NCBI GenBank assembly: GCA_020057295.1
Contig: JAGVGF010000006.1
Location: 96,001-160,000 of the forward strand
Source of the DNA: an archaeon
GTDB lineage: Archaea; Nanobdellota; Nanobdellia; Woesearchaeales; UBA9642
Length of the DNA stretch: 64,000 nucleotides
Direction of reading: 5' to 3'
Part shown: in pieces, positions 1-64,000 of the stretch
Numbering within the stretch: position 1 is the first letter of the stretch
Layout of the letters: the number at the start of each line of letters is the position of its first letter
The notes under the pieces: generated by a model
What the model saw: only the letters and a program-made list of their open reading frames with translations
The model's database searches: none
Told to the model about the DNA's origin: nothing
Made by a program: the position numbers and the translations under genes

Positions 1-1011
1 ATTTATAATCATTACAGCCAGAAGCATGGATAATATTTCGAATAAGGTAAATACGAGCGAAAACCCGTAATTAAATATTGCACTGATAAATACTAGTATC
101 GGAACGACAAATAACGCTATCTGTATCGCGCTGCTAAGACCTATCTCGAGAGCGGTATCAATATCATTTTTTAGAGCAAAGTGTATAGCGGTAGATTTTT
201 CTGCCACATTAGTTAAAATTGCAATTAATATTACACCAATAAAAGTTTCAGTCATACCAAGCGAAGTTACGGCATGTTTTATAGTATTTACAAGTAATTC
301 CGATTCTAAAGCGACAAAGAGTACTGCAATCAATAATATTATAAAAGCAGTTTTTTTACTTAAAGTAGGTTTTTCTTTCGTTGCTTGTATCTCATCACTA
401 GAATCAAAAAGATGTTTATGAGTAAATAATGAAAATGATAATCCTGCTATGTACGTTAATGCCAAAACTATGGATATAGCATTACTTATTGCGACAGCAT
501 TCCCTAATATTACTATCTCGGTAGGGTCAGCATGGGATGTTAGTGAGTAAACCGTAGGAATTGCAAGTCCTGCAACAGCGATAATCAACATTGTTGAAGA
601 AACACCTACAGAATTTTTATTGAATTGTTGTTCTTTATACTTTAATCCACCGAAGAGAATACTAAGACCTGTTAATAATAACAGATTTCCTAAAATACTA
701 CCTATGATTGATGCCTGTACAACAATAACAAGTCCTTCACTTAAGGCAATAATTGCAATCATTAATTCGATAATATTTCCAAATGTTGCATTAACAAGTC
801 CTCCGATAGTAGGATTGCTTTGCAAAACAATTTCCTTAGTACAATATCCTATGATTGTCGCTAAAGGAAGTATTGCAAGTATTGAACTAATAAACGCCAT
901 TGTTTGATTATCAGTAAAAAAAGAGAAATATACACTTATAGGAATAAATATTAACATCCATAAAATAATTTTTTCTAAAACATTAAGTACTATTTTCTTC
1001 GAATGAGTCAT
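1..1011 (-). CDS. cax: Ca2+/H+ antiporter (CaCA/CAX family), runs off the window edge
   Basis: Manual minus-strand translation from ATG 1011: MTHSKKIVLN...GGLVNATFGNIIELMIAIIAL...QASIIGSILGNLLL (CaCA alpha-1 repeat), highly hydrophobic; absent from the ORF track because it has no stop in the window. Confidence 0.88.
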   Translation of the reverse strand, partial: MTHSKKIVLNVLEKIILWMLIFIPISVYFSFFTDNQTMAFISSILAILPLATIIGYCTKEIVLQSNPTIGGLVNATFGNIIELMIAIIALSEGLVIVVQASIIGSILGNLLLLTGLSILFGGLKYKEQQFNKNSVGVSSTMLIIAVAGLAIPTVYSLTSHADPTEIVILGNAVAISNAISIVLALTYIAGLSFSLFTHKHLFDSSDEIQATKEKPTLSKKTAFIILLIAVLFVALESELLVNTIKHAVTSLGMTETFIGVILIAILTNVAEKSTAIHFALKNDIDTALEIGLSSAIQIALFVVPILVFISAIFNYGFSLVFTLFEILSMLLAVMIIN

Positions 1012-1103
1012 TAACGTTCCGTGTGAATAAGGATTTATATAGTTTTCTTAAAAAGTGTCAAGAAATATAAATTAAAACGCAACAAAAGTGATTTATTCAG
1101 AAT

Positions 1104-1943
1104 CTATTTCGGAAATGATTTTACTTGAGGTAATAATTTAGCTATTTCTTTAGCTGCAACATCGTGTAAAATACTATTTGTTGCAAAATAAGATCTTGTA
1201 AGAACGCTACTTGATGCAGTGTAATCAATAGGTAAATCGTCAAGAGTTCTTAGTTTTCCGCCCGCTTCTTCTAATAGTATTTGTGGTCCACAAACATCCC
1301 ATTTACTAGATGCATAATTAGTATTTACGTGAATATCGAACTCTCCCATTGCAAGTCTCGCGAGCTTAATCCCGCTGCTTCCTTCTGGAATCTTGCTCTT
1401 TACTAAAAGATTATCCGAAACTACATCAAGATCGCGACTATTATTAAAGTTATTTCTAGTTACAAGAATTGCATCAGATAGAACACCAATCTTACTAACA
1501 GATAAACGTTTAGTTATCTCATTGTGAAAATAATATGCTCCCTTTCCTTTCTCTGCAAACCACAGCCTTTTATCTGTTGGGGCATAAACCAAACCAAATT
1601 CTGGAACTCCATTAATACATAAACCAATTATTATTGAAAACGAATCTGAATTACCAACAAATTCTTTTGTTCCATCAAGAGGGTCAATCATCCACACCCT
1701 TCCAGAGTAGCTAGGAGGTATAGCACCATTTTCTTCAGATAGAATATCATCCTTTGGAAATAATTTTTTAAACTCGCTTCTCAAAAAATCATCCGATTCT
1801 CTATCAGCAATAGTTACTGGATCAAATTTATCTCTCTTATAATCTACAGAAAAATCCTTACGATAATACTTCAATAAAATATTTCCAGCTTCTTCTACAA
1901 TAGGGAAAACTTTATCTAATAAAATAATATTGTGATTATTCAT
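1104..1943 (-). CDS. cysQ: 3'(2'),5'-bisphosphate nucleotidase / inositol monophosphatase family
   Basis: DPVTIAD, ILSEE, WMIDPLDGTKEF and WD..G..ILLEEAGG motifs. Confidence 0.85.
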   Translation of the reverse strand: MNNHNIILLDKVFPIVEEAGNILLKYYRKDFSVDYKRDKFDPVTIADRESDDFLRSEFKKLFPKDDILSEENGAIPPSYSGRVWMIDPLDGTKEFVGNSDSFSIIIGLCINGVPEFGLVYAPTDKRLWFAEKGKGAYYFHNEITKRLSVSKIGVLSDAILVTRNNFNNSRDLDVVSDNLLVKSKIPEGSSGIKLARLAMGEFDIHVNTNYASSKWDVCGPQILLEEAGGKLRTLDDLPIDYTASSSVLTRSYFATNSILHDVAAKEIAKLLPQVKSFPK

Positions 1944-1981
1944 ATCAAATAGGTAGAATACAATATTAATTTAAAAATTTA

Positions 1982-2024
1982 TGGGCTTCCCAAGAGTCGA
2001 ACCCGGGGTCTTTCCGTTGCGAAC
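1982..2024 (-). pseudogene. tRNA 3'-half fragment (anticodon loop to acceptor end)
   Basis: Minus strand GTTCGCAACGGAAAGACCCCGGGTTCGACTCTTGGGAAGCCCA; 24 bp (2001-2024) identical to tRNA-Ala 2125-2148; T-arm intact; no matching 5' half. Confidence 0.75.
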
Positions 2025-2028
2025 ACAC

Positions 2029-2083
2029 GTACCCTTTACAAAAGGTTACATCGAAAGTAATCAAGGACAACATAAAGTTGTCC
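2029..2083 (-). repeat. Two-hairpin cassette, copy 1
   Basis: GGACAAC-TTTAT-GTTGTCC followed by TTTCGAT-GTAACCTTT-TGT-AAAGGGTAC; similar to 34540-34591. Confidence 0.6.
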
Positions 2084-2105
2084 GAATTTCTACAATAAAA
2101 TAACA

Positions 2106-2177
2106 TGGACAAGCCGGGAATCGGACCCGGGGTCTTTCCGTTGCGAACGGAACGTATTACCATTCTACTACTTGCCC
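2106..2177 (-). tRNA. tRNA-Ala(CGC), no intron, CCA not encoded
   Basis: GGGCAAG/CTTGTCC acceptor with G3:U70, anticodon arm TTCCG-TTCGCAA-CGGAA, T-arm CCGGG-TCCGATT-CCCGG, discriminator A. Confidence 0.93.
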
Positions 2178-2245
2178 AATTATTAACAATTTAATAAAAG
2201 GTATTATAAACAAACTTTATAAATTATTCTCTTATCTTGAATGAT

Positions 2246-3943
2246 ATGAATATCAGTGAATTACAATTAAGTATCAGAAAGCATGCATTAGCTAATGCTG
2301 TAAAATTCAATGGAAAAGCTAATCCTGGTTCTGTAATAGCAAAGATAATTGCAGAATTTCCGGAAGCAAAATCTGATATGAAAACAGTAAGTAAAGAAGT
2401 TAATGAAATTATAAAACATATCAACGAATTACCTTTGGATGTGCAAATGCATGAGTTAGAAGAACAATTTCCAGAAATGTTAGAAAAGAAGGAAAGAGAA
2501 GAAAGAAATATTTTTGCATTCTTAAATATTAAACCAGGAGAGAGGGTAAAAACGGGATTTCCGCCAGGACCGGAAAAATATCCGCATATAGGACATGCAA
2601 AATCTGCATTAGTAAATTATCTAATAGCAAAACAGTATGGCGGAGAATTTGTATTAAGATTTGAAGATACAAATCCTAATCTTGTAAAAGCAGAATTTTA
2701 CGACGTGATACAAGATAACTTAGCTTGGGTAGGGGCTAAATGGGATGAGTTACAATATGCTTCTGATTATATGGAATTATTTTATGAGTATGCTCTTAAA
2801 GTAATACAAAACGATAAGGCGTATATGTGTTTCTGTGATGATGAAAAAATAAAAAAATCAAGAGCTGAAGGACAAGCATGCAAGTGCAGATCACATACTG
2901 TTGCTGAAAATCTAAAATATTGGAACGAGTATAATACATATCCTGAAGGTAAAGCAATACTTAGACTAAAAATTGATTTAGAACATCAAAATAGCACAAT
3001 GCGTGATCCTACTATATTTAGGATTATAGATACGCCACATGCAAGACATGGAACAAAATATCGTATATGGCCTAATTATGATTTCCAAAATTCTATAATG
3101 GATGGATATTTCAAATTAACTCACCGCATACGTGGAAAAGAGTTTGAGATGCGTAACGAATTACAAAGATATATACAAGAAATATTAGAATTACCTCAAA
3201 CAAACATCTACGAATATGCCAGATTTAATATGGTGGGTGTTGAAAGTTCTGGCAGAAAAATAAGAGAATTAGTTCAGAGCGGAGAGTATATTGGATGGGA
3301 TGATCCTAGACTAACAACTATAGTAGCTCTTAGAAGAAGAGGATTTCTTCCAGAGGCAATAAAAAATTTTGTGTTAAGTAGTGGAATGAATAAATCCGAA
3401 AGTACAATGACTTGGGATGATTTGATAATACAAAACAAAAGAATAGTGGATAAGACAGCTAAAAGGTTTTTCATGATGCATGATTATGAAACAATAACAA
3501 TAGAAGGAGCACCACATCAAATATTAAAATTAAGATATCACCCAGATATTGATGAATTAGGACATAGAGAATTAGAAGTAGAAAAAGAATTTTTAATACT
3601 AAAATCCGACTTAAAAGAATTGAAAGATAATGATTTATACAGGTTTATGGATTGTTTAAACTTTAGAAAAAACGAGCAAATATATACTTTTGATAGTCAA
3701 GAATATGAACATTTTAAAAATAAAGGCAGAAAAATAATGCACTATCTACCAGCGTATGGAAATATAGATGTAGAGATATTTATGACTGATGCAACAATCA
3801 TTAGTGGAGTTGCAGAGCATAATATAAGGCATTTAAAAGTTAACGAAGTGATACAATTTGAAAGATTCGGATTCTGTCGATTAGATGCAATAGAAAAAAA
3901 GAATGGAAAAGAAATTTACAAATTCTGGTTCACACACAAATAA
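2246..3943 (+). CDS. gltX: Glutamate--tRNA ligase (archaeal type)
   Basis: HIGH motif, LRFEDTNP, RIWPNYDF, GWDDPRL, QFERFGF; ATG 2246 preferred over TTG 2237. Confidence 0.95.
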   Translation: MNISELQLSIRKHALANAVKFNGKANPGSVIAKIIAEFPEAKSDMKTVSKEVNEIIKHINELPLDVQMHELEEQFPEMLEKKEREERNIFAFLNIKPGERVKTGFPPGPEKYPHIGHAKSALVNYLIAKQYGGEFVLRFEDTNPNLVKAEFYDVIQDNLAWVGAKWDELQYASDYMELFYEYALKVIQNDKAYMCFCDDEKIKKSRAEGQACKCRSHTVAENLKYWNEYNTYPEGKAILRLKIDLEHQNSTMRDPTIFRIIDTPHARHGTKYRIWPNYDFQNSIMDGYFKLTHRIRGKEFEMRNELQRYIQEILELPQTNIYEYARFNMVGVESSGRKIRELVQSGEYIGWDDPRLTTIVALRRRGFLPEAIKNFVLSSGMNKSESTMTWDDLIIQNKRIVDKTAKRFFMMHDYETITIEGAPHQILKLRYHPDIDELGHRELEVEKEFLILKSDLKELKDNDLYRFMDCLNFRKNEQIYTFDSQEYEHFKNKGRKIMHYLPAYGNIDVEIFMTDATIISGVAEHNIRHLKVNEVIQFERFGFCRLDAIEKKNGKEIYKFWFTHK

Positions 3944-3945
3944 AA

Positions 3946-4383
3946 CTAACACACAGATAAAATCTTTGCATCTTCAATTTGTTTTTTGTTTCTCAAAGCA
4001 CGATATGTGGTTATGGGTCCGCGAGTTATCGAATTCTTAACAACGCCATAAGCCGTTCCTAGAGCATGTCCAACTGCACCAGTTGCATATCCAGCAACTA
4101 ATCCCAAAGGTACGCTAAGACCGCCTGATATTATTGCCATAGGAAGATATGTGCCAGTAATTGAATCATCATAAGGGAAACTGTTACCAGCCAAAAAATT
4201 CCAAGCACAATATCCTGCTAACGATGCTAAGCCTAAAAATGTTGCTCCTCCGCCTAAAAGAGCGGTTGTGCAACTTACATTATCAGCACAGTTGGAGACA
4301 GATTCTCTTATTTTATAATTTTCAAATAGTTCTCTATTAACTACGTTTTCTAAATCTTTATTTTTTGTAATTGTATTGTTCAT
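3946..4383 (-). CDS. Hypothetical membrane protein with glycine-zipper segments
   Basis: 145 aa ORF, SD-like GAGGGG, two Gly/Ala-rich hydrophobic stretches. Confidence 0.7.
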   Translation of the reverse strand: MNNTITKNKDLENVVNRELFENYKIRESVSNCADNVSCTTALLGGGATFLGLASLAGYCAWNFLAGNSFPYDDSITGTYLPMAIISGGLSVPLGLVAGYATGAVGHALGTAYGVVKNSITRGPITTYRALRNKKQIEDAKILSVC

Positions 4384-4447
4384 TGTTAATCCCCTCTTTT
4401 TTAGAGATAAAAAATCTCTTATATACCACTATGTAGTGAATATTATA

Positions 4448-4488
4448 TTTAAATGTTTGTTGGTTTAAAAAACCGACATATTTATATA
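4448..4488. promoter_or_regulatory. Back-to-back TATA boxes flanking a palindromic operator
   Basis: TTTAAAT-gtt-TGTTGGTTT-aaa-AAACCGACA-ta-TTTATATA between divergent genes. Confidence 0.6.
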
Positions 4489-4509
4489 GCTAAATTATTA
4501 AATTAGAGC

Positions 4510-5241
4510 ATGACCAATCAAGCACTCGTTGATGCTCTTAATTTTTATGGATTCTCAGATAAAGAAACAAAAGTGTATCTCACAACACTAGAATTAGGTT
4601 CAGCCACAGCACAAGCCATATCCGAAAGAAGTACTCTTAACAGATCAACAGTATACGACATATTGCGATCACTAATATCTAAAGGAATAATATCTAATTC
4701 AGAAAAAAATTCTACACAGTACTTTGAAGCAGCAGGACCAGAAAAGCTTTTAGGAATACTAGATGAAAAACGTAACAAAATACAAAACGTGATGAAAGAA
4801 TTAAAGTTAGTGCAAGAATACGTAGTAAATAAACCAAAAGTAAGAGTTTTTACAGGAAAAGAAGGATTCAACACAGTGTTGGAAGATATATTATACACGA
4901 AAAAACATACAGATGTAATATCAACATCAAAAATATTTGACATAATGAGATTTGACTTTCCACACTATATAATAAACAGAGCCAAATATGGAATTACAGC
5001 GAGAGTAATACAAGAAGACTCGCAGGAAACAAAAGATCTAAAAAAATCTGACAAGAAACAATTAAGAGAAACAAGATCTATAAAATCATGGAATATAAAC
5101 AGCATGATGTTCATGTACTCAAACAAAACAGCAATAATAAAATTAGTAGAAGGAGAAATAATAAGCATATTAATCGAGGATAAAACATTATATGAAGATA
5201 ATGAAAAAATATTTGAAGTTCTTTGGGAAAAAGCAAAATAA
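4510..5241 (+). CDS. TrmB family transcriptional regulator
   Basis: GFSDKETKVYLTTLELG...RSTVYDILRSLISKG wHTH; V.VF.GKEG; C-terminal FEVLWEKA. Confidence 0.88.
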   Translation: MTNQALVDALNFYGFSDKETKVYLTTLELGSATAQAISERSTLNRSTVYDILRSLISKGIISNSEKNSTQYFEAAGPEKLLGILDEKRNKIQNVMKELKLVQEYVVNKPKVRVFTGKEGFNTVLEDILYTKKHTDVISTSKIFDIMRFDFPHYIINRAKYGITARVIQEDSQETKDLKKSDKKQLRETRSIKSWNINSMMFMYSNKTAIIKLVEGEIISILIEDKTLYEDNEKIFEVLWEKAK

Positions 5242-5286
5242 TTAAATTTATATACAATATAACTAATAAAATCTAAAGGTGATATC

Positions 5287-5457
5287 ATGAATGAATGGGT
5301 TATAGTTAAGACGAAAATTAAGGAAATGGTTGGAACATATAATGTATCACAAGATTTTACAGAAACATTAAATGCTAAAGTAAAACAGATGATACAAGAC
5401 TCTATGAAAAGAGCAGAAGCTAATGGTAGAAAGACAGTCATGGGACGAGACTTATAA
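5287..5457 (+). CDS. Histone-fold protein (DUF1931-like, 56 aa)
   Basis: Manual translation MNEWVIVKTKIKEMVGTYNVSQDFTETLNAKVKQMIQDSMKRAEANGRKTVMGRDL; SD AGGTGA and TATA upstream; histone RKTV...D motif. Confidence 0.88.
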   Translation: MNEWVIVKTKIKEMVGTYNVSQDFTETLNAKVKQMIQDSMKRAEANGRKTVMGRDL

Positions 5458-5465
5458 GAATTTTT

Positions 5466-5894
5466 TTATACATAACTTTTTTGTTCTAATAACATTTTCA
5501 GTCGAAGAATAGTACTTTGTAAAATAGGAATCTTAGGATTATGTTTGTCTGTAGACTTTACTTTTATCAACAATAATTCAGCATTTTCCAAATCATTTCT
5601 CAACTCAAGAAGTAAAGGATCATCAATAATTCGTTTAACTTTCTCGTCAATTTTTTCAACAATTTTTGTTTTAGTAAATACAGGCTTTAAAGGATAATGC
5701 AAAGGAATGTGAGACACTTTCTCGTCAATAGTTTTTTCTATTTTATTTTTTATTAAGGGTTTAAATTCTTGAATAGGTCTAGCAGAAGTAACAGTTGGCA
5801 ATACAGAACTCGACTTGAATATTTTATTTAACAATCTATCTTTCTGTGCACTAAGTACTAAATGAGCATATAAATCTAGACGAGGATTTATCAT
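5466..5894 (-). CDS. Hypothetical protein, C-terminal coiled coil
   Basis: 142 aa ORF directly downstream of 5896..6462. Confidence 0.65.
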   Translation of the reverse strand: MINPRLDLYAHLVLSAQKDRLLNKIFKSSSVLPTVTSARPIQEFKPLIKNKIEKTIDEKVSHIPLHYPLKPVFTKTKIVEKIDEKVKRIIDDPLLLELRNDLENAELLLIKVKSTDKHNPKIPILQSTILRLKMLLEQKSYV

Positions 5895-5895
5895 T

Positions 5896-6462
5896 TTACA
5901 TTAATCCTAAGAATTTTTTTCTTGAAGTTGGAGGACCATCTAATGGAGGCATCTGATCCATTGGAGGAAGATCATTCATCGGAGAAAATTGCCCCTGATT
6001 AAAATTCATCGACGGAATAGCATTATTAGGTTGCATCGTAGGAGGCATCATAGTCCTATTATTAATATTATTTACTGACGGAGGATTCATCTGCACATTA
6101 TTCATCATAGGTGATTGTATAGATTGATTACCACCTTGCATCGAAGTTTTTGCAACAGTTAAATTGTCGTTAATAGCAAGTAATGCTTTTGCAATCATCT
6201 CGTTCTGTTCTAACAATTTATCTAATTTCTCTGTAGGTTTTGAAGCTTGATATTCTTCAATTATGTCCTTCTGTGCATCGTCAAGAATAGTTATCAATCT
6301 ATTAACCGATATTGTAAGTCTATCCATAGAATCTATTAATGCACGACCTTTTTCGCCATCAGTTAAAGAACCTCGCTTAATTATTGATAGTTCCTTACGT
6401 AAATCGTCAATCTCATGTTTAGGCATGAGCTCGTAATCATCAGAATCTGGACCATTATCCAT
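5896..6462 (-). CDS. Hypothetical coiled-coil protein with M/P/N/Q-rich tail
   Basis: 188 aa, SD GGGGTG, heptad-rich N-half, low-complexity C-half ending RKKFLGLM. Confidence 0.75.
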   Translation of the reverse strand: MDNGPDSDDYELMPKHEIDDLRKELSIIKRGSLTDGEKGRALIDSMDRLTISVNRLITILDDAQKDIIEEYQASKPTEKLDKLLEQNEMIAKALLAINDNLTVAKTSMQGGNQSIQSPMMNNVQMNPPSVNNINNRTMMPPTMQPNNAIPSMNFNQGQFSPMNDLPPMDQMPPLDGPPTSRKKFLGLM

Positions 6463-6606
6463 ACTACACCCCTTTCAATAAGAATACTAGTATTTTGATT
6501 TATATATTTTTCCCTTTTGATAGACTTATTATCGAATAGCATTATCAGATAAATTATCGAACAGTATTTAAAAAAAATTTATAAATATACCACAATTTAT
6601 CAGTTT

Positions 6607-7926
6607 ATGATTGATATAAAGCTCATTAGAGAAAATCCTGAACGTGTAAAGGATAATATTAGAAGAAAGTTTCAAGATGAAAAAATAAAATTTGTAGATG
6701 AAATTCTAGAATGGGATAGAGAACTAAAAATAATTAAAGGAGAGTCTGAATCATTAAGAAACCGAAGAAATGTATTGAGTGAAGAGATAAATAAACTGAA
6801 GAAAGAAAAAAAGGAAATAACTCACGTATTACAAGAAGTTAAAGAAATACCTGAAAAAATTAAGAAGATAGAGGAAAAAATATTACATTTAGAAGATAAA
6901 ATCAATAAGAATATGCTTCAGATACCAAATATCATTTATGAAAATACACCCTCAGGAAAAGATGCTGGTGAAAATGTTGAATTAAGACGTTGGGGAACTA
7001 TTAAAAAGTTTGATTTTACACCAAAGACACACATAGAATTAGCTGAAAGTCTTGATATAGCAGATTGGGATGCTTCAGCAAAAGTTTCTGGGACAGGATT
7101 TTATTATTTAAAAAATGAATTAGCATTATTAAATCAGGCATTGATAAGATTTGCTATAGATTTTATGATAAATAAAAATTATGAGTATATAGAACCACCA
7201 TTAATGTTGAATGAAAAAGCAATATTTGCATCTATGGATAAGACAGCAATAGAACAATCAGTATACTCTATAAAAGATGAAGATCTTAATTTAATAGGAA
7301 CGTCTGAACAAGCAATACTTGCAATGCATACTAATGATACAATTCCAGAATCAGAATTGCCTAAAAAATATTTTTCATATTCTATGTGTTTTAGAAAAGA
7401 AATCGGAGCGCACGGTATAAATGAGAAAGGATTATGGAGAACACATCAATTTAACAAAGTAGAGCAATTCATTTTTTGCAGTCCAGAGGATTCAGAAAAA
7501 TATTATGATGAGTTGTTGAATAATTCGGAAAAAATATTACAAGCACTAGAAGTACCATATAGAGTAATAGAACTTTGTACAGGAGATTTAGCGGATTGGA
7601 AATATAGAAGTGCAGATGTAGAAGTATGGAGACCAACAACAAACGAATACGGTGAAGTAATGTCTTTATCAAATTGTACAGAATATCAGGCAAGAAAATT
7701 AAATATTAGATGCGTAGATAAAAAAGGAAATAAACGAGTTTTACATACACTGAATGACACAGCACTAGCAACATCAAGAATAATGGTTGCAATCTTAGAA
7801 AATAATCAGAATATAGATGGTAGCGTCACAATACCAAAAGTCCTTGTGCCATTTATGCATGGACGTACAGTCATTGCTCCAAAAAACAGAGTTCAGACAG
7901 CATTTACAGGACAAGAAAAAGAATAA
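6607..7926 (+). CDS. serS: Serine--tRNA ligase
   Basis: MIDIKLIREN start, LIGTSE, FRKE motif 2, HQFNKVEQF, HTLN.TALA..R. Confidence 0.96.
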   Translation: MIDIKLIRENPERVKDNIRRKFQDEKIKFVDEILEWDRELKIIKGESESLRNRRNVLSEEINKLKKEKKEITHVLQEVKEIPEKIKKIEEKILHLEDKINKNMLQIPNIIYENTPSGKDAGENVELRRWGTIKKFDFTPKTHIELAESLDIADWDASAKVSGTGFYYLKNELALLNQALIRFAIDFMINKNYEYIEPPLMLNEKAIFASMDKTAIEQSVYSIKDEDLNLIGTSEQAILAMHTNDTIPESELPKKYFSYSMCFRKEIGAHGINEKGLWRTHQFNKVEQFIFCSPEDSEKYYDELLNNSEKILQALEVPYRVIELCTGDLADWKYRSADVEVWRPTTNEYGEVMSLSNCTEYQARKLNIRCVDKKGNKRVLHTLNDTALATSRIMVAILENNQNIDGSVTIPKVLVPFMHGRTVIAPKNRVQTAFTGQEKE

Positions 7927-8014
7927 TTCTCACTTAATAGTGACAAATTTCGTAAAGTATTTAAAGCAAAGAATTTGTCATTCAAATATAAAAATAGTAG
8001 AACAACTTATAAAA

Positions 8015-8740
8015 ATGAACAATCCAACATTAGAATCAATAGCAAAAGAACCTTTCAAAAGAGATATAAGAGGAAGAGTAATATGGTTCAAAGAAGATAA
8101 TGCTCGACTCGCAGCAGCATACGTCTTGAAAAATCTAGGTTATGATCTCGATATGCCTCGAGAGAAAAAAGTTCAATTTCTAGAACAAATAACAGAATAT
8201 AAAAGTATAATAACTCCCAAACATAACGGCGCAACAGGATTCTTATGTGAAAGGGCAAACCTTGCAGGATTATTAAATCACAGCAGGGCATATATGGACT
8301 ACGTAAAAAGCAGTCCGTTAGAATTCTTCAAATGGTTAGATCCGACTATTTTAGATACTAAAGAACAACATCATGTGCATGAATGGGACTTATCAATGAA
8401 TTATTGGGATGATAAACATTATGATATTCATGAGAGAAAGATTAGAAATGCTGTTCAGCATATGTTTGAGGAAAAACTTGGATACAGTTCAATAATGAGT
8501 CCTGAAGAGAAAGTAGAAACGTTTAGGAGTATGTTTGAATATAAAAATTCTGGAGAAGGAGGAGCTTTAAAATACTGTTACAACGTTCTTAAATTAAGAG
8601 GATTGATGAGTATTAAAAGGTCATATCTTGAAAATGTCACAGGAAGTCATCATGCACTTCTAAAATGGTTTTTTGAAGAAGACAAGGAAACTTGGAAGCT
8701 AATAGAAGAAAAATACTATAAAGGTAGAAAAGAAAAATAA
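8015..8740 (+). CDS. Hypothetical two-repeat protein (DUF4046-like)
   Basis: ATG 8015 chosen because the longer ORF overlaps serS; two ~100-aa repeats W..(E)N/KLGY..EYK..G..L.GL..R.Y..S...KW. Confidence 0.65.
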   Translation: MNNPTLESIAKEPFKRDIRGRVIWFKEDNARLAAAYVLKNLGYDLDMPREKKVQFLEQITEYKSIITPKHNGATGFLCERANLAGLLNHSRAYMDYVKSSPLEFFKWLDPTILDTKEQHHVHEWDLSMNYWDDKHYDIHERKIRNAVQHMFEEKLGYSSIMSPEEKVETFRSMFEYKNSGEGGALKYCYNVLKLRGLMSIKRSYLENVTGSHHALLKWFFEEDKETWKLIEEKYYKGRKEK

Positions 8741-8746
8741 TTCAAA

Positions 8747-9121
8747 TTACCAAGTCTCAAATCTTTTATCCATTGCTTCATTAAGTAGCTTATCGGCACC
8801 CAATGATTTGTCAACTACAATATTTGTTTTTCCACAATAAGGACACTTAGAAACTTCTTGCGTAGATTTTCTGGAAAACTTGTAATGACAGCTGGTACAG
8901 ATATATCTAACCATCTTTTCAGTCTTTTCTGAAGTCTTCTTAACTGGTGGTTTATGTTCAGCAGCAATTTCCGAGACACTAGCTGTTGCACCCTTTAATG
9001 AAGAATTACGCTTATAACAGTCTACACATATCATATTTTCTCCACTAGAATCGGTTCTCATGTTGTGCATTAAGACTTTTCTACCACAACTTCTACATAC
9101 AATTAATAAATTATCATCCAT
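8747..9121 (-). CDS. Small zinc-ribbon protein
   Basis: CRSC, CVDC, CTSC, CPYC pairs; SD AGGTGA. Confidence 0.75.
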   Translation of the reverse strand: MDDNLLIVCRSCGRKVLMHNMRTDSSGENMICVDCYKRNSSLKGATASVSEIAAEHKPPVKKTSEKTEKMVRYICTSCHYKFSRKSTQEVSKCPYCGKTNIVVDKSLGADKLLNEAMDKRFETW

Positions 9122-9180
9122 AATAATCACCTACAATCGTTAATAACTATTCTATAATAGTGTAAAGATATTGTATTTAT

Positions 9181-9999
9181 TTATATTTTTTTCTCTATTG
9201 CTTGCGTTAAGTCCTTAATATTCTCTATGGCTATGATTAATTTAGGGTTCTTAATCTTTATATCATCAAAATGCAGTGTTATTTTGTCAGCAGTCTCTAA
9301 AATGTATCTTAACCAGAACTCTACACTCTTATCCTTCCATGAAATTTTATGTTCTTCAAGAAAATCTATGAACTTTGTTAACTTAGTTAATGAATCCTCA
9401 ATATTTGTTATCACCATCAAGTATTGTGAATCACTAATTTTATGTTTGTGAATATTCTTTACACTAAACATTGTGTCGATATCCAAAAATGTGACATATA
9501 ATCCGTCAATTATAGCTTCAATTTCTTTAATATCTACGTCATGTTTTGTCTTAGATTTGAATTCGGATTTTATCCTATCGATATCTGTTCTGAATATAGA
9601 CATTGTTAGTATCATGGTATTAATTTTTCTATCTTGCGTATGATGCACATGATAGTGAGGAAAAATATGTTTTTGTAATAGCTTATCAATTAGTATTAAT
9701 ATTAGTATCGCACTAAGTATCAACTGTATGTATATTACTATCTGTAATGTTGAACTTGCATTAATTTTTACAACACCGAATATCGTAGCTGTAAGAAAGC
9801 TCAAGTATAATGATTCTAACAACCCATTAAATGTAAAGGATATATTCAATCCATTAAAAGTTAATTCCGAAAAAATAAAAGGCAATAATGAATATATTAT
9901 TGCGAATAAGAATATAGAAATAAGCCACGACATAAAAAAATTTAGGAACGAAGTCTTTCTAATCCATTCAAATAATCCCACCTTTTCTGTCATGTCCAT
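9181..9999 (-). CDS. Potassium-channel-like 2TM protein with degenerate filter and helical C-domain
   Basis: TM - ESLYLSFLTATIFG - TM arrangement resembles the Ion_trans_2 pore (YFS..T.T.GYGD). Confidence 0.6.
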   Translation of the reverse strand: MDMTEKVGLFEWIRKTSFLNFFMSWLISIFLFAIIYSLLPFIFSELTFNGLNISFTFNGLLESLYLSFLTATIFGVVKINASSTLQIVIYIQLILSAILILILIDKLLQKHIFPHYHVHHTQDRKINTMILTMSIFRTDIDRIKSEFKSKTKHDVDIKEIEAIIDGLYVTFLDIDTMFSVKNIHKHKISDSQYLMVITNIEDSLTKLTKFIDFLEEHKISWKDKSVEFWLRYILETADKITLHFDDIKIKNPKLIIAIENIKDLTQAIEKKI

Positions 10000-10272
10000 A
10001 AAATGATATACTAAATTTATAAATATGATTATTTATTGATGACGCATTATTCAATAAGAGTTCTTAATGCTGAAAATAAACAAAAATAGAGACATTTTGT
10101 GCTTATTTAAGCATAAACCATAACATTTAAATATAACAACATACTAAAAGATATTCTAGTATACAAAAGAGTATATTTGATGAGAGTTTTAGATAATTGA
10201 AATATCAATAAATATCGACGGTAAAAAACATTTAACGGAACAATTAGAATCGTTGGAACAAAGTAGATTAAA

Positions 10273-12021
10273 ATGGAACAAGAATTAATGACATTAGGAA
10301 TACTATTCTTCTTTGCACTAGTAGGAGGAGTACTAGCATCAAAATTCAAACAACCCATGCTTATGGGATTATTATTAGTAGGTGCATTCATAGGACCACA
10401 CATGCTCGGATTAGTAGAAGATACTAATATGATTAACATGATGATAGATTTCGGAGCAATCCTTATGTTATTCATGATTGGCCTAGAATTTGATCTAAGC
10501 AAGTTAAGAAAAATCGGATTAAAGGCTATAATTGTCGGAGTACTAAAAAGTGCAATAGTTGTATTTGTAGGATTCAATGTAGGACTATTATTAGGATTAG
10601 GCGTACCAACATCATTATTCATCGGCATAATAATAGCATTTAGCAGTACTGTAGTAATTGTAAAAGTTTTAGAACAAAAAGAATTAATGAATAGACAAGA
10701 GGTACCATTGTTAATTGCTGTATTAATAATTGAGGATATCTTGGCAGTATTAATATTAACATTCTTTTCTGGGATGATGGATAAGAATGCTGGAATGATT
10801 AACACTGCACAAAATTTAGTAATATCTATGTGTTCATTAATAGTAGTATATATGCTATTCGTAAAAATTGTTAAACCAATATTAGTAGCAATATTAAAAG
10901 ATAACATGAGTGAAGAAGTAATGACATTCTTGGCATTAACATTATGCGCAGGATTCAGCGGATTAGCATACTACTTAAATTTAAGCCCAGCAGCAGGAGC
11001 ATTCCTAGCAGGAAGTATTATAGCATCGTTATCTGAAGCCAAGAGTTTTGAAAAAGCAATCGCACCATATAATCTAATAATCAGCAGTTTGTTTTTCATA
11101 GCAATAGGAACATTAGTAAATTTTGCATCAGTAAAAGTAAACATCATGTTAATACTCGTATTAGTACTAACAGTAATATTAACAAGACTGTTCGCCTTTG
11201 GACTAATAGTTTATCTATTCGCAAATTTCAAGGGAGATAAAATGTTTTTCAGCAGTATGGCTATGTTTAGCGTAGGAGAATTTGCATTATTAATAGCTCA
11301 ACAGAGTAAAAATTTCAATATAGGCATAGATTTAATGAGTATAAGCGCAGCGATAATATTTATTACAGCAGTTTTGATGTCATTAACATTAAACTATAGC
11401 GACAGATTGTATCAGCCAACTAGCGAGAGCGTACCATATGGATGGAGAAAGAAGATGGATAGATACGCAGGATACATCAAATCATTATCGGAAGAATTAG
11501 ACCTAGATAATAAATATAGCCAAAATTTAAGAAAGAATTTTTTCGGCACAATGATGGGAATACTAATAATCTTACTAACAATATTTGGATGGCGCAAGTT
11601 GTCAAGCATACTATCAATTAACGAAGTAAGTCAGACCATTATAACCACATCATATCTTGCAACAATCGCACTAATCATAATTACAATGTTTTATGTAATA
11701 TTCAAGAGCCAAAAAGTGTTAAAATCGTTGAGTGAAATATTTACTAATGCAACAAGCAATAGAAGTATCAAACATAGCAGACATATAGTTATTAGAGCAT
11801 TTATAGCATTCACATTATTAATAGTTGCTTTAATATTCCCTTTCATAATGTTCATGTTTGGATTACCAACAATATACGTATTAATACCCTTTGGACTATT
11901 AATATTATTTGGATGGCAAATACATAAACTATCAGACGCTACAGCAGATACAACCAGTAGCTTTCAAAGTGTAGAACATTGGCATAAAGAACACCATAAC
12001 AAACTAGGATGGAGAGCATAA
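10273..12021 (+). CDS. Cation:proton antiporter (CPA2/KefB-like) with extra C-terminal TM segments
   Basis: LLVGAFIGP, LFMIGLEFD, SSTVVIVKVL, LIIEDI, GAFLAG, FFIAIG, GEFA. Confidence 0.88.
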   Translation: MEQELMTLGILFFFALVGGVLASKFKQPMLMGLLLVGAFIGPHMLGLVEDTNMINMMIDFGAILMLFMIGLEFDLSKLRKIGLKAIIVGVLKSAIVVFVGFNVGLLLGLGVPTSLFIGIIIAFSSTVVIVKVLEQKELMNRQEVPLLIAVLIIEDILAVLILTFFSGMMDKNAGMINTAQNLVISMCSLIVVYMLFVKIVKPILVAILKDNMSEEVMTFLALTLCAGFSGLAYYLNLSPAAGAFLAGSIIASLSEAKSFEKAIAPYNLIISSLFFIAIGTLVNFASVKVNIMLILVLVLTVILTRLFAFGLIVYLFANFKGDKMFFSSMAMFSVGEFALLIAQQSKNFNIGIDLMSISAAIIFITAVLMSLTLNYSDRLYQPTSESVPYGWRKKMDRYAGYIKSLSEELDLDNKYSQNLRKNFFGTMMGILIILLTIFGWRKLSSILSINEVSQTIITTSYLATIALIIITMFYVIFKSQKVLKSLSEIFTNATSNRSIKHSRHIVIRAFIAFTLLIVALIFPFIMFMFGLPTIYVLIPFGLLILFGWQIHKLSDATADTTSSFQSVEHWHKEHHNKLGWRA

Positions 12022-12075
12022 TTAATTCGTGCGAAAATCATCTAAAGAAGAAATTTTTTATTTTATTCCATATTT

Positions 12076-14076
12076 TTATTCTATATACATTTCGTGTATT
12101 AATTCTATGAATGTAGTAATACTCCATGTTTGACACAAACATCCTCCGGATTTAAACCATCCGCTAGAGGCTAATTCTGAAGCGTAGCCAATAAATCCCC
12201 AGTACAGTATGTCTTGTGTTGATGCATGCATTATTTTTTGTATATAAGTATCATATTTTTCTTTATTTAATCTATACATTGCTATAGCAGCAAGATTGTT
12301 TATCCAGAACCAACTATCGCCGCGATGATAGCTTTTATTATCAATTCCTGTATAATATGGTTGATATAATCCGTTGCTCTTATCTATAGTGCTTAATCCA
12401 CCACATTTTACTGTATCTATATCCCATTCGCACCAAAGTTTACTTAGAGCATTGTCAAAAGTTGATTCCCAATCCTTAGGAGATACTAATTCAGGATATA
12501 AATAATAGGCTAAGAATATGTTAGGCCTAACAATTTCACTCATTGTGCAATCATATCCGTCGTTTAATACATTTAAGCCATTAACTCCTTTAAAGAATTT
12601 GTTACGTACAATCTCTGTTGTATCTTCTTCTAATTTTTTATAGTTATACTGATTATCTGTAATGCTTACAAGTTTTTCGTGTTTTTTAACAAACTTATTA
12701 GCTAAGTAATTATTCAATAGATTCATTAATTTTAACATGTTTAAAAATAGTGTTTGTATCTCTATCCTTGCACCCTCACGATAATCTGTATTATATGCTG
12801 AACCATTAAAGTATGTGTCCATCCATGTCTCCAGGTTACCATTAATTAATAATCCCTCCTTAGAATAATTCTTTAATAAAGATTTTATTGTGAACTGCAG
12901 CCTCTCTCTAATATATTTGAGATCATATAATGTGAAGTATACATCAAAATTATTACGTTGTTCGCAAATAATCATATAATCATATATTCTCTTAAATAGC
13001 CATCCTATACCATCAGCGTTGCCTAATTCTGTTGAAGGATATCTATTAGATAATCTACCATCAATTTTTATATCGGACAAGTATCTTAATATTATCTCCT
13101 TAGAACTTTCGTATCTATGTTCTAGAATTAATGCTTGCATAGATATTAGTTCGTCTCTAGCCCAGTATTGATGAAACCACGGAAGTCCAGCCCATAATCC
13201 GGTAACTTTCTTATGATCTACTTGTAAATGCATTAATAACCCATCAATAGCATGCACACAATTAGCATATGCCATTGCAACTTCTGGACCGGTGACTTTA
13301 TGTATTTCGCTCTTAGTCTTAATAACATTCTCAATATAATGATCATATACCGTTCCTATTTTTTCATCATTATCACTTATATCATTAACTTTAGATATTG
13401 CTTCTTCTTTATCATCACTAAATCCGAAATATAATTTAACATTTTTTTTGCACAACACTTGTAATGCATTATACACATAGCGCTCAGGATCGTTCTTTCT
13501 GTATGCATCATAGTGATAATATTTGTGAGACCACGTGTTTTTTAAAGTGTATCCAAAATTTGCGCCTTTAATTGCTAGATAAGATTTTTTAACCATTTCC
13601 TTTAATGATTCATCTCTATATTTAGTGTATTCAACAAGTAATATGTTCATGCCTTCCAATTTGTAAATTTTATAGATTCTTCCCTTATCATCAGAATCAT
13701 ATATTCCTCTAAAGTCTAAATCTATATTTATAAGTCCGTGGTACGATGATACATTGTATATCAAACCATTTTTTGCTATAACAAAATTCTCAATGACTTC
13801 AGAAGATCTGCGTTCAATGTTTGTGAAATTATTTATTAACTCAGTAGGATCTTTATCAATATATATGTTATCAACAGTCTTGTAGAGTGTAAATCCGTCG
13901 CTTGAACCTATCGCATTAAACCATCCTGTAAAATTTGTTATAGCATCTTTAGGATTAGCAGATAATGCAAAATAATGTCCGCGTCTACTAACTAAAAATA
14001 ATGACAGACCACGCTCTAAAGTATTACTAACATCTTTACTAACTTTTAATTTTTTTATCTTGTGTGTTATTAACAT
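12076..14076 (-). CDS. Amylo-alpha-1,6-glucosidase (glycogen debranching enzyme, GH133-like)
   Basis: AGLPWF..WARDE, TWMDT, R.GA.IEIQ, RPN, YHRGDSW, GC..QTWS. Confidence 0.85.
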   Translation of the reverse strand: MLITHKIKKLKVSKDVSNTLERGLSLFLVSRRGHYFALSANPKDAITNFTGWFNAIGSSDGFTLYKTVDNIYIDKDPTELINNFTNIERRSSEVIENFVIAKNGLIYNVSSYHGLINIDLDFRGIYDSDDKGRIYKIYKLEGMNILLVEYTKYRDESLKEMVKKSYLAIKGANFGYTLKNTWSHKYYHYDAYRKNDPERYVYNALQVLCKKNVKLYFGFSDDKEEAISKVNDISDNDEKIGTVYDHYIENVIKTKSEIHKVTGPEVAMAYANCVHAIDGLLMHLQVDHKKVTGLWAGLPWFHQYWARDELISMQALILEHRYESSKEIILRYLSDIKIDGRLSNRYPSTELGNADGIGWLFKRIYDYMIICEQRNNFDVYFTLYDLKYIRERLQFTIKSLLKNYSKEGLLINGNLETWMDTYFNGSAYNTDYREGARIEIQTLFLNMLKLMNLLNNYLANKFVKKHEKLVSITDNQYNYKKLEEDTTEIVRNKFFKGVNGLNVLNDGYDCTMSEIVRPNIFLAYYLYPELVSPKDWESTFDNALSKLWCEWDIDTVKCGGLSTIDKSNGLYQPYYTGIDNKSYHRGDSWFWINNLAAIAMYRLNKEKYDTYIQKIMHASTQDILYWGFIGYASELASSGWFKSGGCLCQTWSITTFIELIHEMYIE

Positions 14077-14157
14077 TTTATTTTCACAAAGCGAAAATAT
14101 AAAGCTATTAAGTGACAGTAATTAGCTGCTTATCTCTTAACGGTTATATTAATTATC

Positions 14158-15135
14158 TTACTGTTCTCCCCTGTAGAATCTTGCAGCTGTTTCTGGACTA
14201 ACCTGGTTAACAATGGTTTCTGAGCCATGTTCTACACCACCCCAAAGTTGTATCCTTGGAGTTATTTCTATATGGAAATGCAGAGTTTTAGCCGCAGGAT
14301 TATTCATATAACCTTTAGGCGTACAATGCAGATAATAATTATATGAACAATTCAAGTCTTTTAATCTGGACAAAACTCTCTTCATAATAGAAGCTAAATC
14401 TAAAAGGGCGTCATCACTAATTTCTGTAAGTGAGGCATAATGTTTTTTTGGGAAAATCCATATCTCATAATTAAATCTTGAGGCATAAGGAGTAAAAGCC
14501 ACGAAAGTATTATTCTCAAAACATCTTCTATAAGAAGCATTCTCTATATTTAATATTTCACAATGTGGGCAGGTTTGATAAGTATTAACAACAGTTAATT
14601 CTTCTCTTACTAATCTAGGAATATGCGCTAATGCTAATATTTGACTATGTGAATGTTTTACAGAAGTTCCTGCATCTTTACCATGATTCTTAAATAGATG
14701 AACATATTGTATGTGATCTTTAGAATATAACTCCTGCATTCTATTCTTATAGACTGTCAACAAGTTTTTTATTTCTACTTCATTAAAATCGTACAATTGT
14801 TTATTATGATCATTAGTTTCTGCAATAACTTCATGATATCCATAAGCATCAGAGAATGTAAAATATTTATTATCTGTCTGTATAAAATATTTACCAAGAG
14901 GTTCAACGATTGGAAATTTATTCTCAAACCATCTTATGATCCAAGGATTACCAAATCTACCTTTTTCTTTAGGTGTTAAATATTCATTTCCTGCACAAAA
15001 ATGACATGCAATTTGATTGTCAGAAAGATTGTTTGGATGAATAACACCATCTCTCCTAAAGCTATCAGGTCTTAATGTACGTTGCTCTGCAATTATTACA
15101 TATCGATCCAAAATATAATCCTTACGTAATTCCAT
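14158..15135 (-). CDS. galT: GalT-family sugar-1-phosphate nucleotidyltransferase
   Basis: ELRKD, R..RP, C.FC.GNE..TP, NKFP, GYHEVI, FKNHG..AG.S..HSHSQ. Confidence 0.88.
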   Translation of the reverse strand: MELRKDYILDRYVIIAEQRTLRPDSFRRDGVIHPNNLSDNQIACHFCAGNEYLTPKEKGRFGNPWIIRWFENKFPIVEPLGKYFIQTDNKYFTFSDAYGYHEVIAETNDHNKQLYDFNEVEIKNLLTVYKNRMQELYSKDHIQYVHLFKNHGKDAGTSVKHSHSQILALAHIPRLVREELTVVNTYQTCPHCEILNIENASYRRCFENNTFVAFTPYASRFNYEIWIFPKKHYASLTEISDDALLDLASIMKRVLSRLKDLNCSYNYYLHCTPKGYMNNPAAKTLHFHIEITPRIQLWGGVEHGSETIVNQVSPETAARFYRGEQ

Positions 15136-15189
15136 AAATTTTACCCCTGATAATTTCTTTTATAAATCTTAGTCGCGTATTTTTGAATT

Positions 15190-16980
15190 TTATTTACCTA
15201 TTTTTGCTAAGGCCATATTGTGTGCAGTGATATAATTTTCAGCAAATATCTTCCAATCTGCTAAACTTGCAAAATTTTTAGCATTTAATTTTGCATCTAT
15301 ACGTTGTTGCTGTGTAAATTTCGAAAATTTAAACATGATATTAGCAAAATCATCAACAACTTTATCTTCAGACTTATTTAATCGTTCAAGTAAATAAACA
15401 CCATCCTTACGAGCATCATGATTTTTAATGAATGCACCAAATCCGCTTAAATCAGTTGTGAGAGCTGGAACGCCCAATGCTACGCTTTCTAAAGGAGTGT
15501 ATCCCCAAGGTTCATAGTAACTAGCAAACAATCCTAAATGACATCCTATAATCGCATCGTAGTAAGGTAAATCAATGAATCCATCATTACCATCCATATA
15601 TACTGGCTCAATTATTACTTTAACCATATCTTCCTTGCGATTCATCAAACCATTTTGTTTAAAGGCTATTACAAGTGCATTATTTAATTCGTCAATGTTA
15701 TGTGTAGAAAATGGAGGATTGCCTTTACGTTCAAAAGCAATTAAATCTTTCTTTAAGTGAGTATTAAAAGTGTCATGAATTAATTCTTGCTCGGCATTAT
15801 CTTTTTTTGCCAACATATCATAAATCATTCTGGTTAATATTTCTGCACCATTACTATTAACATAATTTTTTATATGCATATAATAATTTTTATTTTCCAA
15901 GAGTTCAATCTTTAAACCATGATTCTCCATCGGTATCCAGAAAAACACTGTGACTGTATGAACATTAGATCCAGAATCTTTTTTCAATTGTTCATTAAGT
16001 TTGCCCAAAGCCTTTATTAGAATATCATATCCTTTATTTTTATATTCGTAACGTCCAATAGTATAAAATATTAAGTTTTTGTCCATATCAAAAGTGTAGT
16101 AAGGAAAATAAAAATATGTTAGGAATTCTCTAATTTTATCTCGTGATACTCTATGTTTTATTGATGTATCTTCAAAGCTTGGGAATTGTGCAATATCCAA
16201 ACCGTTAAACAACAATATGTCGGGTTTTCTTGATAAAAATCGTTCAGATTCTATACCAGTAATTTCCGATACTGTAGTAAATACGTCAGCATTTAAAGCT
16301 GCAGCTTTTTCAGTTAAATGTTTAGCTTCTACAGTAAATCTGTATGCTTCAGATAGCGGTTCTATATTATTAAGAGTATGATATAAATCGATGCCGTTGG
16401 AAGCTAAAGTTCTACCTAGAACAGTAGCATGAGTTGTAAATATTGTGCCTACAGATTTGCAATTCTTTTTTAAGTACAACAAACCGCATGCCGATAACCA
16501 TTCATGAAATTGTGCAACAACTTTTTTATCTCTTAATGATTTATCGTTTAAGGAACCGATGAGCTTTCCTGTACAATAAGACCATAACAATGGTTCTTCA
16601 AAATCCCAGTATCCTCTTAAAGAATCAATTTTATAATCGTTCCAAAACATTTCTTTAATATAATTTTTTTGATCGATAACACCCATAAATTCTATTAATA
16701 TAACCTTAGGCTTACCCTTAACATCTTCCCATGTACCAAAATGACATTTAATATTTTCGCGTGCTAAATCATCGAATACTTGTTTAAATTGTGCTGGAGG
16801 AGGAGATTCTGTAAGTTCTACACGAGCATTATTTTCAAAGTAGGGACCGATTAAGTAATAATTTTTATAATATGATTGCATCTGCTCTACTTTAGAAGTT
16901 AGCACAGTGTATATTCCGCCAACTTTATTACATACTTCCCATGACACTTCAAACATATAATCAGCCAGTGCATTAATCAT
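15190..16980 (-). CDS. Glycogen synthase, GT3 family
   Basis: FEVSWEVCNKVGGIYTV, FHEW, FTTHATVLGR, GRYEYKNKG, SYYEPWGYTPLE. Confidence 0.92.
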   Translation of the reverse strand: MINALADYMFEVSWEVCNKVGGIYTVLTSKVEQMQSYYKNYYLIGPYFENNARVELTESPPPAQFKQVFDDLARENIKCHFGTWEDVKGKPKVILIEFMGVIDQKNYIKEMFWNDYKIDSLRGYWDFEEPLLWSYCTGKLIGSLNDKSLRDKKVVAQFHEWLSACGLLYLKKNCKSVGTIFTTHATVLGRTLASNGIDLYHTLNNIEPLSEAYRFTVEAKHLTEKAAALNADVFTTVSEITGIESERFLSRKPDILLFNGLDIAQFPSFEDTSIKHRVSRDKIREFLTYFYFPYYTFDMDKNLIFYTIGRYEYKNKGYDILIKALGKLNEQLKKDSGSNVHTVTVFFWIPMENHGLKIELLENKNYYMHIKNYVNSNGAEILTRMIYDMLAKKDNAEQELIHDTFNTHLKKDLIAFERKGNPPFSTHNIDELNNALVIAFKQNGLMNRKEDMVKVIIEPVYMDGNDGFIDLPYYDAIIGCHLGLFASYYEPWGYTPLESVALGVPALTTDLSGFGAFIKNHDARKDGVYLLERLNKSEDKVVDDFANIMFKFSKFTQQQRIDAKLNAKNFASLADWKIFAENYITAHNMALAKIGK

Positions 16981-16988
16981 TTATTCAC

Positions 16989-17600
16989 CTATGACAATAA
17001 CTTATAAAGTAATAGTACAAAGATCAATATTATTAATATAAAATATAACAAAGTCCATAAAATATTTTCACGATAATCATCATCAATCTCTTTACCTAAA
17101 CCTTTTTCTGGACGATATTTGTCTTCTTCATTATGACCCATACTAGATAATTTCTTATCAGATAATTTTTTCCTAGAAAATACGTGAAACCATTTCTTTC
17201 TGTTTTTAGCATCTTTTAATTGTTCATGATTTTTTTCTGTGTTGCTCAACTCAGACATTACAACTTTTTTAGTTGATTCTCGAGTTCTTTCCATCTCCAC
17301 TTCTTTTCGAGTCATCTTCATTATAGACTCTTCAACAGCTATTTCATTAATTCTATCTTTGAGAATATTTACGGTAGTATTTTTTGATAACACATATCTT
17401 ATCTTATCAGCTAAATTCTTATCTAATAACACAAATTCTATCCAGTTAGAGAAATCATTTTTTTGAGTATTAACAAATTTCGAGAATGCTACATCAGAAA
17501 TCTTTTCTAAGGCTATGGTTAAATCTAATAAATTTCTTATTCTACTACCATCATGTAATACAAACTCTTTGTCATGCGGAGCATTTATCACCAAAATCAC
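16989..17600 (-). CDS. DUF5752-like domain protein with C-terminal TM anchor
   Basis: F.L.DG..I.NL..L...L..I.D..F...V...KNDF.NWI motif shared with the next ORF; hydrophobic C-terminus. Confidence 0.7.
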   Translation of the reverse strand: MILVINAPHDKEFVLHDGSRIRNLLDLTIALEKISDVAFSKFVNTQKNDFSNWIEFVLLDKNLADKIRYVLSKNTTVNILKDRINEIAVEESIMKMTRKEVEMERTRESTKKVVMSELSNTEKNHEQLKDAKNRKKWFHVFSRKKLSDKKLSSMGHNEEDKYRPEKGLGKEIDDDYRENILWTLLYFILIILIFVLLLYKLLS

Positions 17601-17626
17601 CTCTTTAAATAAAATTTATGATTAAA

Positions 17627-17977
17627 TTATTTTTTATTTAATTTTTCTAGTTTCTCGAATAAATATCTATACAATTCTATACTCATATCTAGTCTATTTC
17701 TTAAATTATGAATCTTCTTGGATAGATCCTCTTCTCTAAATACATCAGTTATCCAGTTCGCAAAGTCATTTCGTGTATCATTAACATGGTAACTAAACAT
17801 ATCATCGTTTATTGTTTGTAGAATATCTGCTAATTCTCTATAATTCTTTATCTGTCTTCCATCACACATCACAAAATATTTGTCAGGTGTTACCTCAACA
17901 AAAAGTGTATATTTTTTTGCTACAGGTTTAACGACGGATTTCTTTTGTTTCTCGATCGCACTTTTCTCCTTTTTCAC
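17627..17977 (-). CDS. DUF5752-like small soluble protein
   Basis: FVMCDGRQIKNYREL...FSYHVNDTRNDFANWI; GTG start with SD GAGGTGA. Confidence 0.75.
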   Translation of the reverse strand: MKKEKSAIEKQKKSVVKPVAKKYTLFVEVTPDKYFVMCDGRQIKNYRELADILQTINDDMFSYHVNDTRNDFANWITDVFREEDLSKKIHNLRNRLDMSIELYRYLFEKLEKLNKK

Positions 17978-18018
17978 ACTCTCACCTCTAATTTTAATTC
18001 TGAATAATTAATCGTAAT

Positions 18019-19302
18019 CTAACGGATTACTTCATTAAGCATTTTTGCCGGTCGATCAGTAATCCTATGTTGAACATGATATTTATCTTTTAATTCAATT
18101 ACTATGCTTTTTTCTTGAATATGTTTTTTCATTCTTAAAATTAAGTCATTAAGTATATTCATAAAATTAATGTATGATTCATAAGGTGTATCATAAGGGT
18201 TGAAATATTTATGTACGTCTCCATCATTAAAATATTTTGTACACATGTAATAAAAGTGATCACTAGTGGTAAGTTTTCTCCAATCTTCTAATAAAACTTT
18301 ATTATTTAATTCTTTAACCATTTTTTCTAGAGCATAAAGTTCAGTTAATGCAGAATTTTGCATGTTATTACCAATCCAAGCACTTAAATCTCTCTCAATA
18401 TCAGCCCATGATACAAAATTATGTATGTCTAACTCTGCTACAGGTTCATTAAGTGCTAATTCTGAAGGCCATACAAAATGCGTGTGAGGATTCTTAAATA
18501 ATTCGTGAGGTAAATGTCTTAAGAAATTAAATATTCCTGTATCTTCCCACTGATGTTCACCGAATGTTTCATAATCCATAAACAAATTAACAGAATGCTC
18601 TGCATGTTGATTTAACCAAGTAGCATATTTCTCCGCAGTTAAGGGATATTCTTTCCAAGACTTTTGTCCGAATCTGAAAGCTATATCATCACTTAACTTG
18701 TAATTTTTCAATAATAATTTTAAATTTTTAGTTGTTTTAGCTTTGTAAACATAATTCGGACTACGCCAATCTAAAATATGATCTGCGCCCTCAGCAAGTA
18801 CTGCTTTAAATCCTAAACTTTCAACAAAATGTGCTAATTCGTTATTAAATATTAATTCAGTATTTCTAAAGACGACAGGTTCTTGACCAAATAATTCTTT
18901 AATTTTTTTACGATGCAATTCTATCTGCGCTTTAAACTCTTCTTTAGAGTAAAGATAAGAAAGCGAATGATAATATGTTTCTGATAAGAATTCTACACAT
19001 CCTGTATCGGCTAATTTTTTGAATGATTCTAAGACTTCTGGAGCATACTTTTCAAATTGTTCTAACGCTACACCGGTTATACTATATGAGACTTTAAATT
19101 GCCTGCCTGACTTTTTGTAAGTGTGTATAAGATCAAGTATTGCTTTATTTGTTGGTAAATAACATTTTTTAGCAACCTTCTGCATTACTTCTTTATTTTT
19201 ATGCTCATCAAAATAGTCGCTAGTATTGCCTATATTAAATACCGAATACCTCTTCATTCTGTAAGGTTGGTGTACTTGAAAATAAAAACATACATTTGGC
19301 AT
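18019..19302 (-). CDS. Glycoside hydrolase family 57 (alpha-amylase type)
   Basis: YFQVHQP, ETYYHSL, FRNTEL, DYETFGEHQW, SWAD.ERD, SDHFYYM. Confidence 0.93.
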   Translation of the reverse strand: MPNVCFYFQVHQPYRMKRYSVFNIGNTSDYFDEHKNKEVMQKVAKKCYLPTNKAILDLIHTYKKSGRQFKVSYSITGVALEQFEKYAPEVLESFKKLADTGCVEFLSETYYHSLSYLYSKEEFKAQIELHRKKIKELFGQEPVVFRNTELIFNNELAHFVESLGFKAVLAEGADHILDWRSPNYVYKAKTTKNLKLLLKNYKLSDDIAFRFGQKSWKEYPLTAEKYATWLNQHAEHSVNLFMDYETFGEHQWEDTGIFNFLRHLPHELFKNPHTHFVWPSELALNEPVAELDIHNFVSWADIERDLSAWIGNNMQNSALTELYALEKMVKELNNKVLLEDWRKLTTSDHFYYMCTKYFNDGDVHKYFNPYDTPYESYINFMNILNDLILRMKKHIQEKSIVIELKDKYHVQHRITDRPAKMLNEVIR

Positions 19303-19336
19303 AATTAACTCACCTTATATAAAATTTGTACAATAA

Positions 19337-20596
19337 TCACGGAGCTTTTTCACCATGAGCGTGTTCGTGTAATACTAAATTATAAATGTCAATACATTTT
19401 TGTGCTGGAACATTCCAACTAAATGTTCTAACTTCTATTGCACCATGATGTAATAATTCATGATGTAATCCTCGATAATTTAATACTGTTAGTATCTTGT
19501 TAGCTAATTCGTCAACATCCCAAAAATCTACTTTAAGAGCGTTCTTTAAGACTTCACTAACGCCTGATTGTTTAGAGATTATTACAGGAACATTATTTCT
19601 TAATGCTTCTAAAGGCGTAATACCAAAAGGCTCGCTTACTGAAGGCATCACGTACAAATCTGCGAGCTTGTACATTCTATCAACATCTGGTCCTGAAGCC
19701 CATCCAGCAAATAGTACTTTACTACCTATACCTAACTGCGCAACTCTATCAACAAGTCTTGCTTCCATATCACCATTACCTACTACAATAAATTTCACTT
19801 CAGGATCATAATCCAAAACTTTTTTTGCAGCCTCAATAAAATAGTCAGGACCTTTTTGTAATGTTAATCGTCCTAAATATAACACAACTTTTTCATTCTT
19901 CTTAACATTAAAATTAGGTTCATCAGTAAAATCTACAGCATTATGAACTACAACAATTTTATCTCCAGAAATACCATAATGCTGCATAATTTTTTGTTTA
20001 GTAAAATAAGATACCGCGATCACTCTATCAGCTTGCAACATTCCTTGTCTTTCAATATCATAAACATACTGATTAACGCTGTTGCCTCCAGTCCTATCAA
20101 ATTCTGTAGCATGCACTTGAACAATTAATGGTTTTCCAGTTGCCTTTTTTGCTTCAATACCAGCCGGGAAAGCCATCCAATCATGACAATGTATAACATC
20201 AAATTCTTCAGTCATAGCTATAGCTTTTGCAGCCATTGATAAACGATATACTTCATCATAAATATTTCTACCGTATAATACTTTAGAATTTTCAGATTTA
20301 GTTTTTAATGTTTCAATATATTGTTCATAATTGGTAGAATATTGCGTTTCAGTAAGATAAGGTTTTAACAAACTATCAATACGTTTTATCTTAAGATTAT
20401 ATCTAGAAAGATTAGATGCGATTAAGAGTTTAACGAATTCTGCCTTCATATCTTCTGGCCCATGCGGAATGACGAAAGTTACATCAACATTCTTGTTCGT
20501 TAAACCCTTGGTTAAGCCATAACATGCTGTGCCAAGACCGCCCGACATAAATGGTGGAAATTCCCATCCAAACATGAGTACCTTTAACTTATTCAT
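19337..20596 (-). CDS. Glycosyltransferase family 4 (glycogen-associated)
   Basis: GWEFPP..SGGLG, HCHDW, HATEFDR, PSVSEPFGITPLEA. Confidence 0.92.
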   Translation of the reverse strand: MNKLKVLMFGWEFPPFMSGGLGTACYGLTKGLTNKNVDVTFVIPHGPEDMKAEFVKLLIASNLSRYNLKIKRIDSLLKPYLTETQYSTNYEQYIETLKTKSENSKVLYGRNIYDEVYRLSMAAKAIAMTEEFDVIHCHDWMAFPAGIEAKKATGKPLIVQVHATEFDRTGGNSVNQYVYDIERQGMLQADRVIAVSYFTKQKIMQHYGISGDKIVVVHNAVDFTDEPNFNVKKNEKVVLYLGRLTLQKGPDYFIEAAKKVLDYDPEVKFIVVGNGDMEARLVDRVAQLGIGSKVLFAGWASGPDVDRMYKLADLYVMPSVSEPFGITPLEALRNNVPVIISKQSGVSEVLKNALKVDFWDVDELANKILTVLNYRGLHHELLHHGAIEVRTFSWNVPAQKCIDIYNLVLHEHAHGEKAP

Positions 20597-20901
20597 ACCC
20601 ACCTCTTTAAGGGCAACCCACTAGTATCTCTAACACAAAATATCTTCATTATACTAATACCCACTTTTGTAATACTAGTTACGTGAAGAAGATATATAAA
20701 AATGTTGTGTTTTTTTAAGCCTAAAATAAAGTCTAAGATATTTTTCTGAGCTTGAAAAATTATGTTTTTTAGGATTTTTCGCACAAAAAAAGCACAAATA
20801 AATAAATAACTTAATAACTTTAATAACAACTTAATATAATAAGTTAATTTAGTTTTAAATAATCGTAAAATTTATATAGTTCCTATGTCTTGTAAAATAA
20901 C

Positions 20902-21588
20902 ATGAACAACATAACATACGAAGAAATAAATCCTGAAATATTTTCAAATAACAAATGGCTTATCCTCAAGGAAATAGCTGAAGCACCACAATCGCCTAGC
21001 GATTTAGCATTAAAAACAAATACGAGCTTATCAAACATAACACAACAATTAAAATTGTTAGAAGCGTATAGACTTGTTCGTAAAGAGAAATCTGAAGAAA
21101 AAAGTAGCGGTAAACCAAGGACAATATATTACATTAACACAGAATTAGTATACTCTGTAATTCTAAGAAATGGCAAGGCTGAACGTAAATTGTTTATGAT
21201 TGATAACGCTAACAGTCTATTTTTTAATATCATCTTTAGTATGAATCAAGAAGATTTAACATTTATGCTTAAATTCAGTTTCAAGTATGAAGATATTCTT
21301 AAAAAATGCAAGGCTATAGGATTCTTAAAATCTACAAAGGACAGTATTGAATTGTTCTTAATAACCGATCATTTAGATGAGATAAGATCAAAGTTTAGCA
21401 ATATATTTGTTGATGATCATCATGGTAAAACTAAAAAAATAATTAATTGGAGCCATAACGAGTTTGAAGTTAATGATGGTCTAACCCGTAAAGATAAATA
21501 TTATATGGATATGATTAAGAATGTTCAGATAATACATGACCCTAACTCAATATTAAGAAATATAAAGACACACAGAGAAAATATGTAG
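20902..21588 (+). CDS. ArsR-like winged-helix regulator with extra C-terminal domain
   Basis: KWLILKEIA..PQSPSDLA..TNTSLSNITQQLKLLE...GKPR.IY. Confidence 0.75.
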   Translation: MNNITYEEINPEIFSNNKWLILKEIAEAPQSPSDLALKTNTSLSNITQQLKLLEAYRLVRKEKSEEKSSGKPRTIYYINTELVYSVILRNGKAERKLFMIDNANSLFFNIIFSMNQEDLTFMLKFSFKYEDILKKCKAIGFLKSTKDSIELFLITDHLDEIRSKFSNIFVDDHHGKTKKIINWSHNEFEVNDGLTRKDKYYMDMIKNVQIIHDPNSILRNIKTHRENM

Positions 21589-21623
21589 GTGTGATAAATA
21601 CTTGATTTAATAAGAGATTAAAA

Positions 21624-21920
21624 ATGAATAAAGTTATTAAATTTTTAGATGAATTGAATGATGAAGAAATTTATGAGTTTGAGAAAGATTTAAAGAGTGG
21701 TAGTTTACAAAAATTCATAGAGCAAAAAAAGGAATATTATAAAATTAAGGATAAAATGTGCAGTACGTGCGGTAATAATGTTAATGAAGATTGTACTGTT
21801 TTAATCTTTGGAGATCCTAAGATAGGTGTTCGTAAAAAGGCTCACTTCTGTGGCTTTGATTGTCTGGAATATTTTATTAATAAGAATATTAAAAGAGTAA
21901 ACGTTAAAAAGAAGCGATAA
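21624..21920 (+). CDS. Small metal-binding protein (TRASH/MYM-like)
   Basis: CSTC...HFCGFDCLEYF. Confidence 0.7.
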   Translation: MNKVIKFLDELNDEEIYEFEKDLKSGSLQKFIEQKKEYYKIKDKMCSTCGNNVNEDCTVLIFGDPKIGVRKKAHFCGFDCLEYFINKNIKRVNVKKKR

Positions 21921-21944
21921 CCCTTAAATTATTCTGGTGAGTCT

Positions 21945-22172
21945 ATGGCATTACAACAGTTAAAATCATTATACGAAAAACGCAAGGCTAACCTTGTTAG
22001 TTTATTGGAGAGAAACCCTAAACTTGATCCTGCGAGACAACATCAGATTTATGGGGCAATATGTGAGATAGACATATTGTTAAAAACTATTGACCATTTA
22101 CGTGATCAAGAAATTCAAGAGAATTACGAGCTGGATGCTAAAGGCAGAGGTATGCGACCAGGTAGCATGTAA
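21945..22172 (+). CDS. Small helical hypothetical protein, paralog of the next gene's N-terminus
   Basis: SD GGTGA; LK..YEKR...L..LL..NPKLD..R...I.GAI.EID.L.KTID.LR.QEI.E shared with 22216. Confidence 0.8.
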   Translation: MALQQLKSLYEKRKANLVSLLERNPKLDPARQHQIYGAICEIDILLKTIDHLRDQEIQENYELDAKGRGMRPGSM

Positions 22173-22215
22173 GATAATTAAATAAGACATTCATGATTAA
22201 TATTTAAGGTGATTT

Positions 22216-23007
22216 ATGCCATTAAGAAAGTTAAAAAACATTTACGAGAAAAGAAGAAGTACTTTAAAGAATCTTTTAGATACTAATCCTAAACTAGATA
22301 AATCTAGGAAAAGTGAAATTACTGGTGCAATAGCAGAAATCGACGCTTTAGCTAAAACAATAGATACATTAAGAGAACAGGAGATTGAAGAAGGTAGATT
22401 ACTGGAAGTTAAAGCTACGAGTTCGTTTTTAGATAATATTCCATTAGTTCAAAACTTTAATGATAAAGTCAAATTAAAATTTGATAATTCTGCAACAAAA
22501 CAAGGTTTGGTTGATGCTTTTAATAAAAAGTGTGCTTCTAGAACTAAGTATGAACTGTTTGGACAAATTGCACGTGGTGAAGGTTATGAGCATATTGCTC
22601 AAATATTTTTTGAAACAGCATCTAATGAGCGAGAACAGGCACGCATAATACTAGAGTTTATGAAAGAAGATAAAGATACAGCGCACAATTTACGTAATAG
22701 TGCTGATCTTGAACGTAAAAATCACGAGTATTACTATGCTCAATATGAAAAAATAGCAGGTGATGAAAAATATCCTTATATTGTTGAGTTCTTTAAAGAA
22801 TTGTCACAGATTGAAGCAGAGCATGAGAAAAGATTTTTAAAATTATTAAAAACTTTTAATGAGAAAAAAGTTTTTAGAAGAGAAACCGTTGTTAGATGGA
22901 AGTGTAAGAATTGTGGATATATTTTTGAGGGTAAAGAAGCTCCACAAAAATGTAAAGTATGTAGACAGGGAAGAGCATATTTTGAGTTAAATCAAGAGAA
23001 TTATTAA
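22216..23007 (+). CDS. Rubrerythrin-like protein with N-terminal helical domain and degenerate di-iron site
   Basis: Ferritin-like helices (ETA.NERE.A, IEAEHEKRF) plus WKCKNCGY...CKVC rubredoxin-like domain. Confidence 0.85.
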   Translation: MPLRKLKNIYEKRRSTLKNLLDTNPKLDKSRKSEITGAIAEIDALAKTIDTLREQEIEEGRLLEVKATSSFLDNIPLVQNFNDKVKLKFDNSATKQGLVDAFNKKCASRTKYELFGQIARGEGYEHIAQIFFETASNEREQARIILEFMKEDKDTAHNLRNSADLERKNHEYYYAQYEKIAGDEKYPYIVEFFKELSQIEAEHEKRFLKLLKTFNEKKVFRRETVVRWKCKNCGYIFEGKEAPQKCKVCRQGRAYFELNQENY

Positions 23008-23042
23008 AGTATTTCTTAAGAATAATATAAAATGTTTACAGC

Positions 23043-24599
23043 TTATATTTGATCCCATGTTTTTTCTTGGTTAATCAATGATTCTATTATATGTCTAACA
23101 TGAGTTATTGATATTCTTTTCTGTTCTTCTGTATCTCTATTTCTAATTGTTACAGTTCCATGTTTATCGGAAGTTGTTTCTATAGAATCATAGTCAACAG
23201 TTATGCAAAATGGTGTTCCTGACTCATCTTCACGAAGATATCTTTTACCTATGCTTCCTGAAATATCATATCGTACGGAAAATTCTTTTTGTAATTCATC
23301 ATAAATTTTCTTTGCTACATCAGGAAGTCCATCTTTTTTCATTAATGGAAATACTGCTACATTTACTGGACTCATATGCCACGGTACTAAGAATTTTGTT
23401 TTACCTTCTTTTTCATCAATTCTTCTATAGAATAAATCAAGTAGCGCGAATGTTGGTCTGTCTGTTCCGAATGCTATTTCTATAATATTTGGTGTTTCTG
23501 TTTTTTCTGCTGCTGTTGATTCTTCGTTGAATAATTTTAATTCTTTGCCTGAATGTTTTCCATGCTGTGTCAAGTCATAATCTGTTCTATCATGAACACC
23601 ACATAATTCGAACCATCCGAAACTGTTAAGTTTTACTTCAATATCCCACGCATCTTCCGCATAGAATGCCTTTTCATCAGGGAAATGTTGTCTTAACCTT
23701 ATCTTATCTTCAGGGATTCCTATCTGTCTAAATAATGAGTATGCCATATATACAGCCCATGCGTAAGCCTTATTTTTGAAATATCCTTTTTCCATTGCTT
23801 CATACACAGATAAAGGTTTATGCTCATGATTTTGTTCTTGGAACTGCCAAGGCCATAAAGGCATTTTTTCATGTTTTATGTCATCATATTTTTCGAAATT
23901 ATTTTTTTGTTCTTTAAATAAGAATATTTGTGCTTCGGCTTGTGTAAATTCTCTGCATCTTAAAACATGCTGTCTTGGACTTATCTCGTTACGATATGCT
24001 TTACCAATCTGAAATACTGCATAAGGAAGTTTTTTTCTAAAGAATTCGTTATATCTCAAGAATGGAAGATATGTTGTTGTTGCAGTCTCTGGTCTGTTAT
24101 ATGCTTCTACATCAAGACCAACAGTTGTTTTCATCATTAAAGTGTGTCGCTTGATTGTTTTAGCAAATTCCGATTTACAGCTAGGACATTTAACATGATT
24201 TTGTTCTATAAAATGTAATAATTCATCATCTGTCTTATGATCAAAACTCTGTTCAGGAAATAATTCGCTAAGTAAATTATCTACTCTAAAATTTCCTTTA
24301 CACTTAGAACATGTAATTACCGGATCTGTAAATCCTCCTAAATGTCCTGATGCCTGCCACACTTCCTTCTGCATTACAGTAGGACATTCAACTTCCCAGA
24401 AACCATTCTTTTGATATAATTTTCTAATTTGATTCTCTACATTATTCTTTAATAATTTTCCTAAAGGAGCGTAAGTATAAAATCCTGCAAGTCCGCCATA
24501 TATTTCTGGCTCAGGACCCCAAATGAAACCTTTCTGCTGCATAAAACTAAGTAATTCGTCATAGAATTTGTTACCTGTTTTGCTAGTATTATCAACCAT
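23043..24599 (-). CDS. glyS: Glycine--tRNA ligase (homodimeric archaeal/eukaryotic type)
   Basis: EIYGG, W.ASGH...F.DP, RPETA, QIGKAYRNEISPRQ, REFTQAE, GSIGKRY. Confidence 0.95.
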   Translation of the reverse strand: MVDNTSKTGNKFYDELLSFMQQKGFIWGPEPEIYGGLAGFYTYAPLGKLLKNNVENQIRKLYQKNGFWEVECPTVMQKEVWQASGHLGGFTDPVITCSKCKGNFRVDNLLSELFPEQSFDHKTDDELLHFIEQNHVKCPSCKSEFAKTIKRHTLMMKTTVGLDVEAYNRPETATTTYLPFLRYNEFFRKKLPYAVFQIGKAYRNEISPRQHVLRCREFTQAEAQIFLFKEQKNNFEKYDDIKHEKMPLWPWQFQEQNHEHKPLSVYEAMEKGYFKNKAYAWAVYMAYSLFRQIGIPEDKIRLRQHFPDEKAFYAEDAWDIEVKLNSFGWFELCGVHDRTDYDLTQHGKHSGKELKLFNEESTAAEKTETPNIIEIAFGTDRPTFALLDLFYRRIDEKEGKTKFLVPWHMSPVNVAVFPLMKKDGLPDVAKKIYDELQKEFSVRYDISGSIGKRYLREDESGTPFCITVDYDSIETTSDKHGTVTIRNRDTEEQKRISITHVRHIIESLINQEKTWDQI

Positions 24600-24681
24600 A
24601 ACATAATGAGAATGACGAGAATTTAAAAATGTTATTTTATTTCGACACTAAATTTATAAATTATTAACGTTTTAAATTAGC

Positions 24682-25191
24682 ATGGAAGATTTACATAAAG
24701 TTTGGTCACATAGATGGGTTACACCAAAAGCCAAATGCAGAAATTCTCCGATACAAGGATTAGGAGTATTTGCGATTGCGCCAATAAAAAAAGGAGAGCT
24801 AATAGCGATATTAGGCGGAGTAATTGTTCAAAAATCAGAGATAAGAAAATATTGGAAGATTATGGGACATGTTGGAATACAAATTGCTGATGATTTTTTT
24901 ATTGTGCCGACAACAAGAAAAGAGTTAGAAGAAACCGGTGTTTTCAATCATTCATGCGAACCGAATATAGGATTTGTAGACAGTACACAGTTCGTTGCAA
25001 TCAAAGATGTAAAAAAGGGCGAAGAATTAACTTTTGATTATGCATTTAATGAAACAGAGAATGAATCTTTTAAATGTGAGTGTGGATTTAAAAATTGTAG
25101 AGGAACAATCACGAAAGAAGATTGGAAAATACCATCAATCAGGAAAAAATATAAAAAATATTTCTCTCCTTATTTGAAAAGAAAAATATAA
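24682..25191 (+). CDS. SET-domain protein lysine methyltransferase with post-SET zinc cluster
   Basis: G.GVFA...IKKGE, FNHSCEPN, GEELTFDY, CECG..NCRG. Confidence 0.9.
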   Translation: MEDLHKVWSHRWVTPKAKCRNSPIQGLGVFAIAPIKKGELIAILGGVIVQKSEIRKYWKIMGHVGIQIADDFFIVPTTRKELEETGVFNHSCEPNIGFVDSTQFVAIKDVKKGEELTFDYAFNETENESFKCECGFKNCRGTITKEDWKIPSIRKKYKKYFSPYLKRKI

Positions 25192-25230
25192 AAAGTTATA
25201 TATTAAAAAAATCTATAAAAACTAATCAAA

Positions 25231-26433
25231 TCAATCATCATATTTAACAAACTTGTCTCCCTTAACAGTCTTAACAATTAATGGTTTTGTAACATCGCCG
25301 TTCTTATCAAATGTTAGTATTCCTGATGCACCAGTATAATTTTTAATTGTATATATGCAATTTTTCACATCGTCGACATAATCACCATATCGTTCAATGC
25401 ATAAACTAAGTATCATGAGAGAATCATAACCGTTTGCCGATATCATTTCCGGACCAGAATCATATTCTTTTGTATATTTATGTTTATATAATAGCATGCT
25501 ATCTGTTTGTGATTTATCGTCATAAGGATAAGGGTATATTATTGATTCATTAACATAACCTGCTATTTGTATTAGTTCTTGACCCTCCATAGGGCTCGGA
25601 CCATAATAATTCATACTATAACCTAATTCTCGAGATTGTTTAATAATTTGCCCAACATTTCTAGGAGAACCTAATATAAATAAATGTTTAGCACTGAGTT
25701 TTTTTAACTTTAATAGATAAGTTCTAAAATCTGATTCTTTACTATCAAAATATTGTATAGAACCGACAGCATTAGTTTTATTATATACCTCTAAAAAAGG
25801 TTTTAAGTAAGAAACACTATAGTCGGTATTTATAGCTATAATATATAATTTTTCGTCGATTCTCTTTGATAAATATTCTGCCCAAAATGGTGCTTCTTCC
25901 ATGACATTTATTTGTGTTCTGAAAATATAATCACCCATTAGACTAATTTCACTGGCTTGGGCAGCTGGAATAATTGTTAATATCTTATCTTTTTCAGCAA
26001 GAGGTGCTACAGCCAATACTTCTGATGAACCATAAGGTCCAATAATATAATGTACGTTATCAATATCTCTAACTTTAGTATAAGCAGTAACTGATTGACG
26101 TGGATCATACTGCGTATCTTCAAAGATTAACTCAAAAACATATTTATTTCTTGGGATAGCATTAATATCTTTTTGAGCAAGCAGCACTCCACGTCTTAAA
26201 TAGTTACCGGCTTCAGCCCTAACACCAGTGAGTGGAGCTAGGACGCTGATCTTGATGATTTGTTTAGATTCTTGAGGAATCTCTTGTACAACGTGACCAG
26301 TTGTATCAACCCGACCTGTTGTATCTGTTTCAATACCTGTTGAAAGCAAGTATACAAATGCGCCCATACAAGCGAGTATAATCACAATGAATATTATTAT
26401 TCCCACATTTCTAGACTTAAAAGATTTAACCAT
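25231..26433 (-). CDS. LivJ/LivK-type (PBP1) solute-binding protein, membrane anchored
   Basis: N-terminal TM; APLTG, ED..YDP, IIGP.GS, YIFR, GYD, GASG.LTFD.NGD. Confidence 0.85.
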   Translation of the reverse strand: MVKSFKSRNVGIIIFIVIILACMGAFVYLLSTGIETDTTGRVDTTGHVVQEIPQESKQIIKISVLAPLTGVRAEAGNYLRRGVLLAQKDINAIPRNKYVFELIFEDTQYDPRQSVTAYTKVRDIDNVHYIIGPYGSSEVLAVAPLAEKDKILTIIPAAQASEISLMGDYIFRTQINVMEEAPFWAEYLSKRIDEKLYIIAINTDYSVSYLKPFLEVYNKTNAVGSIQYFDSKESDFRTYLLKLKKLSAKHLFILGSPRNVGQIIKQSRELGYSMNYYGPSPMEGQELIQIAGYVNESIIYPYPYDDKSQTDSMLLYKHKYTKEYDSGPEMISANGYDSLMILSLCIERYGDYVDDVKNCIYTIKNYTGASGILTFDKNGDVTKPLIVKTVKGDKFVKYDD

Positions 26434-26457
26434 GAAAGAGTAGTATCTAAATCACTA

Positions 26458-26499
26458 TTTAAATCTTTGTTGTTTTAAATAAACAACAATATTTATATA
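26458..26499. promoter_or_regulatory. Back-to-back TATA boxes flanking a palindromic operator
   Basis: TTTAAAT-ct-TTGTTGTTT-taaat-AAACAACAA-ta-TTTATATA. Confidence 0.6.
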
Positions 26500-26520
26500 T
26501 TCTAATTATTAATAAAAAAG

Positions 26521-27255
26521 ATGGATTCAGATAAATTAAGGGAAGTAGGTCTCAACGACAAAGAATCAAAAATATATCTAACATTACTACAATTACAGGA
26601 AGCCATAGTATCAGATATAGCTAAAAAAAGTAAACAAAACAGAAGTTCATTATATGCCATTCTAGATTCTCTATGCGATAAAGGCATCGTAACATACATC
26701 ATAAAAAATAACACAAGATACTACAGAGCTGCTGAACCAGAGAAATTGCAAGATATGTTAAAAGATAAAGAAGAAGCACTAAGATTAATGATGCCAGAAT
26801 TAGCAGCACTATTCAAGCCCATGAGCAAAAGACCTGTAATAGAGATTCTGGAAGGAAAAGAAGGAATAAAGACCATGTTAAATGACATAATACATCAACG
26901 ACAGGAGTGGTTAGCATATACTGCACCCGGGGCAGGCAAAAGAATAATGGGACAATATGTGAATTTATTTCATAAAAATAGAGAAAAAGAGAAAATACAA
27001 TTAAAAGCAATTTTACTAAATACTCGTGAAGGGCAAAATAGAGCAAAAGAACTGAAAAAAATGAAATATACAGAGGTAAGATTTATACCAACAACATATA
27101 AATCTCCAGCATCAAATTGGGTATACAGCGATAGGATTGCAATAATGTTCTGGGATGAAGAGTTTCCATTTGCTGTGAGAATTATTGACAAAAAACTTGC
27201 AGACAGTTACCGAGAACATTTTAAGATGATATGGAATGTATCAGAAAAATCGTAA
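26521..27255 (+). CDS. TrmB family transcriptional regulator
   Basis: GLNDKESKIYLTLL, RSSLY.IL..L..KG, EGKEG, F.MIW. Confidence 0.88.
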   Translation: MDSDKLREVGLNDKESKIYLTLLQLQEAIVSDIAKKSKQNRSSLYAILDSLCDKGIVTYIIKNNTRYYRAAEPEKLQDMLKDKEEALRLMMPELAALFKPMSKRPVIEILEGKEGIKTMLNDIIHQRQEWLAYTAPGAGKRIMGQYVNLFHKNREKEKIQLKAILLNTREGQNRAKELKKMKYTEVRFIPTTYKSPASNWVYSDRIAIMFWDEEFPFAVRIIDKKLADSYREHFKMIWNVSEKS

Positions 27256-27282
27256 TTAAAACATTAATCTAACCATTCTAGT

Positions 27283-28203
27283 CTATTCTAATCTCGTCTT
27301 ATAGAAATGATGATTCTGTATCGGAACTATTTGCGAATATCGTATCATGTCATGAAATTGACTTCGGACTTTATTCAATTTCTCATTTATATGAACATAA
27401 TTATTATCAACTATCTCAAACATATAACTGAATTCTCCAACGCATGCGAATCTACGCACAACTAATGGATCAAGTTTTAGTTGAGAGTTAAATTTTAAAA
27501 AATCATCAAATTTATCGTCAGCAAATTTTAATAACACGCTATAATACATGAATCCTTCCCTATCAAAATCTATTACTGTTAAAAAATTCTCTATCACTTT
27601 ATTTTTTATTAGATGTTTTAGTCTATTATGGACAATATCGTATGTTAACCCTGTAATCTTAGATAGTTCTAACGCACTTAATCTGCAATTGATGCTTAGT
27701 TCATTCAATATTTTTTTGTCTTTGTCGTCTATTTCTACACTAATTACGGGTTTTTCTAATCTTTGAAGTATAAAATGTGAAGTTATTATCTTTTTCTTTA
27801 CGAAAAATTGTTGTAACTCAAGCATCATCTTGTATAAATCCTTAGTGATTATTTTTAGGTTATAACTATATTGTGTAATAGATTTCATTATAATTATGCA
27901 TCCGTTGATTTGACTTAATTCTTTGATAAATTCTGTCTCATCTTCTATGTATCGTGTTTGTATAAAAATATAATATGTCGCATATCCTATTTTTTGATAA
28001 TCGATATATGCATGAAATCCTTTGATAACCTTGTCCTTAACTAATTTATTTATTCTATAAAGTGCGGTTTGTTTACTTACACGACATTTTGTTGCTAAAT
28101 CTTTTAGCGGAATGCGTGCATTATCCCTTAAAGCGCTTAATATTTTTATATCTACCTTGTCTAATTCAGAACCTTCAAATAAATATTCTATCATTCCATC
28201 CAT
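27283..28203 (-). CDS. Tandem (double) Lrp/AsnC family regulator
   Basis: LDKVDIKIL..L..NAR and IDDKDKKIL..L..NCR HTH units, each followed by a RAM-like domain. Confidence 0.85.
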   Translation of the reverse strand: MDGMIEYLFEGSELDKVDIKILSALRDNARIPLKDLATKCRVSKQTALYRINKLVKDKVIKGFHAYIDYQKIGYATYYIFIQTRYIEDETEFIKELSQINGCIIIMKSITQYSYNLKIITKDLYKMMLELQQFFVKKKIITSHFILQRLEKPVISVEIDDKDKKILNELSINCRLSALELSKITGLTYDIVHNRLKHLIKNKVIENFLTVIDFDREGFMYYSVLLKFADDKFDDFLKFNSQLKLDPLVVRRFACVGEFSYMFEIVDNNYVHINEKLNKVRSQFHDMIRYSQIVPIQNHHFYKTRLE

Positions 28204-28311
28204 AAAATAGTATAATTATGTATTATTTATATATTTTTCCTAAATTATTAGAATTTTCTACATTGTTATTTTATTATGCCAAGAAGCTATACTAATACTA
28301 TCATTATTTGA

Positions 28312-28330
28312 TTCCGAAATATTTTCGGAA
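28312..28330. promoter_or_regulatory. Palindromic operator candidate
   Basis: TTCCGAAA-TAT-TTTCGGAA between the Lrp gene and the divergent ORF. Confidence 0.5.
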
Positions 28331-28389
28331 AAATAAGAAATAGTGTAATAAATATAAAACAATTTAAAAAAAAAATACGAGGGATTAAT

Positions 28390-29364
28390 ATGGCAAGCGT
28401 AACATTGGATAAAGTTGTACAGAATGTTGGAACATTTAAAGGAGATATAAAGGAACAACGAAGAGATTATGAGAGAGCAAAACAAGGCGTCGAATTATTA
28501 GATAACGACCTAAGTAAAGAAAAACTTGAAGATGCATTAAGAAGAGCTTCTGAGTATAGTGAATTTAACATACCAACTGCGCCAGTAGATACAGAGATAG
28601 TTCGTGGAGATGTTTCATTTAATGTAAGATCTGAAGCAACAACTAAAAGACCACAATACAAAACAGCTGTTACAGGAATAGAAAATTACATTAATGGCAC
28701 ACATTTTTTAGTTAATAATGGACATACAATTACAGGAGTTGTTAAAGAAGGAAATAAATGGTATGTAGCAACAGACACTTTACTCGAACATTGTGAAATT
28801 ATGCTAGCAAGCATAATGATTCCGGATATTAAACAAACAATAACATACATTCTAAGCGGAGATTTGTCTGCCGAACCAACACCAAAAACAATTGATTTGG
28901 GAAGTCAAAAGTCTTCACGTGCATTAAATGCAGAGAATTTTGCAAATTATGCAAGAAGAGATAGATTGAGACAAGATCTAAGTAAATTTGTTGAATCATA
29001 CGAGCTAGCACTATCTCAAGAAGAAAAAACAGGAGAAGGTATTGTACAAGTAAATACTAGAGCAGGTTACAAAGAAGAGAAAATTAAGAGCAAAGGTGCA
29101 AATTGGGCATATGTAGCAAAGACTCTGATAAGAATTAAAGAAAAAGATGATGAAGGAGAATTAAACATGCTAGCTGATTCGGAAACAAGTCTTGCATCAA
29201 AGAAGCGCGAATTACCATTCTACGACTTGAGAACAAGAGATGTAAGAGGAAGCGAAAAAGTATATGTTAGTCTACAAAGTGTATACGATAGAATACAAGA
29301 TTTAAAGGAACAGGAAGTAATCAAATCAAGTAGAAGTAAAATCAAGGCACAAGAAATCGTATAA
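28390..29364 (+). CDS. Hypothetical protein
   Basis: 324 aa ORF, SD GAGGG, no recognisable motif. Confidence 0.75.
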   Translation: MASVTLDKVVQNVGTFKGDIKEQRRDYERAKQGVELLDNDLSKEKLEDALRRASEYSEFNIPTAPVDTEIVRGDVSFNVRSEATTKRPQYKTAVTGIENYINGTHFLVNNGHTITGVVKEGNKWYVATDTLLEHCEIMLASIMIPDIKQTITYILSGDLSAEPTPKTIDLGSQKSSRALNAENFANYARRDRLRQDLSKFVESYELALSQEEKTGEGIVQVNTRAGYKEEKIKSKGANWAYVAKTLIRIKEKDDEGELNMLADSETSLASKKRELPFYDLRTRDVRGSEKVYVSLQSVYDRIQDLKEQEVIKSSRSKIKAQEIV

Positions 29365-29428
29365 GATATCTAAATAAACGTAGAAAAATTTTTATTTTAT
29401 TTTTTTATATAAGGTTTTTATTTTTTTC

Positions 29429-29758
29429 TTATACTTTTTGATGTTTTTCCAAATAAAGTTTCACGTGCGAGTCAATCATAGGATTAGCACCCTTATCTAA
29501 TTCATAAATAATATTTTCTGATGTTCCACCCCATGAATATTTACCTGATTTTTTATCAATTTTATAGATTTTAAACTCTCCTGTGGATACGCCCTTCTTT
29601 AAATGATAATATATTAATCTCATCGTCACAGGAGGATATAACTCTATATATACTTTGTATAATTCATAACCATGTAATTTTTTATAGAAATATAATATCT
29701 CTACAATATTCTGTCTAACTTTTGATCCTAATGGTCTTCCTTGTTTTCTATCAGGCAT
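29429..29758 (-). CDS. Small winged-helix-like protein
   Basis: ATG 29758 (MPDRKQGRP..S.VRQNIVEIL...GYELYK.Y...T.RLIYYHLKKG); the longer start overlaps the next gene. Confidence 0.7.
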   Translation of the reverse strand: MPDRKQGRPLGSKVRQNIVEILYFYKKLHGYELYKVYIELYPPVTMRLIYYHLKKGVSTGEFKIYKIDKKSGKYSWGGTSENIIYELDKGANPMIDSHVKLYLEKHQKV

Positions 29759-29808
29759 AATATTTATTCGATGAATAACTTTAAAAAGTTGATGCCTATA
29801 TTGTTTGT

Positions 29809-30774
29809 ATGCATCTATTAATTTTATCTGGGGAAAACTTAGAATTAGCAAAGATTGAAGCAGAATCATTACTTGGTTTAGAAAGTACATCGCTTGTTAA
29901 TGAGCAATTATACTGTACAATACCAACAGAAAATATTAATAAAATTTCACGATTAGCATACACTAAAAAAGTTTATGAGATAGCATATATCACAAATATT
30001 AACAATTTGGAATCTTCACTCGAAGCATATCCTTGGATTAATAATTATAAAAAAAATTTTTGTATAAGGTTAGAATCAAATTCTCAACGTAATGAGAAAT
30101 ACTATGCTAAATTTGTTTGGAAAAGCTTAGAAAAACACGTAACTCCAAAGGTTAATTTAGAAAATTCTGATTTATTAATAGAAATATTTATTCATGAAGA
30201 TGCAGCGATAGTATGCAGATTTATTTATGAAAACTTTGAGGATTTTGAATCTCGTAAAGCACACTTTAGGCCAGTATTACATCCAACAGCGATGCATCCA
30301 AAGATGGCGCGAGGACTTGTTAACATATTAAATCCTAAACCTAAAGAATTTATTATTGATCCATTTTGTGGTGCATGCGGTATATTAACTGAAGCGGGTT
30401 TGATGAATTTAAAATTTAAAGGTTATGATATCGATAAAAAAATAATTTCCGATGCTAAAACAAATTTACAACACTACACAATTAATTCTAAAAATTATAA
30501 AATAATAAAAAAAGATTCCACAACAATAAAAAAATTAAAGAATATAGTCACGGATTTACCTTATGGACTTAGTTCTAAAAAATCTGAAGAATTAAACAAA
30601 TTGTATTCTAAATTTTTAAAAAATGTTTCTGGTAATGCTGTTATTGTGATGCCAGATTTTATTAATTATAAAAAATTATTGAAAGAAAATTTATCAAAGA
30701 GACTCAAAGTAGTTAAAATTATAGATTATTACGTGCATAAGAGCTTGACCAGAAAAATAATAATTATAAAATAA
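29809..30774 (+). CDS. tRNA (guanine-N2)-methyltransferase, Trm11/TrmG10-like (THUMP + MTase)
   Basis: LSGEN.ELA..E, HP.AMHPKMAR..VN, DPFCG..GIL.EA, TDLPYG, VHKSLTR. Confidence 0.85.
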   Translation: MHLLILSGENLELAKIEAESLLGLESTSLVNEQLYCTIPTENINKISRLAYTKKVYEIAYITNINNLESSLEAYPWINNYKKNFCIRLESNSQRNEKYYAKFVWKSLEKHVTPKVNLENSDLLIEIFIHEDAAIVCRFIYENFEDFESRKAHFRPVLHPTAMHPKMARGLVNILNPKPKEFIIDPFCGACGILTEAGLMNLKFKGYDIDKKIISDAKTNLQHYTINSKNYKIIKKDSTTIKKLKNIVTDLPYGLSSKKSEELNKLYSKFLKNVSGNAVIVMPDFINYKKLLKENLSKRLKVVKIIDYYVHKSLTRKIIIIK

Positions 30775-30775
30775 A

Positions 30776-31591
30776 TTATTTCTTGAAATGTTCCTTATGT
30801 GCTTCATCTTCGAATAATTTTAAAGCATCATCTACAGACATATTTTCGTGGACCATCATTCTTGCAGCTTTGCTTATAGCGTAAGGTTTATCGTGTTGCC
30901 ATACATTTCTTCCTATAGCAAGTCCTGTGACTCCTGTTTTTAAAACTTCGTCAATTTTCTTAAAGAAGGAATGTTCATCAGTTTTACTTCCACCTGCAAC
31001 AAGAACTTTTGATCTTCCAGCACATTTTACAACCCATTTGAATGCTTCAGGATCATTAGGATACTTTATCTTAATAAAATCTGCACCAAGTTCTTGACCA
31101 ATACGTGCAGCGTAAGCTAATTGATTTACATCAAGTTCGTTAGTTATTTTTGGACCATTGAGATACACCCACGCAATTACCGGTATTCCATAATCGTGAG
31201 ATTGCTCGATTACTTTTCCTAATGTTTCGAACTGTTCTGGTTCCGTAACACTGCCTACAGACATCTTGTAACCGATGGCACTTGCACCAATTTTGACAGC
31301 TCTATCAACAGAACAGAAAGGTTTTGAAATTAAAGATGCATCTGTTAGACTGGTTTTTCCATTAATTTTTACAACTAGAGGAACATCTCTATAATAACTG
31401 TGATAGAATTTCTCAGCAATTCCAGAATGAACTATTACTCCATTGTACATTCCTTCTAACGCAATATCGAAAATATATTTTGGATCAACATTTTGCAAAT
31501 TAAGATCCACAGGACCGTGCTCTAATCCTTGATCGTGTGCAAGAAGTAGTGATCGACCATTCTTCATTAGCTTACTAGTATTAACTCTCAT
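30776..31591 (-). CDS. Class I fructose-bisphosphate aldolase (archaeal DhnA type)
   Basis: A.DQGLEHGP, AYAAR...ELGADFIKIKY (Schiff-base Lys), AGG.K, GRNVWQ. Confidence 0.88.
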   Translation of the reverse strand: MRVNTSKLMKNGRSLLLAHDQGLEHGPVDLNLQNVDPKYIFDIALEGMYNGVIVHSGIAEKFYHSYYRDVPLVVKINGKTSLTDASLISKPFCSVDRAVKIGASAIGYKMSVGSVTEPEQFETLGKVIEQSHDYGIPVIAWVYLNGPKITNELDVNQLAYAARIGQELGADFIKIKYPNDPEAFKWVVKCAGRSKVLVAGGSKTDEHSFFKKIDEVLKTGVTGLAIGRNVWQHDKPYAISKAARMMVHENMSVDDALKLFEDEAHKEHFKK

Positions 31592-31654
31592 AACACACCT
31601 CTTTAGCTATAATTATGAACTATTATTTTAAATAGTTTCCTATTTGAGAAGGAT

Positions 31655-32320
31655 TTATTCGTATAATATTTGATTTATGTACTTGAAAAGAGATTTGTGA
31701 TCTTTAAATATTTTTTTAGCGCCTTTCAGATATTTTTCTCCAAGAGTTGTTTCAATTGCGAGTACATTAAGTTTTGATCTTATCGCACTTTCTATTCCTA
31801 GAGGAGCGTTTTCAATAACAATAATATTTTTCTGACTCACATCACTTTTAGTCAGTTTTAACATCTTCAAGGCTTTAAGATATGGTTCTGGAGAAGGTTT
31901 TCCATTTTTAATATCATCACCAGAAACAACAACTTCGAATAATCCACTGAAATATTTTTTTATGATGGTGTTAGAAAATTCCTTATTAGCGCCTGTAACT
32001 ACAGCCATTCTAACACCTTTAGACTTAAATAGTTTAAGATTTCTCAAAACATGCGGGAACATCTTTATTTTAAACGTTTTAGCTAATAATCTCTTCTTTT
32101 CTAAATATATTTCATGCTCTTGAGCTTCTGTGAATTTTATATTATGCCTTTTTGCAAACAACTCTATAGTCTGCTCATAACTCATTCCTTCACAAAGTGC
32201 CAATTCTTCGTTTGTTATAGAAACATTATGATCCTTAAACGCCTTTCCCCAAGAGCTAATATGATACTTCATACTGTCAATAAGAACGCCGTCCATATCA
32301 AAAATGATAATTTTTGTCAT
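31655..32320 (-). CDS. HAD-superfamily phosphatase (beta-phosphoglucomutase-like)
   Basis: FDMDGVLIDS, GKPSPEPY, IENAPLGI. Confidence 0.85.
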   Translation of the reverse strand: MTKIIIFDMDGVLIDSMKYHISSWGKAFKDHNVSITNEELALCEGMSYEQTIELFAKRHNIKFTEAQEHEIYLEKKRLLAKTFKIKMFPHVLRNLKLFKSKGVRMAVVTGANKEFSNTIIKKYFSGLFEVVVSGDDIKNGKPSPEPYLKALKMLKLTKSDVSQKNIIVIENAPLGIESAIRSKLNVLAIETTLGEKYLKGAKKIFKDHKSLFKYINQILYE

Positions 32321-32364
32321 AGAATCAAATCCTAATTAAAGTTATATTTATTAGTTAGATTTAT

Positions 32365-33366
32365 TTATAATTTCTTCTGTAATACTTGTCTATGATCGCG
32401 CTCTGCCATCACAAAAGCTCTTGTATCTAACAATTTGGTTTTAGCCCCTAATCCAGATATTAGTGATTCTGCATTTAGCATTCCGAGTTTTAACGAGGAA
32501 GATATATCTTTACCCATTATTATAGAAGCAACAAATCCTGAAGCAAATGCGTCTCCTGCTCCGGTAGTTTCTACAACTTTTACTTTGGCGGGTTTTGCGC
32601 TATAAACATACTCGTCATAACTATTATAACAATGCGCACCGTTATGTCCATCCGTTATCACTATAATTTTTGGACCGAGCTTCGATACTTCAAATAATAG
32701 GTTGAATATGTTATCAGTATTATCTGATACTAATGCCTGCGCTTCTTCTTTATTGAATATTAATATTTCTATATTTTTTATTATTCTTTTTATTTTGCTC
32801 TTGTTAGTATTTATTAAATATATGCTTGGATTGTATGCTACGCTGATATTTTTACGTTTGGCATATTGTATAATTTTTTCTTGGGTTATTAAACTTTCCT
32901 TTAGCATTGATGACGCATATATCCATTTAGAATCAATGTTTTTAAAATCTATATCGTTTCGTGACAGGTCATCATTGCATCCCTTATAAGTAAATATTGT
33001 TCTATCATCATGTACTGAATCTAATATTACTGAGTATCCTGAAATATCACCATATGCTCCTATAAAAGTTACATGTTCTTTAAATAAACATTCTAGAATT
33101 GTTTTACCATTATCATCTTTACCAATTTTTCCTAGATATGCTGTTTTTAGTCCTAATCTTGAGAATGCTACTGCAGTGTTTGTTCCGCCACCACCTATGA
33201 AAAATTTTAATTCTTTAATAAGTATTTTAGCACCTAACGGGTATGCTATATCTACATGTTTATGTATCCTTAATACTTCCGACTGTGTAGGATCTGTATG
33301 TACAAATACGTCAACAGTTGCAGAACCAATGGTTATAATATCATACTTGTTACCGAACGGAGCCAT
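32365..33366 (-). CDS. PfkB family carbohydrate kinase
   Basis: GGGGTN.A...SRLG, N.EEA, ETTGAGDAFASG. Confidence 0.9.
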   Translation of the reverse strand: MAPFGNKYDIITIGSATVDVFVHTDPTQSEVLRIHKHVDIAYPLGAKILIKELKFFIGGGGTNTAVAFSRLGLKTAYLGKIGKDDNGKTILECLFKEHVTFIGAYGDISGYSVILDSVHDDRTIFTYKGCNDDLSRNDIDFKNIDSKWIYASSMLKESLITQEKIIQYAKRKNISVAYNPSIYLINTNKSKIKRIIKNIEILIFNKEEAQALVSDNTDNIFNLLFEVSKLGPKIIVITDGHNGAHCYNSYDEYVYSAKPAKVKVVETTGAGDAFASGFVASIIMGKDISSSLKLGMLNAESLISGLGAKTKLLDTRAFVMAERDHRQVLQKKL

Positions 33367-33428
33367 ACACACCTCTTAATACTCAAATCATGAGTTAGAG
33401 TATTTATAAATTTTGTTTAGAACACTAT

Positions 33429-34436
33429 TTAGAATCTTATATTGTCTAGTATAGAATGTGCATTTGTACTGTTTAAGTGTTTAGAAAATTCATTCCATTC
33501 TTTCCCGAGTTTTGTGCTAAATTTTGTTTGTAACATTTTAGTTTCTTCATCACTAACTCTAACATATTGATCTATATCTATCAAGCCGTAAGGATATCCT
33601 AAAAATATAGGATCATTAGAATTTTTGTATAAAATAGAGAATATTTCTTGAATATCTCCTTCAAACTCTTTTTGTATTTCAAATCTAAAAACATAATCGG
33701 ATTTTTTGTTTAATTTTACGAAGTATAATTCTGCTAAATGTTTAGGATTGTTGTTTGTAACAATAGGGTAATAAGTCCAAGAATTTAATGAAGAAGTTTT
33801 ACCTAAATCTAATAATTTTTTTGTGATACTTAAACCGTTTTTTGTCACTAAAGTACATGTTTTGCTCAACGCACAAACTTTTTTGGTCAATAATAATTTA
33901 TCTAAATATTTATCCTCTAAAGGATATCTCGCTTCCATTGTTCCATCTAATAATATAAAATCTACATCCTTGCTGTGTATATATGCATATTCTAATTCTG
34001 CGAATCTGCGTATTATAGAAACAATTCTGCTAACACCACATTTTTCTATGCCGTTTTTTAATAATTCATCATCGGGATTAAATATCATATTATTAAATGA
34101 TTTGTCTGGATACGTTTTTACAATAAATTTTCCGTTGTCTTCACGTATAAAAATATAAAATTCTTCTTTATTGCGCGACAAACGTTTATTATTAGTATAA
34201 ATTATACTTCCTACTCGTATTATACCTATACAAAATTCTGCACTTTCAAACAAGACACTATTCCCTCCATCCACAAACATTATTTTGGAATCAGAATTAG
34301 AAGTTATGTTTCGGATTTCATGAAAATTTTCTTGACTAATTTTCAAAGGAGCATATTTAGAATTCATTAATAAATAATCATCGCCGACATCTTTTTTAGA
34401 AACTATATTTCTTAATTCTTTAACCAAATTATCCAT
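33429..34436 (-). CDS. nurA: NurA-family nuclease
   Basis: FVDGG, R..AE, LLDG, ALSK, GYPYGL..ID..VR. Confidence 0.78.
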   Translation of the reverse strand: MDNLVKELRNIVSKKDVGDDYLLMNSKYAPLKISQENFHEIRNITSNSDSKIMFVDGGNSVLFESAEFCIGIIRVGSIIYTNNKRLSRNKEEFYIFIREDNGKFIVKTYPDKSFNNMIFNPDDELLKNGIEKCGVSRIVSIIRRFAELEYAYIHSKDVDFILLDGTMEARYPLEDKYLDKLLLTKKVCALSKTCTLVTKNGLSITKKLLDLGKTSSLNSWTYYPIVTNNNPKHLAELYFVKLNKKSDYVFRFEIQKEFEGDIQEIFSILYKNSNDPIFLGYPYGLIDIDQYVRVSDEETKMLQTKFSTKLGKEWNEFSKHLNSTNAHSILDNIRF

Positions 34437-34509
34437 AATCTGAAGAATAAAGAATGATATAAAAATGTTATTAAAAAGAATTAGAATAAAAAAATAATTG
34501 ATAAAAAAA

Positions 34510-34539
34510 TTATATTTCCTTCTCTGGATGGAAAGGTTT
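34510..34539 (-). repeat. Displaced, diverged copy of the last 10 codons of CDS 34594..35214
   Basis: AAACCTTTCCATCCAGAGAAGGAAATATAA (KPFHPEKEI*) vs AAACCATTCCATCCAGAAAAAGGGATATAA (KPFHPEKGI*), 25/30 identical. Confidence 0.8.
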
Positions 34540-34591
34540 GCACCTTTTTACAAAAAGCTGCACCAAAAACATAAAGGTTGCCAAAGGCAAC
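34540..34591 (-). repeat. Two-hairpin cassette, copy 2
   Basis: GTTGCC-TTT-GGCAAC followed by TTTTGGT-GCAGCTTTT-TGTA-AAAAGGTGC; similar to 2029-2083. Confidence 0.6.
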
Positions 34592-34593
34592 TC

Positions 34594-35214
34594 TTATATC
34601 CCTTTTTCTGGATGGAATGGTTTTGGCATTTCGTATAATGTCTTTAATTTTAAGTATTGTTTAATAGTGTTTTGTAATCTATATACAGTCTTGTATAGGT
34701 TGACTTTGTGAGTTTCAATCTGTTCCTTATATATTCTATTTCTAAATAATTTATCTACTTTTTTTAGTATTGGATGTGTAACCCATTCGCCTTTGTAATC
34801 TAACTGTAACCATGCTTCTATATCTATTATGCAATCTCCACGATCTGTCTTCATCTTATAACCTTGATGCATTATCTCTATACTTTTCATGTTAATAGTT
34901 GTGAAATCTATCTTAATAAAATATCTATAATAATCACTATTTGTCGGATCTTTAACACAACGCCATCTAATTCTATGTTCCTTAGCTCCTGTTCCTAAAA
35001 TTCTTTCTAGATAGAATACTTCAGGATTTCCGGAAGTTCCACGCTCGCCATAAATATCTCTGAATCCTTCTTCATCAAGCCAATCATGTATTAATTTGTA
35101 AAGGTTTTTCATGTGGAATGTTTCTTCATTCTCAACCATTACCTTAGCCACTAGAATATCTTTACTACCCTTATCAGGAGTGTCCCTCTTTTCAAACTTA
35201 AACAATTTACCCAT
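34594..35214 (-). CDS. Hypothetical protein
   Basis: 206 aa ORF with globular composition, TATA upstream. Confidence 0.75.
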   Translation of the reverse strand: MGKLFKFEKRDTPDKGSKDILVAKVMVENEETFHMKNLYKLIHDWLDEEGFRDIYGERGTSGNPEVFYLERILGTGAKEHRIRWRCVKDPTNSDYYRYFIKIDFTTINMKSIEIMHQGYKMKTDRGDCIIDIEAWLQLDYKGEWVTHPILKKVDKLFRNRIYKEQIETHKVNLYKTVYRLQNTIKQYLKLKTLYEMPKPFHPEKGI

Positions 35215-35303
35215 ACATTCACAATATAAGGTTTATTATTTAAAAATTTTTGTATTGGAATGTTTAATAATATATTAAAAAAAATTAGAGAAAAATTAAT
35301 TAA

Positions 35304-35654
35304 TTAGAATACTCCTGCCGCTAACAATGCATATAGCATAAATCCTAATGCTAATACTATCGCAACGATTATAATTGTTAGCCATGCTGTTCGAGTTGCT
35401 GAACTAACAGTTTCTACCTTAGTAGTACTCGAGATACTGCTTACAGTAGTGGTTGTATTAGTTTGAGTATTTGTAGTTTCATCAGAAAGATTGTTTAACA
35501 ATGCATCTGTTGACTGAGCATTCGTTGTATCAACGCTTGTCTCTGGTACTTGTATCGGTGCTTTTAACGTTCCAGTCTTCTTCTTCGTTGTCTTAGGAGC
35601 TTTCCTTTTGACAGTTTTAGTTACACTCTTTTTTTTAGATTTTGATTTAGCCAT
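35304..35654 (-). CDS. Small tail-anchored membrane protein (Lys-rich N-terminus, Thr/Ser-rich linker)
   Basis: ATG 35654 with SD GGTG; single C-terminal TM. Confidence 0.7.
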   Translation of the reverse strand: MAKSKSKKKSVTKTVKRKAPKTTKKKTGTLKAPIQVPETSVDTTNAQSTDALLNNLSDETTNTQTNTTTTVSSISSTTKVETVSSATRTAWLTIIIVAIVLALGFMLYALLAAGVF

Positions 35655-35726
35655 ACACCATGAGTATAACAACCCATATTTAAAGTTTAGTCCCTACTAT
35701 AGAATAAAAAATACCGTTAAGGGTGT

Positions 35727-36953
35727 TTAATCAAGCCATTCTTTGTTTTTGATCTTTTCTGGAAGATATTTCTCAGAAATAAAACTAATACCTTTAGACG
35801 AAAGGGACTGGATTTCTACTTTGGCATCGAATTCTTTCATCATTTTGAATTGTCGTTGCCAATCTTTGTGTTTTGCGAACCACTCATAAGCCTGCATCTG
35901 CTTAATTCTTGATCTGTCCTGATCTGTTAATTTAATGAAATGTCTTTTTAAGTCGTATTTAACAATATCATCCATTGACACTCCTAAGAATCTTACATCT
36001 GGAATTGCCATCTCATCAGCCATGTGTGCAAGTGCAATACTTCCAAATTTAATTACACTATAAATATAAAATCCATATATATCTCCATCTGTAAGTACAA
36101 GTATGGGTAAATTGTGTTCTTTAGATAGTCTCTGTAATAACCTTCTTATTCCCCTGGTTGTCTGTCCTTGAGAAGACATGATTATACAATTCTGTTTTTC
36201 CCAGAATCTATCTTCATGTAAACGCTCCCAAACAGCTGCCTTTTCCATGTATATTACAAATTTTGCATCAACCTTCTTGAATTTAATATTTTCAACATTA
36301 CTTGGAATAGACCATCCTCCAGAACCAAGTTTAGACCAATCAATAGTATCACCCATATCTTCAATTACAACTTTTCCTGCAACTGAACCCATTTTGTTCG
36401 CATTTACATTTAAGTTTTCTCTTGAAAATCCCGTGATTAATTCCATATCCTCAATAACTTTATCAGTCTCTTTTTGATCATCAACAATATTTATTTTAGT
36501 ATTTGGAATAGTACGCTTTGCCATATAAAATACATCTCGCAGACTTGCGTGTTTTTGAACATCAAGAAGAGTTTTACATATTGCTGCAACTTCTATAGTT
36601 TGCAAAAATTTCTTTGAATGAGCTGCATTGAAGAAGAATCTTTGAGCAGTTTTATCTCCAAGTCCTAAAGTCTTAGATTCTTTATCATAAATAACATTAC
36701 TAAGTCCCCTGACAGCTAACTCTATTTTTGGATTTTCACCTTTCTTAATATCTGAAACTACTGACTTACCTAAATTTATTAATTCCTCTCGAGGAGTTCC
36801 AGTCTTTCCATTAGCTGCCTTACGCTCAGCATTCGATGCATTAACATTTCCAGTTTTATGAACATCTTTAGAAGTGTTTGATTGTGAGAATGTCATCTGT
36901 ACTTCTTTCTCTCCTTCAGCTTCTTTAACTGCTTTTTTTGTTTTTGGTGCCAT
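35727..36953 (-). CDS. top6A: DNA topoisomerase VI subunit A
   Basis: LRD.FY catalytic Tyr, EK.AV..RL, TOPRIM DGD.YG, K.E.Q. Confidence 0.93.
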   Translation of the reverse strand: MAPKTKKAVKEAEGEKEVQMTFSQSNTSKDVHKTGNVNASNAERKAANGKTGTPREELINLGKSVVSDIKKGENPKIELAVRGLSNVIYDKESKTLGLGDKTAQRFFFNAAHSKKFLQTIEVAAICKTLLDVQKHASLRDVFYMAKRTIPNTKINIVDDQKETDKVIEDMELITGFSRENLNVNANKMGSVAGKVVIEDMGDTIDWSKLGSGGWSIPSNVENIKFKKVDAKFVIYMEKAAVWERLHEDRFWEKQNCIIMSSQGQTTRGIRRLLQRLSKEHNLPILVLTDGDIYGFYIYSVIKFGSIALAHMADEMAIPDVRFLGVSMDDIVKYDLKRHFIKLTDQDRSRIKQMQAYEWFAKHKDWQRQFKMMKEFDAKVEIQSLSSKGISFISEKYLPEKIKNKEWLD

Positions 36954-36984
36954 TTTTTATTCTAATATATTTTTTAGTAATGTT

Positions 36985-38673
36985 TTACTCGTCTGATTCC
37001 TGAAGTTCATCATCCGTATCATCATCTGATGCAGACTTTCTTGATTTATCATCCTCTTCATCTGCATCTCCTTTTAATGATTCCATCTCGAATATTTGTT
37101 GTTTTATTTCTTCTTTATTTGTCATTGCTTTTAATTGTTCCAATAACAATACCTTATTTTCTCCTGTTAATCTTGATAATGCATCAGCTACTTCTGGCAT
37201 GTATCTCTCGAATAAATTAGCCCTTTCTAACTGATTTTGTACCCTATGCTTTTTAGCTACATATAATTGTAATTTTCGTCCGGCTTCTTGTAATCCTAAC
37301 TTTATCTCTTTAATTATTTCTGGATAATGAGCAAGGGCTTCTTTAGATTCTGATGTGAATGGAACCCATACTGAACACATGTGTATTAATATCGTTAATG
37401 GACCAGACGGTATTGAACCATTACTTTGCTGTATGCCATAAGATTTCCAATTTGTGCCAACCACAGACTTTGTAAATGCACAGGCACCTTGTTGATATAA
37501 TAATGGAACCCTGTTCGCAAATCTTAATATTGTTACTTGATCTTCCTTACTTTGTGTTCCACCATATGCTAATCCTACTTCTATCTGAAAAGGATTTCCC
37601 CTATAAACAAATATAGGTCTAGTTATAGTAACATAAAATTCTGCATTAATTTCTTTTTTCAGACTTTTTTCTAATAATTCCTCTCCTATCGGACTTAGAC
37701 AATCTGTTGTAGGAGCCATAATTTTTGTATCTTTGAATGCATGCATTAACTTTTCTGCATCTTGCATACTCATATCTTCAGGTTTTTTTCTAGGATCAAT
37801 CAACGCCTTTTCACATATCTCTTTAGCTGTGCCTGGACCAATTCTTGATAAATCGTTTAGTAAGAAACTATTTAATGTTCTAGCCTCAGTATTTTTTAAT
37901 AATTTCATTAATATTCCTAATTCTAAACCGTAAGGATGAGGCTTAATTTCTAGTGGTTCTTTAGGTAGTTTATCTGTTGCCCGAGCATAAATAAACTGTT
38001 CTGCTTTAGGATTAGTATAAATTATTGTTGCATGTGGATTGACTATTGCAGTCTCTTTAAGATATTGATCTACAGATTGATCCCCCTTAATGTAGCTTCC
38101 CTCTAAATCCATCTCGATTTTTGTACCATGATCTTTAGAATCCCAAGGTTTTATTTCATCAATCATTATTTCTGGACTATTATTTTGAGTATTTAAGTGT
38201 AATTCCATGTAATGTGCAGGTTTATTTTGTTCGGTCTTTGATATAATTTTTGTAGGTCTACCAGTTGTTAATTGAGAAAACATTACAGCTGCAGAAATTC
38301 CTATACCCTGCTGTCCTCTTGATTGTCTTAATCTATGAAATTTGCTTCCGTAAAGAAGTTTTGCGAATATTTTTGGTATTTGTTCTTTTACAATTCCTGG
38401 ACCATTATCTTCAACAATAATTCTATACCTATTTTCTGCCATTTCTATTATTTCTACACTTATCTCAGGCAGTATTTTTGCCTCTTCAGAAGCATCTAAT
38501 GCATTGTCTACTGCTTCCTTTATAGCTGTAAGTAATGCTTTTCGCGGATTATCAAACCCTAATAGATGTCTATTTTTTTCAAAGAATTCCGCTACAGATA
38601 TCTCTCTTTGTTTCTTAGCCAAATCTTCAGCAGTTATCTTTTTAGTCTTATCGGACTTATCCTTTTCAGCCAT
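36985..38673 (-). CDS. top6B: DNA topoisomerase VI subunit B
   Basis: [54 protein letters not shown]. Confidence 0.96.
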
Positions 38674-38755
38674 TATTGAGAGAGTTCAGGAAGGGATTAA
38701 TAAATATTTCTATTGAGTAGCATATAAAGGAATAAAATAAACGTTTAACAGCGTC

Positions 38756-39250
38756 TTAGAATAGTGTTGAAAGAACCAACAATATTAGTATTAAAGTATA
38801 GCTTACGAAATTTATTAAGAAGGATAATTGTAAGGATTTAATCCAAGGATTTTTACATTTTTTTCTTAAAAATAGTCCTATTATCGGAAATTCTGTAAAT
38901 GCACTTAGTATAAATGCTGGATAAAGCATGATAATTGTAGCTCTAGGATCTTTAGAACCCCAAAGTATCAAAAAAGATAATATAAAACCAATTATTGTTG
39001 ACACAATGTTTGCACATGCAACCATTAACGCATCATAGCCAAATTTCAAATCTATCTTGTTATATTTCAGTACGAAATAAGTTACGATAGATTCTACTAA
39101 AACTATAGGTATTAATAAAATTATGCCAATCAGACCATAAATATTCATTAATGCAGGCATGTAAGTATCAGCAGCAACAAAAGGTAGAAATATTAAAGAT
39201 GCAATAATGTAAGGTAAAATGTTTTTCATGGTGTTCATTTTGAAATTCAC
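38756..39250 (-). CDS. Hypothetical integral membrane protein
   Basis: About 5 hydrophobic segments; start uncertain. Confidence 0.65.
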   Translation of the reverse strand: MNFKMNTMKNILPYIIASLIFLPFVAADTYMPALMNIYGLIGIILLIPIVLVESIVTYFVLKYNKIDLKFGYDALMVACANIVSTIIGFILSFLILWGSKDPRATIIMLYPAFILSAFTEFPIIGLFLRKKCKNPWIKSLQLSFLINFVSYTLILILLVLSTLF

Positions 39251-39352
39251 AATATTTAATGATAAACTAAGTTAATAAATGTTTTTATAACTTTAATTAA
39301 ACGAGATAAAAAAATAAAATAAAAAAATAGATATGAACAAATAGTTTGATGT

Positions 39353-40882
39353 TTAATTAGTGCCGTTCTGCAATTCTATAATCTGTTTTATTATTTCTAA
39401 TAATTGATTATATAACTGCTTTAATCTCAAATCTTTATTCATTGTGTCCGTAGGCACTGTTGGCATCGGAACAGGAGTAATCACATTTTGATTACCAACA
39501 TTTACTGTTATAGTACTTTTAGCACTTTGACCATTCTCATTCATTACTGTGAACGTTACAGTGTATTTTCCAGCATTGCTGTAAGAATGTGTAAATGTTG
39601 AATCTTGTGTAACCATAGCTATATTAGTTGCTGCATCAGATGACACACCAATATATTGTGGTCTGTCTCCCCAATCAACCATATATCTCAAGTTCTGCCC
39701 ATTATCCTGAACACTTAAACTCCATGTGCCTTGCTCATTAACATTCAATTTTTGTGGCCCGCCAACACTTTCAATAACTGGTTCGTTAATTACGGGAAGT
39801 ATTAGTTTTGGTCTTACATCAACTAGTTTTGATGCAACATTGTTATTCATATTCAATTCATTGTCGGTTTTAACACTAACTTTGAAAGTGTACTGTCCAA
39901 TTGAATTATAAGTGTGTGCTGTGTGTAATGTTACAACATCTCCAGGTTTAATTGTTTGATAAGATCCTGTTGCCATTCCAGTACCTGAACCATCACCGAA
40001 TTCATAGTTTATAGAATAATAGGATGCATCTGCATTACCATAATTTTTTAGTCTGATTGTAAAATCTACTGTATCTCCTACGTATATAGGATTATTAAAT
40101 TCTACATCACTGATTGCTAAATCCGGATTAGAGATAGGAACAATTGCGTTATCAACACGAACTGTTATTGTTGATTCTGCTGTTAATCCTTTTTCATCTA
40201 TTACAGTAAATCTTACAGTATATTTTCCAGAATTAGTGTATGTGTGACTAAATGTTGAATCCTGTATTGCTATTGATTCAGCCATGGCTTTAGAACTTCC
40301 AACATTAAATATTACTTTTGGTCTATCTCCCCAATCAACTTTATATCTTAAATTCTGTCCATCATCATGTGCACTAATCTTCCAAATACCATTTTCATTA
40401 ACAGCAAGATTTTGTGGTCCAGAAACTTCATCAATAACTGGTGCAGTGTTTACATTAATTATATTTTTGCTTAAATAATATGTAAATTCGACCATTCCTG
40501 TTTGAAATAATGTTGATGGTGTTAATTTTAAAACCGTATTTGAATCTTCATTTGAGGTTATAGTAGAATATAATTTCATGTGTGTATATACTGCACAAGA
40601 ATTAACATTCTGATTTAAGGTACATACAGTGAAGTCGATTCTAGGATTTGGATCGTTGCCTTCGTACGCAATATTATTTAGTTGTACACGAAAATTTGAA
40701 CCTGGTATATCATAACTATCATGTAAACCTATTTGAAAAGAACGTTGCTGTATTGCTATCTGTGATGTTGATATAGCGTTTGCTTCTTCTATACTGGTTG
40801 CTGTTGCTAAAGGCATACTCAGTACTAATCCGATTAAAAAAATACTAAACAAAAAGTTTTTTACATTATTTTTTATATTCAT
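39353..40882 (-). CDS. Secreted/surface protein with PKD and CARDB-like Ig domains
   Basis: Signal peptide; two VDWGD...FSH.Y...GKYTV.FTV repeats; PDLAI...N.G..DA...DNELN.NNN CARDB-like; ATG 40882 with SD. Confidence 0.82.
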   Translation of the reverse strand: MNIKNNVKNFLFSIFLIGLVLSMPLATATSIEEANAISTSQIAIQQRSFQIGLHDSYDIPGSNFRVQLNNIAYEGNDPNPRIDFTVCTLNQNVNSCAVYTHMKLYSTITSNEDSNTVLKLTPSTLFQTGMVEFTYYLSKNIINVNTAPVIDEVSGPQNLAVNENGIWKISAHDDGQNLRYKVDWGDRPKVIFNVGSSKAMAESIAIQDSTFSHTYTNSGKYTVRFTVIDEKGLTAESTITVRVDNAIVPISNPDLAISDVEFNNPIYVGDTVDFTIRLKNYGNADASYYSINYEFGDGSGTGMATGSYQTIKPGDVVTLHTAHTYNSIGQYTFKVSVKTDNELNMNNNVASKLVDVRPKLILPVINEPVIESVGGPQKLNVNEQGTWSLSVQDNGQNLRYMVDWGDRPQYIGVSSDAATNIAMVTQDSTFTHSYSNAGKYTVTFTVMNENGQSAKSTITVNVGNQNVITPVPMPTVPTDTMNKDLRLKQLYNQLLEIIKQIIELQNGTN

Positions 40883-41095
40883 TTTTCCCCCTGCGATGCA
40901 TTTTGTATCATTTGTATCGCTCAATTATTTTTTAAAATTTAATTTCTTTAATAGGGTATAAACTATCTGTTATAAATAACCTTTTTAGAATTCCAATGAA
41001 GTAGAAGTCATAAAGCAAATTGTTTATATAGAAATTTGTTGACTTTAAATAACATAGAAGTTATGCGTGAATTTATGCTAATAGAGATACAAAAT

Positions 41096-41677
41096 TTAGA
41101 ATCCTGATTCTTCTACTGATCTTTGTTTCATTATCTTCTTTTGTCTTTCTAACCATTTGTATACATTAGCATGTGGACTTCCACCAAGTAATGATTCTAC
41201 AGCTCTCTTACATGCACTTACATCCTCTACATTACCAATCATACTAATAGTTTTACCATATACGGATATTGAACAATCAGTTAATCCTTCGATGGTATTT
41301 CTTGATTTTCCATCTGCACCAATAACTCTTCCCTTTAATCTTTGCTGATGTGATTTTTCTTTAGAATAATCATTTAATGAAACTACTTCTAGAATATAAT
41401 CTTGTTTTAATAATTGTTTAGCAATTTCTGGATTAAATCCTCGGCTTATTGCCTTAATAACTTCTCTTAATGCGAATAAATTTATTGCATCCTTGCCTGT
41501 TAATGTTACATCCCCTTCTTTACTATCAATATTAATTTTACAAGAGGTCTCTTTCTCTAAATCATTCTTAGTTTCGCCTTTTGCACCGATAAGTACAGCG
41601 ATTCTGTCTTTAGTTATACGTAAATCGTAACTATACTCTTCTTTGTTTTGTTCTACAATATTGTCTGATTCCCCCAT
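41096..41677 (-). CDS. KH-domain pre-rRNA processing protein (Dim2/Pno1-like)
   Basis: RIAVLIG..G, AI.RGFNPE.A, GRVIG..G..R..IE, SVYGKT, G..H..VY..L. Confidence 0.9.
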   Translation of the reverse strand: MGESDNIVEQNKEEYSYDLRITKDRIAVLIGAKGETKNDLEKETSCKINIDSKEGDVTLTGKDAINLFALREVIKAISRGFNPEIAKQLLKQDYILEVVSLNDYSKEKSHQQRLKGRVIGADGKSRNTIEGLTDCSISVYGKTISMIGNVEDVSACKRAVESLLGGSPHANVYKWLERQKKIMKQRSVEESGF

Positions 41678-41738
41678 AAGAAATAGAAACAATCAACGGT
41701 TTTTAAAGTAGATTATTTGAAGAATATATAGAACGATA

Positions 41739-42440
41739 TTATTTCTTGGCTATTTTCCATAATAAATCAAAATGTTTCTTATACATTTGAGCTACTAATT
41801 TCGATTTAATTACAACAGCAACAAGTGAAGGATCCCAAATATTGATGTTAATTTTATCTCCATAAATAAATGTAGCAACAGGACTACTGTATTCGCTTGA
41901 AATATAACGCACTTCAGTATAATATGCTGGAGGGTTTTTCTCAGTATAAATTCCAAAGTAGGGGATTTTCTTTGCTTTTGCATCTCTGACCCATTGTGCT
42001 GCAAATACTGGAAGTTTTTCTCTAAGTTGCCCTTTAATACCAAAGCCATATATCGGTTTTCCATCGCGAATCATATCTCGCCACGCAGATTTCATGCCTT
42101 CATCTCCTTTATAGACTTCTACAGAGATTTCATCACTCATAATATTATTTAATCGAAGAATTTCTGGAAATAATGAATCGAGAATATTTCTTTTTTCTTC
42201 CAGTAATTCGTAAAGATTTTTAGGGTTTGTTACTTGAAATTTAAGTGTTTTGCCTTCCTTAAAGTAAGTTATTAATCCTTTTTCTTTGAGTTGTTCAAGG
42301 ATGTCATAAATGTTTGTTCGATGAAAACCTGAGTCTTTTGAAATATCTTTTACAGTGCATAACCCTAATTTTAATACGGTAAAATAAATTGTTGCCTCAG
42401 CATCAGTAAAACCTAATTGTACAAGTTCTTTCGGGTTCAT
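41739..42440 (-). CDS. TrmB family transcriptional regulator
   Basis: LGFT..EA.IY..LKLG, HRTNIYDIL..L..KGL, YKG.EG, FDLLWKIA. Confidence 0.88.
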   Translation of the reverse strand: MNPKELVQLGFTDAEATIYFTVLKLGLCTVKDISKDSGFHRTNIYDILEQLKEKGLITYFKEGKTLKFQVTNPKNLYELLEEKRNILDSLFPEILRLNNIMSDEISVEVYKGDEGMKSAWRDMIRDGKPIYGFGIKGQLREKLPVFAAQWVRDAKAKKIPYFGIYTEKNPPAYYTEVRYISSEYSSPVATFIYGDKININIWDPSLVAVVIKSKLVAQMYKKHFDLLWKIAKK

Positions 42441-42464
42441 TGAATCTACTTGGATGTCTGTTTA

Positions 42465-42503
42465 TTTAAAGTTGTCTATTTATAGACACACATTGTTTAT
42501 ATA
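42465..42503. promoter_or_regulatory. Back-to-back TATA boxes flanking a palindromic operator
   Basis: TTTAAA-gt-TGTCTAT-tt-ATAGACA-cacattg-TTTATATA; second palindrome TACTAC-aca-GTAGTA just downstream. Confidence 0.55.
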
Positions 42504-42560
42504 TTAGTATTACTACACAGTAGTATATTAATTAATTTTATTCGATAAGGGGATGATACA

Positions 42561-43757
42561 ATGAAAAACAAAAATATGATAACAACAACCAGTGTTTGCA
42601 TATTAATATTAGCAATAATAGTAATTTCAGGTTGTGAGAATCAACCAATCACAGGACAAGTAATAAAAAATAATCAAAATGCTATTAATCAAAATCAAAT
42701 AGTAGAGAAGAATCCTGTGAAAGTTGGTGCGACATTAGCGCTCAGTGGAAATCTAGCATATATAGGAGTCAACGAACTTAATGGATTACAAATGGCCATT
42801 GACGAAATAAATAATAATATGTCAGACAAAGTAAAATTCAAATTAATAGTAGAAGACAATAAAGGAGATGCGAAAGAGGCAGTTACAACAGTTCATAAAT
42901 TAATAAATACAGATGAAGTAAATGTAATGTTTTCAGCATTTACGCAAGTAACAAACTCTGTTAAGGGAATAGTTTTCGACAGCGGAAAAATATTCATGTA
43001 CGCGTCAACATATCCGAACATTGCTAGAGAAAATAACAACACATTCAGAGATTATTTTGATGCAGGAGATCACGGATTAACAATGGCGAGAGTAGTTAAG
43101 AATAATAGATATACTAATGTTTATTTTTTAACAGAAAAATCTGATCAGTGTGCACTGTACGAGAAATCATTTAATGAAGAGGCAAAAAAGCTAGGAATAA
43201 AAATCATAGCAAGAGAAGAATATCAAGTTTCAGATCAGGACTTGAAAACAAATATAATAAAGTTAGATATGAAAAAAGGCAACGCGTTAGTAACATGTGC
43301 ATGGAGGCATCAGACAATACTGATGAAACAATTAAAAGAATTAGATATGCTGCAAATCCAAACATTTCATATGATAGCACCTTATTTTCCAGCAGCTAAC
43401 ACGCCAGAGATGAGAAAAATATATCAGGAAAATAATGCGATCACATCATGGTATGGTTTTGGAGAGACAAAAAATACGCAAAGACAACAAGAGTTCATAG
43501 ATAAATATAAATCAAAATATGGAATAGAGCCCACACCAGATGCAGCATATGCTTACGATGACATTTATGTTTTAGCAAATGCAATTAATGCTTGCAATTC
43601 AGATATTCAGAACAAAAAGTGTGTTGTAGAGCAACTAAAATTCACAAATTATGATGGAGTAGGAGGACACTTAGCATTTAACGACGAAAGATTATCAAAT
43701 AGAGAAGTTATATTCATGAAAATTGTTGAAGACAAGTGGCAAGTTATTACAGAATAA
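42561..43757 (+). CDS. LivJ/LivK-type (PBP1) solute-binding lipoprotein
   Basis: Lipobox-like ISGC; KVGA...LSG..A..G, VED.KGD, AYAYD, G..G.L.F. Confidence 0.85.
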   Translation: MKNKNMITTTSVCILILAIIVISGCENQPITGQVIKNNQNAINQNQIVEKNPVKVGATLALSGNLAYIGVNELNGLQMAIDEINNNMSDKVKFKLIVEDNKGDAKEAVTTVHKLINTDEVNVMFSAFTQVTNSVKGIVFDSGKIFMYASTYPNIARENNNTFRDYFDAGDHGLTMARVVKNNRYTNVYFLTEKSDQCALYEKSFNEEAKKLGIKIIAREEYQVSDQDLKTNIIKLDMKKGNALVTCAWRHQTILMKQLKELDMLQIQTFHMIAPYFPAANTPEMRKIYQENNAITSWYGFGETKNTQRQQEFIDKYKSKYGIEPTPDAAYAYDDIYVLANAINACNSDIQNKKCVVEQLKFTNYDGVGGHLAFNDERLSNREVIFMKIVEDKWQVITE

Positions 43758-43768
43758 TCTTCTCATTC

Positions 43769-43817
43769 GATGCGTCTAGAAATATATGCTATCCCAAGAA
43801 ATATGCCTAGGCGCATC
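43769..43817. terminator. Inverted repeat between convergent genes
   Basis: GATGCGTCTAG...CTAGGCGCATC (10/11 matching arms). Confidence 0.35.
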
Positions 43818-44529
43818 ATTTATTTTTCTTTCCGACTATCTTATTATAAATTTTTAATTCATCAGCTTCTGTTATTTCAAAGAATTTTCTAAAATATATG
43901 GAGATATTTTTTACATCACGCATTATTAATTCTTTAGCATTCTGTGCACTTGTTGTTGTTCCTTGTGAAAAATCTATGAATATTGGTTCTTCATTATGGT
44001 TTAGAATGTTGAATGGACTTAAATCTCCATGTATTAATCCTTTTTTGAATAATTTATGCATGTTATCCATAACTTTTTTATAGAATTTTTTAGGATCTTT
44101 AGGAGGAGAACTCTTTAATTCTTGTGCAGGATCAGTATCTCCAATAAATTCCATTAATAAAATATTATCTTTAAATGCTAAAGGTTGTGGAACTTTAATA
44201 ACTTCTCTTGCGAGCATTAAATTTCTATATTCTCGCTGTGTCCAAGAGAATATTATTAGTCTAGTGCGATTTTTAACATCAGAATATCTCGGATCATCTT
44301 TCAAATATTCGTACATTTTGCCGAAATTACAATTTTCTAAACGATAAATTTTAACAATAATTCTGTCATTACGCTTATTTACAGCGGTAAATATGTTGGC
44401 TTCTTTTCCTACAGATATTGTGCTCTCTAATCTTTCGAAATATCCTTGTGATTGCATCTGAAATAATAATTCCATAGAATGCTTACTAAACACATTTCCA
44501 TACACTTTCCATTCTTCCTTATTCTTCAC
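43816..44529 (-). CDS. rio1: RIO1 family serine kinase
   Basis: S.GKEAN.F, VKIYR, W..REYRNL, IHGDLS.FNIL, IDFSQ. Confidence 0.92.
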   Translation of the reverse strand: MKNKEEWKVYGNVFSKHSMELLFQMQSQGYFERLESTISVGKEANIFTAVNKRNDRIIVKIYRLENCNFGKMYEYLKDDPRYSDVKNRTRLIIFSWTQREYRNLMLAREVIKVPQPLAFKDNILLMEFIGDTDPAQELKSSPPKDPKKFYKKVMDNMHKLFKKGLIHGDLSPFNILNHNEEPIFIDFSQGTTTSAQNAKELIMRDVKNISIYFRKFFEITEADELKIYNKIVGKKNK

Positions 44530-44598
44530 AAAATCATAGAATGAGACGATGTTTATAAAGTTAAAGAAAAAGATAATAAAAAAATAATTAAAAATAAT

Positions 44599-45966
44599 TT
44601 ACAAGTCGTCAGTTGTTAATACAGATAATCTTTCTGACTTAACACGTGTATCCATTCCTACTAAGAATTGAATATTAGCTCTTTCTGCAGCAGCTAACAA
44701 ATCTTTATCAACTATGTCATCTAATACTACTGCATATATTCCGCCGTTTAGGCTTTTTATTGTGCTAATCAATTCTGATACAGGTATTTTTCCTAAGATT
44801 GTTAACTTGTCATCAAGCATAAATGCTGCTCGTGTTCCAATCAAGTCTTCCATCATGTCGCCAAAGCTTTCAATCTCGTTTTGATTTGCCTGTCTTCTTA
44901 CTGCAGATGGTTGTACAGGTGCAGGTCTTGGAGGCATTGGAGCACTTGTTGGTGCTGACATTGGCCTTGGTGGTTGACTCGGACCATTTTGTGGTGGTCT
45001 TGGAGGCATTCCTTGCTGTGGTGGCCTTTGTGTTGGCATCATTGGCTTACTAGATTTCTTAACGCTGAATGTGTCTCCAGTTAAGTGATCTGGTTTTGCC
45101 TGATCTAATGCATTTTCTGGTGCATCACTTTTAACACCAATTTCTAGTTTAACTTGTTCAGCAGCAATTCTTGCTCTTAAACATTTATGAATTTCTTTCT
45201 TAGTTAATTCTTCTAACTCTTTACCATCTGGTGCTCTTGTTACGAAGTCTATGTCAGTAACCGATAATAATTCTTGTACTATCAAATTACCTCCTCTGTC
45301 TCCATCTACGAATACTGTAACAGTTTTCTGTTTACATAATTCTACGATGGTTGCAGGGATACTTGTTCCGTTGATTGCTATCGCATTCTTGAAACCGTTC
45401 TTTAACAAGTTAATAACATCTGCTCTTCCTTCTACCACAATTATTTCTGCTGCATCTGCTACTTCTGGACCTGCTGGTAATCTATCTCTACCGTATTCCG
45501 TTATTTCCATAACTCGAACTGATGCTGCTACTTCTTCTGCAATTTCTTGCGAGTTAGGAAGCACATTGTCTGTTAATGATCTTAACAATTCCTTTGCTCT
45601 CTCGATTACGAATTGTCTCTTGCTGATTCTGACATCTTCAATACTTTCAACACGTACTTTTGCATTACATGGACCTATTCTCTGAATTATTTCTAAAGCT
45701 GCTCCTATGATTGCTGTCTCTGCTTTATCCATTGAACTTGGTAGAACTATCTCTCCTTTGGTCTTACCGCCTCTAGTATCTAAATTTACTTCTATACGAC
45801 CAATTTTTCCGCTTCTTTGAAGCTCTCTTAACTCTAAATCTGCTCCAAGCAGACCTTCTGTCTGTCCAAATATTGCTCCTATAACATCTGGTTTATCTAC
45901 AACACCTTCAATTAAGATGGATGTATGTACGATATATTTTGAACTTACTGGATTAATTTTTCCCAT
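44599..45966 (-). CDS. dnaG: Archaeal DnaG (primase-like, exosome-associated)
   Basis: GVV.KPDVIGAIFGQTEGLLG..L.LRELQ, VVEGRADV, DGDRGG. Confidence 0.95.
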   Translation of the reverse strand: MGKINPVSSKYIVHTSILIEGVVDKPDVIGAIFGQTEGLLGADLELRELQRSGKIGRIEVNLDTRGGKTKGEIVLPSSMDKAETAIIGAALEIIQRIGPCNAKVRVESIEDVRISKRQFVIERAKELLRSLTDNVLPNSQEIAEEVAASVRVMEITEYGRDRLPAGPEVADAAEIIVVEGRADVINLLKNGFKNAIAINGTSIPATIVELCKQKTVTVFVDGDRGGNLIVQELLSVTDIDFVTRAPDGKELEELTKKEIHKCLRARIAAEQVKLEIGVKSDAPENALDQAKPDHLTGDTFSVKKSSKPMMPTQRPPQQGMPPRPPQNGPSQPPRPMSAPTSAPMPPRPAPVQPSAVRRQANQNEIESFGDMMEDLIGTRAAFMLDDKLTILGKIPVSELISTIKSLNGGIYAVVLDDIVDKDLLAAAERANIQFLVGMDTRVKSERLSVLTTDDL

Positions 45967-46170
45967 TTAAATCACTCTCATATTATTACTAATCATTTAT
46001 TATCCAGTCAAAAACTTTTAGAACAAGTTGTAATACTATCCAGAGCTTTAATAAATTCTACTACTTTGAAATGCTCTGATGTCGCCCATTTTTTTGCCAT
46101 AAATGAATCGAATGAGTATGAAACTTGTTCAATTATTGACTGATCACAAATCCTTATAAAAAAGATTTGT

Positions 46171-46286
46171 TGCCCGCACCACTAACTCCCATGTTCAAAG
46201 CTTGGCTTTCGCCGTTTGCTCCCACAGGTACTCTCTGTGTCGGGCTGAACGTATAAGCTTGATTAGGGCCTATACCTAATCGCAGG
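46171..46286 (-). ncRNA. Unidentified structured RNA candidate upstream of dnaG
   Basis: GC-rich island; closing stem CCUGCG/UGCGGG, hairpins GAUUAGG/CCUAAUC, CACAG/CUGUG, GGC-GAAA-GCC; TATA at 46301-46308 and U-tract at 46158-46163. Confidence 0.55.
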
Positions 46287-46306
46287 AAAGGAAAGGCCAT
46301 ATTTAA

Positions 46307-46372
46307 ATGTTGTGGAAAACGAGATTTTGTTTTCCACAGCTCAGAAATCTTGAGATTTTTGATGTTGTAGAA
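46307..46372. repeat. Double-hairpin insertion bounded by an 11-bp imperfect direct repeat
   Basis: TGTGGAAAAC..GTTTTCCACA and TCAGAAATCT..AGATTTTTGA; ATGTTGTGGAA/ATGTTGTAGAA at the ends. Confidence 0.45.
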
Positions 46373-46422
46373 GTTTAGGATATTATTTTATCTAGGAGAA
46401 TTTCTAGATTTTAAAATTTGAG

Positions 46423-46536
46423 AATAGTATGTTGAGTCCAGTTCAGAGAGATAGTGCGATGGGTTGGTTTTAAAGGTATGCGGTTAACATACGTGGGCAA
46501 AATCGTGATACTGAACCTGGACCCCAACAATAGTAT
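46423..46536. mobile_element. MITE-like element (98 bp) with terminal inverted repeats and 8-bp direct repeats
   Basis: AATAGTAT-[GTTGAGTCCAGTTCAG...CTGAACCTGGACCCCAAC]-AATAGTAT. Confidence 0.5.
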
Positions 46537-46668
46537 AATCTAGAATGAACTTATTTATAAGTCTTATTAAGGATGCTTCTGTATTACTTCTACCCAATCT
46601 ATTAATAAATGTCTTCCTATGAAATACTATTAGGTTGTTAAAAACCTAAGCATATTGAGGTGATTTAG

Positions 46669-46812
46669 ATGAGAACGAGAGAACAAATTACTGAAGAACT
46701 TTTAAGGAAAGAAGAGCGAGTCAGGGCATGGGAACAAAAAAACATAGATCATTATGTTTATGATGAACCAAGATTAGAATATTTAGACATGTCTGATGAG
46801 GTGAGAATATGA
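46669..46812 (+). CDS. Microprotein, 47 aa
   Basis: SD GAGGTGA; MRTREQITEELLRKEERVRAWEQKNIDHYVYDEPRLEYLDMSDEVRI. Confidence 0.6.
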   Translation: MRTREQITEELLRKEERVRAWEQKNIDHYVYDEPRLEYLDMSDEVRI

Positions 46813-46880
46813 TTTCACTAGAAGACTTATATTATGTGCCTATAAAAGATGATGATAGCTATTACATCACACAAGATTAA
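46809..46880 (+). CDS. Micropeptide, 23 aa, translationally coupled
   Basis: SD GAGGTGA at 46798-46804, ATGA overlap; MISLEDLYYVPIKDDDSYYITQD. Confidence 0.45.
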   Translation: MISLEDLYYVPIKDDDSYYITQD

Positions 46881-47656
46881 TTAATTTTTCTTACTATTGT
46901 TATGAATCCTGAATGTATATTTGAGAGTGATCTCGGTCTAACAATTTGACCTTCAATTTTCCAGTCTCTTTCGATTATCTCTATAGATTTTATGTGTGAA
47001 TATTCGTGCGTTTTCACAAGTTCATTAAGAAAGGATTGTGCTTGAGTAACTTGGGGACAGTAGACTGCTATTAATCCCCCGATTTTTAATATCTTATCTA
47101 CTGAATGTATGGCTCTCCAAGGCTCAGGTAAATCTAACAAAACAACATCAACATTTTCTACAGGCAATACATCATATGCATCAGCTTTCTGTACAATAAC
47201 ATTTTTTAAATTAAAATACTCAACATTTTTTCGTACTTGTTCAAGATTCTTTTCTTCAACATCAAAGGTATATACTTCTTTAGCATATTGTGCTAAAAAA
47301 CATGCGCTTCCACCAGAACCTGCTCCCATATCTACAACAACACTATCTTTGTTTATGCCAGTTTCTGCAAGTATAAATCCTAAATCTTTTAGTGGAATTG
47401 TTTGAGCAAGTTTTCTTATGCCTTTGTATGAGTCCATAAAATTTGCATCAAATATGAAGAATTCTTTACCTTTACTAGATTTTATTACGGTTTCTTTTTT
47501 CTGTAAATCTTCCGTACTTATTACTCCTTCTGATGAATGGAAATCTTTAGAAATATCCTCAATAAAATATGTTTTACCTTCAGAAATAACTACAGATTTT
47601 TGTAGCTCATCAATATATTCTCTATGCTCTTTACGTACTAGAACTTTCTTAATCAT
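46877..47656 (-). CDS. trmI: tRNA (adenine-N1)-methyltransferase TrmI/GCD14
   Basis: Q.I..KD...I, D.G.GSG, LD.PEPW, Y.P...Q, RP.....HSGF. Confidence 0.88.
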   Translation of the reverse strand: MIKKVLVRKEHREYIDELQKSVVISEGKTYFIEDISKDFHSSEGVISTEDLQKKETVIKSSKGKEFFIFDANFMDSYKGIRKLAQTIPLKDLGFILAETGINKDSVVVDMGAGSGGSACFLAQYAKEVYTFDVEEKNLEQVRKNVEYFNLKNVIVQKADAYDVLPVENVDVVLLDLPEPWRAIHSVDKILKIGGLIAVYCPQVTQAQSFLNELVKTHEYSHIKSIEIIERDWKIEGQIVRPRSLSNIHSGFITIVRKIN

Positions 47657-47703
47657 AAACAAGAGAATCGAATCCGAATATATAAAGATTTAGAAAAAAA
47701 GGA

Positions 47704-47786
47704 TCAGGTAGTAGTTCCGTCGTGGTTCTTTTTAATTGTTGGGGGTTTAAAAAGAATAATGGCCACTTCGGAACCACCCCACCTGA
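47704..47786 (-). other. Long interrupted hairpin in the abrB 3' region followed by a U-tract
   Basis: TCAGGT/ACCTGA, GTAGTTCCG/CGGAACCAC, GTGGTT/GGCCAC, CTTTTTAA/TTAAAAAG nested stems; A7 on + at 47694-47700. Confidence 0.5.
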
Positions 47787-47802
47787 ATGGGATTTATGTG
47801 AT

Positions 47803-48096
47803 TTATGTTACGTTTTCGAAATTTCCTTTCGACCTCTTTTTGTAATTATCAACACTTTTGTCGATGTTTTGTTTTTTTACGTTAATCTTGTCAGCATTGA
47901 CTTCTATCTCGCGTATGATATGACTATGATCTGAGAGATCTTTTGATGGAATAATCTTTAGGAGAATTCCTTCATTTTCAACAGTATACAAGTAGAATCC
48001 TGTACCTTCATCAATATTTAACTCACGCCGTACATCTTTTGGAATCACAATCTGTCCACGCTTGTCGCTTTGAATTATCTTGGCAAATCTTCTCAT
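47803..48096 (-). CDS. AbrB/MazE/SpoVT family DNA-binding protein
   Basis: DKRGQIVIPKDVRRELNI.EG. Confidence 0.88.
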   Translation of the reverse strand: MRRFAKIIQSDKRGQIVIPKDVRRELNIDEGTGFYLYTVENEGILLKIIPSKDLSDHSHIIREIEVNADKINVKKQNIDKSVDNYKKRSKGNFENVT

Positions 48097-48100
48097 TTTG

Positions 48101-48193
48101 TCTGAATATCAGATATTTATTCTGAAAGTATTAAAATAATCTATTTTTTCTGACTAAAATACCAAATTACTAAGTATTCTTCTGATTATCAGA
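48101..48193. promoter_or_regulatory. Two TCTGA-N3-TCAGA palindromes upstream of abrB
   Basis: TCTGAATATCAGA 48101-48113 and TCTGATTATCAGA 48181-48193, plus TCTGA half-sites between them. Confidence 0.55.
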
Positions 48194-48308
48194 ACAAAAG
48201 TTATATTTAAAACTTTCGAATTTGCAAATAAAGAAAAAATGGACGATGAATGGACGAGAAAGTAGAAAGTTAAAAAACAATAACTAAAAACATTTGCTTA
48301 AGAAATTA

Positions 48309-49196
48309 TTAATTTATTTTCATTACGACAAAACAATGTCCTAGACCTTCACTGTTACCAGTAGGATGTTGTACATTCTCAATTTTTCCCAAGCTAGGCA
48401 AATCTTCATCCTTAACTAATGCCCCACTCATAAACTGTGTTATAGAATCAGATATTATCTTATGAAATGCTTCTTCTGACAATCCGTAATCTAAAACCCC
48501 TTTCATTCGATTTAATTCATCATATTCTCTTTTTATTAACTTTAATTTATTCACATCAACAGATCCTGGCGTAGATTTGATATATTTGCCATCGACAAGG
48601 ATACATTTCTCTCCATCATAATCATATAACTCGCGCATTTTTATTGCTTTACTAACTATGTCTAAAGGCAAACTTCGCAAATTTGCTATCCCGTCAATTT
48701 GATACACATTTTTTTTCACACGCATCGAATGTCCAATCAAAGGTATTATATGATCATCAACTTTTGTGGTAATATACCATTGTGCATTACTTAATGATGC
48801 TGGTACTCCATGTTCTTTTAATTTTGATTCTAATATGTGTGTAAATCCCCTATACAAATGAGTGGTATCTTTTTTCAAATCTAAAGCATCTGTATTCAAC
48901 ACTATACTGTAGCACAATGTGTGTAATGGCGAAACATATACTGCAGCACCGCCTGTAGGTCTTACAGTAATATCTAGATTATGTGTTTTACAAAATGTTA
49001 GATCCAAATCATTAAGACTTTGATGTTGTGCAAGAATTATTCCTGGACTATGACTATATATTCTGGCTACTGCATGAAATGTTCCATCCTGAACTAAGTT
49101 AAGATATCTCTCATTAATCTGCATATTATAGGCAGGATTTAATGGTTGCTTCTGAACAAAACATATTTTAGATTCCAAATTCACACCTTCACCCAC
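48309..49196 (-). CDS. Lipoate-protein ligase/octanoyltransferase (BPL/LPL) family, divergent
   Basis: NM.I.E, R.Y...P.I.L...Q, VRPTGGAAVY, YS. Confidence 0.7.
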   Translation of the reverse strand: MGEGVNLESKICFVQKQPLNPAYNMQINERYLNLVQDGTFHAVARIYSHSPGIILAQHQSLNDLDLTFCKTHNLDITVRPTGGAAVYVSPLHTLCYSIVLNTDALDLKKDTTHLYRGFTHILESKLKEHGVPASLSNAQWYITTKVDDHIIPLIGHSMRVKKNVYQIDGIANLRSLPLDIVSKAIKMRELYDYDGEKCILVDGKYIKSTPGSVDVNKLKLIKREYDELNRMKGVLDYGLSEEAFHKIISDSITQFMSGALVKDEDLPSLGKIENVQHPTGNSEGLGHCFVVMKIN

Positions 49197-49266
49197 ATGT
49201 AAAGATAGAAAGGTATTTTATATAGTTTCCTAATAATATTTTATAAGTCTAATTCAAAATCTAATT

Positions 49267-49623
49267 CTAGAACGTACAACTCTTACAGTCTTGATTTTTG
49301 CATCTCTTGAAATCTTTATATTTTAATGTCCATAATTTTATTTGTTTGATTATGTCTATGAATTCTTCGCCACGTTTTGTTAATGAGTACTCTGATTTTA
49401 TTGGAATGGTTGTCGAATCTACTCTTTTTTGTATTACTCCTTCCCTTTCTAGTTCTTTTAATCTTGTAGACAACATTTTCGGCGTTAAAGTTGGCATCTT
49501 ACTCTTTATTTGATTATAACGCTTCCATTTTTCTTCGCCCTTATATAATTCTAGAAGTATTACTAAAGTCCATTTTTTACCGACCAAATTTGATGCATTG
49601 TATACAGCACATCCCGAATCCAT
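49267..49623 (-). CDS. HxlR family transcriptional regulator
   Basis: C.V......GKKWTLVIL.EL, PKMLS.RLKELE..G.I, EYSLT..G; C-terminal C..C..C. Confidence 0.9.
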   Translation of the reverse strand: MDSGCAVYNASNLVGKKWTLVILLELYKGEEKWKRYNQIKSKMPTLTPKMLSTRLKELEREGVIQKRVDSTTIPIKSEYSLTKRGEEFIDIIKQIKLWTLKYKDFKRCKNQDCKSCTF

Positions 49624-49786
49624 TTCTAACCTCTAATTTATGAATGCCAATAATATTAAAAAAACATAACTTATTTATATATCTAATGAATTTTATACCT
49701 AATATAATAAATATACCATAAATATATAATAAAAGCAAATTACAATAAATATACTTATTAAATAAATTATTTGAAAGAGGTGTGTA

Positions 49787-50800
49787 ATGTTTTTTCAGAA
49801 GAAGGCAGCGTTCTTTGAGTTAGAAGAATGGGAAAAAGATTATATTAAAAAAAATGTTAAAGGTATTAATGCAACATTTTTTGATAAGCCTTTAACTCTT
49901 GAAAATTTTTCAAAGGTAAAAAATATCGAAATTCTAGGAGTATTCATTTATTCTAAAATCGATAAAAATATTTTAGATCAATTACCTAAACTAAAATTTA
50001 TTGCAACAATGAGTACAGGTTTTGATCACATCGATATTACAGAATGTAAGCTTAGAAATATTACAGTTTCTAACGTGCCTTTTTATGGTGAAAATACTGT
50101 TGCTGAACATACATTTGCATTAATATTAAATCTTTCCAGAAAAATCACTGAATCTGTTCATCGTACACATAAAGGAGATTTTAATGTTGATGGATTAAGA
50201 GGATTTGACCTTAAAGGAAAAACATTAGGATTAGTTGGAACAGGTCATATTGCTGCACATGTTGCTAGAATGGCTCACGGCTTTGAAATGAATATTATAG
50301 GATATGATGTCACACAACATGAAGAACTGACCAGAGATTTCGGACTGAAATATGTTGATTTAAACACATTACTAAAAACTTCTGATATAATATCATTACA
50401 CTTACCATTAAATGATAAGACTAAATATATTATTAATAAAAAAAACATTTCATTAATAAAATCATCAGCAATAATTATTAATACTGCACGTGGAGGATTA
50501 TTAGAAACTGACGCATTATTCCGAGCATTACAAAATAAAAAAATTGCTGGTGCAGGCCTTGACGTTCTAGAAGAAGAAACCATAATCAAAGAAGAAAAAC
50601 AATTGCTTTCTAGAGAATTCCAAACTACTTACAATTCTAAAACTGTTTTACAAGACCACATGTTACTGAGATTTGACAATGTAATTATTACTCCACACAA
50701 TGCATTTAATAGTGTTGAAGCATTAAAAAGAATTCTAGATACGAGTATAGAAAATGTTCAGAACTATCTTAAGAATAATCCTTTAAATATTGTTAAGTAA
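49787..50800 (+). CDS. ldhA: D-2-hydroxyacid dehydrogenase (D-lactate dehydrogenase-like)
   Basis: STGFDHID, NVP.YG..TVAEH, G.G.I, INTARG, GLDVLEEE, TPHNAF. Confidence 0.85.
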   Translation: MFFQKKAAFFELEEWEKDYIKKNVKGINATFFDKPLTLENFSKVKNIEILGVFIYSKIDKNILDQLPKLKFIATMSTGFDHIDITECKLRNITVSNVPFYGENTVAEHTFALILNLSRKITESVHRTHKGDFNVDGLRGFDLKGKTLGLVGTGHIAAHVARMAHGFEMNIIGYDVTQHEELTRDFGLKYVDLNTLLKTSDIISLHLPLNDKTKYIINKKNISLIKSSAIIINTARGGLLETDALFRALQNKKIAGAGLDVLEEETIIKEEKQLLSREFQTTYNSKTVLQDHMLLRFDNVIITPHNAFNSVEALKRILDTSIENVQNYLKNNPLNIVK

Positions 50801-50830
50801 ATTTATAAAGATTAAGGGCAATGTCATTCT

Positions 50831-51154
50831 ATGCATGAAACAGTATTTGCTAAAAAAATTATTGATGAGGCATCAAAGCAAGGCAATGTCAAGGCCATAA
50901 CGCTTGAAATTGGTGAGTTGGCTCCAGTTCCAGCCAATGAATTGGTGGAATGTTTAGAACAATTAGTCGAATGGGATATACAATACACTGAAACTCTTAG
51001 CAAAATAAAATGCGAATGCGGATTTATAGGACATCCAACTATCGTAGAGAGAGGTCATGATTATTTTTTTATTGAATGTCCAAAATGTAAAGAGATACCT
51101 GAAGTGTTAGAAGGACAAGAGATAAAAATTGTTAGTGTATTCGTACAACAATAA
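50831..51154 (+). CDS. hypA: Hydrogenase nickel metallochaperone
   Basis: MHE N-terminus, IGEL, CECG...CPKC, G.E. Confidence 0.88.
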   Translation: MHETVFAKKIIDEASKQGNVKAITLEIGELAPVPANELVECLEQLVEWDIQYTETLSKIKCECGFIGHPTIVERGHDYFFIECPKCKEIPEVLEGQEIKIVSVFVQQ

Positions 51155-51193
51155 AAGTGTAAAAATAATATTATAATAACATAAGGTGCCTAT

Positions 51194-51415
51194 ATGTGTT
51201 TAGCCGTTCCAGGAAAAATAATTGAAATAAAAGAAGATAAGGCAACTGTAGATTTTTCTGGTGTTAAGAGATCTGTTGATATTTCTCTATTAGCGAATTG
51301 TGTAATAGGAGAATATGTTCTAGTTCACGTTGGTTTTGCAATACAAAAACTTGACGAAAAAATCGCTAGAGAAACATATAGGCTGCTTGATGAAATGGAC
51401 AAAGTGGAATTATAA
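51194..51415 (+). CDS. hypC: Hydrogenase maturation chaperone
   Basis: MCLAVPG, GEYVLVHVGFAI. Confidence 0.95.
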   Translation: MCLAVPGKIIEIKEDKATVDFSGVKRSVDISLLANCVIGEYVLVHVGFAIQKLDEKIARETYRLLDEMDKVEL

Positions 51416-51456
51416 GTTAGTATATGAACTATAATTTAACAACGAGATGATTTTTA

Positions 51457-52467
51457 ATGGAATATGTTGATAAAATCCGTGAAATAGCAAAAGATATGGG
51501 CGAAGTCCGCATCATGGAAGTTTGCGGAGGACACACTAATACTATAATGAAATACGGTATTAGAGATATTCTACCATCTAACATTAAACTTATTTCTGGA
51601 CCAGGATGTCCTGTTTGTGTAACTTCGCAATATGATATAGATTGCATGATTGAACTCGCATTAAATGGTGTAAAAGTATCAACGTATGGAGATATGATTA
51701 ATGTTCCAGGCACAAAGATGAGTTTAAGAGATGCACAAGCAAAAGGTGCTGATATTAAAACAATATATTCCATAGATCAAATATTAAAAGAACCAGACAG
51801 AGTTTTTTTCGCAGTAGGATTTGAAACAACAACTCCGATGACTGCAAAATTATTAAATCATAATATAAAAGTTTTTTCTGCACACAAACTTATTCCTCCT
51901 GCAATGAGGGTCCTAATTAGCGAGATGCATATTGACGGGTTTATCGATCCTGGACATGTGTCAACTATAATTGGTAGCGATATATGGAATGAATTAAATA
52001 TTCCTGTTCCGCAAGTTATTGCTGGATTTAAACCAGAATCATTAGTTAAATCAATTTATGTGCTTTTAGAACTAATTAAGAATAAAGAAGTTAAAATAAT
52101 TAATGAATATCCTGAAGTAGTTTTACCTCAAGGAAATATGATTGCAAGAAAATTAATAGATAAAAATATGAAATCTTATGATGCTGATTGGAGAGGTATC
52201 GGAATAATAAAAGATTCTGGACTAATACCTAGAAATCCTGAGTTAGATGCTAGAATCATATACAAAGATATGCTTAAAAAAGTAGTTACTAAAGAAAATA
52301 TCGAATGTAGATGCGGAGAAATTGTTCGCGGATTACTAGAGCCGAAGCAATGTAAATTATTCGGGAAAAAATGTACTCCTGATAATCCATTAGGAGCATG
52401 TATGGTTAGTGAGTCAGAAGGCGCATGTGCTATAGCTTACAAGTATGGTAGGAGTTTATCAGAATGA
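51457..52467 (+). CDS. hypD: Hydrogenase maturation protein
   Basis: MEVCGGHT, GPGCPVCV, GFETT, PGHVS, GACMVS.EG.C. Confidence 0.95.
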   Translation: MEYVDKIREIAKDMGEVRIMEVCGGHTNTIMKYGIRDILPSNIKLISGPGCPVCVTSQYDIDCMIELALNGVKVSTYGDMINVPGTKMSLRDAQAKGADIKTIYSIDQILKEPDRVFFAVGFETTTPMTAKLLNHNIKVFSAHKLIPPAMRVLISEMHIDGFIDPGHVSTIIGSDIWNELNIPVPQVIAGFKPESLVKSIYVLLELIKNKEVKIINEYPEVVLPQGNMIARKLIDKNMKSYDADWRGIGIIKDSGLIPRNPELDARIIYKDMLKKVVTKENIECRCGEIVRGLLEPKQCKLFGKKCTPDNPLGACMVSESEGACAIAYKYGRSLSE

Positions 52468-53519
52468 GCTTATTAGACAAAAATAATAATGATAAAAATG
52501 CTGATAATAATTGTCCAACAGGAACTTGTCCGCCAATAAAAGAATCGGATGAACACATTATAAAACTAAGCGAAGGAAGTGGCGGAAAAGAGATGCATAG
52601 ATTAATATCTGAAATTAGAAAAAGATTAGATGTTAAAACTGAATGGACTAATTCGGATGATGATTCTGCTGTTACAAAAATAGGCGATAAATATTTTTTC
52701 TTCACGACTGACTCTTATATAGTCACCCCGATATTTTTTCCTGGAGGAGATATTGGAAAGATATCTTTTTGTGGAACAGTTAATGATTTAGTTGTTCAAG
52801 GTGCAAAACCTTTAGGGATTTCATTGAGTATTGTTCTAGAGGAAGGTTTTAAGAAAAATGATCTCTTTAAGATAATAGATTCTATTAACGAAATGTCAAA
52901 AATGACTAACATACCTATTGTGACAGGCGATACTAAGGTAATGGAAAATAAATCTGTTGATGGAATAATAATAAATACGAGTGGAATAGGTATAGGAGAT
53001 TTCGTATTAGATAAAAAATTAGAGGAAACTGATGTGATAATTGTTTCTGGAGGAATCGGAGAACACGGGGCAGCATTACTTGCGAAGAGATTTGAAATAG
53101 AAACAGAATTAATAACTGATAGTAAACCTCTTGTTGATGAATTGCATTCAGTAAATACATTGATTAAACAAGCAAAAGATATTACAAGAGGCGGATTAGC
53201 TTCAGTGCTTAACGAAATTGCATCAAAAAATGAAGTTCAATTTCACATTATAGAAGAAAATGTTCCTCTGCTTCAAGAAGTTAGAGCATTAACAAACGTA
53301 TTGGGAATAGATGCATATAATATTGCATGTGAAGGAAGATTTGTTTGCATATCTAGTAAGCAAAACGCTGCTACTGTTCTATCTAAATTAAAAAAATTTA
53401 ATGCACTGAGCGCAGTAATAGGAGAAGTTAAAAATGGTAAAGGAGTTATAGTACAAACACGTTTTGGAACAAAAGTATTAAGTACACCTTCCGGAAGTAT
53501 AGTTCCAAGAATTTGTTAA
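52464..53519 (+). CDS. hypE: Carbamoyl dehydratase
   Basis: G.GG, TTDS..V.P.FFPGGDIG, GDTKV, D.TRGG, C-terminal PRIC. Confidence 0.95.
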   Translation: MSLLDKNNNDKNADNNCPTGTCPPIKESDEHIIKLSEGSGGKEMHRLISEIRKRLDVKTEWTNSDDDSAVTKIGDKYFFFTTDSYIVTPIFFPGGDIGKISFCGTVNDLVVQGAKPLGISLSIVLEEGFKKNDLFKIIDSINEMSKMTNIPIVTGDTKVMENKSVDGIIINTSGIGIGDFVLDKKLEETDVIIVSGGIGEHGAALLAKRFEIETELITDSKPLVDELHSVNTLIKQAKDITRGGLASVLNEIASKNEVQFHIIEENVPLLQEVRALTNVLGIDAYNIACEGRFVCISSKQNAATVLSKLKKFNALSAVIGEVKNGKGVIVQTRFGTKVLSTPSGSIVPRIC

Positions 53520-53562
53520 ATCTTTATTAATAATTATTTGATTTTCAATTACTATACAATTT

Positions 53563-55713
53563 TTAGTTATCGTGTGATAAATAATAACTTATCTGTCCAA
53601 AACTTATTCCCCCATCTCCAGAAGGAACTTTAGTGTTTATGAATACATTTCTTTCTATCATAAATTTAGTAATAATATTATTGTAAGCACATCCGCCACT
53701 AAATATTATACTTTTAGAATATTTACTAGCTATAGCGTACATACCTTGAGCAATATAATGCTGCACCGTGGCTGCAAGTCTAGATTTATCTTTATGTATA
53801 TTTTCTACTAAATATTTGAATAGCGGAGTAGTCATGAGAATATCATTTTCAATTACCGGTTCAAAATCATATGGTTCTGAAGAATGAGCTTCTAATACCA
53901 TAGCAGGTCTACCATCATATGTTCTGCTATTACATAAATCTAACAACGATGCAGCAGCATCGAGTATTCTTCCACAACTAGTAGTTATAGGACAATTAAA
54001 TTTCTCAGCAAATTGTTTATGCATTATTTGCAATTCTTTTGCAGTGTGATATTTTAACAAAAGTGTTTCTATTTCCGAATCATCTAAAAATTTCTTCAGT
54101 ATACTGAATAACATTTTAGAAGGAGTAATTGTTGCGCTATCTCCGCCTAATTGATATTGCTCCTCAAGATGCCCTACACGCTTATTATTATGAAATATTT
54201 CTCCACCCCAAATATTTCCATCATCTCCATATCCTAATCCATCACATATTATCGCTGCAAAATCTGTAAGTCCATACTCTGCAGCTACGGAGTATGCATG
54301 TGCTTTGTGATGTTGAATCTTTACTAAGGGAATGTTTATTTTTTTTGAAAGTTCAAAAGCGTATTTGTTTGTATTATATTCTGGATGTGCATCACATAAA
54401 ATAACATCTGGAATTGTATGCGTAAATTTCAAGAATTTATCTAGAGCAGTTTTATAATTATTTAACGTATCATTATTGGATGTGTTTCCTATGTATTGAG
54501 AAAGTGTTACACTTTCATTATTATATATTGCAAAAGTGTTATTTAGTTCTGCTCCCATAGATAATATTTTTATATTTTTTTTATCTTTAATAACTATATT
54601 TTCATTCAAAGTTATACTGCCTGGCACATATCCTCTGCTTCTTCTCAAAAATAAGGGTTTAGAGTTTATTACTTTAATCACCGAATCATCAATAGGGTTT
54701 TCTATAATCCTATCATGTGTAAGTATATTTTCTGTAAGTTGTTTTGAGTCGTCTATTGTTATAGGTTGATCAGGATAATTTGATGACGTCATAACTAATG
54801 GTTCATCTATATAATCAAATAAGAGATAATGTAAAGCAGTATAAGGTAACATCACACCTATTGTATCTAGTTCCGTGACGTCAGGATAAGATTTTTTACT
54901 TTTCAAAACAACTATAGGTCGTTGTTCAGATAGTAATAGTTCTCTCTCGATATTATTTAATTGTGCAATATCCTCAACCATAGAGATATCTTTACACATT
55001 ACAGCGTAAGGTTTATTTGATCTACCTGTTATATCTCTTAATTTTTTTACAGCTTCAGGAACAGTTCTACATACAAGATGAAATCCTCCTATTCCTTTTA
55101 CTGCAACAACAGCGTTATCTTTTAACAATTTTGAAGTTTTGAAAACAACTTCTTCTGTTTGTGTTGTGTCTTTCTGTTTCAAAAACAATTTTGGTCCGCA
55201 TTCATGGCATGCAATTGTTTGAGCATGATATCTTCTGTTTTTAGGATTAGTATATTCTTCTTTGCATTTATCGCACATTTCATATTCTTGCATCGAGGTA
55301 TTTATTCTGTCATAAGGATTTTTGTTTGTGATTGAAAATCTCGGGCCACAATTTGTACATGTTATAAAGAAATATTTGTATCTTCGATTATCTTTATCGT
55401 TCAACTCTTTCAAGCAATCTTTACACATGTATATATCTGCAGGTATTTCCGAGTATCCTTCTCCTGAACTTTCTAAGATTTTGAAATCAGAAAATTTTTG
55501 GTCATCAAAAGTCACAGAGTAACTATCTATTCTAGCTTGTGGTGGTATTTGCGATAATATTTGTAGAAACTTTTCTTTATCATCTACATCCACAACAACT
55601 CCCGTGCCTATATTTTTTACATAACCAGTGATATTTTGTCTAATACAAGAATTATATATAAATGGTCTGAATCCGACGCCTTGAACAATTCCTCTTATAT
55701 AAAATTTATACAT
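53563..55713 (-). CDS. hypF: Carbamoyltransferase
   Basis: GIVQGVGFRPF, CTNCGPR, HAQ..AC..CGP, KGIGGFHL, RRSRGY, QHH.AH, GDGGISFGQ. Confidence 0.96.
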   Translation of the reverse strand: MYKFYIRGIVQGVGFRPFIYNSCIRQNITGYVKNIGTGVVVDVDDKEKFLQILSQIPPQARIDSYSVTFDDQKFSDFKILESSGEGYSEIPADIYMCKDCLKELNDKDNRRYKYFFITCTNCGPRFSITNKNPYDRINTSMQEYEMCDKCKEEYTNPKNRRYHAQTIACHECGPKLFLKQKDTTQTEEVVFKTSKLLKDNAVVAVKGIGGFHLVCRTVPEAVKKLRDITGRSNKPYAVMCKDISMVEDIAQLNNIERELLLSEQRPIVVLKSKKSYPDVTELDTIGVMLPYTALHYLLFDYIDEPLVMTSSNYPDQPITIDDSKQLTENILTHDRIIENPIDDSVIKVINSKPLFLRRSRGYVPGSITLNENIVIKDKKNIKILSMGAELNNTFAIYNNESVTLSQYIGNTSNNDTLNNYKTALDKFLKFTHTIPDVILCDAHPEYNTNKYAFELSKKINIPLVKIQHHKAHAYSVAAEYGLTDFAAIICDGLGYGDDGNIWGGEIFHNNKRVGHLEEQYQLGGDSATITPSKMLFSILKKFLDDSEIETLLLKYHTAKELQIMHKQFAEKFNCPITTSCGRILDAAASLLDLCNSRTYDGRPAMVLEAHSSEPYDFEPVIENDILMTTPLFKYLVENIHKDKSRLAATVQHYIAQGMYAIASKYSKSIIFSGGCAYNNIITKFMIERNVFINTKVPSGDGGISFGQISYYLSHDN

Positions 55714-55747
55714 AAAAATCCATATATGTTTGTACTTAAATTGTTTG

Positions 55748-56281
55748 TTATTGATTACTGTTATTTAAATAAAATAATATCTTTTCTAAATATAGTTCCA
55801 ACAACTTTTTTTGTTCATTGGTTAAATCAACTATCAAGGTGCCCCAATGAATAGCTATATCAGAATCTATTACCGGATCTGATATTTTTATGTCATAAAC
55901 TACTGTACGAATATCTTCCTCTAAAGAGTATTTATTATTTGAATATGTAATTTTTACTGTTGATACTATTAAATGTAATTTATCTACTATTTCAAGTATT
56001 TTTGCTGGAAGTACTAAACAATTAAAATCGCGTTTATATTTTAGTACAGTATAATTATGATAAGGAAGATTTTTAATATCAAAATTTTCTAATAAATCAT
56101 TGCCAATCCAATAAGCCTCTACACATTGTTGATTAATAGAACCCTGGTGAGCAGAATTATATCTTTCTGAAATCGTATTTAGCGATGATGAAATTTCTTG
56201 TTCGTTAACGGTGTTTTTAGAAATTTGAAAATTATTGACTCCAAAAGTCATGAATTTTTTTGTTAATTCATCACTAGACAT
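55748..56281 (-). CDS. Hydrogenase-cluster hypothetical protein (DUF6390-like)
   Basis: VEAYWIGN.LL, PYHNY.V, C.V, AIHW; overlaps the protease gene. Confidence 0.6.
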   Translation of the reverse strand: MSSDELTKKFMTFGVNNFQISKNTVNEQEISSSLNTISERYNSAHQGSINQQCVEAYWIGNDLLENFDIKNLPYHNYTVLKYKRDFNCLVLPAKILEIVDKLHLIVSTVKITYSNNKYSLEEDIRTVVYDIKISDPVIDSDIAIHWGTLIVDLTNEQKKLLELYLEKILFYLNNSNQ

Positions 56282-56628
56282 TGTTCCACTTCCAAAGCAA
56301 TAATTTTAGAATCTCCAATCATCGGTATTCCGATTATTTTTATTGTTTTTTTCTCTCCTATAGATTCCATAAGTTTTAAGAAAAATCCTAAATCAAAATC
56401 GTGTAGACTTATAATATTTCTAGTTTTTAGTTGATTAACATCTGTTATTATAATTGTTTTTGTTATTCCTTTGACAACATCTAATATTACTATTTCCCCA
56501 TCTACATCTAGAAGATCTTCCGGACTTCTACAATGTACAAGTTCTACATTATGTAAATGATTAGAAACAATTCTAGCTAAACTATCTTCTTGTAAATATT
56601 CATTTCCAAAAACGTATAATTTTTTCAT
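56263..56628 (-). CDS. Hydrogenase maturation protease-like protein (short)
   Basis: FGN....D, ILD.V, SLHD; directly follows the large subunit. Confidence 0.7.
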   Translation of the reverse strand: MKKLYVFGNEYLQEDSLARIVSNHLHNVELVHCRSPEDLLDVDGEIVILDVVKGITKTIIITDVNQLKTRNIISLHDFDLGFFLKLMESIGEKKTIKIIGIPMIGDSKIIALEVEQCLVMN

Positions 56629-56655
56629 CTATTTGTATAAACTAATGTATAATTA

Positions 56656-57987
56656 TTATTTTTCTTCCCAATTTACTTCTAAGAAGTGTGCACTACATGA
56701 GAAACATGGATCGTAGCTTCTAATTAATTTTTCTACATCCATAACAATATCTTCTTTAGTTTTAGAGTTTAATATTGCCGGCACAAGTGTTTTTATATCT
56801 TCCTGCATGTTTAGTAAATTTTGTGCTGTTGGAGTTATTATATTTGCATAAGTTATTACTCCTTTATCATCTAAAATATATTCGTGCCATAATGTTCCTC
56901 TTGGAACTTCTAGACATCCTACTCCTCGTCCTGCTTTTAGTGGAACTTTATCTACTGGCTCATTCTTTATTTTTAGTTCTTGACATATTTTTATTGCATG
57001 ATCTATACAGTGTACAATTTCTATTGCTTGCATAATATTATTATGGAATGGATTCTTCGAAGGTAATTTTATTCCTGACTGTTCAAGTAATTTTTTTGCA
57101 TCTGAACTTAATTGTGCATGATTATTATTGAATCTTGCAAGTGCTCCTACAAAATATCTATGATCACTCTTTACAACAAAATTTGCTGTGGATCTAGGTT
57201 CATGATACTCTTTGATGAAATCTTTATAATCTGTTCTCTTAAAACAACTTTTGGATGAGCAGAATTCTCCGCCAAATAATGCGTATTCATTATGATCTTT
57301 TAATGAAAACCATTCACCTTCAGTTTCTATATCTGGACATTTTAACGTAAAAAATAATTCACAAGTCTTTACAGCTTCTTCTTTTACATTTAACAACTCT
57401 GTTTTTAATTGTTCTAAATCTTCCTGTGTTGGTAATTTTAACCACCCACCCACTGTGGCTGATACTGGATGTAAATCTCTTCCAGATAAAATTCTTACAA
57501 TATTATTTCCTGCTTTTACTAAAGCTAAAGCTCGTTTTAATTCTGATTTATATTTTGGAGCCATCGCTAATGCTGATTCGTATCCTAGATAATCTGGTAA
57601 TGCTAAAAAATATAAATGCGTAGAATGACTTCTTATCCTTTCTCCTATTGTTAATAATTTTCTTAATTCTGTTGTTTGTTTTGATGGAGTGTATCCTAAT
57701 GCATCTTCTATTGCAGAAATTGCCGCTATTACATGTGCTGAACTGCATATTCCGCATATTCTTGAGGTTATTTCATGTGCTTCAAAATATTGTCTTCCTA
57801 GAACTAAACCTTCAAAATATCTTGATCCTTCTACTGATGATAATTCACATTTAGTAATTTTACCTTCTTTTATAGATAAATCTAATTTTGCGTGTCCTTC
57901 AATTTTTGTAATATGATTTAATGTGATTTCTTTGTTCGCATTGTCATTATTTTCTTTATTAACAAGATTATGCGATTCTTTACTCAT
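56656..57987 (-). CDS. hydA: Group 3b [NiFe] hydrogenase large (alpha) subunit
   Basis: KIEGHA, R.FE, SRICGIC (L1), E.PRG.L.H, DPCFSCSAH (L2) plus 9-aa extension. Confidence 0.93.
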   Translation of the reverse strand: MSKESHNLVNKENNDNANKEITLNHITKIEGHAKLDLSIKEGKITKCELSSVEGSRYFEGLVLGRQYFEAHEITSRICGICSSAHVIAAISAIEDALGYTPSKQTTELRKLLTIGERIRSHSTHLYFLALPDYLGYESALAMAPKYKSELKRALALVKAGNNIVRILSGRDLHPVSATVGGWLKLPTQEDLEQLKTELLNVKEEAVKTCELFFTLKCPDIETEGEWFSLKDHNEYALFGGEFCSSKSCFKRTDYKDFIKEYHEPRSTANFVVKSDHRYFVGALARFNNNHAQLSSDAKKLLEQSGIKLPSKNPFHNNIMQAIEIVHCIDHAIKICQELKIKNEPVDKVPLKAGRGVGCLEVPRGTLWHEYILDDKGVITYANIITPTAQNLLNMQEDIKTLVPAILNSKTKEDIVMDVEKLIRSYDPCFSCSAHFLEVNWEEK

Positions 57988-58804
57988 TTTTTGCTCCGAC
58001 CTTTTCTTTTGTATGTTTTATTACCTCGTCTAACATAGGTAATTTTAATCCTGCAAATGTTCTCATTCTGTCCTGTATAAATTTATCGTCAAATCCTTTT
58101 TCTCTTAATATTTTTATCATTAATTCTAGATTCATATCTTTGCTTGGTCCGCGACATCCCCAACATTCTAAACCACCATTAATACATACACTATTGCATC
58201 CGCCTGCAGTTATTGGTCCAAGACAAGGTTTTCCAACATCAAGTAAACATTCGTTACCATTTTGTCTACATTCAACACAAACCGGACTGCTATAAGGGAT
58301 TGGAATTTTTCCTCGTAGTACTGATCTTATGAATGTTAATATCTCTTTTTTATTTGGAGGACATCCTGGAATGTAATGATCGACTTTAATATGCATATCT
58401 ACTGGTGTTGGTTGTACATCTTCTAAATCTTCAACTTTTTTGTATAGTAAATGTTCATAATTTTCTTTTAACGTAAAATTTCTATATGCAGGAATACATC
58501 CAGTACATGCACATGCCCCTAATGATACTACAAATGTTGCATTTTCTCTTAATCTTTTTACTTCTTCTAAATCTTCCTTTGACGCAACTAATCCTTCAAT
58601 AAATACGTAATCATATTTTTCTTCAACATTAACTTCTTTAATGAATGGAAACGCTTTCAAATCTATTAACTCTATTAAATCTAATATTTCATCTTCGTTA
58701 AATAAAACCGATAATAAACATCCTGCACATCCTGTTATCCCATAGAATGCTACTTTAGGTTTTATTTTCGGAGCGTTTTTTATTATTGTTTTTGCTTTTA
58801 CCAT
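57980..58804 (-). CDS. hydD: [NiFe] hydrogenase small (delta) subunit
   Basis: GC.GC, EG, GACA..G, PGCPP, C.EC, CLGP.T..GC...C, CWGCRG. Confidence 0.92.
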   Translation of the reverse strand: MVKAKTIIKNAPKIKPKVAFYGITGCAGCLLSVLFNEDEILDLIELIDLKAFPFIKEVNVEEKYDYVFIEGLVASKEDLEEVKRLRENATFVVSLGACACTGCIPAYRNFTLKENYEHLLYKKVEDLEDVQPTPVDMHIKVDHYIPGCPPNKKEILTFIRSVLRGKIPIPYSSPVCVECRQNGNECLLDVGKPCLGPITAGGCNSVCINGGLECWGCRGPSKDMNLELMIKILREKGFDDKFIQDRMRTFAGLKLPMLDEVIKHTKEKVGAKNE

Positions 58805-58833
58805 TTTAATTTTATTTTTTTGATATTAATATT

Positions 58834-59700
58834 TCAATCATTCTTTAAATCTTTTATCTCATCATATCTGAATACAGGACCGTCGATACATGTAAATTTT
58901 CCTCGAATCATGCAATGACAACAAACTCCTAAAGCACAATACATTAATCTTTCAGCACTTATAAATATTTGATCATCATTGAATCCTTTCTGTTTTAGTA
59001 TTTCTATTACAAATTTCATCATTACAGGCGGACCGCATATAAATACTACTTTATTTTCATTATTCATATTTGATGCTTTTAATGCTTCTGTCACAAATCC
59101 TGTTTTTGCATCATAACAGAAATCGTGTTTCTCATTTTGATCTACTGTAACGCTAAGATTATATTGTTTTCTCCATTCCTCAATTTCTCTCGAAAATAAT
59201 ATATCTTTTGGAGATCTATATCCTAAAAATAAATGTACATCTTTGTAGTCTTCTCTATTTTTTTCTACATAATCTATTATTCCACGTAACGGTGCTACTC
59301 CACATCCCCCTCCTATGATTATTAGATTATTTCCTTTTAATAATTTCATAGGGTAGCCGTGCCCATATGGTCCTCTTACTAATAATGTATCTCCTTTTTT
59401 TATATTTGCAAGAGCTTTTGTTACATTTCCTACTTCTCTAATATTTAATCGTACATATTTATTTGAGTATGAGCATATTGATATTGGACTCTCTCCAATT
59501 CCTGGCAGTGTTACTTGAACAAATTGACCTGGATCATGCTCTATTTGCATATCTAAAGTTATTGTAAATGTATCTGGTGTTTCTCTAAAATATTCTAATA
59601 CTTTGTATGGTTTTGGAATGTACGGATTTTCCTTCTTCGCTAAATTCTTTTTTACTGAAGATTTTTTACTCGTTTTTTCCGTTGTCTCTTTTTCTTTCAT
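58834..59700 (-). CDS. hydG: Hydrogenase gamma subunit (FAD/NAD(P)-binding, 2Fe-2S)
   Basis: PGQF, GE.PIS, RGPYG.G, GG.G.APL, CGPPVM, ER.M.C..G.C.HC, C.DGPVF. Confidence 0.92.
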   Translation of the reverse strand: MKEKETTEKTSKKSSVKKNLAKKENPYIPKPYKVLEYFRETPDTFTITLDMQIEHDPGQFVQVTLPGIGESPISICSYSNKYVRLNIREVGNVTKALANIKKGDTLLVRGPYGHGYPMKLLKGNNLIIIGGGCGVAPLRGIIDYVEKNREDYKDVHLFLGYRSPKDILFSREIEEWRKQYNLSVTVDQNEKHDFCYDAKTGFVTEALKASNMNNENKVVFICGPPVMMKFVIEILKQKGFNDDQIFISAERLMYCALGVCCHCMIRGKFTCIDGPVFRYDEIKDLKND

Positions 59701-60668
59701 TTCATCTCATTGATTATTTGAACAAAATCTATCCTTGTAGGACATCCTTGTATACATCGTCCGCATCCTACACACATATTTACACCATATCGCTCTTTGA
59801 AATATTCTAATTGATGATATATCCTGTGTTTGAATCTTTCCTCACGTTTTTGTCTAAACACATGTTCCCCTGCAACTCTACTAAAGTCTAAAACTTGACA
59901 TGAACTCCAATTTCTTACTCTTTTTCCTTCTTGTATATTACTAGTTTTTGTCTCATCATGTAGTTCAAAACAATAGCATGTTGGACAAAGATTTGTACAA
60001 GCAGCACATGATAAACATTGATTTACTCCTTTCTGCCAGTCTGGATGATCATATAATCCTTTAATATCATCTTTTAGTAATCTGTCTGCTCCTTTAATCT
60101 TTTTTTCTTCTTTTGTGATTGTGATATCTATATCCTCAAATAACGTTTTAAATTCTTTTATGAGTTCTTTACCTTTATCTGATCCTACTTCCACCAAGAA
60201 ATAATCTTTCTTATCATAGAACATTAAATCGTAATAATCTGCTAAATTTAGTGTTCCACAAAAACAATATTTTGATGGAGCTTCCCAGCAATGAAATCCT
60301 AACAAGTAACTGTTTTCTCTTGCTGCCATATAATATGGATCTTTAATTTGTTCCATGAATACTTTATCTTGATGTTTTACTGCATTAAGGTCACATCTTC
60401 TCAGGCCGAAGAATATTCTTTTTGGTGTTTCTAGCTTTGGTTCCTGAATTTTGTTATCTTTAAATGTAAATACTGTTTCATTCTTTTTAAAGAAAAACTC
60501 TTTGGCTGGAAAATAAGTATTTTTTTCTAGATAAATATCCTTAACTTGTTCCTCTTTTACTAACTCAAACTTTGCAAGTTTACCTTTTAATGGAGCTACC
60601 AATTGGTTCTTCCTTGCAAATCCTTCTAAGAATATATTTAACTCATCCCTCTTTATTCTATAAACCAT
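59697..60668 (-). CDS. hydB: Hydrogenase beta subunit (4Fe-4S dicluster)
   Basis: CLSC..C...CPTCYCF, R.W.SC, CVGCGRC...CP. Confidence 0.92.
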   Translation of the reverse strand: MVYRIKRDELNIFLEGFARKNQLVAPLKGKLAKFELVKEEQVKDIYLEKNTYFPAKEFFFKKNETVFTFKDNKIQEPKLETPKRIFFGLRRCDLNAVKHQDKVFMEQIKDPYYMAARENSYLLGFHCWEAPSKYCFCGTLNLADYYDLMFYDKKDYFLVEVGSDKGKELIKEFKTLFEDIDITITKEEKKIKGADRLLKDDIKGLYDHPDWQKGVNQCLSCAACTNLCPTCYCFELHDETKTSNIQEGKRVRNWSSCQVLDFSRVAGEHVFRQKREERFKHRIYHQLEYFKERYGVNMCVGCGRCIQGCPTRIDFVQIINEMK

Positions 60669-60797
60669 AGCTCACCTAGTGTAATCTTAGATATTGAATT
60701 TATAAAGTTTGTTCAAACCTCTAGAGGCATAAATCATAATATTAAATCATAATCTTTATATATTCCAATCTCAAAATTATAGTGGAAAGAGGTGTGT

Positions 60798-61871
60798 ATG
60801 AAGTCTACAGTTAAATCTTTTAGTGTGGAATATTTTCAAGTTCTAGATTCTGAAGGTAATGTAGATAATTCTTTAATGCCGAATATTCCTGAATCTAAGA
60901 TTAAAGAGATATATCATTTGATGGTCCTTGTTAGAACTTTTGATGAAAAATTATTCAAATTACAACGTTCAGGTAAAATTGGAACTTATGCTGAAGTGCG
61001 AGGAGAAGAAGCTTCTGAAGTTGGTTCTGCAATGGCTCTTGAGAAAGAAGATTGGATGTGTCCAAGTTTTAGGGAAACAGGAGTTTTTATCACAAGAGGT
61101 GCTCCTAGAGATAAAATTGTTCAAGCATGGCGTGGAGACGTAAGAGCATTTAAGGGAGATAAAAAAAATTTACCAGTTGCTATTCCAGTTGGTTCTCAAA
61201 CATTATACGCTACAGGAATTGCGTGGGCTTCAAAACTAAAAAATGAGAAAGATATTACGATAGTATATTTTGGAGATGGTGCAACATCTGAAGGAGATTT
61301 CTATGAAGCAATGAATTTTGCTGGCGAATTTAAGTTACCAATAATATTTTTCTGTCAAAATAATCAATGGGCAATTAGTACTCCAAGAAAGAGTCAATCT
61401 GCATCAGAAACTATTGCCCAAAAGGGAATAGCAAGTGGAGTATACAGTGTGCAAGTTGATGGTAATGATGCAGTAGGAGTTTACAAGATTACAAAGGAAG
61501 CAGTTGATAGAGCTAGGAATGGTGAAGGTCCTACATTAATAGAATCTATAACTTATAGAATGGGTGATCATACAACTAGCGATGACTCTTCAAGATATAG
61601 GACTGAAGAAGAAGTGAAATACTGGTTGGCAAGAGATCCATTATTAAGATTAGAAAAGTATTTCAGAAACATCAACACATGGAATGATGAGTATGGAAGA
61701 TGGGTTAAGGAAACTTGCGAAAAAGAAGTTGATGAAGCTATCGCTAAAGCTTTAGCAATTGAAAAACCAGGTCCAGATGAATTATTCGATTACGTTTATG
61801 CAGTTATGCCAAAAGAATTACAGGAACAGAAAAAAGAATTAGAAGAAGAAGTAAAACAGAGAGGATTATAG
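60798..61871 (+). CDS. pdhA: Pyruvate/2-oxoacid dehydrogenase E1 alpha
   Basis: GDGATSEGD..NNQWAIS TPP motif, VDGND, YRMG.HTTSDD. Confidence 0.92.
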   Translation: MKSTVKSFSVEYFQVLDSEGNVDNSLMPNIPESKIKEIYHLMVLVRTFDEKLFKLQRSGKIGTYAEVRGEEASEVGSAMALEKEDWMCPSFRETGVFITRGAPRDKIVQAWRGDVRAFKGDKKNLPVAIPVGSQTLYATGIAWASKLKNEKDITIVYFGDGATSEGDFYEAMNFAGEFKLPIIFFCQNNQWAISTPRKSQSASETIAQKGIASGVYSVQVDGNDAVGVYKITKEAVDRARNGEGPTLIESITYRMGDHTTSDDSSRYRTEEEVKYWLARDPLLRLEKYFRNINTWNDEYGRWVKETCEKEVDEAIAKALAIEKPGPDELFDYVYAVMPKELQEQKKELEEEVKQRGL

Positions 61872-61875
61872 ACGC

Positions 61876-62850
61876 ATGGCAAAAATAAATATGGTTCAAG
61901 CCATTAACCAAGCATTGAAACAAGAGATGGAAAAAGACAAGAGAGTTCTTGTTATGGGTGAAGATGTTGGTGTAGATGGTGGAGTGTTTAGAGTTACAGA
62001 TGGTCTAATTCAACAATTTGGTAAGGATAGAGTTATTGATACACCACTTGCTGAAGCTGGAATTATTGGTACGGCACTTGGAATGGCAATTAATGGATTA
62101 AAACCTGTTGTAGAAATGCAATTCATAGGATTCTCGTATGAAGGATTCCATCATATTAATCATCACATGGCAAGATTCAGACAACGAAGCGAAGGAACAG
62201 TTAATGCATCAATAGTTCTAAGAGGTCCAACTGGTGGCGGAATCAAAGCTTTAGAATTACATAGTGAAAGTCCTGAAACATTTTTTGCACATTGTCAAGG
62301 ATTAAAAGTTGTTATACCAAGCAATCCTTATGATGCTAAAGGTTTAATGATTAGTTCGATAAGAGATCCTGATCCTGTCGTATTTTTGGAACCAGAAAAA
62401 TTATATCGTGCGTTTAAAGATGAAGTTCCAGAAGAATCATACACCGTACCACTTGGTGAAGCGAAGGTTGCAAGACAAGGTAAAGATATAACAATAGTCA
62501 CATGGGGTGCAATGGTAAGATTATGTTTAGATGTTGCTGAACAATTAAAAGGTAAAATTGATGTAGAGGTTATTGATTTGAGAACAATTTGGCCTCTTGA
62601 TGAAAATGCTATTTTAGAATCAGTAAAGAAGACAGGAAGAGCTGTTGTTGTTCATGAAGCTCCTAAAACTTCAGGTTTTGGTGGAGAGGTTGCTGCAAGA
62701 ATTCAAGAAAAGGCAATATTATACTTGAACAGTCCTATAGTTAGGGTTACAGGTTTTGATGTCCCATATCCACAATTTGCACTTGAAGAATATTACATGC
62801 CTAATGCAGAACGAATTATTAAAGGCATAAATTCTGTAATGAACTTCTAA
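61876..62850 (+). CDS. pdhB: Pyruvate/2-oxoacid dehydrogenase E1 beta
   Basis: GEDVG..GGVFR.T.GL, DTPLAE, HSESPE, DPDPV.F.E. Confidence 0.93.
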   Translation: MAKINMVQAINQALKQEMEKDKRVLVMGEDVGVDGGVFRVTDGLIQQFGKDRVIDTPLAEAGIIGTALGMAINGLKPVVEMQFIGFSYEGFHHINHHMARFRQRSEGTVNASIVLRGPTGGGIKALELHSESPETFFAHCQGLKVVIPSNPYDAKGLMISSIRDPDPVVFLEPEKLYRAFKDEVPEESYTVPLGEAKVARQGKDITIVTWGAMVRLCLDVAEQLKGKIDVEVIDLRTIWPLDENAILESVKKTGRAVVVHEAPKTSGFGGEVAARIQEKAILYLNSPIVRVTGFDVPYPQFALEEYYMPNAERIIKGINSVMNF

Positions 62851-62893
62851 TATTAAAAAAACATACAAAAGTATAAGCAGAAAAATTAGGTGA

Positions 62894-64000
62894 ATGATGG
62901 ATTTTAAATTTCCAGATGTTGGAGAGGGAATAACTGAAGGCAAGTTAGTAAAATGGCATGTCAAGGAAGGAGATTCTATAAAGTCAGAACAAACTGTTGC
63001 AAGCATAGAAACAGATAAAGCTGTTGTTGATATTCCATCACCAACAAGCGGTGTTGTAGAAAAATTATTCTTTAAATCAGGGGATGTTGTTGAAGTTGGA
63101 AAAGTATTGATGAGCATAAATAATGGTGGAGCGCCAACACCAGTTAGCAATTCAGTAAAACAAGAACCTGTAAGAAATGTAGTTATTGAAAAAAAGATTG
63201 AACCTGTTTCTAATCCAGTGATCGTACAAACACAATCATACATTCCACAAAATAATTATCCAAACACAAATAATGTTTCGAACAATAATCCTAATTCAGG
63301 AACAATTTTAGCAATGCCACAAATTCGAAAATTTGCGCATGAAAAAAATATTGATTTATCAAACATTCATGGTTCTGGAGCACATGGACAGATTCTATTA
63401 AACGATATTGGAAATACAACAGGAACAGTTCAAGCAATCCAGAGACAAACTACAACATTCTCGCAAACTGTTCAAACGTCAAGACCTATTATCACATCAA
63501 CTGCTAACGGACCTATTCAAAGTTTTAATGAAGTTCTAGCTACACCATCAACAAGGATGCTTGCTAGAAAAATGGGAATTGATCTAACAAAAATTAAAGG
63601 TAGTGGCGATAATGGAATGATAATAAAAGGAGATTTGACAAGATCAAACTCTTCACAAGAAAATGTTGTAACATCAATATTGCCAGTCAACGTTGCTACT
63701 AGAATATCTGCACCGATTAATTTCACAAATACGCAAACTACTCCTATCGAAATTGTTCCTATGAGCACGATTCGTCAAATTATTTCTAAAAGAATGTTCG
63801 ATTCAATTCAAAGTACAGCGCAATATACTGTTATGGATGAAGTTGATGTTACAGAACTTGTTAAGGCTAGAGAAAAATATAAGGAAGCTTATGAGAAACA
63901 AGGCATTAAATTAACTTATCTTGCTTTTATTACTAAAGCAGTTGTTCTAGCATTACAAAAACATCCATATGTCAATGCGACTATGGATGAAGCAAATAAA
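62894..64000 (+). CDS. pdhC: Dihydrolipoamide acyltransferase E2 (partial, runs off the window)
   Basis: Manual translation MMDFKFPDVGEGITEG...ETDKAVVDIPSP (lipoyl Lys), two subunit-binding repeats, start of the catalytic domain (IR..I..RM, DEVDVTEL, KLTYL.F..KA). Confidence 0.92.
   Translation, partial: MMDFKFPDVGEGITEGKLVKWHVKEGDSIKSEQTVASIETDKAVVDIPSPTSGVVEKLFFKSGDVVEVGKVLMSINNGGAPTPVSNSVKQEPVRNVVIEKKIEPVSNPVIVQTQSYIPQNNYPNTNNVSNNNPNSGTILAMPQIRKFAHEKNIDLSNIHGSGAHGQILLNDIGNTTGTVQAIQRQTTTFSQTVQTSRPIITSTANGPIQSFNEVLATPSTRMLARKMGIDLTKIKGSGDNGMIIKGDLTRSNSSQENVVTSILPVNVATRISAPINFTNTQTTPIEIVPMSTIRQIISKRMFDSIQSTAQYTVMDEVDVTELVKAREKYKEAYEKQGIKLTYLAFITKAVVLALQKHPYVNATMDEANK

What the first reader, a model, noticed from the sequence alone, without database searches (positions are those of the whole stretch)
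1982..34623. Candidate new mini-element: one covarying hairpin cassette sits between an intact gene 3' end and a diverged second copy of it, at two unrelated genes
Seen: at tRNA-Ala (1982-2177) and at CDS 34594..35214, the sense strand reads intact 3' end, hairpin 1 region sharing CAAC(C)TTTATGTT, core hairpin, then a diverged copy of the same 3' end (directly adjacent at the CDS, 4 nt away at the tRNA). The cores align as TTTCGATGTAACCTTTTGTAAA-GGGTAC and TTTTGGTGCAGCTTTTTGTAAAAAGGTGC. All substitutions are transitions, two stem pairs covary (T-A/C-G and C-G/T-A), and both stems mismatch at stem position 4. No integrase or transposase is present in the window. Inference: a non-autonomous element of about 55-80 bp inserts near gene ends and restores the target with a replacement end. 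A hairpin followed by target-homologous sequence also resembles the scaffold-plus-guide layout of TnpB/IscB omega-RNAs, so an RNA-guided homing mechanism is a speculative alternative.
Basis: partly seen in the sequence, partly recalled or inferred. Interest (0 to 1): 0.85.

Follow-up and report, generated by a model that had tools for sequence, protein, structure and literature searches.

The report
Hairpin arms beside displaced gene ends
The two look-alike hairpin cassettes are copies of a small gene-less mobile repeat of a tiny archaeon, and the "second copy" of the gene end beside each is the pushed-aside piece of an older gene that a working copy has replaced.

Summary
Both cassettes are at the stated places, and their shared core is far above chance (2 exact matches against 0.04 expected).

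They belong to a real repeat family:
- At least 16 copies in this 1.2-Mb DPANN-type archaeal genome.
- 72 covariance-model hits in 10 of 13 genomes of the genus.
- Strong covariation in both hairpins (97% of cells paired, 0 of 500 shuffles as high).

The layout is always hairpin 1, then the octamer ACTTTTGA, then a terminal core hairpin. The core abuts gene sequence: a leftover gene fragment, or an exact tRNA or CDS boundary.

The decisive result concerns the tRNA-Ala "diverged copy". It is the displaced 3' half of an older tRNA. Its matching 5' half survives at the same locus in a sister genome, and the two halves fold into a tRNA with a 7/7 acceptor stem. One metagenome contig keeps the full nested form: old 5' half, inverted arm, new tRNA, arm, old 3' half.

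So "element plus replacement gene end" is largely supported. RNA-guided homing is not. No enzyme was found, so the mechanism is inferred. In other lineages the same module lies inside tRNA introns. I found no description of this in print.

The parts
2105..2178 (-). Intact tRNA-Ala(CGC), the working (replacement) gene. It is identical over 72/72 nt to the nested 'new' tRNA in metagenome contig L161.
2084..2104 (-). Cassette A, outer AT-rich spacer between the tRNA 3' end and hairpin 1. It is weakly conserved among A-type copies.
2065..2083 (-). Cassette A, hairpin 1 (GGACAAC-TTTAT-GTTGTCC). This is the most conserved part of the A subtype, 92-100% identical in copies at unrelated loci of 6 sister genomes.
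2051..2058 (-). Cassette A, unpaired octamer ACTTTCGA (family consensus ACTTTTGA, nearly invariant).
2029..2049 (-). Cassette A, terminal core hairpin (GTAACCTTT-TGT-AAAGGGTAC, with an A.G mismatch at stem position 4).
1982..2024 (-). Displaced 3' half of an older tRNA gene, from the anticodon loop to the 3' end. It follows the 4-nt linker GTGT (2025-2028). It pairs 7/7 in the acceptor stem with the leftover 5' half kept in sister genome G007.
34594..35214 (-). Intact CDS of 206 aa with no Pfam or NCBIfam family, conserved in 13 of 13 genomes of the genus. Its last 30 nt (34594-34623) are the working copy of the duplicated end.
34577..34591 (-). Cassette B, hairpin 1 (GTTGCC-TTT-GGCAAC).
34540..34569 (-). 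Cassette B, U-rich strand TTTTTGGT plus the core hairpin (GCAGCTTTTT-GT-AAAAAGGTGC, with a G.G mismatch). The same B-type core forms the right arm in L161 and lies after tRNA-Gly(TCC) and tRNA-Leu(CAA) of this genome.
34510..34539 (-). Displaced copy of the last 30 nt of the CDS, stop codon included. It is 25/30 identical, and 4 of the 5 differences fall at third codon positions. The closest genome, G001, keeps only a truncated remnant of this cassette, so the insertion predates their split.

Best explanation
Each cassette is one arm of an ORF-less mobile element family of a DPANN-type archaeal genus. An arm reads: variable spacer, hairpin 1, the unpaired octamer ACTTTTGA, and a terminal core hairpin. 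The base of the core hairpin is the outer edge of the element, so host sequence always starts right after the core.

When such an element lands inside an essential gene (tRNA, 5S rRNA, the end of a CDS), only copies that bring a working version of the broken part survive. What we then see is: working gene or gene end, arm, displaced piece of the old gene.

The complete form is: old 5' piece, inverted arm, whole new gene, arm, old 3' piece. Recombination between the duplicated gene segments later removes one side and leaves a solo arm with one leftover. That is the state of both window copies.

Shown here:
- The family, its structure and its polarity.
- The nested form at tRNA-Ala.
- That the leftovers belong to other alleles than the neighbouring working gene.

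Inferred:
- That the working copy travels with the arms.
- That solo arms arise by loss of the other side.
- That movement depends on an enzyme supplied in trans, or on host recombination. No enzyme was identified.
For: Family and structure:
- 8 core-profile hits in G000. With variants, 16 copies are listed, of which 15 lie at a gene boundary or leftover.
- 72 model hits in 10 of 13 genomes of the genus.
- A-type hairpin 1 is 92-100% identical at unrelated loci of 6 sister genomes.
- 97.1% of cells paired, 14 of 19 pairs with changes on both sides, covariation score 0.529 against 0.151 for shuffles (0 of 500) and at most 0.083 for slid partners. The alignment was fitted to the model.

Polarity: in every duplication case, the core abuts the leftover and hairpin 1 faces the intact gene, at 3' ends in sense and at 5' ends inverted. 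The cases are 6 of 8 in G000, 10 of 19 model hits in relatives and 8 of 15 A-type loci.

Nested form: L161 shows promoter, 5' half, inverted arm, full tRNA-Ala, arm, 3' half.

Matching halves: the G007 leftover 5' half and the window's leftover 3' half overlap by GTTC. Joined, they give a 72-nt tRNA by ARAGORN with a 7/7 acceptor stem, at the same GluRS-linked locus.

Leftovers match other genomes' alleles better than their own neighbour:
- 42/45 against 32/45 (G010).
- 33/34 against 30/34 (L161).
- 35/43 against 29/43 (window).

Coding-type divergence between working and displaced CDS ends:
- 7 of 8 differences synonymous (G009:C77).
- 12 differences in 57 nt with both frames open (G006:C15).
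- 4 of 5 at third codon positions (window).

Empty sites in relatives: tRNA-Ala in 5 genomes; the CDS in 11 genomes, plus a truncated remnant in G001.
Against: - The same subtype sits at many different targets in one genome, so each copy would need its own cargo.
- Young copies have perfect duplications that include 11-17 intergenic bases. In G011:C7 the 44/44 duplication stops 16 nt before the stop codon and changes the last residues. This looks more like duplication of the target in place than like an imported end.
- Only one locus family (tRNA-Ala) shows the two-armed nested form, and its two arms are of different subtypes. A scan of all my loci found both cores intact around a tRNA only in L161.
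- No enzyme:
  - G000 has one tyrosine recombinase, on an ordinary 11.4-kb island whose far end has no cassette.
  - It has one serine recombinase, whose presence across the genus does not follow cassette counts.
  - No viral contig carries the motif.
- Several copies have no duplication and simply abut +1 of a tRNA, a tRNA 3' end, a stop codon or a ribosome-binding site. The model explains these only as insertions at boundaries.
Confidence: 0.5

Rival explanations
1. Plain insertion with a long, variable target-site duplication. The 55-85-nt cassette alone inserts at staggered breaks 13-57 bp apart. Fill-in duplicates the stretch, and only insertions whose duplication reaches the gene end survive. 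Differences between the copies arise later, partly through replacement of the working allele by recombination with other lineages.
For: - Perfect duplications in young copies: 44/44, 26/26, 20/20, 17/17, 14/14. They include intergenic bases and tandem arrays.
- One subtype occurs at many targets.
- The G011:C7 duplication does not restore the original C-terminus.
Against: - No known transposase gives such variable duplications, and none was found.
- In the window, differences are confined to the last 19 of 43 nt of the tRNA copy.
- The leftover halves of G007 and G000 fit each other and not the working genes.
- Near-purely synonymous divergence of displaced CDS ends, with no indels, is not what a decaying copy gives.
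- This reading needs an extra allele replacement at each diverged locus.
Confidence: 0.2
2. Intron origin. The arms are the two halves of archaeal tRNA introns of the kind cut out by the host splicing endonuclease. The window structures would arise when an intron-less or foreign gene copy recombines into an intron-bearing gene, leaving half an intron between a full gene and a leftover exon. Spread would be by intron homing or recombination, not by transposition.
For: - In other DPANN-labelled genomes the same core plus octamer lies inside tRNA genes. L152 tRNA-Asn has a 46-nt insert at the canonical position made of the reverse core plus AUCAAAACU. L100 has two inserts, each with a core at both ends and complementary octamers.
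- In the genus, a reverse cassette interrupts the T arm of a tRNA-Ser-like gene (G004:C54).
- Junctions fall in the anticodon, T and D loops and at +1 and the 3' end.
- 13 of the 42 tRNA genes that ARAGORN predicted with its intron option are longer than 100 nt, the length of an intron-bearing gene.
Against: - Copies at CDS ends, at a 5S-like gene end and upstream of CDS starts are not introns.
- No bulge-helix-bulge motif was demonstrated; plain folding was inconclusive.
- The window tRNA is uninterrupted.
Confidence: 0.2
3. RNA-guided homing. The hairpins would be a scaffold and the adjacent gene-like stretch a guide, as in TnpB or IscB omega-RNAs.
For: Only the layout: a hairpin followed directly by target-like sequence.
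Against: - No TnpB-type domains in the genome.
- The 'guide' is 13-57 nt long, sense at 3' ends and antisense at 5' ends. It is sometimes a whole tRNA. At tRNA-Ala it is shown to be half of an older gene.
Confidence: 0.02
4. Ordinary terminators with independent local duplications, or an assembly artefact.
For: - The cassette strand carries T4-T5 runs downstream of genes.
- The genome is assembled from a metagenome.
Against: - The same architecture occurs in 10 of 13 independently assembled genomes and in 17 metagenome stretches.
- Covariation is strong.
- Inverted copies lie at 5' ends, and copies sit between promoter and tRNA.
- A diverged relative of the tRNA-side cassette is present in contigs of a public run.
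Confidence: 0.02

Closest known systems
Genomic islands integrated in tRNA genes by tyrosine integrases ('Islander' logic; sublocations after Williams 2002)
   Same: - A regenerated working target plus a displaced fragment as direct repeats.
- Junctions in the anticodon and T loops.
- An identity block running to the gene end.
- Tandem copies.
Seen: search-listing abstract of PMC4383910, passages of PMC9897764, and Williams 2002 only as an entry in that paper's reference list.
   Different: - The unit here is 55-85 nt with no integrase or any other ORF.
- 5' ends, a 5S-like gene and CDS ends are also hit.
- One subtype serves many targets.
- At tRNA-Ala a whole gene, not just the 3' end, is supplied.
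- The genome's one true integrase island has no cassette at its far end.
Mobile endonuclease ORFs of fungal mitochondria that create 'gene hybrids' (Allomyces atp6; Glomus atp6, atp9, cox2, nad3)
   Same: - A foreign in-frame C-terminal is inserted, with the native C-terminal left downstream.
- The native piece is closer to relatives than the inserted one. I applied the same test.
Seen: passages of PMC3630166.
   Different: - There an endonuclease ORF lies between the two ends and has been shown to drive mobility.
- Here only two hairpins lie between them.
- The hosts here are archaeal chromosomes, and tRNA genes are the main target.
Small hairpin repeats: MITEs, REP elements, double-hairpin elements of Allomyces mtDNA
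   Same: Short, ORF-less, structured, multi-copy, mostly intergenic, and apparently mobilised in trans. The double-hairpin elements are two-hairpin repeats with evidence for mobility, cited in a passage of PMC3787672. I did not see the original, Paquin et al. 2000.
   Different: - A solo arm has no terminal inverted repeats.
- There is no fixed short duplication.
- No parent IS or RAYT-type gene was found.
- There is a strict polarity towards gene ends with long gene-end duplications.
Archaeal tRNA introns at canonical and non-canonical positions, and proposed intron transposition
   Same: The module occurs inside tRNA genes of related lineages, and the junction positions match usual intron positions.
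   Different: The window copies lie outside intact genes, beside leftovers, and also at protein genes. A splicing motif was not shown.

Membership tests
tRNA-gene-integrating island (tyrosine integrase) | Intact target and displaced partial copy as direct repeats at the two ends of the element | tested here: met
tRNA-gene-integrating island (tyrosine integrase) | Integrase gene carried by the element | tested here: not met
   The cassettes are 54-76 nt with no ORF. The only PF00589 match in the genome lies on a separate 11.4-kb island.
tRNA-gene-integrating island (tyrosine integrase) | One attachment specificity per element type | tested here: not met
   A-type and canonical arms each sit at many different tRNAs and CDSs.
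MITE | Terminal inverted repeats | tested here: not met
   A solo arm has two different hairpins and no inverted ends. Inverted arm pairs were seen only in L161 and in inserts of L095, L099 and L100.
MITE | Short target duplication of fixed length | tested here: not met
   Duplications range from 13 to 57 nt. A possible 4-nt GTTC overlap appears only at tRNA-Ala.
MITE | Related autonomous IS with transposase | tested here: not met
   No Y1, OrfB, TnpB Zn-ribbon or rve match in G000. DDE_Tnp_1 and IS110 families were not searched.
TnpB/IscB omega-RNA | Nuclease gene present and linked | tested here: not met
   PF07282 and PF01385 are absent from G000. IscB was not searched.
TnpB/IscB omega-RNA | Guide is the unduplicated flank next to the element end | tested here: not met
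   The flank is a duplicated or displaced gene piece.
Homing-endonuclease 'gene hybrid' (mORF) | Inserted working gene end plus displaced native end that is closer to relatives | tested here: met
   The samples are small: 3 tRNA fragments and 3 CDS ends.
Homing-endonuclease 'gene hybrid' (mORF) | Endonuclease ORF between the two ends | tested here: not met
Archaeal tRNA intron | Lies between two exons of one tRNA gene | tested here: not met
   Not so for the window copies. It is so for the module in L152, L100 and G004:C54.
Archaeal tRNA intron | Bulge-helix-bulge motif at the junctions | tested here: inconclusive
   Plain minimum-energy folds only.
Casposon or Cas1-type integration | Cas1 gene; about 14-15-bp duplication at tRNA or gene 3' ends (size recalled) | tested here: not met
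   Cas1 was found in 1 of 13 genomes of the genus and not in G000. The duplications vary in length.

The most novel reading that the evidence does not exclude
A natural 'break-and-rescue' selfish element. Two hairpin arms carry their own working copy of an essential tRNA gene, land in the loop of the resident copy, and so replace tRNA alleles one after another across lineages. At the tRNA-Ala locus at least three allele types appear as leftovers or newcomers. The same arms, paired without cargo, are tolerated inside tRNA genes because the host splicing machinery removes them. That would make them an archaeal counterpart of intron-generating transposons.
Probability: 0.25. Interest if true: 0.9.

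Novelty: new variant of a known kind. Interest (0 to 1): 0.75.

Why it matters
If the reading holds, three things follow.

- An ORF-less hairpin element would be able to invade essential single-copy genes in very small archaeal genomes by coming with a spare copy of what it breaks. Until now that logic was tied to integrase islands and to endonuclease ORFs in mitochondria.
- It would give a concrete, testable route for tRNA allele turnover and for tRNA gene fragments in DPANN-type archaea. Through the intron-resident copies, it may also bear on how archaeal tRNA genes gain introns or become split.
- Practically, these leftovers and arms can mislead tRNA annotation and island-finding in such genomes.

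Tried and rejected
Motif and weak matches
- Hairpin-1 motif CAAC(C)TTTATGTT as a family signature: not above chance.
- Weak core-like matches at window 48987-49008 (3 mismatches) and C1:162125 (E 0.05, inside coding sequence, no duplication): not counted as copies.
- Two of the 10 flagged tRNA end duplications were false, caused by likeness to a neighbouring tRNA. They were dropped, leaving 8 of 42.

Candidate enzymes
- Tyrosine integrase next to the tRNA-Pro cassette: it belongs to an ordinary 11.4-kb island with 14-bp repeats and no cassette at the far end. Relatives' integrases sit beside other tRNAs without cassettes, except for one orthologous locus.
- Serine recombinase C4:67094-68320: found in 10 of 13 genomes, including two without model hits, and not found in two cassette-rich ones. 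No cassette lies nearby.
- Cas1, RT, TnpB, Y1, OrfB, rve: no match in G000.

Wider searches
- Viral contigs: 0 stretches for two patterns.
- Order-wide model search: 7 of 151 sampled genomes at E <= 1e-4, five of them with single weak hits that I did not inspect.

RNA and reads
- No RNA holder listed.
- The one DNA run (share 0.17) holds a diverged relative. One of its contigs covers the tRNA and a gapped version of the cassette and skips the neighbouring gene. This gave no usable evidence on mobility.

Folding: plain folding of intron-bearing pre-tRNAs did not settle a bulge-helix-bulge motif.

Linkage: comparison of the YjbQ-like gene ends hints that the last 21 nt travel with the arm (3 differences between G006 and G010 against 5-7 to others). 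This is too few sites to count.

Literature
- Six searches found no description of such elements.
- Supplements were not opened; those of PMC9897764 (lists of tRNA fragments) might bear on this.

Full report
WHAT IS THERE

The window is G000:C3:96001-160000 of a 1.2-Mb genome in 6 contigs with 31% G+C. The organism is an archaeon: topoisomerase VI, NurA and an archaeal GluRS are present. The public contigs that hold exact matches to the element's motif are all archaeal MAGs, labelled Micrarchaeota, Nanoarchaeota, Woesearchaeota, 'uncultured archaeon' or (one) Methanosarcinales.

On the minus strand, tRNA-Ala(CGC) at 2105-2178 is followed by these parts:
- a 21-nt AT-rich spacer;
- a perfect 7-bp hairpin (2065-2083);
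- the strand ACTTTCGA;
- a second hairpin (2029-2049);
- the linker GTGT;
- a copy of the tRNA from the anticodon loop to the 3' end (1982-2024).

The 206-aa ORF 34594-35214 is followed by a smaller hairpin, TTTTTGGT, a hairpin very like the second one (34540-34561), and a 30-nt copy of the ORF's end.

The shared core is not chance: 2 exact matches to a 22-nt degenerate pattern against 0.04 expected.

A REAL REPEAT FAMILY

A profile of the core finds 8 strong copies in the genome. A covariance model built from six canonical copies finds 72 matches in 10 of 13 genomes of the genus: 11 in G000, 16 in G010, and none in G001, G008 and G012.

In a sample of 151 genomes of the order, only 7 have a match at E <= 1e-4. 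Two of these belong to the genus and the other five have single weak hits.

On 38 aligned copies (33 distinct):
- 97.1% of cells pair.
- 14 of 19 pairs show changes on both sides.
- The covariation score is 0.529, against 0.151 for shuffles (0 of 500 as high) and at most 0.083 for slid partners. The alignment was fitted to the model, which favours it.

Three features are nearly invariant: a bulged C in hairpin 1 (34 of 38), the unpaired ACTTTT(G/T)A, and the loop TTTT-N-GT-AAAA.

Subtypes differ mainly in hairpin 1. The A-type hairpin of the window recurs at 92-100% identity at unrelated loci in six sister genomes whose coding DNA is only about 70-80% identical. That identity is evidence of recent spread.

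WHERE THE COPIES SIT

I listed 16 copies in G000, variants included.

Nine have a partial copy of the neighbouring gene's end directly after the core:
- 3' ends: tRNA-Ala, an intron-bearing tRNA that ARAGORN calls tRNA-Thr, tRNA-Leu(CAA), tRNA-Gly(TCC), the window CDS and a ligase-like CDS.
- 5' ends, with the cassette inverted: tRNA-Glu, tRNA-Pro and tRNA-Val(CAC).

Six abut an intact gene edge:
- +1 of tRNA-Cys, tRNA-Gly(GCC) and tRNA-Leu(CAA). For tRNA-Leu(CAA) the cassette lies between the promoter and the tRNA.
- The 3' end of tRNA-Lys.
- The stop codon of a 275-aa CDS.
- The ribosome-binding site of an L7Ae-like CDS.

One is unclear.

Independently of any cassette model, 8 of the 42 tRNA genes that ARAGORN predicted with its intron option have a partial end copy within 260 nt. 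Ten were flagged and two were false.

In relatives, 10 of 19 model hits and 8 of 15 A-type loci show the duplication. Targets include a 5S-like gene end and three CDS ends. In every duplication case the core faces the leftover and hairpin 1 faces the intact gene.

Four tandem arrays of the unit 'gene end plus cassette' occur at tRNA 3' ends in G010 and G002. In tRNAs the leftovers start in the T loop, the anticodon loop or the D-arm region.

WHAT THE 'SECOND COPY' IS

The tRNA-Ala site is empty in five sister genomes. G010 has a different arm subtype at the same position and a 3' half of another allele. G007 and G010 also have an inverted arm upstream of the tRNA.

A metagenome contig (L161) keeps the whole picture, in this order:
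- promoter TTTATAAAG;
- a 5' half ending in the anticodon loop;
- an inverted canonical arm;
- a complete tRNA-Ala identical (72/72) to the window's tRNA;
- a B-type arm like the window's CDS cassette;
- a decayed 3' half.

G007 keeps a leftover 5' half upstream of its inverted arm at the same GluRS-linked locus. That half and the window's leftover 3' half overlap by GTTC. Joined, ARAGORN calls them a 72-nt tRNA with a perfect 7/7 acceptor stem, whereas the window's leftover does not fit the window's own tRNA.

Leftovers are closer to other genomes' native alleles than to the working gene beside them:
- 42/45 against 32/45;
- 33/34 against 30/34;
- 35/43 against 29/43.

For protein genes the two ends differ as two functional alleles do:
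- 7 of 8 differences synonymous (G009:C77).
- 12 differences in 57 nt with both frames and stops intact (G006:C15).
- 4 of 5 at third codon positions in the window.

The window's CDS site is empty in 11 relatives. The closest genome, G001, keeps a truncated remnant, so that insertion is old.

HOW IT MOST LIKELY WORKS

I read the cassette as one arm of an element whose outer edge is the base of the core hairpin. The working gene portion on the hairpin-1 side is a copy that came with the arm. The piece after the core is the displaced resident. Solo arms are what remains after recombination between the duplicated gene segments removes one side.

The family, the polarity, the nested tRNA-Ala form and the foreign nature of the leftovers are shown. 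Travel of the cargo with the arms, loss of one side, and the agent of movement are inferred.

The evidence against is real:
- One subtype serves many targets.
- Young copies have perfect duplications that include intergenic bases, and one does not restore the C-terminus. This fits duplication in place.
- The nested form is documented at one locus family only.

No enzyme was found:
- G000 has one tyrosine recombinase, on an ordinary island.
- It has one serine recombinase, whose distribution does not follow the cassettes.
- It has no Cas1, RT, TnpB, Y1, OrfB or rve match.
- No viral contig has the motif.

THE INTRON LINK

In MAGs labelled Micrarchaeota and in metagenome contigs, the same core plus octamer lies inside tRNA genes:
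- L152: a 46-nt insert at the canonical position of tRNA-Asn.
- L100: two inserts in one tRNA, each with a core at both ends pointing outward and complementary octamers. L095 and L099 show the same design.

Within the genus, a reverse cassette interrupts the T arm of a tRNA-Ser-like gene.

I could not show a bulge-helix-bulge motif. This makes an intron-derived origin a serious rival and feeds the bolder reading.

COMPARISON WITH WHAT IS KNOWN

The pattern 'regenerated target plus displaced fragment' is that of integrase islands in tRNA genes (PMC4383910, listing abstract only; PMC9897764, passages). Here, however, there is no integrase and no single specificity.

'Foreign working end plus native leftover' is that of mitochondrial endonuclease ORFs (PMC3630166, passages). 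Here there is no ORF.

Small mobile double-hairpin repeats are known from Allomyces mitochondria (cited in a passage of PMC3787672; I did not see the original).

Six literature searches found no account of ORF-less hairpin arms with replacement gene ends in archaea. The library is partial and supplements were closed.

VERDICT

- The RNA-guide idea is not supported.
- I rate it a new variant of known kinds, with interest 0.75.

TOOLS NOT AVAILABLE OR UNINFORMATIVE

- No RNA run was listed.
- The one DNA run gave nothing decisive.

Noticed in passing
G000 contig 6, about 97396-108818 (outside the window): An 11.4-kb island sits directly after an intron-bearing tRNA-Pro. It has a 378-aa tyrosine recombinase, a following 416-aa ORF and 14-bp direct repeats TCTGGGCGGGGCTA. 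It looks like an ordinary integrated element. The same tRNA carries a hairpin cassette at its 5' end.
   Followed up: partly
G000 contig 4, 67094-68320 (outside the window): A 409-aa serine recombinase (Resolvase plus Recombinase domains) lies next to a PadR-like gene. Relatives occur in 10 of 13 genomes of the genus. No link to the cassettes was seen.
   Followed up: partly
window 34594-35214: The 206-aa protein has no Pfam or NCBIfam family. It is conserved in all 13 genomes of the genus, each of which also has two distant paralogues (about 22-30% identity), often in tandem.
   Followed up: no
G010:C7:199661-199910; G010:C10:187445-187587; G002:C4:92675-92837; G002:C16:27581-27827: Tandem arrays of 2-3 units of 'tRNA 3' end plus cassette', with periods of 87-108 nt. 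At first glance they look like a CRISPR array with one repeated spacer.
   Followed up: partly
L105 (G003:C86) and L103 (G003:C60): Two related loci have an A-type cassette inside what looks like a structured RNA gene with complementary ends. In C86 the core hairpin is itself split by a further hairpin insert of about 48 nt.
   Followed up: no
L050/L098 (G007:C53), L004, L068 (G005:C38): A further hairpin cassette type (GTGCGCAAGAAC-TTTC-AGTTCTTTGCG and similar) shows the same behaviour. In G007:C53 it is followed by a copy of the tRNA-Val 3' end, with a canonical cassette right behind it.
   Followed up: no
L025 (G014, another genus of the family): tRNA-Ala(CGC) is followed by three unrelated hairpins and a 13-nt copy of its 3' end (12/13). 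The phenomenon may therefore be wider than the cassette types modelled here.
   Followed up: no
G000, whole genome: 13 of the 42 tRNA genes that ARAGORN predicted with its intron option are longer than 100 nt, the length of an intron-bearing gene. ARAGORN misnames several of them (Pyl, SeC, 'Gln' for Pro). Several of the extra stretches hold AU-rich hairpins of the CAAAA...TTTTG kind that resemble the core.
   Followed up: partly
genus genomes G003, G004, G005, G008, G010: Reverse transcriptase genes are present (up to 5 in G004) but absent from G000. I did not look at what they belong to.
   Followed up: no
window 48987-49008: A 3-mismatch match to the core pattern lies inside coding sequence. 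It is probably chance.
   Followed up: no
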